The notes under the pieces were generated by a model. The model made no database searches and was not told the DNA's origin. It was given only the letters and a program-made list of their open reading frames with translations. A stretch of 60,855 bases of DNA, the filler included, from Sluysia triapertura (Eukaryota), in NCBI GenBank assembly GCA_046118255.1. It is 5 parts of 5 records of this genome, joined end to end, with 100 filler letters (N's around TTAATTAATTAA, not from the genome) between each part and the next. Parts side by side here need not be neighbours in the genome. Positions count along the whole stretch, not along the records: positions 1 to 12,689 come from JBJNIA010090014.1; positions 12,790 to 26,659 come from JBJNIA010015975.1; positions 26,760 to 38,204 come from JBJNIA010184690.1; positions 38,305 to 49,693 come from JBJNIA010185202.1; positions 49,794 to 60,855 come from JBJNIA010189474.1. One strand, given 5' to 3'. The translations under genes and the position numbers were made by a program. Shown here in pieces: positions 1 to 60,855 of this stretch (positions are counted from its first letter, which is position 1; each line of letters begins with the position of its first letter).

Positions 1-3000
1 TTTTTTATAGTATTATGGCACATATATATGTGTGCCACTTTATGAGAATGTTTATTTTACTTTCTTAGACAGTTTTTTCAAATTATATCCTGGTAGCGAA
101 CAGGATATAATTTAACAATATAATTAATATTTTTTACTCTTCATTTTCCAATCCATACAGATTTGATAATATACAAGTAACAAAATAACAAAAAGCACCT
201 GATATTTTAATTTTAATTGTAGTTTAATTTATTTATATTGTTTACTCAACAATCATAAGCAAAAATTAATTCAATAATTTATACATTATGCGAATTGTTC
301 AAATAAATTATTCAAAATCGAATATCTAAATTTTTTCACTATTAGAATAAATTAATTCTATAATATCTACTGTTTCGCCAATAAATCGTCGAATGCAATA
401 GTTCTTCCTGAATTTAAATCTCGAAGGAAAGCAGTAATTTATCGAACTCAATCGATAAATAAATTAAATTTATTTGGTAATAAAATTATAAATTAACATT
501 AGCATTCCAATCAAAGATTTTAAACTATTCGATCTTATTTGATTTATTTTCTGAAGATAATAATTTTTCATGCATAGTGAATGTTTTTCAAAAGATCGAA
601 GATTGAGCATATCAATGACAATTTTAATTTTTGTTAATTAATATCTCAAAATTTAACTATCACAGTTTATATGTATTTAATATTTAATATTTAATATTTT
701 ACTAATTATACTAAAAGTTAATCATTTTAATCTTTAATACTTAATCATCTTTATTTATTTAAACTTAAATGGTAAAATAAATATATAAAATAAATAAATA
801 AATATACAATAAATATATATAGATGTATAGCCGTATGGACTTTTAAGATTAAGTAAATTATACTTTAGTTTGAAATACATTTTGTCATTTTTAATTAAGA
901 GTCAATAGATGTTCTTCATTAAACAAAACCACAAGGTTTGAAACATCATTAAAATAAACATAACTAATTATAATTTATACTAAAATTATATAAGATAATA
1001 TATTAGGTAAGCCGTATGGGTGCTATCACATTTCAGTGAACCATAAATATCAAAAAGTTAGATTATAGATCAAAAATGTCAGTAATTTGTCAAAATGAAA
1101 ATTAAAGAAAGATGTGGTTACAGATAATACCGATTGATATCTAAGTAGTGACTTAAATCATAAATTTTCACACTTTTATCGTTGAAAGCTTTACGGTAAT
1201 CTATGAAAACTTAGTATTAACACTTAGTATTAAACGAGCTTTCATTACCTTAAAATTATTTCTTTATTTCTTTATGGCTTTATTTGTAATTTATATATTG
1301 TTACTTAGATTCTATCTTTAAAACAATCATAATTATTATTATAATGAAAAGTGATTATACTAAATCATCTAGAAACTTAGTTCATTCAGGATACTTAGAT
1401 AAAATTCATGCTTAAGTCTATAAAATAATGAGCAGATATGTGTCTGTTCTTCTATATACTTATTAAGAATTGGAGTAACTAGAATGTACAACATTGGTTA
1501 CTCACTTTTCAAAACAATAATAAATAAATCAACTAAATAAATCATATTGAATTCAAAAACAATTGAAGGAAAGAATAATTAAATATCTTGAAAATAATTA
1601 ATAAGATACTTTAAACAAAATATTTTTAAAAATATTTCCCGTTATTTTGAATAAGCTTTATGCCTTGCATTTAATATTATTATTTTTTAAATGTACCATA
1701 GTTGGACAAATGTTAGGATTGTTTTTACTTAAAACCACACAAAAACAATAATATTCTAAAAAACAAATAATCAATTACTTATGATTATGCGAAAATGTGA
1801 AATAAATTGAAAAAGCTTATTACATTCAAGCAATAGATACTGTTGGTAAATAAAAATTAATTCTAATTTAAATTAAGGTAAATGCCTTTAAAAATAAAAT
1901 AAGTATGAATTAGTGAACCTAATTTTCATTTTGTATGATTTAATAATATGAAAACTTTATTTGATTGTAACACTGTATTTTTATTTCACAAAATCAGCGA
2001 AATTATGTCGAATAATTATAATAATTTATTTCCTGTTATAAGCTTACTTTAAAATAATTTTAAATCTTATTTAGTTATTGATTGTTTTACTGATTAAAAA
2101 CTAAATTAGACATTATTTTATAATGGAGCATTTTTTGCATTTTAGTCTTTAAATTTTAAGCAATTAAAGGTTAAATTATTTTAAAAAAATGACCATGATT
2201 GTATATTTTTTATTTTGTTTTTATTACAAGGGACACATTCCCAAGTAAATAGAGGGATTTTAATGAAACTATACGCACTTTATAGATTTCGGCACGCTGA
2301 TTTCGAACATCCAATCCGTTTTTCGGATAAGTAAATCATTCTCATGTTATATCCCAAAAAAATTGAACCAAATAAAATTTTTCAATTCTGATTTCAGATT
2401 TGAATTCAGCATTAAAAGTCTGTAAAATGACATATCACACAACAAGAGCATTGACTTTACGAATTACGTAACATAACAATATCAATATAATGGGCACAAT
2501 GTAAATTGCACAATTATCATTATATAAAATTTATATTTTTGCTAGTTTACTATGAAATTAAACTATCCCAACGTATAATTATTAAATTTATTTTTATTCA
2601 TTATTATTTAGATATTGAATAATACAATGCTTATAAGGGTACCAATAATTTATTTATTATTTCCGGAAATTGCAAGTAATAAAACAAATGTTAGTCAAAT
2701 AATCTGGACAAGAAATATACAATACCAATTTAGAACTACTCTTAAATATAATAAATATAATAATATTTTAATAAATATTCAGTTTTGTCGGAACTCTAAT
2801 GTAAACTGAGCCTAAAGAATAAGCTCAGACTAGTTTACTAGTTACATAGAGTCGACGTTTTCAAAATATTTAGATGCAACAAAATATAATCAACACATAC
2901 ACAAATATGTACATATATTTCTTGTTTCAATAAATGTAATTGTTGAAAGTGGATTGTATATATTTTAACTGATTAATTGGAATGTTTGAATTATATAAAT

Positions 3001-3650
3001 GAAAAATTATGTAACAGAAAATGAAAATAGTTCCGCGAAATATTTCCACTTATTATTATTTAAAAATTATTTACTTAATTATTATTGACTTAAATGTCTC
3101 AATAATCTCACATGAGATTTTCTCAAATGAACATTCAACAATAAAATTAAATAATTTCCTCAACAAAATTGATTTTAATATATTATTTGTTATTGTTTTG
3201 CCAGGCTTTGAGTATTTAGCTATAACCCATATTCTTTATTGGATTATGGGTTTAATATATGATTATGAAAATATATTAAATCTGTACTACATATTTCTTT
3301 GAACTTTTTCATATATGACATATACATTTGTGATGTTTTATGGTTATTTATAGCATTACAATTCTTTAAAATTAATAAATTATAATTATTTATTGATAAA
3401 ATAGATTTATTTTATTAGGAAATATTAAAATACGGTTGCGGTGAAGAGAATTATGTTTTGTTTTTACATTATTGGAAAGAAATAATTTAAAATTAATCAA
3501 ATTAAATAAAAACTCATATGAAGATCTAATTTTATTAATATTACTAAAACTAAAAATATTAATGTTCATCAATCTTCCAATATGTATTCTTCTAGACCAT
3601 GTTTCAACTACTGAATAAAAAGATAATCATATTTATTAATTACTTTGATT

Positions 3651-4178
3651 TCATCTGATATATAGGTTCATCGAATTGTATTTTTGTGAAATCGTTGGTG
3701 GGTCCTTTGAATTCAGTTGTAGATGGATACTGTGCTGGAACAAAATGTCTATAGATTCCAGCAAGCTTTTTATTCGATCGAGGTGAATGTTGGTAACTGC
3801 TGAGTTAATTTCTATTTCTTTGAGCTCTTTGACAGAGTGTAAGTACTTACATATCACACCGTACATTTGACAATTACAAGATGGCGTAATCTCATATGGG
3901 CTTAACGCTCTCTTATAATGTTTATCGAGATTGAAATCATGGATTGAACTACGATGCCCGGGTTTGAAATTCTTACTTGGAATTTTAGATCGTGGAGTAT
4001 TGAGATTATTAATACTAAATGACAAATCAATGTCTTCAAGGTCTGATCTTATGCAGTCAGATTCAGTAGTAAACATAATATTAGCATCAGTCGATTTGAA
4101 GAGATTCAAATTTTTTTCTCGCTTTTGGTGGAGCATTCTTGAATTCGAACACACTGTTGGGATGATGTTAATACGCAT
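3651..4178 (-). CDS. Intronless orphan ORF (175 aa), cargo of cassette A; contains CxC-x6-C-x3-H
   Basis: Long open frame in very AT-rich DNA; no family recognised. Confidence 0.45.
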   Translation of the reverse strand: MRINIIPTVCSNSRMLHQKREKNLNLFKSTDANIMFTTESDCIRSDLEDIDLSFSINNLNTPRSKIPSKNFKPGHRSSIHDFNLDKHYKRALSPYEITPSCNCQMYGVICKYLHSVKELKEIEINSAVTNIHLDRIKSLLESIDILFQHSIHLQLNSKDPPTISQKYNSMNLYIR

Positions 4179-6500
4179 TTTATTTATAATGGATTCATAA
4201 TACTATGTATCAGAATAATCTTTAACAAAAACTAAAACTTTAGATAGGTATGATTTAACAGTATAATGCATTAATGTTTCGCATATTATTCTAAAAGTAC
4301 CTCTTTCTATAACATCATTTGGCGTAGCACAGACATAAAGTTTCAACCGTGCTAGAAAATTACATTCTGATTCGACACTAACAAATTGTGGATTATGATG
4401 TAACAAAAATCTGAACTTCTTTTCAATTTCACCATAACATGTTGAATAAATTTGTTTTGTTTAAAAATCTTTTTATTTTTCTTCTTGCTTTTATTGCTAG
4501 ATTTTGATAATACAATTCGTAAATCTTTCTCAATGTCTTCACGTAATTGATGACGAATCCTTTTATCTGCCCCGTAAATTATTAAATATTGAATAGGATA
4601 AAAATTTCTTTAATTTGACTAGTGTGATGAAGCATCATTAAAATTCGACTAGGAGTTGCTACTAAGCTGTCAATATCAGAAATACTAAGTTCCGTTAATC
4701 GATTAGTCATATCTATATCTCCAGTCAAACGCATTCTTTTCAAATTCATTCATTTTTAAAAACTCACAATACTCTTGTATTACTAATACTCTCACAATAC
4801 TAATTCAACTGAGAGAATTAAAATCATTAGGTACATAAATTGCTGATCGTTATCCAAACATCGTTAAATAACTTGAATATAATAGCGAACAGTTTTCCGC
4901 TGCCGGTTCCAAATAAACCAAAAACATTTTTATGTTTCAGTAATAATGGCGTAGCATGTTGTTGAATTTGATCCAACTTTGACCACTTTAATTTAGAAAT
5001 ATTATCTAAAAGTTTAGATATGTTAGCTGCGGCTGTTATCGTTATCGAAATAAGGTATTAACTTTTATCAGTGCTCTAAATTTTTAAATTTTTTTAACAC
5101 TATTAATGATCGTTACTTTCTTTTATCTGTTCAACGGTATTATTAGTGAAAAATTTTTTCTCTCTTTAATTTATTAAGAAATATCACCTATGAAATTTTC
5201 GTGCTTAAACAAATTATCAATCACATCAAAAACCTTTACGAAACACAAATGCTGTATCGTTTATACAACACCACTATCAATCTTTGTGTTGTATGTTACC
5301 TGTTTTCAATTAATCGATATGACTATGATGCATATGTCGATAATACAATCTTGTGTATCTGTGCAAACTACTGTCCTCCAATAATGATATTGTATGGTTT
5401 TAACTTGGTTATTTATGTTGATTGGACGAAAATTAAAGAGATGAATGAGTATAATATATGAAGAACTTTCTGATTGGTTAGCTAATCAAACAAAAAGTAT
5501 AACGAAACACCACTCACACCGTGTACATCACTCACTACATAATAATTAATGAATAAGTAGACATAACATAAAATTTTCATTATACAGCTGTCAATGGTTG
5601 ACAGTAAATACTATTGACACAGTTTTGTTTAATTAAAATTGTCAACTACTGACAATTACTAAGATGTGTTGAATATTAATGTTAAAAGAAATAATAATAT
5701 TGAATAATAATAATGAAAATGGTCAAAATAATAATATAATAATAATTAAAATTAAATGAAATAAAATAAAACAAATCCTTTATTTACTCTTTACATGCGC
5801 TTTCTATTAATATTTTGCTTTCTTAACATAAAAATAAATAAATTTATTTAAAGTGAAATTTGTGAGGAGTTGGAGGATTTAGAACTTGAACTATTTTGGA
5901 GTAGATTTTGAAATATATTTGAAGAGCTAAAGTGTAAATTATAATTCAAATGTTATTAGGTAAAGAATAAAATGTTTTACATGAATTTTTAATGTATATT
6001 GATGGTTGAGATGTAAATTGTGCTTTTAATGGTGAGAGCTTGTGAATTTAGCTGTTTTGAATAAACTTTAAATTGTAGATTGATTGTTTTAAATGTAATT
6101 GTGGTTCTGATGTTATGAATTATAGGTTAACATGTTTTAAAAGAGTTTTTAGATAATGATTGATAATTTTGAATGTTGACAGATTATTAATTTACATGTT
6201 TTGAGGTATGGAAAATGGTTTTAGTGGATCTGAAGAAATAAAATATAAAAAAGGTTTTAATGGAAAATAGTTAGTGTTATGGAATATGATTTTATGTGAA
6301 GTATGTTGGATTAAGTTTGCAATGTTTTGAATTAATTTTTTAAGTAAATCTTTGATGATTTTCGGAATTGATTGTGAATTTGATGTTATGTAATTTTATT
6401 TTTGGAATGTTTGGAAATATTATGAATTATGAAATGTTGTGAAAGGTTTTTTTGTTGTATGTTATGTTATAAAATTTCAAATTATTGGGTTGGTCACTAC
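3651..6500 (-). mobile_element. Cassette element A: G-poor repeat leader, junction motif 5830-5771, hairpins, CCAAT boxes, partly decayed orphan ORFs
   Basis: Shares junction and architecture with B-E; TGTTTT anchors at 5973/6053/6133 (80-nt period); boundaries approximate. Confidence 0.65.
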
Positions 6501-6897
6501 AGCATTATCCTTCTGATGAATTAATAAATTTGATTAAGTCAGAATTAAACTACTTTACATAATTCCCCAGTTATTATTCGAGTTCGTAATGCCATTTCCA
6601 ATTATCTTTGTTCATATTTTTAAAAGATGAACATAAACGTTATTTTAAATTATAATTTTAATTTAGTTTAATGAATTTTGTGGTTATAGAAAATCGCGTA
6701 AAGTAAATTATTGAAGTGTATAAAAATGTTAAGAGTGTATAAAGACGTTTTGCTTCATGAATATTTCCAGCATTTTAATAATTTTAAAAACAAATAAACA
6801 TATGGATATCAATTAGTTAAATATATTATTATCACTATTATTATTGCTGAGTTTTCCTTACTTGGACTTACGAATAAAGTAAACGATTTTTCTTGCG

Positions 6898-6945
6898 GTG
6901 AGTCCACCAACGTACTAGACTTAGCGATTAGGGTTAGCCGTTGGA
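6898..6945 (+). repeat. Structured motif H, copy 1
   Basis: GTGAGTC-ca-CCAACG-tacta-GACTTAG-...-CGTTGG. Confidence 0.75.
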
Positions 6946-9196
6946 TTTTTCAAGTCAATTAAAATTATAAAATTTAATATGAAAGTTATTTATCTGGCTG
7001 TCTAAAAATTTTATGAGATAATTACATATTAGTCTTGATAGTTATTAAATATAATTTTATGAAAATCCTATGCAAAGGATTTATATTGAAGGTTTATTTT
7101 ACGTATCCGAATGAAATTCGGAGAATACTTTATACACTAACTAATTTATTATTTTAAAACTATTTACGCTGGATTCACTAAATGAATCTTTCAACTTATC
7201 AAATTTAAACGAAAAATTCAATTTAATAAAGTTTACAATTAATGTTTGTTAGAGTCAATAAATTACTAATAAGATTGTTACAGAATTAATAAATTAATTA
7301 ATTTATAATAATTTACTCTATTAACTTTATCCAAGTTAATAAAAATACTGTGGTATTTTAAAAATTGATTTTTCGATTGAACCGTGAAAGGGTTCCAATA
7401 TATCTTAAAAATGAATTTAAGTCTATTTTACGTGTAATACTATTAAAAGTATTAAATACTTATAAACAAATAAACTAATGACAGTTAAAAAATTTAGAAT
7501 TGTCTTCTGAAAACAGCAAAGTTTTATCTTCTGAGAGTTTCTAATGGTTCATCTTCTGAAAACGGCAGACATGAATTTACAAATTGTTTCAGATAAAATT
7601 GTGCTAGTATTTATATAAATTTTTAACTGTCCTTGAAAAGGTTTTAAACAAATTTAAATTTTCGATACATATTTTAATATTTAATAATTATAAAATATAT
7701 AATTAAAATATACTTACGTAATTTAACAAATAATAAATCCAATATTAGTTTTGATAATTACGAAATAAATAAATCAATAAAATTAGACAGAATAAAATGC
7801 AAAGTATATACAAAATCAAATAAATCAATGCAATTGCATACAGTTAATTAATTACTTAGACACATATAAACACATATAACAAGTCAGTTAGTTAGATATT
7901 TATATTTACATTATTAAGAAATATTGTTTTAAAGGTGTATTATATATTACTAGATTTTCTAATATCACATTTAGGATTTTATTACGTGTTTCATTCAAAC
8001 TTTTTTTAGATCTAGCGATATATGTCTTTTTCACACATTTGTCTTTTTTGATTGTCGAAGAATCTTTTTATTACATTAATAAATCGACTAGTTCCAAATT
8101 CTTTCCATGAAATTTTTATTTTTCTTGATATTTTGTTTTCAGTACTATCTTCTGCAGCCGGTTCAGATAAATTTTGTTCCTCTTTTGATATTGTATTAAA
8201 CTAAATATAATAACGAAATTTACCCTTTGTTATCAATTAATTAAACTTATTTTGTTTTGTAAATTAAAATATGTTAGAATTCTTATATCTAAGATTTGAA
8301 ATGAAATTTAATAATTTTAAAAACAAATAAACATATGGATATCAATTATTTAAACAGAAATTCCATTACAATTGATATGTTTTTCTGAATTTAACATTTT
8401 CAGTTAAAATGGCAATTTTAGCTTATGAATATGCAAATAATGTAATTAGATTTAAAAGTACTGACACATTTTCCAAATGAATAAAGATTTGGAATCATTA
8501 CAAATTCAGCTTGTTAAAAGAATGAAATGTAATTCAGAAAATAATGAAATGATATTCTCTTTCCAGGTTATATAAACACTAAAAAATTTTGAGGCTAAAT
8601 CCACAGTTTCTTCGTATAATGATGACTAAAAAACATCACATTTATTAAATATTAATGAAATTATTAAATGATAAAAAGTCATTGTTGAAAATGTTAAAAG
8701 ATGATTTATTGATGCATCTCTTAAATGCCATACTTTATTTTATTATCAATAATTATTTTAATTATTTTACCTGTAGACAGATAATAAAACAGATAATAGA
8801 CTATTTTCTTATATTTATTATTTTTAAATAAAAACATGATTGTCTAAAGTAAAGCTCATATCCTCATGATAAAAGAAATGATTATTATTGTGAATTATAT
8901 GATAAAAATGAAAGTTCCTGATAAAGTTAAGAATTATGAAAGCAATAAAAGGTACGTAAATATTATGATATAATTTATCTATATACTTGTAGTGAATCTG
9001 ATTTACAAATTTATTAATGCATTTTACAACAGAAAATTTGTTTGAGGCAAGACCATTTTAATCAAAATTTTATTGTTTCTGGTGCAAGATCAGACAAACT
9101 AAATTAAATCGATATTCTTTAATAACCAAAATATCAAGTTTATGAAACAACTTATAGATCTGAAGATATTAGATATAGGTCTATAGCTGATAAGAA

Positions 9197-9280
9197 CAGT
9201 GGCGTGCCTAGGTCGTGTCCCAGGGAAGAGCAAGATCTGGCGCACCGGTGAACCTGCACCTCCCTGCCTCCCATTTGTTC
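9197..9280 (+). mobile_element. hAT-like transposon end fragment
   Basis: GC-rich CAGTGGCGTGCCTAGG...TGGCGCACC; similar end at 24989-25052. Confidence 0.4.
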
Positions 9281-9314
9281 TGTGAAGATTCTTAGAATAA
9301 AGTAGGATTTTAAC

Positions 9315-9362
9315 GTGAGTCCACCAACTTACTAGGCTTGCCAGTTAGGGCTAGCCGTTGGA
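9315..9362 (+). repeat. Structured motif H, copy 2
   Basis: Near-identical to copy 1, with GGCTTGC and CTAG/CTAG changes that keep the pairing. Confidence 0.75.
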
Positions 9363-9959
9363 TTTGTAGATAAAAGATTTTGAAGTAAAGTTTAGAATGA
9401 TTTTCTAAAGCGTGCGTGGTTTTGCTAGGATATTCTTAGTTTAATAACTTTACTGTTAATTTCAAATTTAGTAATTTAGTTGTTATGCTTTCTTTTAGTA
9501 ATGGTAAAGATTGCAAATGCAAATATATTTTAACTGTTGTTCATTTATATACTGTTGATTTTAACTGTTGTTGATATGATTAAGCCATCTTTTGAAAGAC
9601 GAAATCGATAAACAATTAAAGGTGAATTTGAAAATTTATATGAATAGTATCGCAGAATATTTGTGAATATTTACGAATATTTGTGATACGATAAGTAAAT
9701 AGAAATTTTAATAAAATATTTAAAAATAACATCAAATTATATTCAACAAAACAAAAGTAAAACAAAAGCAACATTGAAATATTTAATAAAACTTTAAAAA
9801 TTTCATGTGGCACAAATTCACTGACAATGGAAAACAAAAGTAGTATAAATTATTACCAGAATTAATAAATTTTTATAATAATAAAGTTTATTTTAATTTA
9901 AATAAAACTCCATGACTAATGACTAAAACTTCTATTAAAACTTCTAATGACTAAAATGC

Positions 9960-10800
9960 TTTGTACACTGTAGTGGTCAAAACTCATAATCCAAGATCAC
10001 AATCACACTCAATACTATCAATTTACAACTGGTAGTTCACAAAAAAACAACTTCTAAATCAATCATATTTCATACCATCATAAACAATATTCCACATTTA
10101 TAATAATTCAACAACAGACACATCTTAAAATATTCATCAAATACTCTCAATCTTTCACCTTATACTATATTTTGATAATTAACACCGAACAATCCATAAC
10201 ATTCATTTAATAGTTTAATCGCAATCACAACTTATAACATATATATCACAAATACATTAACACTGTTTAACAACATTAATAAGTACCTGAAACATAGAAA
10301 ATATCTACGTTACAACCTCGAATCAATTACACTAAGTGAAACTCATTTCATCGACACATAACCATTATCAACATTTTACAACAACATAGTAAATACGCCA
10401 AGATTTATTTTGTAATCTTTTTTTAAATTAAATAAACTATAACCTTTTAACAAGCCTTTCAAACCATTATATTTAATGCATAAATCTTGTTTTCAATTAT
10501 AAACCTTAAATAAATCTCAAGAATTTATTCTAACATTCTTTATTTTACTTACAACTCCAATCATTCTTTTATCTTCAAAAATAAATTTAATACAGCTTTA
10601 AAGAATTCATTTCCTTTATAAAAAGCAGCAACGATCACTTAAGCGCAGTATACCACATTACTGTTGTTCCTTCACATAATATTAATAGTTTTTATTTGTT
10701 ATTTTATTTTAATATGTAAGGAATCAAGATTTAGAAAGAAAAGATCATGTTAATTTTTATTAAAGACAAGATTTATGCGTTTTATTAGTAATAATAATAA

Positions 10801-10871
<71 letters not shown>

Positions 10872-12600
10872 TCAAATCATTAAAGAATTAAAATTTTAAT
10901 AAATGTAGATTAAACTGGTCGCTACAATCACCAGTTTTGACACAATATGTTACATTTTTCATTAAAGTGCCAACACTGATGATGGTCAATCATCAGATCA
11001 ATAATTTAGCCGCCAAAATAGCAATTACATTATACGTTATCAATCGCTTTAATCATTATTAAAGGCCTGATTGGATGACCGATAATAACGCCGTTCTTAA
11101 AACTAGCTAAAATTAGAGCATCAAGAAAAATAAAAATCGAGACTCAAAAAAATTAATAAACAAAAATTAAAATAACAAAATTTCAGCGTTCTTCTTGGTG
11201 AATTAGTAATTTAAAAAAACAGTAATTAGTTCTGATGGGAGAAAATTTAGACATTACACAAGGTGATATACATTTAGTATCTCCGTTCGGTAATACAATT
11301 TCGTCAACTAAACCAGAACGATAAAAGTTAACAGACGAACAAGTTCAACAGAAAATTGATCAAACTTCTGAAATCATAACTAATCATTTAGACAAGATAA
11401 AACTAATTAAAGATGACTTAGAAATCTATAATAATAAAGACTTTCGCAACAGTTTATGTATTGTCTATAATCAATATTATGTGTTTCAAAATTACAAAGT
11501 TCCACTTACTTTTCGTGATGAATTACGACATACAGATGCCGAAACATTGACACGCAAATGATTTAATTGCAAATTGCTTAATACCATACGTTAATTTGCT
11601 ATTAGAAAGTGATACTATGAGTGATATTAAAAATAATCTTTTTCGTTTTATTATAAAGATTATAATCCTTTTATTAAATTATTCTGATGTCTCTGTTGAT
11701 TTCGACGAAATTTTGTGTAAAACGATCGTTCTTTAACAATATTTCGTAAATTCCTAGAGATTTATGTGCTAGTTTATGTGAATGACAAAACAAACCAGAA
11801 ACGATTGAACGTATTAAAGGACCTTTGGTCAACGAAGGATAGTTTATTATTACATGAAGAAAAAGTTAACTTGGCTGTAATACTAGAAATGAAATTTTTG
11901 TAGTCATAAAACCATTACTTCATTGTGAACGAGAAAAAAGTAAATTATCAATTCTTCAATTTACCATATACGTTGATGCTGAGTCAGAAAGTTCTTTAAT
12001 TTTATTAGACGAGAGTCGTTTTATGTATTTGCTGTCATTATTGAAGAATTCATTGAAAAGTCTTAATCGGAGATCAAGTGGATGGTCAGCATTAGAGATA
12101 AAAAAAGTTATTCTAAAATGTTCTACTACAGTACGAGTTGTAAGGATTAATTCCTTTTTGTCTGGTAAACAACTAACTATATCAGAGATTGTTGATGAAA
12201 GTACTAAAACAATTATAATATTAAAACAGTTATAAAACAATTATAAAACAATTATAATTATAATATCGTTATAATATTAGCTTTTAAAGAAACTATAACT
12301 CGAGAATGTATTCATAATTTCCTCGTCGATATAATTTTTAGTTTCCTCTCAAACAATAATCTCCGAGATCCTCAATCCAACGTGACTATCCTACGATCTA
12401 AAATGAGATATAAGTTATTCTATGACGTCCCAATGGACCCCAATCATGCTAATAGATTCAATGTACATATAAGAAAATTGTATTACTTAGATTTTTTTCA
12501 AAATAAACATAAGCATTATTATAAAAATTCATCAGAAGTAATAATAATAAAAGTCAATAATAAAAGTGATAATAAAAGTCAATTTTATTGTTAATATTGT
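9960..12600 (+). mobile_element. Cassette element B with decayed ORF from ATG 11235
   Basis: Junction 10714-10778, (AAT)/(TAT)/(TAG) tract, hairpins 10912-10997, ATTGG near 11070; frame MGENLDITQG... with in-frame stops. Confidence 0.65.
10790..10871. repeat. Compound microsatellite (AAT)n(TAT)n(TAG)n
   Basis: Direct reading; other (AAT)n tracts at 12790, 26585, 31955, 38305, 50110 and 58560. Confidence 0.95.
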
Positions 12601-12689
12601 TTTTTCTGATAAATATATCCCTTGATAATTAGTTTCGGTAACTTCTTGTCCACATCTAATTACCAATTTCTTTGATACAAATATTAGTC

Positions 12690-12789
12690 NNNNNNNNNNN
12701 NNNNNNNNNNNNNNNNNNNNNNNNNNNNNNNNNTTAATTAATTAANNNNNNNNNNNNNNNNNNNNNNNNNNNNNNNNNNNNNNNNNNNN
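12690..12789. other. Artificial contig spacer (N44-TTAATTAATTAA-N44)
   Basis: 100-nt spacer with a six-frame-stop linker, identical at all four gaps. Confidence 0.97.
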
Positions 12790-12851
<62 letters not shown>

Positions 12852-13250
12852 TAATAATAATAACTTAAATATGTCTTGGAAAAATCAGTGAAACGTCGGC
12901 AATTAAAATTTTGCGTAATAAAATTAAATTCTGTTCCAATAAACAGTAGTGGTGGAGTAATAGTAATAGTAGAGGATCAAATTTTATACGACTGTAATAT
13001 TTAATATTTTAAATAGTTTGGATACAATGTCTATCTCCAGATATGCATGGTAAACCGGTTCGGAAAAACCCAATAAAAACTCAATTAAATATCTATACTG
13101 TTTTTTATTTCCAAATGAGAAAATCGGTTCAAATGGTTTGCCAATAATAGTTAATAAATTTCTTATTTAGATTTTGTAACAATATTAAAAAATCATTTTA
13201 GGGACCAGAATATAATTATCCAAATTTATTAATAATTACTATATTTGTAG

Positions 13251-26831: not shown

Positions 26832-27489
26832 TTAATTATAAATATGTTTCCGTTTGTTTACATTCCTTTTTATGTTATCTCTCAAAATATTTTTACTTAA
26901 ATCGCCCAAGGATAAATCTGGGTTTTAATGTATAAATATTGTAAAATTTCCACATTTTTATTTCCATTTTCCCTTATTTTAAAGAACTACGTACACACGA
27001 TAGGCACTCCATTTTAATTTGTTCGATAGTAATATAAATGTGCTGATAACCTTTATACTTTAGGTAATGCAGTAATAATTCAAAATCGAATTAAATTAAG
27101 TTAGAATCTGCAAAACACATCAACTAAATTGCACAGGAAATACATGTTTGCTTGATTACAAATGCACAAATTTATATTATTTTAAATTATCTTGTCATGA
27201 AATTCAAATAAAATTGTTACTAAAATGTTGCCTATTATTGATTCAGATACATTTACTTGATTATTGATGTTGGTTCACTTAATGATTTAATACCTAATAA
27301 CAATGCTTATTTCGATTTTGAGACATTAATTTATTTCATTTAACTTTCCGCCTATTAGTTGAGTCCAACGAACCCGAGTTTAATTTTCGCATTAATTTTC
27401 TAGTAATATGTTACATGAAAATTGTTTTGATATCTGACTTTTGAAATAAATCTGTATAATGAAAAAATAAAATTCATTATTTTATAGGT

Positions 27490-27690
27490 CCAATGGACCC
27501 GCATTGTATGCAAAATATACATATTTTTGATAGGTGGAATGTTAATTGAATTTATAATTTTGTTAGCACGTTGAATGCCACATGGCTTCCCCATCTGGCC
27601 AAAATGAATTTCTCAATATATCTTTCTAATAATCTTGACCCCTATGGCATTCATCTTGTTAAATAACTTTTCCTTCATGTAATTCCTGCA
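27490..27690 (-). mobile_element. Possible LTR-retrotransposon integrase zinc-binding remnant
   Basis: CHRGQDY*KDILRNSFWP resembles H.G......L...FWP. Confidence 0.35.
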
Positions 27691-27991
27691 TTTAATCTAA
27701 TCAATAAAAATCAATACTTAATAAAATGTGAAATTATTAATTCCATTACATTATATAAATTAATTGTCATAATTTTCCAATATCATATTTCTATTATAAT
27801 CATATTTTCTGTGATATCTAATTTCTTTGTAACTGATTATATATAAAGACGAAGCTACAATAAATGATTATAGAGAAACAATTGTTATATTTTGTAACTT
27901 TTATCAACTAAATGTTTCTGACCACTTCTTATATTTCAAGTATAAAATTCTATTGAATGTACTTTACGTAATTTATATGAATTATTTTTAG

Positions 27992-30900
27992 ATCCAAGGT
28001 AACATTCGTGTTTTAACACAAGAACGTGATAGTATCAATGAAAAGTATTTGAAAGTTAGTTATGATTTGAGTGATTAACTAATTAGTTTTATGTATGTTT
28101 TTAATCATCCTTAATTAAGATGCACTAATAAGAAAAGAGGGATATATATTAGGATATTAGGATAGGAGACATTGCTGTTCGTATTTAAAAATTCAATTGT
28201 TCAAATTGAACAATATTTTAAAAATATTCATGTACATTTAAATTTCAATGATAAATTTGTTTTATTTTATCATTACTTATTGGTTTTAGATGTTTTATGA
28301 TAATATTCATATTCGACATTTTGTCTTTTTCGAGATCCGAAACCACTGAATGTTTAAATGACGTTTCAAATTAAGGAATAGAAGTACAATGAGACTATAT
28401 TGGGTATGGATGCTCTGAACGTATTCATTGAATCAAATCCAAGTCATTTAAATGCGACATTAAGGTTTCACATAATTTGTTAGTAGAGCAATGGAATAAA
28501 AAGTTTATCATTATGATAACAGAAAGTTTTATAAATTGACATGATCATTTTATTGTTTGCATGTTTGAAAATTATATATGTATGTATTTCTTATTATAAA
28601 TTGTCCATACAGTTATAAAATGAAATTCAATAACATTTTCATCTGGTACGAAGACAACCTTTAAATAAATGACTTTTTGACTTAGAAAAGTAGTAATCTA
28701 ATGGTATCAAGAACATGCTTGATAAGGCGCCATTTTAAGTTCATGTAATTCTTTCAGTAATTTCTGGGTAAAGTAAAAGTTTCACTGAAGCAATTCGTAA
28801 ATCTTTTACTTTATTGAGTAGTTTCCATAATTTTTAAGTTCTTGATAAACATGTTGCAAGGTTACAACTTATCGCAAGAATGTTTTTATAAACAATAACT
28901 AATCAAATAAATAATTTTGTGGAGTAATATTTATAATAATGTATTTGTCGCATCTCTATGATATAGAATATTTAGATTATTTCGTATCTGGGAATTACTT
29001 GGTGCTTAAGTGTTAATATAAATTATTAAAATAGATGAAGCATTTATCCCAACTTTTCTTATTTGTAGAAATTTACTTCTTAATATACATTTATCGTATA
29101 AAATGTAAAAATTGAATCATATTTTAATTACACAGAGTCAAGAAGAGTTACACGAAGTTCGTACAAATTTATTGGATTTTCAGTCTCGTCTAGAGAGTCA
29201 GCAAGGTCAGCGTACTACACCAACTCAAACACGTGCTTTGTTACATCGTTTGGAAGCAGAATCCAAACAATCCATGGCTGATCTACATCGCATGACAACA
29301 GAAAGGGATAGTTTACGAGAACAATTGCACACTTGTCGAGAATTAGGATTGAACGAAAAAGCGCAGATGTCACAACGTGTCGATGAAGCCGAATCAGAAT
29401 TATCGAAATTAGTAAATCAAATAGACAAATGGCGTACACGGGTTAATGATTTGGAACAAGATGCGTACGTGAAAGAAGTTCGATTGAATGATATGGAACG
29501 AATAGTAGAAGAAGCAAGGCAAGAAACAACAAAATATCGCGATAAATTCAATATTGTGACAGATAAAGAAAAAGATTTAAATCAACAAAACCGTCACCTG
29601 GAATCAGAAGTGTTAGAATTGCAACGAGATTCACAATCTAAACAACAAATCATAGAGGTAATTCTTTGTCTATACTAGTGTAGTACTATCTTATACTTCT
29701 CAATATGTGGTCAAGATTGCTCTGTTATATTATTGAAATCAAAAGTAGAGATCTTTAACGAATAAATATTGATGAGATTGAATATGTTTGATTAAATAAA
29801 AGTCTCAATTACTATCAAAGTGAATGCAGTATTTGTTGTTAATCTATTTTTAAACCGTATGAGACGTTAAATAGTTATTAAATGATAATTTTAGATTTAT
29901 ATATGTTTTATTTATTAAGAACATACTGTCTCGGTATTTTAAATTATTTTGATGCAATTATAAAATTATACATATTATGTATATTGTATTAATAATGTAA
30001 TTGTAGTAATAAACAGTCTTAAATTATACTTTTTATTGAAGCACCCGACCATTTCTATTAAGTTAGCAGCCGTCAAGTTGACCGCGTACGATCAGTATAA
30101 ACCAAAAATAAACACAATATCAATGTTATAATTTCCCAGCGAAATATTACTATATTCATTCTATATTTATACTATATTTATTCTAGGTTTCATTCATTTT
30201 TATCTATTTTTAAAAAACCGATTGGTACTCTCTGATTTAACTGTTTGTTTTAATTTTACCGATGTTTCCAAGGATCTGCTGTAACACATAGAACTAATGC
30301 TGGGGTTTTATTTTATCTTAAAAAACTACCTTACAGAAAAATAAAAATTAATATTCGAGTTCGCTTACGGTATACGACTTACCAATGGCTTATCTGTAAG
30401 TAACGTGAAAGTATGCTTAAAGAATAACGATATAATAATACTTTTGCTTCATTGTGTATTAGAAAACTCCTATGAAATGCTATTAGACATATCGTGAATA
30501 AATTATATGCTAAAACATAATAACAACAGTGACCAACGTGTTCCCTTATAAAACTCGTTTATATCGAAACTTTCTAACGGAGTAATAATATAAAAATATT
30601 TAAGTTGAAATTTTATGTTATCTACTTTATCACAAGATGTAACGAATTATCTTTAAATGCATGTATGATCTACTAGGATAATATTAAAGCTAACTTTATA
30701 TTGTAATCTTACGTTATTTACTTTAAAAAATGGTCAGATATCGTTAAATATAAATTCGAGTAATTCAAATTTTAATATTACATTAAAAACAACAAATATT
30801 ACGTAAACTGTATTATATAAAACTTAAAAAACACTAAATACACAAATATAATTTATATCAAAATTATAATATAAATAATGATAATAACAATAATTTATTT

Positions 30901-31951
30901 TTCAGTAGAATAGCCTAGCCCAAGGAATCGGTCAAGTTGGTGATATTTTGTAATTGGCCTCAATGACCAACTAAAATAAAATGAATTTAGAATTTAATGA
31001 TATTTTCTTATTGATCTTAAGGACCAAAAAAATTGGATAGTTTAAGTAGATTTTTTAACTCTTAAGAGTTTGCAAACACTTATATAAATTAAACTTACTA
31101 ATTAATTACAAAATGTAATATTCGATTTTTACAATTGTCGGGAATATCTTCGTAGAAGTATACTAATGCGAACAGTTTAAACCAAGTTGTGTAAAATGTA
31201 ATAGTATTTTCAACTTGTCTATCACTTGTGAATCGACTAATTTTCAGTACCGTAGAATAAAATGGCGAAAACAACTTGTCTCGATTGATCTTTGTATCAT
31301 AAAATTGTTTGACCAACTTGTATACGTTCTTTGTAAAATCACTTCTATTTACATACTGTTAGAAACCATATTAAAAATTTAATTGATAAAAACAACCTGT
31401 TCTAGAATGATCTGTTTTTTTGTAAATTGAAATAATTAAATTTTATTTATAATTTTTAATCCATTTATAATTATAATTTTTTAAATAATAATTTTTTATG
31501 ATATTTATAATTTTTTAATAAATACATATAAGATAAATATAAATAAATACAACTTTTCCATAAATAAAAATGTTATTTTACAACCTTACACTAATAATAA
31601 AGAAAAAAATTTTTGTAGGATCAAAAATACGAAATTTCCAAATTACAAAGTATAATTTCTGAAATGGATCAAGAAAAAGATCAATTAAGCGAACAATTAG
31701 ATCGACAAACTGAACAAACTCAAATGTGCCAAGAACAATTACAAACTAAACAAAGCAGTTTAGATGAAGTACGCGCTCAAATGTCGGCATTAGATGGTCA
31801 ATTGCGAAGACTGCAACAATCAAATTATGATCGTGATCAGGAGATGCGTGCTACTATTTTACAAAATGAACAACTTGAGCAGGAAATGCGACGATTGACT
31901 AGTGTTTGTGATGAACAAAATGTCGAATTAGCTTCCTTAGATGTTAGACAT

Positions 31952-32010
<59 letters not shown>

Positions 32011-35000
32011 CAAAATAATTTATTATCTATATAAATACAGGAAAAATATTCTCAGTCATGTCGAGACAACAAAAAACTAGAATCTGAATTGCGAGATACA
32101 AAGCGTCATATAGATGAGTTACAAGATGAATCGACAAAAATGACAAGGAAATTGGAGCAAGCACAAAAATATAATGAAAATCAAAATGAACAGAATAATG
32201 AACTTTTAGAACAATATCGGTTAGTATAAATATATGAATTTATTTTTGATTAATGTTCTCCAATATATTGCTTTTTGCGTTGCATATTTTTTAAAGATAT
32301 CTTTGTCATTACGCTCTAAACTTATATCATTGACCATTTCAGGACGGGTGTTTTCTAAAAATCAATTTTTTTGCAAGTAATCAATTTCTATTCATCGAAA
32401 AGCTTTTTCGTATGAGATATAGTGAGAAACAGTCGGACAAACATAACCCAACATTACAGTCATTCGCATATATCTTTTTTTCCTTTTTATTTCAATTGTA
32501 TACAATACAAACTTTTTGAAGTTTTTGCTAAGGCCAGATACAGGAATGCATGATGGAAACTTTCCACCACTCAACATAAAATGTCTTCCTCTCAATATTT
32601 CTCTTTGGCAGCCAAACTTAGTTCTGAATTTCGTATGCATTGATGAAAGAAAGATCCAGATTGGAGAATAAAGTTTTCAATACTATTTGACTGTTTTTCT
32701 AATTTTTCTTTTTCGTGCAAAACAGTTTATACTTCTAGGGAATGCAACATGTTTTAGTATCACATGAAAGCTCTTGTTATTATCTTTAATTTGATATAAA
32801 GATCTCAGAAAACGTCCTATCGGTTAACGAATCATCAGACATCCAGTCCTGAAAGGGTTAAAAAATTTATTACTATATCTCATAAATTATACAAGTTCTT
32901 AGTAATTGAACTTAGTAATTGCTCTTATCTGAGTAATATTGTTTATAGTAGTCTTACTCATTGTTTTACAAATATATCCGCATATATTGATTAATTATTA
33001 TTTAATGTATTAATATAAAAATGAATAAAAGGTACTACTTTTAGTTTTTGGTTTCGTTATACATTTTATTATAACAAATTACACTGACTTGTTTGGTATA
33101 GATCATCACAGGTGAACATTTCCTTTATTAAGTCCTTGGTTATGGGTTTATTTCAAACTTCATACATAATATTAATATTTCAATACTAATGAAATACTGA
33201 AATATTTAACTGTGAAGATTTATATCTAATGTGTATCAAAATTTGAATTGCTTAATGCTTACTAACATTTATTATGAAATAAATTAAAACCGTACTCCGT
33301 TTTACAATGATTAACAATGTTTACAAATATCTCTTGAATTCTTTTCTACTGTCTCTTTTCCTACACCACGAACAGTGCCAATTCTGTAACAGCTGCCTTG
33401 GTAGAAATAAACACAAAAAATTAAAGAAGATTTAATAAACAAAAATACTACATATAATTCTTGCCACTATTTTATTAACCCTCTCGAGCTTACTTCGTCC
33501 CAACTTTAGAAAAATAATGCATTTTATTTATTTATTTCCTTACATATTTACTTGAAAATAATAAACGTAAAATTTTATCTGATTATTTCTGTTAGTCTTT
33601 CTTTGATGTTTGTTTAAAATCCTACATTAACTTTATGAATATCCGAAAATAGAAAGTTTAATAAGTTGTGTTTGTATAATTTTAGTCAAATGAACTTGGA
33701 TTATGATCGATGCCAAGTACAAATAGAAAAACAAATCAATCAAATAAAAGAATTGGAAATTGAAGTGGAATCACGAGAAAAAGTTGTTACGAAATTACGT
33801 GAACAATTATTGTCTACAGAAAACGAAATAGCTGCTTTACAAAACGGGCTTCTTAATGCAGAAACGCAGGTTTTATTTATTATTTTGTTAAGTAATTATT
33901 ATCTTCTAAGTAATATTTATAGATTGATTTGCTACAATTTTTCATACTTTTTCACACAATTCCAATATCAAAAATAACGGTTTTGCATTGTTCTTTTACA
34001 GAGTATTAATGCTTTCGTATTCTGCTATAATTTTCAATGTTGAACTGTATTTTTTGGAAATAGTTTTGCTACTTCCTCCGAATTTGATTTCACGAGCCTG
34101 ATACGTGATTGTAGTGTATGAGAGCCTCATTATTTTCATACAGCTCTTGAAAATAATCAAAAATCGACTCCAACTGAATAATCAGTTACGTCGTACAGTT
34201 CCTATATTAAAGCGAATTGATATTTTATGTAGTTTCTTATTTGTTTATATTTCGTGATTTACCTGCGACTAATTCTTGTGCGTAACATGCATTAGAAATC
34301 GTTTCGGAGCACTTTTGTAACACTTAATTTCACGAAATACATTCGATTATATTCATTATGTGAAAATTTTTATTAACAGAAAATATTTTGTGAATATAAT
34401 TTAGATATTAATTTTACCACTAAATTTTCTATAAATTATATTTCAACCAAAATAGTAACTATTTAAATAGTAAATATTGTTTAAATACAGTGTCTTATAG
34501 GTCCCTCTGCGACATCAAAACTGTTGGGAATTTTTATTTTTCAAAGGAAACAACAAAAACAATACAACACATTCATAAGCAGTAGTCAAACATTTATTAC
34601 AATTTTCAAGTGCTTTTCTATTGGTTATAATGTAGCGCTGTAGCAGGCTCATATTCAAGAAAATGACGATTATTGAATGAAAACGTTATTACTGTTGTTG
34701 GAAAAATATGTTCGAACGTTAATATTGATTCTCTTTTGGAATGATAATTGACATGACAATTTAAAAAATATACAAATAAAGGAAATTTTTGAGCACAAGC
34801 TTTAAGAAATTGAACGAATTATTAAAAACAATAGTTTGTTAGGTTGCATAATATAATAATAATAGTAAAGGTAGCAGTAATAAAGTAGATTGATTTGTTA
34901 ATAAATTTATATTATGGAATCTTAATGACTATTATAAAGAAGTAGAATAAAATGCGAAAATGTATCATTATAGAGTAAAAATGCCCGAATGGTGCGATTA

Positions 35001-36919
35001 ATTGTGCACAAAATTGATCTGGAAAAAATTATTACAAGAAATATCCAAGTGAATTTTTGGCTGTAGTAGGGTATCCACGAAAAAATACCATTTAAGTAGA
35101 TGCCTTTTGGAAAGAGCCACATAGATACCTGCCAAGAAAATATAAAAATAATTATACACAAGTATAAAAATATTTAGGATCAAATCAATAATTTAGTTGT
35201 TTATTTGACATTCGTTTGTTTGATTCCACCGTTAGAGAATAGTTATAATTTAAAGTACTATATTTATATTTATATTTACATATTTATATTTAAATTTAAA
35301 GTATCGAGTAAGTTTAAATATATTAATTAAGTTTGAATAATTTTAAGAGAATTAAAGTAATGGTTTTATCACGAATCATTTTAAGGCGAGTAAGTATTAA
35401 TTATTTTACGAGATTCGAATAATTGAAGTACTTAGCCATTAATACACAATCTCTTAAGAATTGTTAATTCGACAGAAAGCAGTTTTCATTTTAACATATA
35501 AAATATTATTAATGGAAAATTTATATTCAGAGAAAAGTAAAAAGTCCATTAAAATTAAAACTTGGATTATTTGTAAAAAAATTAAAAAGTTATATGATTC
35601 TTTGTATTATGTTTTACAGAATTTGTATATGCTTGTATGAATTCTTAGTCTCTGGTAATTATCCAAACTTTAATAATGTTCTCACTTTATATTACTACAT
35701 GAATTTAACTAAAGGTACAATCTTTTATTAATGCAAATTGTCTCTATTAATTAACTCTGCAAGAGATATCTCTACTTTGTCTATTATATTTGCCTTATCT
35801 GGAAGTGTGAACTCGAATACTCGTCTCAGTTACTCGAGATGGGAATGCTTATTAATTAACTAATTGCTCAATTAAATTTATATTCTTTATTTGAACCTTA
35901 ATTTATTTTATATATCTACGCTTCAAGATGCAATATCTTATTCGATTATTTTAAAAGAATACTTTTATTTTATAATTCTCTACTCTGTCCACCATCTCTG
36001 GCACCAATCCCGAGTTATTAACATATTAAGCTATAAAGTTTAGGAAAAATAAATTTTTACAGACCCTCACTTAAGGTCTATACCTAAATAACTCATTGGT
36101 TGTACAAGTTGTAAACATATCCATGTTCACTCATACATCCCTGATTACAACCCACACTCAGTTTAAATTAAAATAATTTTACAGGTAAGGTTTGCAAAAT
36201 AAAAAAGCAGAAGATTGTAATATAAATATAGTATAAGTATAAATATGTAAGAATGTAAATTTATTTATCCTTTTCTGTTGAATAACAATTAACAATATAT
36301 TAACACTTAAGCGTCCGCAAATTTATTTTGCCGCTATGCGAAATATTTTACGAATTTTATAAATTTAACTTGTTAAGAAAAGTCAGTGTAAATTTATGAA
36401 ATAATGGCTTAATCAAAATGTAGGCATAACTAGGGTACCGTGTTACAGAGTGCAAAATACATGGCCGGTGGTTAAGCGACAGTAATATAACATACATTAA
36501 TGTACGGCCGGATCTTTAGGTGTTAATTTACATAGAGTCAATACATAAGATAGAAATACATTTAAAATAACCAAATAACTTCGCTTATTTTCATTAAGAT
36601 ACACAACTTAAATTGTGCCATGGATAACAATCACCAAGTTATTGAGATTCAGAAGCGTGAAAAGAAAGAAATATTACAAGAACTTGCAGCTATGCGTGAT
36701 CTTTGTACTCGTCTAGAGTCTAGTAAAGAACAATTTCAACAGCAAGTATCTTCTCGTTTGTTAGAAGTAGAACATTTACGAGCTGAGAATGCAGAATTGG
36801 TTCGCGAATTGGAATTTGCCAAACGTGAATTAGAATCTGTACAAGATTCTCTTCATAATATGGAAACAGTGGTCAGTATGGGTCGAGATAAAGAATACAG
36901 AACGCAAATGGATTATCAG
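27992..36919 (+). CDS. CEP135: CEP135/Bld10 (TSGA10 family) centriolar coiled-coil protein; internal exons 27992-28054, 29136-29657, 31619-31942, 32041-32219, 33686-33869, 36599-36919
   Basis: IQGNIRVLTQERD and ALLHRLEAE...ADLHRMTTERDSLREQL...NEKAQMSQRV match the CEP135 conserved block. Exons join in frame via GT-AG. Both ends are missing. Confidence 0.85.
30290..30415 (+). repeat. Structured motif H, copy 4, with conserved flanks
   Basis: Aligns with 38058-38175 from TAATGCTGGG to ACGTGAAAG. Confidence 0.7.
32334..32857. mobile_element. piggyBac-type MITE
   Basis: TIRs CCMTTTCAGGAC.GG.TG, flanked by TTGA and TTAA. Confidence 0.75.
36304..36522. mobile_element. TTAA-flanked MITE (piggyBac-like)
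   Basis: TTAA on both sides; imperfect TIR CACTTAAGCGTCCG / CACCTAAAGATCCG. Confidence 0.5.
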
Positions 36920-38057
36920 GTAATATTCATTAATGTTTTATGATGATGGTGGTGGTGATAATGAAATAATGATTGAAATAATTCATTTAAGTATTTTTTA
37001 AAGAAATTTCCAAATAAATTTTCACAATAATCTTTGCAACACTTTTTGTTGATTTTGGTCTCTAAACCAACCGTTCATCGTCTTTTTGATACATTTAAAA
37101 CATACGAGATTTTGCAAAAGTAAGGCTAATAACAAAAATTCACCAATGCATAAAAAATTTTATTTTAGAAATGTGATGAATATGTCGATACTTTTAAAAG
37201 TACTCCTTTCTCTCAAGAGGAATAAAATTGACATTTTGGCGTCGTGATTTTTAGTTTCAAAGAGAAATCAATACTGATTAAGATTTATTTACGATAATTG
37301 ACATAAAACATTTCTTAACTGAAATAAATGAATTATAAAATTTACACAAAGGAAATTCACACGTAATTAATGCAATTTTTGCCATGTAATTTCTTAGTAG
37401 ACAATTGTATAAGATAGAATTTTACACAAGAAAAAATAATAATTGGGATGTGATATGTTAAAATTTTATTGACATATATTAGTTAAAGTAGTCAAAAATA
37501 CTAACGAGCATTTTTGGAATTGTGAAAAACATCTTAGAGAATTGTTTTCTCTAATATTATTTTTTTAGCCGTAAATAATTCGACTTTTCTCTATAATTAT
37601 TTCTATTTTAATGGATAATTCTACATTAAATACATAGAATTATACTACTAATTTATAAAAGGATTTTTTATTATTATAGATTACTTAATATATAGAATGA
37701 ATTCTTATTATAGAATATAGAATAATACTACTAATTTTAATGAATTGTTTGAATTGTACAGTTCATTTTATTTATTAATTATTATTATCATTATTATTAT
37801 TATTATGGCCATTATTACTCATTTTGCTCCTACATAAGCAAATAATACAAATTGAATAAAAATTAATGTAATTTAAATGTTACTTGTTATTTGTGTAATT
37901 AAATTAATTATATTTAATTATATTTTATATGATTTAATATTATTTAACACTCTGCAATCTTCTAGAATGTTATTGATTAACTCTGCGATTATCCTCAATT
38001 GTTTTAATTTTTTTGCAATTAATAAACATATTGAACTAAAGTTTTAAAACTTTTTTA

Positions 38058-38175
38058 TAATGCTGGGTGTTTTTCTTAACCTAAAAACCTAACCTATAGC
38101 AAAATAATTAATTATTATGAGTCCGTCTACAGTATACGACTTACTAATGGCGTACCTGTAAAATTACGTGAAAGC
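38058..38175 (+). repeat. Structured motif H, copy 5, with conserved flanks
   Basis: TGAGTC-cgtc-TACAG-tatac-GACTTAC...CTGTA. Confidence 0.7.
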
Positions 38176-38204
38176 AATTATCAAAATTAACTGTATAAAA
38201 AGAT

Positions 38205-38304
38205 NNNNNNNNNNNNNNNNNNNNNNNNNNNNNNNNNNNNNNNNNNNNTTAATTAATTAANNNNNNNNNNNNNNNNNNNNNNNNNNNNNNNNNNNNNNNN
38301 NNNN
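38205..38304. other. Artificial contig spacer
   Basis: Same linker. CEP135 does not continue; the METTL16 last exon follows. Confidence 0.97.
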
Positions 38305-38377
<73 letters not shown>

Positions 38378-39107
38378 TAAAGATTACAATATGATAAATG
38401 TTAATGAAGCTATTACTATTGTTTGTGAAAAGGAGTTATTCTATTATTTCATTTATTTTTATTATTTGTTTCGGTAAATGCAGCATATTCTGTTATAAAA
38501 TTAAATATTATATATTTGATCGTAATACACATACGAGTATATCAGGTTTATTGTCATTTTATACATATCAGATGGGTTTATATATGTTGTGTTTTATTTC
38601 TTGTCAGCAATAAAACATATGTGGAAATCCTCTGTAAAGTAAACACAACAAAATTCAAAAAAATATAACAGTTAATTGGATAACCCTTTCGCTGCTCTAC
38701 ACGTATATATTCGCAAAAATGATGTCTCACACGCTCCAATCGAGTATTTTCGCATCATGTTTTAAAATGGTTTCATGCTCAACGCGACTATTTAGGCCAT
38801 ATAGTGCATACGGATGGAAATCTACGAGCGTATGCTGCTCTGGTATTTGATATTTGTTGGCTTAACCATGCAAACTTTCAAAACGTGTTGCGCTTAACTC
38901 ATAGTTTGTTTATTTTAATTGTATAACAAAACATTTCCATTTCTGACTAAACGAGAGTCGGTCCAAAGTACTCAGAGTAAGGTAAAACTTTCTCATTAAA
39001 ATTAAAAAGTTGTATAAATTATCTTACATGATGAATATTTAGTTGATTGATGTTATTCATCATTCTGTATACTTTTACTTACGAGTTTTTGTAATTAATG
39101 TTTAAAG

Positions 39108-39181
39108 CAGTGTTCTTCAAAAGGGCGGCGCGAAAAAAATTTGGATAGTGGGTCTCATTACAAAAAATGTGAAGACCATTT
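39108..39181. mobile_element. 74-bp hAT (Charlie-like) MITE
   Basis: CAGTGTTCTTCA...TGAAGACCATTT ends; perfect 8-bp target duplication GTTTAAAG. Confidence 0.75.
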
Positions 39182-39593
39182 GTTTAAAGAAGCCTACTAC
39201 AAATAGGTTAAGGGATGCATTATTTGATTCAGTTGGGGTTTCCTTTCAAATATAAATGAAATATACCTTGATTAATGCAAAAATATTAAAAAATAAATTC
39301 GCGTTTTGCTAGTGAACAGAACGAGATTGGAAACTAAGTATTTTTAATCGGTATTTTTACGTAAATTTAACATTGTAAGCTCTATTAATATAATTGTAAT
39401 ATTGGTTTATCTACTCATAAAGAAATAGATCATCGATCAAGTTACATTAAATAAAAGATACGCTTTTTATTGTTAATAAATGTGTATTTAAATTAAAAAT
39501 TAACCTTTGTCTTACAATATTTTGTTGCTTTTCAGTAATTTTTGAAATACAATTTTTAATAAGTTAAACCTTGAAATTCATGAAATTATGTTT

Positions 39594-39744
39594 GGGTACA
39601 GGCCTAAAGTGTCATTTAGAATAATGATAGTATAATTGACTATAATAAAATAAAATCGTTAGACGGGGCTGACAGCTCAGTGGTCAGAGCGCGAACTGCA
39701 CAGCTGTGAAGTAAGAGGGCCCGGGTTCGAATCACGGTCATCCC
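39594..39744 (+). repeat. tRNA-derived repeat, copy 3 (tRNA part 39665-39744)
   Basis: Same family with the same ~70-nt 5' flank; longer anticodon region. Confidence 0.8.
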
Positions 39745-39825
39745 GACAATATAATAGAAGTATGGAGTCTTCAAAATTCTTTATTAGGGTTATTGCCAAA
39801 ATCTACAATAAATATTTATTTGTAG

Positions 39826-40276
39826 ATACATTGATCAACAAACTAAACAAAGTCAAGGTGGAGGTATTCATCTCTTAGCAACAGCAACTCATGATACCTG
39901 GAGTTACAGTAGACGAACTAAGCGACGAGAAAAACAATTACAGCATAAGCAGCAGAATCGAGATAATGAGCAACATTTAAATGAACCGGTATGTAAAAAA
40001 GCCAGAATATGTGAAGAAGAAGCTGCCATGTTGAGTCTGGAAGAAGGATCATGTGCCAGTGATGAGCATGGTGGTTTATGCCATGTTGTGTTCACTGTTC
40101 AAGCAGGCTTAGTAGATAATGCTGACAGCAGCAAATCTTCAGATGCACAGGGTGCTGAAAGTAACAACAATTCAAGCAAATTACAACTGCAAGTGCAAAT
40201 CAATAATATCGACGGTACTGAGAGAGAAAAAGTTAATCAGATTTTAACGTTTATCAAAAATTATTTGTCGAAATAA
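39826..40276 (+). CDS. METTL16: METTL16 (U6/MAT2A m6A methyltransferase) terminal exon with split VCR/KA1-like region
   Basis: tgtag acceptor. LLATATHDTWSYSRRTKRREKQ resembles VCR1 (LTAIENSWIHLRRKKRER), and IDGTEREKVNQILTFIKNYL* resembles VCR2 (VEGQNRDLMNQLCTYIRN). Confidence 0.75.
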
Positions 40277-42750
40277 TACAAACAACTTGTGTTTTTTATT
40301 TAAAACAAGCTTCAAAATTCAGGAAGCATCGTATAATCAAGCATGTAAGCAGAAAAATTTGTTATACAACTTAGTTGACTTTATACGTGATTTAAGACAC
40401 TAAAAAATTAAGTTATGGCTGTTTTTTTGTTAAATATTTAATTATATATATTGCCATAATTCTTTCTAAGAAATCACTTGGAAAATGCTTTTATAATTAA
40501 TTATGTTTGGTGAGTCTGCCTACAGTAAACGTTTTATGTCTTTGTTGGAGATGCTCCTACAGAATTTTAAAAAAATGAGATGTCTATTTTTTGAGGATAT
40601 TATTTCTTTAGCTTTTAAGGTAAGCTCACGACGTAACATTAAACCAACAACAATACGACCTTTTAATAACGTTTTATCCAGTGGTTGGATAAATTTGTCT
40701 AATTGTGGACTTTGATAGCTGACAGTAATTTATTATTTTGTATATACAACTTTAGTATGAAAAGAAAATGTAACTTTTACTTAAAATTTCAATAAAATAT
40801 TATTCACAATGCGGCAATAATGATTCTGTAACAAATTTAAACAGGTTTGATTCTGAGTTTATTTATCTTTATTACTGATTATAATTCAATAATAACTTCA
40901 TAAATCAATATCAATTACCAAAATGTAAAACTAAAATCTAAGAATAGCACAACTCAATTAAAAATGAGTTAACTACAACAAAGTTAAGCATTGAAGAAAT
41001 ATGAGATTCAATTACAGCAGCAGAGTCTATTTAATAGATTTCGAATCGCAATTCGACTAAAATGTGTGCATATTCCTTAGAATCGGTGTTAGGCCGACAA
41101 ATGTTAGTGATTAAAATTTAACAATAATTTCCGTCACATTTAATAGATTTTCAACGAAATAATAATTAATAATTACAACTTTTAAGTAAATAAAGAAGGT
41201 AATCTTCAGACTTCATTAAATTATTTTCTATTAATCAAAATTGTTAAATTAAAGCAGATGTGCGCACATAAACTTTAGTTTACTTTAGAAGTTAATACTA
41301 AAATAAATTATTATTCGTCCTTAAACAAGATTCATTTAGCGATATTTAAATTAAAGTATAAACTTTAAAATTGCTTTTGCTGAATTTATTTTATGTGAAA
41401 TAATAAAATGAAGTTTTATTGCGCTCGAAAGAAATTAATTTCATTTAGTCTTTAAATCTTTTAATCGATCTACGGAATTACACATACCGTCAGTTTTTAA
41501 TTGTTAATTACAGTTTTTCTTGAATATAACTTTTAAATAATTGTTAATATCAAATTTTAAAAATAAACTTCAGAACAATCAGAAAGTCCGATAAAATAAA
41601 ATGACACGTGGAAAGCTAGCTGTTAAAGCGAATGACTGAGTAGCAAAAATAGCAGTTTGGGTTACACTTATAATTTATAATCAAAATCACGTCAAAAGAC
41701 CTAATGGGCGAACTATTTTGCGAAAATATAAAATGCATAAAGAGAAAAGGAAATTTGGTACAAAATAATTAGAAAGTTATTTTTAATTATTTTAAAGTGG
41801 TTTTGAAGGAGTCTGTCCTTTTATTATTTCGTACAAGTGGTTTTATCAAAGTAGATTTTGGAACAGAAACAAGAACGGTAAGGTTTTCATAATATGGTTG
41901 GTGTACCATAAGTGAAGACTTAGGGAAGAAACACGGATCATATAGAGATATAAGTTTGCTTGTATCTAGGTTTATGCATCGTAAACGGAATATCTCACAT
42001 CTGAAATGGAATTAAATAATTAACGATTATAAAGATAAAAACAAATTATAAAAATTAAAATAAAATGAATTTAAACTGTTTGTTTATATTCAAATATGTA
42101 AGAAACAAGTAAAACAGTGTATAATTGAAAATTCAGAAGAATTATATACAAATTATATTATTATTTTTTATCACTTAACAAGATAAATATAAATTAATAT
42201 AAATGTATCCATTATCATGAATAAAAGTTTATCCCAAATTAATATTATAACCAAGAAATGTCAAATTATAAATCAAATAACAGTTAATTAACGGTTAGCT
42301 TTTTAGAGCACTAATAAATAAATGTACATCAATAAAAAAATTAATCGCGGGTGAACCAAGCAAAATTGTAATGTTCCCCAAAATTTAAATCAAAATAATC
42401 AATATAAACCGAAGTAATAACAATACAAATCGAATCTAATCAATGTCTTTTCGCTCACTGACTTTAGACAAAATGATTTTGTTTTTAATACTTAAAATCA
42501 AAAGATAATTATTAAAAATTGATCAAAGTTTGCTTTTAAAAATTTATAAACAACCAATTAAATCATTTGTCACTTAAGGGTTATATAAAATTTAAAGAAA
42601 AAATTGAAAATAAAATTTCATGGGGTATTCTTGTGTTTTCTAGTAACAAAAATGCAACAAATTCTCAATTTCATTACTTAAATCACAGGCATATGGTTAC
42701 ATAAAAATTAAAACAAAAATATAATAGTATATTTTGTAAAGTATAAATTT

Positions 42751-43417
42751 TCAGGGTGGAAGTAAGAAATTATTTGAATTATTATCTATGTCTGGTGTCT
42801 TCCATATACAAAAACTATGTTCTAGTAACCAAAAATGCAACAAACTGGCCATTTCATGACTTAAGTAACAAGCATAGGGATACCGACTCACGATAACCTG
42901 CCATAAGCCACCCCATCTTAGATCTAAACTTTGCTTTATAAATCTTGCCATTTCGTATTCAGATGTCATTTCTTTTTGTGCTTTTCTGGCTAAACGAATA
43001 ATAAATGTTTTAACTGACTGATCCATATTTGGTTCTAAACGTATTACACGAACATTTGACCAGTCTTCATCATTGCCAAGTGTATGTTTTGCAAGTAATG
43101 CGCCAGAACGTCTATTTGCAACAACTCTTCCACTAAAATTAATGAAATATAAAAATATTATTAACTTACTAATAATGTTCACGAGGTACCAGACCTAATG
43201 CAGTACAATATGCTTCAATAGTAATACGTCCATCTTTATTAGGTTCAAATAATCGTAACCATTTCTAAAATTATTTAAATAACATGCAGTAAAATATTCA
43301 CACATCTACAAAATCGCCATCATAATTATGCCTTCTCATATATGTTGAAATTTCTTCATATGTAACTTCTCCACAATTATCAACATCTAATTCTTCGAAA
43401 AGTCGCAAAAAATCCAT
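42751..43417 (-). CDS. Tegument-allergen-like (TAL) protein with N-terminal EF-hand pair and C-terminal dynein-light-chain domain, 196 aa; exons 43417-43304, 43264-43170, 43132-42751
   Basis: EF loop DVDNCGEVTYEE, second EF-like FEPNKDGRITIEAY, DLC motif MARFIKQSLDLRWGGLWQVIV...CIWKTP; 39- and 37-nt GT-AG introns. Confidence 0.9.
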
Positions 43418-44331
43418 TTTAATTTACTTAGATATATTGTAACCAGTTACTTTTGTAAATATTTAATTAACATTTTTTACATTTAAATGTCATTAGAGAA
43501 TGATGTATATTTACCTTATAATTATTAAATTCATTATAATATTTAAAATTTTTTTAATTTCAATATTTTAAAATTAATTTTGTTTTTGTTTATTTGCGAT
43601 ACTTTTATTTAACAAATGATTTTCCTTATTTATATTCTAAGGATAACAAAAATTTCTTATATAGATTATTTTGTTGCATAAAAATAATTAAATACCACAA
43701 GTGTACTATAAAATATATTTCATTGTTATTTTAAGAAAACTAAAGTTTGGATTCTTTATATGAATATATATTGCATTTTTAATTTAGTATTTATGGTTAC
43801 ATGAAATTTAATTGTTTGTACGATGCTCGTTATTTATTGATTAATTGTTGCAATAATTAGTCTTTTCCAGTAAAATGGTGTAGTGAATTATTCACTATTA
43901 TTCGATTAAAACCTAGCGAGGATTTAATTTTTAAAAATCTAATTTCTGATATAAGAAGTAAAGTGTATGTGATAATTGTTTATTTAGCTTTTTTTAACAG
44001 AAATATTAAAATCTTACGATTAACTTAATAATGGTATTTGTGATTAAGAAGCAATGTTTAAAATAATTAAGTTTTTTGATTTTGTAAAGGTTTCAGTAAA
44101 ATGAAGATAGTATTAACATTTCTTAATTTGTTATTGATAATGAAACTAAAATAAGTTTTTTAAACATATTTTAAAATAAAGTAAATAATACAAAATATAT
44201 AGCAAAAAACGAAAATTATGTGTTTATGATGCCATTTTTGTTTTACTTTTCATAAATTTGGAGGATATTTGAAATTTATTTTTATGTTGGTAAGTGTAAC
44301 TGCTTAATTTTAATTATTACGATATTTATAG

Positions 44332-47300
44332 ATGGCAGGCATCAAAGATAATATTTTTCGGTAATTCATTTTATTTTTGATTTATAATTATTAATTTATA
44401 AATGCACGATTTTTGATAATAAATTCTTTAGATTGCCGTCAGATAATGAAAATTCAGCTCAATGTAAACAACAATTGGAACTTTGTACAAATACAAAAAA
44501 TGTAAATTACAATTCAGGTTTTGTCGGTTTATCTGAGGAAACAGAAAAATTGTTGAATTCCATACCAACCGGTAATATGGATATTAATTTTAATGTAAAT
44601 GATGTACCATTACCGGATCTACCCAACAAAGATAAATCAAAAAAATATCGAAAAAGAAAACATGATTTAGTCTATTCAGATTCAAAATTAATTAATAAAG
44701 ATCATAAAAAGCATTGCTCGAAAACGGTGGACAATAGTCTTTCAAGAAGTCGGTTTGAATTAGTTAAACCATCTGTTTGTAAAAACCGTGGAGTTAATCG
44801 TTATGGTTCAACCTGGGGTGAAAGATCAGTGAATTCATTTAAAATATTATCTGAAATTGGAGAAGGTACATATGGGCATGTTTTTAAAGCCTTAGATCGT
44901 GAAACTAATAAATGCAGAGCTTTGAAAAAAGTTCGATTAGAAAATGAAAAAGAAGGATTTCCTATTACAACAATTCGAGAGATAAAAATTTTACAAAAAT
45001 TGAAGCATACAAACATTGTTGAATTTTTAGAAGTGGTTACGGATTATGATATTAAAAATGATACATCGAGTAATAAAGGTTTTTATTTAGTTTTCGAATA
45101 TATGGATCATGATTTATATGGTATAATTGATTCTGGCGTACAAATGAGTGAATTACAAATTTCATCGATTATTAAGCAAATTTTAGAAGGTGTTAATTTT
45201 TGTCACAAGAAAATGTTTCTTCATCGTGATCTGAAGTGTTCAAATATTTTGATGAATAGCAGGTTATTGTATAATTTTTTACCAGTTGTAAATTATGTAA
45301 TATGATGAAATAATGTGTAAAAATTAAAATAAACAATTTTTATATTTGACAAAAAATACTTATTTAGTGGTGAAGTAAAATTAGCTGATTTTGGTTTGGC
45401 GCGATTATATGAATCGGATAATCGTAAAAGGCCTTATACAAATCGAGTAATAACTTTGTGGTATCGTGCACCGGAATTATTACTTGGTGAAGAATGTTAC
45501 GGGCCACCAATTGATATTTGGTCGATCGGGTTTGATTTGATTATTCTCATCCCTATCAGATATCCTCAATATGGTATTTTTAAATTTCAGTAAATAATTA
45601 ATTAAAGTAGTAATCACGTCACTTTCCCGAAAACTTGCATTAAATTAAGTTTTTAGTGAAATATTTATTACGCGCATAGTTTTAAGCATACTCATATTTG
45701 CAAAACATATTACGAAAAATGATACCATAGCAAAAGTTGAATAAAATTTCCCAGGTAATTCTCTGCATCTATTAAAGATGAATACTACTATAGATAGTAT
45801 TTGTTAGTCGAGCAAACATTTAAATGAGAACATAATATCGCCCGTGCTCAGACAAATTTTACTTGCAATGCGCCTCGGTTTCATGTTATAAGAAATTCAT
45901 CTTGTTTGTAAGTATGAATGTAATAAAGCTTGTGCTTCTTTTAACTGAATATATACATTGATATTCGATTTCATGTAAGAGACATACAATTATAAAGTGT
46001 TGAATAATGTAATGTAAGCTATTTAATGATGAAAATTTTGCATAATTTATTTGAATTTTTGTATTTATGGATTCGTTTTAATCTAATTAAACTACATTTG
46101 TTTAAAATTCCATGCAGTATAAAGGAAATCAGGATTTTCTGAATGATTTCATCTTTACAATTCATGTAATATCGTAAAATTAGCTTTTATGAGCCTTACG
46201 CTGTATTTTTATTGATTTCCATTTTTAATACGGCATTCCCAACATTTAAAATGAACTTTAAAAATTGTTTTCATTTGAGAGTTATTGCTTGCAGAAGAAT
46301 ATTAATGAATTGTGTAAATTAAGTAGTGGAGATTAAAATTCTTAACATTATTTGACACAATTGAATGAAGAAATACTTTGTATAAATTAAAATTATGAAA
46401 ACTGCAAACTGAAATGGATTTTTGTCGATTTTGGTTGTGTGGATAATTTAAATTGTGACCGATCCCTTTTATATTTTTTCAATTGATAGCTATTTTGTCA
46501 GGTTTTATTTTAATATGAATTTAACAGTATTCAAATTTACGGTATCAACTATAATAGATGATTATGTTTTAATGTGGATTATAAATCACCATCATTTTTT
46601 AAAATTTGACAACATTTATCATTCAATATGTATTCTTTACTTTCACCTGCGACTGTATGGGATCAATATTTTGAATTTCGTCATTCAATCTTTATAGTCG
46701 AGTAACTGGAACTATTTTCAATGTTTATTTTTCTTTTAATGAAAATTTGAATATTTTTAATTTATTAAATTGTGAATTATTAAATTCCTTAAACATTATT
46801 TCTAGTATTTTTTTCCACTACCAACTTCGAATTTTTCAATGTATCAATTTATCTCATCAACTATTATTTTTAAGAGATTGTATGATTTGAACAGTATATG
46901 CAATGATAATTTGATTTTTTCGGAACGTGTCATTTTTATGACGTGAAAAGATGCAAAGTATGTATTATTATCATGCATTTAAATTTAACATTTTAGTCAT
47001 CTATTTTTAGTCGACGATTTTTAAAGAATGGTAAAGTTGAAGTTGCTAAAAAAATTAAACGTTTTGATGCCACTTGATGAAAATAAATGTAAGATTTAGC
47101 GCTGTTTTGAATGTGTTAATTTTTATATTTTTAGTTTCAACACTCTCGAGTTATTATTCTTGACATCGACTTTTCTTAATAATTTGTTACTTTATTTATT
47201 AGGTGATGTATTACTAAATTTTTACAATTAAAACTATCATGCACATACTTGAGGATATCTGTAAATGTAAAATTTGATTATTATACAAACATTTTTTCCA

Positions 47301-49693
47301 GAATAAATCATTAATGAATCAAATATGATTGATTAAATAAAGTGGAACCATCATTACGTGATGGTGATAATAACGACAGAAGTAGTTGACGATGTTAAGT
47401 GCGGCTAATGACATTAAACGTGTTTAAAAAGTAAGAAGAAATATACTCCGTTATTTATAATGATCACATGATTTGATTAAATTTATCCAGATTTATGTTC
47501 ATTGTTGTGCGATGTAATAATTCTAAAGTATCTGGTTTTGTGTATGAAAACTTAACATTTTATATTTTGGTTACTTAATAAATATTTGTTTCTTTTTAAC
47601 TTAGAATTAGTTTTGATTTCTGAATTTAAATTAATTTTTAATTTTAATTCTAAGAAGTTATTTTAAAAGTGCAAAATCACAAAATCAGTTTAACAAATAT
47701 AATTTTAAAAACAAAGAAGTGTAATTTGAAGTGTTAGTAAGTCCGACTTTGCAAACAACCTTTGTTGATGATAAATATTGAAGCTTAAATTTAATCCAAG
47801 GATTATTGTATTTCCTTTGTTCATATAAACATTCAAAATTTTAGATTAATTACAGTGGTAGCCAAATTATTAGACTAAAACAGGAATAATGTTTTTCTGG
47901 TATGGAAACTCTGCATACATGAATCCCATAGATAATCTGTGGTAGATTGTCAAAAGGAAAGTTTTTACTCATAAACCAAACCACCAGGGTTAACTTATTG
48001 AAACCCTGGTAAAAGTATGTCATCAGGATGACGAGATCAAAGACTTGTGCCCCAAGCTCAACTATGGCATGTCTTTAACGATCAGGAAATTATTGGATAA
48101 GGAAGGAGGGCAAACAAAATACTGATACAACAGTTTGTACATATTTGCTTTATTCTACATGAATAAAATGTCTGTGTGTTTTGGATCTCAGTATTTTTTA
48201 TTTTACTTTCACCAGAATTTTTTGGAAAAACTAGTCATTATCTAACGTTTTACATATTCTGTGATTGTGCTTTTGTACACTTGATTTATAATTTCAAAGT
48301 ATCCTTGAAAAATGTTAAATTTTATCACAAAATTGGTCTCTAGTCTGATAATTTGGCCACCATTGTAGATAATAAATGTAAGTAACATGTTAATTTACAT
48401 GTTAATATTTATTGTGACATGGACTCAAAAGTTTGTCTTGTAATTCAGTCATATCTCACAATTTGTCAATACTGAAGCATTTCTGAGTAGTAGGTTTTAA
48501 ATTTTTGAATCCCATTGTGAACAACTGACCAATAAATAGAGACTTAACCATCGATGAAATTGTGTTACTAAAAAATTAATTCTCATTAATGACATTAAAT
48601 AATCGGTCAATTTTGCCGTCAAGTTTCTTTATCAGCAATGATTTGTCTGTACAATTTATGTGAACTAATTTTTCATATAAATGCTTGCTGATATGTAGAA
48701 TATAAATAAAATAATCTAAGAAATAAATGAAAAATATCGAATATCTGAATAACTGTTGGAAACAATCTAACTGATTTAAACACATGAACCTATTTCTATT
48801 GAAGCATTCTATATCTATAAGTGTTATTTTGTTAATTTAGACAATGAATTAGTTTTAGTAAAGTTAATGTTTGTTACTCTGAACTTTATCACGTACTTTT
48901 TCAAAAATATATGTACGAAATGCTTAACAATTTCATGAGAATTAGAACAGTAGTACGATCTACCCAGTTATTATTTTGTGACTATGGAAATTATGGAACT
49001 TATTAACTACAACACGAAGAGGAATTTTGAAATAATTGGACGAGTAGGTAAAAACAAATTTTATTTCCACCAAGAGGTTTCGAAAATTATCAAAATAGGA
49101 AATTTACATATTAAATATGAAAGATTTGAAATAAATTAAACATTTAATGTAGAAATAACTAAAATATGACATGAAATTAAAAATGAAGTTTTGTGGAAAC
49201 TTTTGAAGCATTAACGAATACAAAGAGTATATAGAGTATATCTCAATATTTCCATATATATCCTTTCTTCTGCTATGTAGATATGAAAAAACGATAAAAA
49301 TATTTATATTTGTAATAATAAATAAGTGACATCTAAATTCAAATAAAATGCGTACGTATTTTTACTTAGCCAATAACTTCAGAAATTCATTGATGCATAG
49401 TTAAAGGGTTAAATAAAAGCAAAACTTTTTGTAAATTCCGAAAAAACTGTACACAGATTTGTTTAATAATGAAACTTATCTGTGCTTGTATTATTATTAC
49501 AATTAAGGTGTATTATGGGTGAATTGTTTACTCATCGCACTCTGTTTCAAGCAAGCAATGAATTAGATCAATTAGATTTGATTTCAAAACTGTGTGGTAC
49601 ACCGAATAAATCGATTTGGTCTGATGTTGAAAAATTGCCTTTGTTCAAAACCTATAAGCCGAAAATCATTCATCGACGCCGATTGCGAGATTA
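44332..49693 (+). CDS. CDK12: CDK12/CDK13-type CTD kinase, 5' part; exons 44332-44360, 44432-45262, 45368-45529, 49508-49693 (truncated)
   Basis: [58 protein letters not shown]...[13 protein letters not shown]. Start codon uncertain; CDK12 versus CDK13 not resolvable. Confidence 0.88.
47853..48365 (+). mobile_element. Internally deleted Tc1-family transposon
   Basis: 25-bp TIRs CAGTGGTAGCCAAATTATTAGACTA, TA target duplication, remnant [14 protein letters not shown] (NPIENLW motif) and GGQTKY* end. Confidence 0.9.
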
Positions 49694-49793
49694 NNNNNNN
49701 NNNNNNNNNNNNNNNNNNNNNNNNNNNNNNNNNNNNNTTAATTAATTAANNNNNNNNNNNNNNNNNNNNNNNNNNNNNNNNNNNNNNNNNNNN
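49694..49793. other. Artificial contig spacer
   Basis: Same linker; truncates a CDK exon. Confidence 0.97.
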
Positions 49794-50106
49794 TTATTAT
49801 TTAAAAATATTAAATAATTAAGCTATAATAGAATGTATATAAATATCACTTGCAAATATTTTGCAACGCACATTTATTAGTTATAGTTAGTTACAAAGTT
49901 TTTTTAAAGAAAACTTGAAGATATTATTCAGAATTAATTATTGAAATTCCGAAATTGAAGATACAAATTAAAAATATTTCTAACTATTGTTGTGATATTT
50001 ATTGTACTCACAGCTTAAAATCATAATATTTAAAATTATTATAAACATATATTTTAAAAATTATTTGTATTAATTATTATTAATTAATTATTATTATAAA
50101 TTAATA

Positions 50107-50153
<47 letters not shown>

Positions 50154-52008
50154 GCTCTATTATTGTTTTTGTATAAAGTGTTTAATTAATAATTTTTTCA
50201 ATTTGAATTCTTATTGAGAGTAGAGCCCCAAAAGGAGAAGATTAAAGTAACTTTACATAATAATTTAAAATAATATTTGTTTTGATAAAATAAAATTTGA
50301 GTTGAAGATAAAATAAAGACGTACGCCAAAATAAATACTCAACAATAAGTTAATATTTAAAATCAAAGAAATACACATTATGTGGAATATTTAATCCATC
50401 TTTAGTACCAAATGATTTAGCCTTTCTAAGAGCAACATTACATTCCTAAGGATCCATTTTATATAATATACTTTTCGTATCGAATACCAGCTTTAAATAT
50501 TAAACTAATCCTACACACAGGGAGGGTAATTAGACCTATATCATTAATAAAGTTGATCTAACATATCTAATTTAAAATTTTTCCAATAAAGACATTTATA
50601 TTCAGTTAAAAAAATTAATATATAAAAATATAAAAATGAAAAATTTATTGAAAAGTGTTATCAGTATGTCAACTATTTTCAAATGAATAAAGAGCATTAT
50701 TTATTTAATATTTGCGAATTATATCTGATTACTTAACGTTCACGCTCGAGTTAATTCGAGCGTGATCATTTTTTTGATATTTATAACTTTACGATTTCGG
50801 GAATTTGTATAAAGGCCACTGTTTCTTATATTTTACGATTTAGTCATGAAATATCAAATACTTGTTTCTTTTGTTTTATATGTTTAGTTCAATATTTACT
50901 TCAGTGTTGTAAACTTGCAAATATAAGCATATTTTTAGTTAGTTATTTTGTTATTGCATAAAATAAAATTGCGTATGTTGGATATTCATACAATTGGTAT
51001 GTTTACTAATTTTCAAATTATTATTATTATATTTTATTTTACATTATATTTTAGTAATACATATTATTAGTAATACAAAATATTTAATAATTTTTTTAAA
51101 TATTTTTTTTATTTAAGAGCGACATTACATTATTAAAAATTTTGTACCCTTATTATTATTATTTCTGTTGAAAAAGAATCAATGAATATTTTTACTGATA
51201 AAATTGTTTTTTTTCGAAACCGCAATTCGAAAATAAAGATAATAAAAGTTGATTTACGTACAAGATTGCAATATTACAATTAGAAATTTGTATTTTTTGC
51301 CAAAACAAGGTTCTAAAAGGTGTTTTATTAAATAAAAAAATAGCTTTTTTGCCGATTTTTCCAAAATATGTATTAATCTTGGAAGTATTAATATCGTTTT
51401 ATTTATAAATATATCGGATATAACTTACATATTATTATCAATATTAAAATCAATACTACAACCAGCCGAGTATTGAGAAATTAAAGCATCTGTTTTCTTT
51501 TGCTTGGCGACTAATGGAATTTTTGTTGCTATTCGTTTTAGTTTCATTAAGTCTAGAAATAGTTATATAAGATGTATTAATAATAATAATATTAATAATA
51601 ATAATAATGATAATAATAATAATAGTAATAGTAATAAATTTTGGCACCAAAATTTAAAATGAATTGAAATGAAATTAAAATGAATATAAATATAAATACC
51701 TAAATTTAATTAGGTTATAATTTATCTATTTGCAATAATAAAAGCTGTGTGAATTTTATTTTAAAATTATATTGTAATGAAAACTTTAGTTTCTTTAAGT
51801 TCAAATTATATTTATTGCCCTTAAACTTATTCTTTATTAATAATTAATGACTCTTACCCACTTGAAAATTATTTGTAAGCTTTAGGTAAATATAAACTTT
51901 ATAAAACTTTTATTTTTATTGTAGATTAAGAATATTGTAATGTTCATTTTAATCACTTTAAAAATCATTTTACCATTTTAATTTTCATAATTTTAATGTT
52001 AATTAATG

Positions 52009-52385
52009 TTTTAAATTGAGATTGCATAGAGGTAATATAAATTCAAAATTTAGTAACAAAAAACAATAAATTGTACAGAGTAATCATTTTAAATTGAGAT
52101 TGTATAAAGATAACATGAAATCAAAATGTATAAACATTAATGAAATAAATAAAATCATTTTTAAATTAAGTTTTGGCAGAGATAATATGAAATTAAAATT
52201 TCAGAGCATCAAAAAATCATCTTAAAAACAGTATTCAGAATATTATGTTAAATAAAATAAAATCATGTTAAAGTAGGATTAAATAGAGATAACATGTAAT
52301 TGAAATTTAATATTATATTCGATCAAAATTATTTTAAATTAAGAATAGGCGGAATAGATAGAAATAACATGATATCAAAATTTAA
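52009..52385 (+). repeat. Degenerate minisatellite, 5 units
   Basis: Core TTTTAAATTRAG...AGAKAAYATGAAATYAAAAT separated by variable AT-rich linkers. Confidence 0.7.
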
Positions 52386-52439
52386 TTAATTAATAATTAA
52401 TAATAATGGTTATTATTGTTCTGTGCTTACTTAATTCTA

Positions 52440-52656
52440 TTAATTATTTAATAACTATTATTATTTAGTCTAATAACTATATTGTAAATAACTATAATGA
52501 TATTAATACTGTTGAATATTGTGAATTATTGTGAATAACTAAACTAATATTTAGTTTAAATAACTATATTATTTCTATTAACTATGGACCCAAAAAACTA
52601 TATATAGCAAAGATTTTTGTGGAATAGTGAACAATTCACTATAATTTTATTCAGTG
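52440..52656 (-). mobile_element. CACTG-ended (CMC/EnSpm-like) transposon end with AATAACTAT subterminal repeats
   Basis: Minus strand begins CACTGAATAAAATTATAGTGAA; about 6 AATAACTA repeats; related TAGTGAAwwwTTCACTA palindrome at 43880. Confidence 0.4.
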
Positions 52657-52729
52657 TAATTACAAAAATTACAAAATTCCAACACATATTAATACGATAA
52701 TGGATAAATCATAAAATAGCACGATAGAC

Positions 52730-53570
52730 TATGGAGAAATCCAAATTACAAATTAAAATTTAACAAAGACAAAAAAGAACAATTATATGAAGTTATTTAC
52801 CGTTTTCCAGAGGGAAATTTCAAAAAATAAATATGATATAGGAGACACCGTAATTATAAAACATGAAGATGAAGTAATTCGAAGGAAACTATATAGAATT
52901 AAAAGAAAATGGAGGACCAAATAGGTACCATGAAAAGGCTGAAGTAATGCGGCCAAATTTCTCCCTATTTTCGTCACCAAAATTACTAGTAAAGGAGAAG
53001 GATGATACGATTTGTATAGATTTTAGGGAGTTAAATAAAATACGAGGAAAGATGCATTTCCATTACCGCAAATAGACGAGTTGCTGGATGAATTGGGAAA
53101 CGCTACATATTTTACAACTCTCGATTTACAAAGTGGATGATTCATATCCATAGATGTCAAGCTGCAGCAAAAGAAGAGTGCACTTAAGAAATAAAAAAGT
53201 TCAAAAATCAAAAAAGGTTAGGCCAAAACAAAAATATCGTGATAAACTACATTCAATCCATTTATTAATACACAAACAAGTAGTATTCATGATTCATCTC
53301 CCACTGGTAATTCAGCTCATATAATGGGTTAGTGCAGCTATTGACACCGGTGCTACCACATCAGTAGTACATCGTAACTCTCTAACCACAAGGGAAATTA
53401 GTATTTATAAACCAACCTAGAACAATAATTTATAGTGTTAATCAAACACCGATTAATATTAATGGAGTGTTACTATGTTACATAGACATTTTGGTTTAAT
53501 TTGTACAAGTATCCGTAAATGTTTGGGATAGCCCATTCGACTTAATATTAGACTTAGGTGTTATTAATGA
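52730..53570 (+). mobile_element. Decayed Gypsy/Ty3 pol fragments (RT N-terminal part, then aspartic protease)
   Basis: CIDFRELNK..KDAFPLPQIDELLDELGNATYFTTLDLQSG at ~53015-53140; IDTGATTSVV at ~53340. Confidence 0.88.
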
Positions 53571-56500
53571 ATTGGAGGAAGTATGGTTTCATGAAACTTC
53601 CACAACTAATTGTTCCTCACGAAATAACTCTGTACAAACTTCTGAATTAGCATTTCCTGATGTTACTACTTCTATACTCCATTTGTCAACTGCTTCATCG
53701 GGTGAAAATTCAGATTCATCCGGATATATAGTTATGTTATTATTCTTATCTCTTATAACTAATATTAAGGCCACGGAAACTGATAAGGAACAAAAAATTA
53801 TAATCACTAACATTTATAACTCATCTCTAAAAAAATTAGGATTTACTATATTTATCTGAAACCATTATCAATTGGTAAACCATTTTTACTGTCTATACCA
53901 CCTATTTAATACACCTCTTTCACCTTTACTTCCCTGTCTCGATTCAATTGATTCTTTATATATACCTAGAGGTGTCACTAAAATCACACTATTGGAAAAA
54001 GGTATTCCATCCTTTCCTCTCTTTACGTCACTAATACAAATAGGAGCTGTAATATACTTGTTGAAGCAGCAAAGTTTTCAATGTCCATCGCGTTGCTATT
54101 TCATTTATCTCTAGTTGAATTTCAATCTTTTATGCCTAATATTTATAAGAATTTAGAACGTTCCGTTTCTGTCAATCTACGACGATGATCGTTTAGTTTT
54201 TGTAGCGTATTCATGTGCCTTTGATTTCTTAGTCGGCCTCATATGTTTCTTATTGTAAATAATATCGAACCATGTTTGAATTAAAAACTGTGTCCGCTAT
54301 ATCCAAGACTTGAAAGATACTGATATTCTTGATGCTAAGGACATAGATGACAAGATAATGGTACTGCTAAATACCTGTCTTATTATCGAGACTTTGCGTT
54401 ACCTCATGGTTGGCTTAAGGGAATCATATTACCATACTCCACCTCTGATTTAATATCACTGGCGCTCCAGACTTTTAGTTTATTATATCCGGTACCGCTT
54501 CGTATGACGTGCTTGATAATAACATTTGAATTAATATCTTTATTTGATTCTATCCGAGAGAAAGATATTCCTTCATCCTGGCCTAAGTGTTCCTAATTAT
54601 TTCACTTTTTCCTAATTCTACATCTGATTCCGCTCTTACTACTTCTAATGATGTTTTCACAATGCCACCAATTTCATCAGACATTCATCCTGCTCATGCT
54701 CCACTACATTGTGATGCCACAATCAGTAACAAATCTCTGAATCCACGTCAATTATCTTATGGTGCCAAACCTTCAGCTCAATCAATAAAGAGAAACAAAT
54801 ATCACCATTCTCATCAATTTACTCTGTTCATAGAAAATGAGGTTGATTTGGACTGTTTCCTCCGGATACCCTTGATCAAACATCTGATTAATATTTTGTG
54901 TATTACTTTGTTTAACTCATGTGATTTTTCTATGCTGATTAATTTTTTAGATTCGGGATGAATTTGTAAATAAAAGAGAAGTATTTATAAACGTGCCCGT
55001 TTAAAAAACATTTGAAAAATAAAAGTATTTTTAATTGTAAATTATTTAGAAATATACATTATTTAGTAGAAATACATATTATTTAGAAATTGTAAATAAA
55101 TTTTTAACATTATCTTAAATTATTTTAAAACTATAAATATTTAGAAATTTTCCTTAATAAAAATAAATAGAAAAATTTTTTAATGTATTTTAGAAAAATA
55201 TTCATGTTTATTGTACTTGAAGTAAAAAAAATAATAAATGCATAATAAAATATTTTTTGAGCAATAAAACTAGACAATATAAATATTAACTCTTCATGAT
55301 TTTTTAAAATATTATCAACCGCTGTTTACAAGATTAGAAACTCTTTTTACAAGATAAATCTTCAAAATTCAAAGGAGTTCTAACAAAAATTTCTTCAATA
55401 TCAATCTCGCTCATTAACAATTAATCCTTGGGTAATTAACATTTAACTGCTGGAAATCCGTTGTTAATTATTATTATTCTTCGAGTGTCATCTTGGAACC
55501 ATTTTTATTAGAATATCTAAGCATTCGTAAGTTAATTCTTATTAGAATACAACTTTGTTAAACTTAGTGTTAAAATCTTACGTAAATTTTCTCAATTTAC
55601 AAGCCAAGAATAACTCCTGACTCAATTTAATTTTTAAATTTATTTAAATAGTTAAGGAGAAAATCCTTAATTTTAATTTTATTGTGTTTATTATTTTTAC
55701 ATTTTTATGTATATATTATTATATTTTTTGTGTTTTTTAAATTTTTTAAAATGACCAATATTTATTTTCGTTCTGTTTCTTTTGTGTTTTGTTCAAGAAA
55801 TTTAATTTTAAAGAGAAAAATTTAGAAGAATTTAATTTGTAATTAAAAACTAATTTAAAAGAATTTAGTTTGTGTTTTAAAAGATTAAGCTAAAGGATTC
55901 CAGTTCGTAAGAAATTTAATTCAAGAGAATAATTTAATTTAACAAATAGTTTGATTAGTAACCTGCAACTGTGTTTTCCTTAGTGGTATCAATCACAAGA
56001 TTACAGGAGAACCCATAAGAATAATATTTATAATTGTGTGTGGACCAAAAGATTGAAGTAACAGCAAGGGAAATTTTGAATTTGATTTGATCCAGTGTGA
56101 TTTACATTATAATTTAATTCAGTGACATTTTAAATTAAACAGTTTGATATATATTACAATTTAATTCAGATAACAATTTAATCCAGTGGTAATGTAATTT
56201 AATTCAGTTACTTTCGTAATTTAATTTAGTGGTGTGTATATAGCTTAGAGAGGTAAGATTATATATGTTTTTTGGTCGAAAATGATAATATTAAGAAATT
56301 TAATTTTGTAATTCAACGTCTATTACAAAGTTATAATTCGATTATTAGAATAAAGTTTACGTATATAACTTATTATTTTATTTGAAAATGGAGGTGAGGA
56401 TAAAATCTAATAAAGGACCAAGAAATTAAAGTTTTCATTGTTTGTTAAAGTTTCTACAAAGGGAAATAAAGCTTTAAAGCTGATACAAATAAAGGTAAGG

Positions 56501-58559
56501 AAAATTTATAAAGCCGACATAAATAAAGTGAAAGACAATTTATTGCAATAAAGCATAGTTATTCTACGATAAAATAAAGTCGTTACCAAATAAAACCAAG
56601 TTGTCGTGAAGTTTAGATAAGTTATAAGATAAACAATGTTTCATAAAGTAAAGCTGTGGTGGATCAGCCGATTACCACGATCATATTATATTAATAACAT
56701 CATTTATAGACAAAAACTATCAAAAAAGATATCACAACACATTTCACTTATACCATCAAATAACATCACATCAAATCCCACACTTGCACCACTAGATTTC
56801 AACTTCAAAAACAATAAAGTTACAAAATCATTAATTAAATTAAATTTTAACTTAATAATACTAATCTTACTAAACTTCAACCTATACAATAAATATAACT
56901 CCCATTGTCGTCGTATCATCGTTATCCTTTTGTACTTTTTCTCATATTTATATTTTTATACTTCTGTTTTATTATGTCTATGTTTTACGAAATTTGTCTT
57001 TATATACCGAATAAACTTCCATCAAAATCTTATTACAAAGCAAGATTAAATTGTGATCGACCGCCACAACTCGGTGTGTCATTATGGTCTATATTATATT
57101 CTGTATTATATTTTATTATGTTATATCTTATATTATATTGTATTTATATTATGTTTTGTGCAATGCCTTCAAAGCCAAACGATTAAAGAAAAGAAAAGAT
57201 AAAGAATTGAACATAAAGAAATTGTTTAACAAAAGAAAATAAATTAATTGATTTAATAAATTAAAAACTACATCGAAAATGCGACCTTGTGCTATATTTA
57301 GAATTTTATAAAAATTTAAAGTTATAACAATGCTCATATTATTAACATTTTCATTTCATCTACAATTGGTTGGTCTGTCATTTCTTTTATTTTGCATCTT
57401 TTATTTTATTTATTCTTTCTTTCTTTCTTTTATTTTATTTTATTTCATTTTATTTATTCTATTTCTTCTCTGTACTACATTGAATACCAATCTTCATCGT
57501 GAATTAGTTCAATTTCATTGTTTTCGTTTACCTAATTGGAAGCTTGGGGTGACTTTTGGTCATTAAACTGATACCAATTTATTTCTTTCCGGATAGTTTG
57601 GAGGTTTAGAGCAATCTGCTTGGTTAATTTCTGTGCATTGTGTAGTGTTTCAACCATGCACTACAATCTCGTCGTCGTTCTCATACATAAATTCATACAA
57701 GTCATAATTCAAACCATACATAATCTACATATAAAATATTTTCTACATATCACCACTATTATTCCATTTTGGACGTGGTCTCTTATATTATCAAATGGAC
57801 TTAGTTTGTTATTTATCTATTTGCGTTTTATTATTGTTATTATATATATATATATGGACTTCTTGTGTTTTTCTTGTTAGATTTATATTATCAAGGACCT
57901 TAAGTCCACTTTTATAAACACAAATGTTTTAAAAGTTTATAAATTTAATAATTTTTTTCATAAATTAATGTTGCTCAATCAAATCAATAAACTATTAACC
58001 TTTTTTATCCTAATTAACAAACAATTAAAGAGTAAAACACTAAATATAACAACATTAAACATTAGATTTTGATTAAAGTGTGAACATTACATTAAATTTG
58101 TATGAGCTGTTGGTAATGATTTTAAGTAATCGAAGTTGATTTTAATGGTTTGTTAAACATTACTTTAACTAAGGTTGTTATCAAAGGTTCTGTTGTTATC
58201 ACAGTTTACATATAGTATATACCCAATCTTGTATGACATCTTTATACAGCATTCATCATGATCACTCATACCTATTTATACAAGAAAAATGGATAACATT
58301 CAAATGTTATAAACACCACAAAACCTATATATTTAAGACTAGGATTACATTTTAATAGTAATGGACAACTGCCTTCATATAATCACAAATCTTAAACACC
58401 TATAAAACCTACAGGGTTATTAAAATGAATTAATATCATTGAAATTTCCTTTAGACCTAATAATCGCAATGTATAAAAATCTTTTAATGATGTTGACATA
58501 TCTCGTTTTTATTAATAAAAATAAAATTAATGAAAAAAAATAATAAAGATAATAATAAA

Positions 58560-58615
<56 letters not shown>

Positions 58616-58908
58616 TTGTCGTGTAAGGTTTATTCTACGATTGATAGTAAGTTGTATTCGTACAAAACTCATGAAAACGATTTTCTATAAATTTAAACTA
58701 TATTTTGATAAAGTGAATTTAAATAAGATTTTGATAATGATAAGACTCATTTAGTCTTATCAGTAAAGAGTAAAAAATAAAGTTTTGATTTCAGAAATAC
58801 CCATGCAGTACATTTCACCTTACTTTTACTTTTACCTATTATATCATGAAATTTAGTACTATAAGTTGGATGGTTTTTATCATGGTGACATTTTATTATA
58901 ATGACATT

Positions 58909-60251
58909 TTAATGAAATGGCATTTGGTAAAATGAGTGGTGGTGAAACAGTATAAACGACAGTGTTATATAATTTAAATTATTAATTGATTTAAAATGTG
59001 ACAGTTTTTGACTAACTTTTGAAGATAGGAGCCAATGATCTATGTTTATTTTTATGGTGTAGATTGAAGTTGATGGCGTATTAGAGAATTTAATACAGTA
59101 AATAGCATAAGAAGTCGACTGAGAGAATGAAGATGTGTAAAAAGCATTTGATTCATAGTTGTACAGTCCAAATCTTAATGTTTTAAATTTTGACATCTTA
59201 TTATCCTTATTTACTTTGTTCTCTGAGACTATTCCTAATTTTTTATCAAATTTGAGGTAACAAACATGATCATTATCATAATAATTCACGATTGACAGAT
59301 CTCTTGGTCTAATAATCATAACACATTTGGTTCTTATAATTTGATTATTAATTTTGGTGTAAAAATTATTTATTAATAGTTCAAAGTTAATATAAAAGTT
59401 CGTAAGATAAGAGATATGAAAATGTATTTTAATTATATATAACAAATTTCTATTAATGAATTTACACAAGATTTCTGCTCTGGTCGTCCAACGTTCCATT
59501 GTCCAAACTATAATTGATTTAACTAAAAAATAATTATATCTATGAATGAATCTAAAACTAACAAAGTGAATAATTAATTCTACACCTGATGAAATACAGC
59601 TATCAGTCAAAAAGTTGTTAAACGGGTCAGTTCTTTCTATATCTATGTTTTTAGTACTATTATTCATTTTTGATGAGGAAGCACTCTCAAATACAATCAC
59701 TTTATACATATCGTTCACATTAACTCTGGGATGATCAGAGCAGCATATAAATTGAATTAACGATCTAAGTGGTTCTTCTTCAATTTTGGTTTCTTTATTA
59801 GCAATCACCTTTTTTGAACTCGTATCCAACCTTCCATAATGAACACTACAATCTAACTCTTTCGACCCACTAACATCATGTGAACTCACTGAACCCAATT
59901 CTCTAATATCAGCATATATACACAATTTGTAAGCATCTATTTCTTCGAGGTTTCTAACAGGACTCTTTACATTATTACTTGGCCAAGTAAGATAGTCTAA
60001 ATTATATACAATGAAGTACTTTATTTTATCTTTAATTTTTTTATATCTTCATTACTGGATAATTCTTTAATTTTACCATTTACTTGAAGAATAGGTAATA
60101 TCATATCTTGGAGCATATTCAATAGACTCGCTGGATCGGTGTATTCAGTTATGCCATAATTTATATATTCGATTATACCTTCTAATTCATTTATTAACCT
60201 TGAAAATAAATCTTTATACGATTTCAATATTGAATTATCATCAGTTTTCAT
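58909..60251 (-). pseudogene. Near-intact intronless orphan ORF (~445 codons, one frame disruption near 60020), cargo of cassette E
   Basis: 76-aa ORF followed after a frame change by a >338-codon open frame; no recognisable domain. Confidence 0.55.
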
Positions 60252-60855
60252 TATTACACTGTTTTAAACTTTATTCTGGATGATTCTCCGATTGTCTGGG
60301 TTTAATACACTGCAAACTGTCAATTGAATCTAAATTTTTAATTGTGAATAGTTTGTTTTTTGTGTTGCATAAAAATTTTTTGTTACCTCTATTTGAAGAC
60401 TTCCCAATCAGAGTGTTCCGAAATTAATGAGAAATATGTGCGCTCTGATTGGGTGATGATGTAAATTAATGTTTTCTGTTTGATGACGCAATAACCACCG
60501 TCATCATTGATGTCATTTTGATGACAATTTTAATAAGCATTAATAGTAATGATGACGGTGGTAACCAATTTAATGTTTTATGTCAGAATTTGATAAAACT
60601 AATTATATAATAAATAGCGATAATGATGATGATAATAATAGTAATAACAGTATTAATAATAATAAAAATGATACAATTATTGTTATTATTATTATTATAA
60701 AGAATTTCCAACAAAAAGCATAAATCTTTGCATCTTAAACATGATCTTTCTGTTGAAATCTTTATTCTTTTACATATTTACATATATATGAATGAAATAA
60801 AAGAAAAGAAACGAATGTTATGCTGCGAAGGGACAACCGTAACTAAGCGTATAAT
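58909..60855 (-). mobile_element. Cassette element E (leader runs off the window)
   Basis: Junction 60775-60718; perfect 15-bp inverted repeat 60494-60508/60548-60562; inverted CCAAT pair 60403-60453. Confidence 0.7.

Follow-up and report, generated by a model that had tools for sequence, protein, structure and literature searches.

Common regions of the nanovirus and geminivirus type are shared non-coding modules with spaced repeats and a hairpin, each unit having a single gene, and TRIM tandem arrays are non-autonomous derivatives of LTR elements. Other units of comparable design include LARDs, in which non-coding DNA replaces the coding core and which are moved in trans, the giant gypsy elements Burro of planarians and Ogre of plants, with long non-coding modules and accessory ORFs, and Pack-MULEs and Helitrons, non-autonomous units with captured genes (all in portions of PMC6431247). 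In spiralian hosts, bdelloid LTR retrotransposons and Athena/Terminon PLEs swap unrelated ORFs (portions of PMC5408684 and PMC6431247).

Here we analyze five copies (A to E) of a cassette that recalls all of these systems, in a host genome that looks spiralian; all copy counts and scans of the module refer to the window, that is, the whole 60,855-nt stretch of DNA under study. The window contains a module of constant order and marked strand asymmetry, unrelated and decayed cargo, and neither paired ends nor gag-pol nearby. Like LARDs and TRIMs, the cassettes have a PPT-like tract before TG, with a pure purine run of at least 8 nt in B, C and D, and, in three of the five copies, a short TG..CA span, but they have no flanking LTR pair and no PBS, the cargo differs from copy to copy, and the repeat lies inside the unit, with the putative priming site before it and the gene after it. 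Whereas the extra ORF of the bdelloid elements and PLEs accompanies gag-pol or a reverse transcriptase (RT), no RT linked to the cassettes, whether of PLE type or other, was found in the regions scanned, which are part of the window. PLE repeats also carry hammerheads, in contrast to the cassettes, for which Rfam gave no hammerhead match up to an E of 1 and no shared hammerhead core motif was found. Burro and Ogre possess paired LTRs and gag-pol, of which the cassettes show none. Unlike Pack-MULEs and Helitrons, the cassettes have no terminal inverted repeats (no inverted partner was found), and their cargo looks near full length behind a promoter-like stretch of its own. Finally, they differ from nanoviruses and geminiviruses in their low inter-copy identity, the absence of Rep or capsid genes from the four cargos and of a nonanucleotide in a stem-loop shared by the copies, and the animal host.

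A conserved junction core

The original prediction placed the same junction at five sites on three contigs, and all five are present, on three of the five contigs, with coordinates that agree within 1 nt (Table 1). The copies share a 44-nt core that aligns without gaps and includes two TGT motifs spaced exactly 33 nt apart. Identity between copies is 24-32 of 44 nt (55-73%), and eight of the ten copy pairs align better than at least 199 of 200 shuffles; the lack of indels at this level of identity points to functional constraint. A degenerate junction pattern has four exact matches in the window and none in 100 shuffles. The proposed check with a junction profile was run on the window with each copy left out in turn; all five times the omitted copy came first among 121,624 positions, with scores of 17.7-32.7 against a runner-up of at most 11.8 in four tests and 12.2 in that of C.

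No sixth copy was found in the window, where the best other site scores 9.0 against 40.9-48.1 for the five copies. Candidates near 57200, 58812, 33511 and 27415 were rejected as all lie below the shuffle ceiling, and the likeness of the site at 58812 to the module is confined to an ATT tract. An unanchored motif scan was too unspecific (nine regions, three of them true). The viral contigs scanned contained no match to the junction patterns, and the metagenome contigs gave none and then one (L002), a chance match in bacterial-type coding DNA without a leader; neither collection yielded a true copy of the module.

The predicted PPT-like appearance is borne out by the T-rich tract that precedes the junction in four of the five copies, by the G-poor upstream side and by a purine run of at least 8 nt in three copies. 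Purines make up 20-24 of the 26 nt before the second TGT in every copy; the pure runs of B, C and D end 3 nt before TG, and those of A and E reach at most 7 nt. The claim of a shared module of about 1 kb stands for the core, the composition and the order of motifs, but alignable homology is limited to the core and the leader of A and D.

Table 1. Features of the five cassette copies (positions in the window)
Feature	Position	Strand	Description
A core	5788..5831	-	44 nt; first ATGT starts at 5829; TGT at 5828 and 5795
A leader	5860..6545	-	G-poor, C/A-rich, non-coding; alignable with D leader
A downstream	5378..5775	-	AT-rich tract; TGACA palindromes 5589-5658; CCAAT 5477, 5425, reverse 5382
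A cargo	3654..5306	-	decayed, derived DEAD-box RNA helicase (by sequence likeness) with Cys-rich tail
B core	10712..10755	+	44 nt; first ATGT starts at 10714; TGT at 10715 and 10748; 12-nt purine run
B leader	9850..10690	+	G-poor, T-rich tract at end
B downstream	10771..11222	+	TTTATG motif, (ATT)n/(TAG)n tract, two hairpins ~10912-10996; reverse CCAAT 11070; AAAACAG 11216
B cargo	11235..12232	+	decayed orphan coding region
C core	14797..14840	+	44 nt; first ATGT starts at 14799; TGT at 14800 and 14833; 10-nt purine run
C leader	14230..14770	+	G-poor
C downstream	14851..15215	+	TTTATG motif, AT-rich tract, long hairpin ~14982-15044, five CCAAT/ATTGG sites
C cargo	15349..16550	+	decayed orphan coding region; 47-nt GT..AG intron candidate 15463-15509
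D core	20238..20281	-	44 nt; first ATGT starts at 20279; TGT at 20278 and 20245; 19-nt purine run
D leader	20305..20725 (part analysed)	-	G-poor
D downstream	19911..20227	-	TTTATG motif, AT-rich tract, one TGACA-type site; CCAAT 19963, reverse 19915
E core	60734..60777	-	44 nt; first ATGT starts at 60775; TGT at 60774 and 60741; leader cut by window end
E downstream	60259..60725	-	TTTATG motif, AT-rich tract, 15-bp hairpin ~60494-60562; CCAAT pair (60452, reverse 60408); AAAACAG 60265
E cargo	58912..60251	-	orphan coding region, 76 + 379 codons; one frame break in A run

The G-poor leader

The leaders claimed for A to D are indeed G-poor in all four testable copies, and in each the G depletion ends at the junction, with a significant shift in G/C across it (Fisher p 5e-6 to 5e-3). 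Besides the lowered G, C is raised. One of the six pairs among A to D is alignable, namely A and D, with 70% identity over 482 gapped columns; A/G differences account for 11 of the 144 between them, with no enrichment, and given this and the raised C, G-to-A editing is unproven. The leader does not code for protein and does not form a clear tandem array. AACATT, which corresponds to part of the core motif in inverted orientation, is enriched in the leaders (17 occurrences against 6.5 expected).

These repeats resemble subterminal binding sites and raise the question of whether the module could be the end and promoter of a DNA transposon or a Helitron/Helentron-type shuttle that captures host or transposon genes as DNA. 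High copy density and the intron candidate in C are consistent with such an origin, and Pack-MULEs and Helitrons are known to capture genes (portions of PMC6431247). We nevertheless consider it quite unlikely, because searches for inverted module copies found none, no inverted match of 7-8 nt to the junction TGT lies downstream (7-nt matches were found for the upstream TGT of E alone), the facing pair C and D are no more alike than other pairs, the regions scanned contain no transposase or RepHel domain, and the sharp G skew would go unexplained.

The promoter-like downstream stretch

Downstream of the junction, TGACA/TGTCA at +100..300 and CCAAT/ATTGG at +240..420 each occur 12 times, against 1.9 and 1.7 expected, respectively (both intervals were picked post hoc). 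The anticipated CCAAT cluster is thus present, with B having the motif in reverse orientation only. The inverted repeat attributed to every copy was recovered in B, C and E (hairpin z of -3.1, -4.3 and -5.8, all significant), is weak in A (-2.2) and is absent from the stretch of D that was folded (-0.1). An ATG follows at +487 (B), +516 (C) and +490 (E), in agreement with the expected distance of about 490-520 nt from the TGT. AAAACAG is located at +468..+489 in A, B and E and is absent from C and D, a modest enrichment (three shared 7-mers against 0.5; 4 of 200 shuffles); in the same number of copies TG..CA spans of 474-495 nt have inverted ends of 3-5 nt, and in B and E the ATG comes soon after.

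Unrelated and decayed cargo

A sense coding signal is present in A, B, C and E (0 of 100 shuffles as good in each case), and these four copies carry unrelated cargo behind the constant module, as had been proposed. The description of the cargo as intronless ORFs did not hold: all cargo is broken, D shows no sense coding signal downstream (69 of 100 shuffles were as good), and C contains an intron candidate of host-like size. Along the fewest-lesion paths, A has seven stops and five frameshifts, B two and three, C two and six, and E, the least decayed, no stop and one frameshift. Alternative genetic codes were rejected because the host genes use the standard code and the cargo is also frameshifted.

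The cargo had been described as matching no recognizable protein, which remains true of B, C and E, whereas that of A is, as judged from sequence comparison, a decayed DEAD-box RNA helicase. Its motifs are spread across frames (Q motif and motif I, Ia-Ib, C-terminal domain), it is colinear with DEAD-box proteins in alignment, and it matches the SrmB model (E 1.8e-6) and the Vasa-like BmVLG (E 4.6e-4). Homologue searches with its C-terminal part were blank. An identity as RecQ was rejected since E. coli RecQ gives no match and DEAD-box models do.

A host-type gene in A, together with the host-sized intron candidate in C, could mean that the module is not mobile at all and is a host regulatory module, such as a promoter specific to a stage or cell type, that once served fast-evolving host genes, now dead. 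The TGACA and CCAAT motifs, which are common in animal promoters, would fit. This explanation appears very unlikely to us: none of the recognizable host genes in the window has a core nearby, the cargo is broken and unrelated throughout, and the leaders of A and D are homologous over about 480 nt although their cargo is not.

The cargo of B, C and E has no convincing relatives. The N-terminal part of B has a weak match to the poxvirus core protein E11 (E 0.0022, one of nine PDB searches) that has no Pfam backing, nor does the structure model, mostly helical and of low confidence (pLDDT 45), support it; we regard the match as a lead only. The C-terminal ORF of B was blank in homologue searches; its cargo includes an SGWS motif that presumably resembles a domain found with protein-primed polymerases, a candidate likeness. 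For C no credible relative emerged, and its single match, P0001, a long protein of repeats with 27% identity spread over 10 stretches, was rejected as an artefact. Homologue searches with E found no relatives, and its structure model (pLDDT 32) is unusable. Sub-threshold matches to a TcdB_N helical domain, DUF4972, NLBH, phrog_12301 and a crustacean neurohormone were taken as chance.

One gene per module, with all cargo different and the whole module in each of the five copies, is the organization expected if the units were endogenised segments of a DNA virus, or of a plasmid-like replicon, with a multipartite genome. The common region would then comprise a promoter, a hairpin, a G-poor flank exposed as a single strand and an origin whose two initiator sites are spaced by 33 nt; the two similar TGT motifs, always separated by about three helical turns, the hairpins in three to four of the five copies and the E11 match accord with this picture. 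However, core identity of 55-73% is low for segments served by one initiator, the copies have no nonanucleotide in common, no Rep, capsid or polymerase is found among the four cargos (a small sample), the viral contigs scanned provide no match, and the E11 likeness lacks Pfam and model support. Moreover, the five copies, each a different subfamily, occupy approximately 17% of the 60-kb window (a rough estimate), a high load for a non-integrating virus. We therefore view a segment origin as unlikely.

Tests of the long-LTR model

The original prediction interpreted the modules as 3' LTRs, several kb long, of ordinary LTR retroelements with ORFs in U3. In favor of this model are the PPT-like tract, the TG start and the U3-like motifs, and giant planarian gypsy elements do carry long LTRs and accessory ORFs (portions of PMC6431247). 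Nevertheless, the suggested checks for paired LTRs, a PBS and upstream gag-pol were all negative within the window. A second module copy is absent for all five copies in both orientations within the 1-4 kb of searchable flank (self-BLAST included; B is limited by the contig end). A shared CA..TGG PBS was not found at +250..620: four of the five copies have none, and D has three unshared sites. Pfam searches detected no gag or pol upstream of A to D, but they also missed a Ty3 relic that another search detected, so their sensitivity to decayed pol is limited. Upstream of C there is no room for gag-pol, as 836 nt separate the leader from the end of a host WD40 exon; A and B are arranged back to back at a distance of 3.3 kb. 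A scan for downstream features only recovered the same five copies out of 419 sites (null mean 0.3), and each of the five has the upstream part; no 5' or solo LTR-like copy and no copy without a purine tract turned up. If half of the LTRs lack a PPT, the chance of five such copies out of five is at most about 1 in 32, with the reservation that these same five copies served to tune the scan. The long-LTR model is thus largely refuted locally and very improbable, and the broader claim of a mobile family with a constant module and variable cargo is supported.

A proposed retro-copied gene shuttle

We tentatively favor, with a probability of about 0.4, the view that the five copies are what is left of a diverse gene shuttle that was non-autonomous and retro-copied. 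In each cassette unit, a site for plus-strand priming would be joined to a U3-like promoter and a single captured gene, and the unit would be copied by reverse transcription with enzymes supplied by another element. The T-rich tract, purine run and TG would form the priming site; the approximately 480 nt from TGT to AAAACA would be a short U3-like repeat, in which TGACA and CCAAT may drive the gene behind. The leader could be G-poor either because the minus strand is single-stranded longest just 5' of the priming site or because unstructured RNA was selected. The order priming site-repeat-gene, invoked to fit the data, might reflect a one-LTR circle or the shared LTR of a head-to-tail array, and with such an order insertion would differ from the ordinary integrase route of two-LTR DNA. 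Cargo such as the DEAD-box gene would have been captured from host RNA, used for a while and then left to decay.

Several observations support the shuttle. The core has stayed free of indels despite the divergence of the copies, as expected under constraint. The purine and T-rich tracts fit the description, in part of PMC2790888, of a PPT of 8-22 nt directly before TG and a U-box, and the polarity of G depletion matches that of HIV-1, in which the editing maximum lies 5' of the PPTs (part of PMC1635257). The AAAACAG motif and TG..CA spans in three copies, with an ATG soon after in B and E, the sense coding signal in four copies and the colinearity of A with DEAD-box proteins point in the same direction. 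We also count in its favor the Ty3-type RT relics in the host genome; unrelated ORFs have been captured by retroelements in another spiralian (part of PMC5408684). Against the shuttle stand the facts that gag, pol, a PBS, a second LTR or a target-site duplication could be tied to none of the copies and that the leader differences between A and D show no A/G enrichment while C is raised in the leaders, the want of a 5' or solo LTR-like copy among the 419 sites, the purine runs below 8 nt in A and E, the modest enrichment of AAAACAG and its absence from C and D, and the intron candidate of C, which copying from RNA should remove. Furthermore, the upstream TGT at -33 plays no part in the model.

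Five copies with four cargos suggest that a major class of repeats, so far unclassified, moves whole genes and supplies them with a ready promoter. Should the priming-site reading be true, this would be a retroelement architecture that lacks paired LTRs; should the segments be those of a replicon, it would be a multipartite element in an animal lineage, of which we found none described; either would represent a testable route for the birth of orphan genes. A bolder formulation, which we hold to be rather unlikely, is an undescribed class of multipartite selfish elements in a spiralian animal, with many gene-sized units that share one replication-and-promoter module, each carrying a different gene, and an unseen unit supplying the copying enzyme. 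In that case, the Vasa-like helicase could blunt small-RNA defence and the units could fill a large share of the genome. The 44-nt core provides a sensitive probe for the autonomous partner.

Recurrence of the Core and of the Feature Order

The original prediction placed one junction at five sites, and we found it at each of them on contigs 1, 2, and 5 (copies A to E; all copy counts cover this 60,855-nt window only). The five copies align gap-free over a 44-nt core in which two TGT trinucleotides lie exactly 33 nt apart in every case, tighter than had been stated, with a pairwise identity of only 24–32 of 44 letters. When a matrix was built from four copies, the fifth ranked first of 121,624 positions in all five leave-one-out tests; under the full five-copy matrix, the copies score 40.9–48.1, the best other site of the window scores 9.0, and 30 shuffled windows reach at most 19.6. 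The lowest held-out scores (17.7 and 18.9) lie inside this shuffle range, although the range itself came from the full matrix. The repeated feature is real and carries no assignment to a known family.

Around the core, G content falls sharply 5′ of the junction in the four testable copies. Downstream, the motifs TGACA/TGTCA and CCAAT/ATTGG are each enriched approximately sixfold or more, in windows picked after inspection. This side also folds into clear hairpins in B, C, and E; the hairpin signal of A is weak, and the folded stretch of D gives none. Because better-than-shuffle alignment beyond the core is confined to the leaders of A and D (one of six pairs) and to some AT-rich tracts, the module consists mostly of a shared order of features; thus, of the predicted common module of about 1 kb, the order stands whereas alignable sequence over that length does not. 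Separately, three further stretches and an inverted pair with partial likeness to the module or its core were noted (Table).

Coordinates of individual features in the window
Position (strand)	Feature	Details
6774-6948; 8307-8391; 9291-9365	Short repeat between modules A and B	One whole and two pieces about 900 nt apart, 78–98% alike
8080-8230 (-), approx.	Weak SIX1 SD-domain match	Under Pfam cut-off, E 0.012; host exon or chance
13240-13440, approx.	WD40 exon of host	Confirmed
15510-16040 (+)	Main frame of C cargo	TAG is 5/6 in-frame stops vs. 15% background share
19120-19560 (+); 56600-57250 (+)	G-poor, A/C-rich then T/C-rich tracts	Lack the core; possibly another element family
25784-26122; 39588-39745	Three related tRNA-like repeats	75–86% alike; weak Rfam tRNA match, no ARAGORN gene
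27439-27483; 33511-33558	48-nt inverted pair	79% identity; 33511 side like first half of core only
29843-30438; 37602-38201	Dispersed repeat pair	119-nt core, 78% identity
52009-52315	Four degenerate direct repeats	72–107 nt spacing, directly upstream of Ty3 relic
52920-53600 (+)	Fragment of a decayed Ty3/gypsy reverse transcriptase	PDB Ty3 RT match, E 4.8e-8
58500-59200 (-)	E cargo end, then G-poor stretch, purine tract, TGT at 58812, (ATT)n tract	Module's order without core similarity
60030-60045 (-), approx.	Run of seven A in E cargo	Sole break of the frame

Bearing on Long Terminal Repeats

Several features recall the 3′ end of an LTR element. A T-rich tract is present in four copies, purines make up 20–24 of the 26 letters before the second TGT, pure purine runs of 10–19 nt end 3 nt before TG in three copies, and TG..AAAACA spans 474–495 nt, likewise in three. 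The T-rich tract and purine runs match the polypurine tract (PPT) and U-box as described in PMC2790888, and the G loss of the module, on the 5′ side only, has the polarity reported for editing next to HIV-1 PPTs (PMC1635257).

The predicted long-LTR model nevertheless fails locally. The window yielded no second copy of any module, no primer-binding site common to the copies, no gag or pol upstream of the modules by Pfam, and, in a scan of 419 candidate sites that was tuned on these five copies, no copy lacking its upstream portion; the leaders of A and D show no A/G excess in their differences. For these reasons, we do not file the copies as LTR retrotransposons. Only 836 nt separate the C leader from a host exon, and 3.3 kb lie between the back-to-back leaders of A and B. 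A Ty3 reverse transcriptase relic lies 7 kb from E on the opposite strand and was found by the PDB search; since Pfam missed it, a decayed pol in the interval from A to B or upstream of D could likewise have gone unseen. Behind the Ty3 fragment, which has no link to the module, an aspartic-protease-like motif was recognized by eye.

Cargo Genes

The cargo behind the modules had been described as intronless ORFs matching no recognized host or TE protein, and this description is partly wrong. In sense, stops are depleted in A, B, C, and E (0/100 shuffles as good for each), and no such depletion was seen in D (69/100); the reading paths with the fewest lesions nonetheless require 12 in A, 5 in B, 8 in C, and 1 in E. 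As stops are likewise scarce on the antisense side of B, C, and D, the test points to coding ancestry more than to direction in B and C.

Judged by its sequence, the A cargo is a derived DEAD-box RNA helicase: it matches the SrmB model in two stretches (E 1.8e-6) and the Vasa-like BmVLG in PDB (E 4.6e-4), DEAD-box proteins account for 22 of the 23 PDB matches, and its middle part gives a weak colinear DEAD-box match (E 0.88). Homologue searches with B, C, and E gave no credible relatives; a weak match of B to poxvirus E11 (E 0.0022) lacks backing from Pfam or from a low-confidence structure model. The A, B, C, and E cargos match neither each other nor anything else in the window.

In C, two open segments are separated by 47 nt that run from GT to AG; this stretch is a candidate intron, resembling in length the short host introns read by eye, and this cargo is broken elsewhere whatever the status of that stretch. 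The TAG excess in its main frame has a P of 0.0004, a value uncorrected for the post hoc choice of this comparison. The frame break of E may reflect decay, an assembly error, or programmed frameshifting.

Possible Mode of Propagation

Given the differing cargo, the differing decay, and the low identity between copies, we infer that each of the five copies represents a subfamily of its own and that selection maintained a single cis module in all of them until they decayed. A priming-site-like part followed by a U3-like part and then by a gene is arranged as in a one-LTR circle or around the shared LTR of a tandem array, both established in LTR biology. In the best reading, to which we assign a probability of roughly 0.4, the copies would derive from a non-autonomous, retro-copied gene shuttle arranged in one of these two ways. 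This reading is weakened by the lack of a partner, by the first TGT, for which it gives no account, by the candidate intron, and by its reliance on an unusual route of insertion. The candidate intron of C would be accounted for by a DNA shuttle, for which inverted ends were sought in the window and not found. The 33-nt TGT spacing and the presence of one gene per unit would follow from a multipartite DNA replicon, against which stands the failure to find a nonanucleotide, a Rep, or any viral match; that the copies represent a categorically new multipartite element appears unlikely.

The retro-copied shuttle belongs to a known kind, the non-autonomous cargo-carrying element, of which the five copies are a variant. 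Parts of the module and cargo picture are shared with LARDs (non-autonomous LTR derivatives), Burro/Ogre elements, Terminons, Pack-MULEs, and Helitrons (PMC6431247), and with bdelloid ORF3 elements (PMC5408684). A literature search of partial coverage, with Repbase and Dfam outside its scope and an unclassified entry there possible, returned nothing relevant on this architecture or on a TE-borne DEAD-box gene.

Host Setting and Other Repeats

The window has a G+C content of approximately 25% across its five contigs and N spacers, and the standard genetic code fits its host genes. Among the best 120 of 4,263 matches to the glycogen synthase exon, the closest identities (up to 77%) are mostly to molluscs, flatworms, and annelids, and the highest-scoring match is a moth protein (66% identity). 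Because of the mostly mollusc, flatworm, and annelid matches, the host looks like a spiralian invertebrate without a close relative in the protein collection searched. Other, putative host genes of the window are SPAG16, CEP135, CDK12, and a dynein light chain. Among the further repeats (Table), the tRNA-like ones are likely a tRNA-derived SINE.

Follow-up and report, generated by a model that had tools for sequence, protein, structure and literature searches.

An approximately 50-base motif that can open with GTGAGT and fold on itself recurs along the stretch of Sluysia triapertura DNA analyzed here (60,855 nucleotides, filler included; the window), and the question it raises is whether it serves the splicing of host genes, belongs to a known class of structured RNA, or is a working part of a mobile element. 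The window has a G+C content of 25%, with short exons and scaffold gaps, and contains genes for glycogen synthase, a dynein light chain, and a protein kinase, a WD40 exon, and a long coiled-coil gene. A glycogen synthase exon matches mollusc, flatworm, and annelid proteins at approximately 70 to 77%, while the best E value belongs to a moth protein (66%), and from these matches the host is an animal, probably a spiralian one. The exons of this gene (23649 to 26586, minus strand) cover residues from approximately 320 onward only; the N-terminal half is missing beyond a scaffold gap at 26660. Two homolog searches made to map host exons around the motif copies returned no matches.

The features of the motif are collected in Table 1. 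Copies proposed in the preliminary description at 6898, 9315, 17862, 30356, and 38118 (plus strand) and at 21698 to 21641 (minus strand) were borne out, with contig depth as independent support. The weaker candidates fared unevenly: the one at 40510 holds up in its 5' half and not in its stems, that at 36058 to 36095 has its stems (by eye and by folding) and no covariance model (CM) hit, and that at approximately 822 to 844 (minus strand) is a short fragment, not confirmed as a copy. The CM likewise gave no hit to copy 7 at an E value of ≤5, and this copy rests on the hand register, in which 10 of its 10 pairs form. A strict pattern, fitted to the copies themselves, matched four times in the window and never in 100 shuffles, and a loose descriptor matched 10 times, compared with a mean of 3.45 and a maximum of 7 in 20 simulated windows. 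Short forms lacking the inner stem were not above chance window-wide (9 versus a mean of 8.8 expected).

Table 1. Positions of the motif copies and associated units in the window
Feature	Position	Strand	Remarks
Copy 1, subfamily A	6898..6950	+	Tail of 7 bases (6898-6904); terminal T run; loose contig ends at 6898-6899 and 6948-6950
Stems of copy 1	Outer 6907-6912/6939-6944; inner 6915-6918/6934-6937	+	Pair count in hand-set register
Tandem unit preceding copy 1, a shorter variant	6848..6891	+	Has the tail, the loop heptamer of the motif, and a 6-pair stem; inner stem absent
Copy 2, subfamily A	9315..9365	+	86% to copy 1; decayed upstream unit by eye
Copy 3, third stem variant	17862..17911	+	CM scan and stem pairing
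Copy 4 core, subfamily B	30355..30400	+	Mid-intron of coiled-coil gene; start without GT
Longer subfamily B element around copy 4	30295..30411	+	Common to copy 5, 78% over 119 bases
Copy 5 with subfamily B flanks	38058..38174, core 38117-38161	+	Match to copy 4; stem pairing
Copy 6, decayed	40510..40562	+	Followed by T4 and A7; 5' half kept, stems broken; CM E value 4.6
Copy 7, fourth stem variant, enlarged loop	21641..21698	-	Upstream flank like subfamily B by eye
Copy 8, weak	36039..36095	-	Antisense in coiled-coil gene intron; both stems by eye and fold; no CM hit

Several smaller features lie near these copies. A stretch of 48 bases is duplicated at 6774 to 6821 and 8307 to 8354 (98% identical, 1.5 kb apart), and a 120-base G+C-rich island (9176 to 9295) stands immediately upstream of copy 2. 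Just downstream of copy 7, on its own strand, are three copies of a small hairpin-forming repeat (21233 to 21284, 21472 to 21521, and approximately 21520 to 21550), and a small unit resembling the motif, its 7-pair stem perfect, lies 167 bases upstream of it (21865 to 21838, minus strand). A fragment at approximately 1006 to 1030 (minus strand) resembles the subfamily B loop.

When cut by coordinate into tail, linker, stems, bulge, and loop, six copies keep an interrupted 10-pair hairpin with 56 of 60 pairs formed; 9 of the 10 hairpin columns have changed on both sides. Permuting the 3' strands reached 56 pairs in 4 of 720 permutations (mean, 38), and with one copy per stem variant the counts were 38/40 and 37/40, each reached in 1 of 24 permutations. 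The outer and inner stems thus covary across four independent stem variants, in a test that uses a hand-set register and is not of R-scape grade. All five of the outer-stem pairings listed in the preliminary description stand, and the inner 4-pair stem, absent from that list, covaries as well. Pairing was counted in the hand register because the automatic alignment behind the CM shifts the 3' strand by one column from one subfamily to the other; neither that model nor the pair count on its alignment (60%, with 230 of 500 shuffles as high) is informative. A proposed excess of G-U pairs on the plus strand did not materialize, the 60 cells holding two G-U pairs, two A-C mismatches, and two other mismatches, which pick no strand. 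Folding z-scores are weak (-0.1 to -2.3), with the other strand better for two of the six copies folded on both strands, and the hairpin itself has an energy of -3.9 to +2.4 kcal/mol as DNA and of -7.2 to 0.0 kcal/mol as RNA, mostly stronger in the latter form.

The tail and the loop carry invariant letters. GTGAGT, the splice-donor sequence of the preliminary description, is present in four of the eight copies examined (6898, 9315, 17862, and 40510) and absent from the other four. The reported pairing of the tail with the loop is indeed complete (7/7) in copies 2 and 3; one pair is missing (6/7) in copies 1, 5, and 7, and copy 4 has 5/7. Altogether, 37 of 42 tail helix cells in six copies are paired, but the helix hardly varies in sequence, and an equally good count is reached in 624 of 720 permutations; the pseudoknot proposed from these pairings has complementarity but no support from covariation. 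To judge from the sequence, an H-type pseudoknot competing with the hairpin is possible. Since the linker of 2 to 3 bases cannot span both stems, the tail helix and the inner stem would be alternative folds, by geometric reasoning rather than computation.

The abundance of the motif became apparent from the contigs of one public run, possibly the one from which the window itself derives; 1,074 of these contigs align to 6760 to 7060, with a summed depth (which is not a copy number) of 69,291 at the core versus 16 in the unique flank. At 30180 to 30540, 479 contigs align, with a summed depth, to be read in the same way, of 101,660 versus 18, and the repeat depth around copy 4 carries on to 30540. 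The contig counts imply hundreds of copies and the depth ratios suggest thousands, so that the motif is a high-copy repeat with at least hundreds, and probably thousands, of copies. The shorter unit upstream of copy 1 has a depth of 1,500 to 2,500, approximately 3% of that of the core, with four to five spanning contigs among those listed.

Subfamily A has two sharp boundaries. Loose contig ends number at least 130 at 6898 and at least 30 at 6899 on the 5' side and at least 81, 90, and 50 at 6948 to 6950 on the 3' side; the similarity begins at G6898 and stops after a run of 3 to 5 T's, and the flanks are mixed and A-rich on both sides. Flank agreement is 0.47 to 0.53 for subfamily A, compared with 0.40 to 0.45 for random window samples and 0.60 to 0.81 at the loose ends of subfamily B, although the agreement figure and the random-sample null were possibly computed differently. 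Among the majority letters of subfamily A, which are listed for positions away from contig ends and leave out the outer stem, a C at 6924 (80% of depth) completes a 7-pair tail helix from the first base, a C at 6934 (90%) completes the inner stem, and a G variant at 6919 (33%) keeps a wobble pair on the plus strand only. Majority letters of subfamily B at 30369, 30390, and 30361 likewise repair pairs, and in the majority form the stems appear to hold Watson-Crick pairs only. In subfamily B (copies 4 and 5, and probably copy 7), the core does not start with GT and lies within a longer element conserved on both sides. Together, the very high copy number, the covarying stems, and the flank shared within subfamily B bear out the earlier view of the motif as a conserved structured element of a mobile element.

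Known RNA families offered no match. Rfam scans of the whole window (at gathering thresholds and at an E value of ≤10), plus three local scans, gave nothing near threshold on any copy, and a likeness to helix I of 5S rRNA was dropped for want of Rfam support. A keyword search of the literature, which did not use the sequence, turned up no description of the motif, and the family may already be in Repbase or Dfam. Pattern scans matched once in metagenomes, zero and one times in viral collections, and zero and seven times in prokaryote genomes; none of these nine loci, from collections in which animals are not represented, keeps both stems, and one (L002) falls within a coding frame. The pattern used for the metagenome scan and for one of the viral scans misses the majority form of subfamily A, and the metagenome scan is thus incomplete.

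Among self-cleaving RNAs, HDV-like ribozymes (of R2, L1Tc, and RTE elements and of the minimal and theta types) are described as starting at a G that opens a helix, with upstream sequence that differs between copies (PMC6765202), and motif copies likewise open a 7-pair helix at a G with differing upstream sequence. An HDV-type P1 from G1 has 7 of 7 pairs in copies 2 and 3 and in the subfamily A majority and 5 to 6 of 7 elsewhere. In addition, the C-U/G-x-A/G run before the last strand resembles HDV J4/2. However, the room left for P3, L3, and P1.1 amounts to just 5 bases, the motif lacks the nested double pseudoknot and an Rfam match, and subfamily A shows no conserved downstream retroelement sequence. 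A descriptor of the HDV double pseudoknot, drawn up for this analysis and run on both strands of the eight copies with 150 bases on either side, found none on the motif register, its one AT-rich match starting in the 3' half of copy 1. Descriptors drawn up likewise for the hammerhead core (CUGANGA plus GAAA) and for twister (UAA cleavage strand, L4, and two pseudoknots) each matched 0 of 16 strand-regions, the first half of the hammerhead core alone being found before copy 7, and Rfam returned no twister match. The motif could nonetheless be a candidate for a new class of small self-cleaving ribozymes, of HDV type without P3 and cutting before the first G, a reading of the sequence that we consider unlikely. 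The cut would free an RNA of approximately 52 bases, retrotransposed on its own, and subfamily B, whose copies in the window do not have that G, would represent the uncut form, with the upstream flank retained. Such cleavage would explain the 5' boundary and the subfamily B flank, but copy 2 has an intact helix and yet keeps its upstream unit.

How, then, is the repeat propagated, and does it act on its host? The preliminary description had proposed a splice-donor switch or a spliced-leader (SL) RNA domain. That GTGAGT opens half of the copies and is able to pair with the heptamer of the loop, and that an AG lies within 10 bases of the hairpin end in copies 1 to 3, would suit such a role; subfamily B, however, lacks the GT, and copy 4 sits in the middle of an intron, approximately 700 bases after the donor at approximately 29659 and 1.2 kb before the next recognized exon. 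No upstream reading frame marking an exon was found at copy 1, 2, 3, or 6, subfamily A has no conserved exon upstream (flank agreement, 0.52) and no fixed AG in its downstream consensus, an Sm-like run is clear in copy 1 only, and no copy matches an SL RNA or snRNA in Rfam. The switch is not supported by these observations, the SL RNA proposal founders on the missing exon, and we regard a role of this kind as highly improbable. Somewhat better placed, if still quite unlikely, is a binding hairpin of some other DNA element, either MITE-like or similar to bacterial REP/IS200 ends, in which a 4-base guide stands at the foot of a bulged hairpin. In the motif, a hairpin whose bulge is conserved follows a fixed GAGT after 3 to 7 bases, an arrangement we take to resemble those ends, and the majority stems appear Watson-Crick, but the motif has neither terminal inverted repeats nor duplications, no structural relative was present among the nine pattern matches in prokaryote, viral, and metagenome collections, and we know of no REP/IS200-type transposase in animals. 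The main rival holds that the motif is the end module of nonautonomous Helentron/Helitron2 elements (HINEs), a hairpin in single-stranded DNA with a short inverted repeat that would be read by a rolling-circle transposase and inserted into T-rich sites without duplication; this is a serious possibility, albeit one we lean against. It would explain the lack of target-site duplications in the window copies, the T-rich minus-strand flanks (with T runs of varying length), the Watson-Crick majority stems, an inverted 9-mer, and a match to known subterminal sequences. The 9-mer (6863 to 6871), an 8/9 inverted match to the first nine bases of the motif, lies 35 bases upstream of copy 1 inside a small hairpin, where approximately 0.01 is expected per 100 bases, and it offers a second reading of the unit at 6848 to 6891, as a site holding an inverted copy of those nine bases; it is also explained as part of a duplicated unit. 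In copies 4 and 5, the hairpin is followed directly by an octamer identical to eight letters of 2 of the 15 subTIRs compared, from mite, mosquito, and fly elements listed in the Helentron paper (PMC4067079), with a rough chance estimate of 0.02, yet it also occurs at two other window sites. HINEs and DINE-1 share with the motif a high copy number, a hairpin near a T-bounded end, a short inverted repeat, no duplication, and compensatory stems between families; Helitron2 elements are described as showing compensatory hairpin changes and an overabundance of 3' ends (PMC3627910), and HINE right modules are given as approximately 60 bp, in elements common in oyster (PMC7492417). There are also differences: paired subTIRs of 11 to 15 bp (8 to 15 by the Helitron2 criterion) were not seen in six of seven copies, of which four have no inverted partner within 3 kb and two (copies 2 and 4) have one 2.1 to 3.0 kb off; the internal inverted repeat, at 7 bases, is below the described 8 to 15; and the hairpin is long and bulged. 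Moreover, a palindrome 8 to 35 bp from a T-bounded end without duplication fits subfamily A on the minus strand and not subfamily B, in which ≥60 bases separate the hairpin from each end of the element, and a one-ended copy would not give the second sharp boundary of the subfamily A unit (approximately 51 bases). Five probes (four from the core, one from the subfamily B flank) found nothing in 10 supplementary files of the Helentron paper (PMC4067079).

The motif forms the core shared by a high-copy noncoding repeat family, and our preferred, if tentative, reading is that it is a miniature retroposon, that is, a minimal retroposed structured RNA. An RNA of approximately 52 bases would begin at the first G of the motif, would be predicted to fold as the interrupted hairpin or the competing pseudoknot, and would depend on the reverse transcriptase of another element to be copied into A-rich sites. 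The folded molecule would be RNA, the boundaries of subfamily A would be RNA ends rather than limits of conservation, the invariant tail and loop letters might bind a protein or take part in catalysis, and longer transcripts with the same fold may be the source of subfamily B and of the tandem dimers. Copying of a small RNA in this way explains both boundaries, at which loose ends pile up against flanks of low agreement, the T-then-A runs, and a long bulged fold whose stability is low for DNA and mostly higher for RNA. In the downstream consensus, three lines continue past the T run with 10, 9, and 13 A's in a row; of 200 simulated consensus lines taken after a T run in the window, 0 began with ≥9 A's. 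Furthermore, the majority letters repair the tail helix and inner stem, the wobble at 6919 survives on the plus strand only, and the long bulged hairpin with its invariant unpaired letters is unlike the 5- to 10-bp end palindromes described for HINEs (PMC4067079). Several observations weigh against a retroposon: no target-site duplication above chance was found at seven boundary pairs on five copies, window copies have no A tail (20-base A fraction, 0.35 to 0.45), the two G-U pairs are balanced by two A-C mismatches, and the majority stems appear Watson-Crick, as in a DNA hairpin. In addition, no tRNA head or other polymerase III (Pol III) promoter adjoins any copy, A-rich plus-strand flanks are T-rich minus-strand flanks (also the target preference of HINEs), and in subfamily B conservation extends past the motif on either side. 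Retrocopies of small Pol III RNAs, ribozyme-bearing SINEs, and non-LTR retrozymes resemble the motif in being short structured units with a T run followed by an A-rich flank, present as monomers and tandem dimers in many dispersed copies, whereas the motif has no tRNA, 7SL, or 5S head, no hammerhead core, no known parent RNA, and no duplications.

No partner reverse transcriptase was linked to the motif. Other repeats in the window include three related tRNA-like heads (39666 to 39745, plus strand; 25784 to 25918 and 25975 to 26122, minus strand), 81 to 86% alike, which are probably a tRNA-derived SINE family; one scores 32.5 bits against the Rfam tRNA model, and ARAGORN calls none. C-rich, G-poor tracts at 5850 to 6450 and 20250 to 20800 (minus strand) and at 9900 to 10750, 14400 to 14850, and 56700 to 57000 (plus strand) are probably decayed 3' ends of retroelements; three are weakly related to one another, two end alike (by eye) before TAA-type repeats, and none matched Pfam or PDB. 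A connection between these tracts and the motif was considered and dropped, the tracts having a 3' end of their own without it. Broken frames at approximately 52900 to 53100 and 38720 to 38830 (both plus strand) resemble motifs of Ty3/Gypsy reverse transcriptases; the former has no match in Pfam, and the latter was seen in translation. A 121-residue frame at 11870 to 12235 (plus strand), resembling the N-terminal part of Polinton-type DNA polymerases, had no Pfam match, and an insensitive Pfam scan reading through stops found nothing at 49800 to 60851.

In summary, the motif is a genuine repeat, very abundant and as yet unclassified; its hairpin is well supported, its pseudoknot unproven. It is nonautonomous mobile DNA, and instead of a switch for splicing it is likely to be the RNA core, in folded form, of a miniature selfish element. 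If it proves to be a Helentron end or an ordinary nonautonomous repeat, it would be a new family of a routine kind, of use in annotation. If, on the other hand, it is a promoter-less RNA of 52 bases that spreads by itself, it would set a low bound on what a retroposon requires, and its thousands of natural variants would be a ready covariation set. Approximately a dozen classes of self-cleaving ribozymes are known (12 are stated in PMC10761166), and the motif, if self-cleaving, would add a new class and, if the freed RNA is also retrotransposed on its own, be the smallest ribozyme retroposon.
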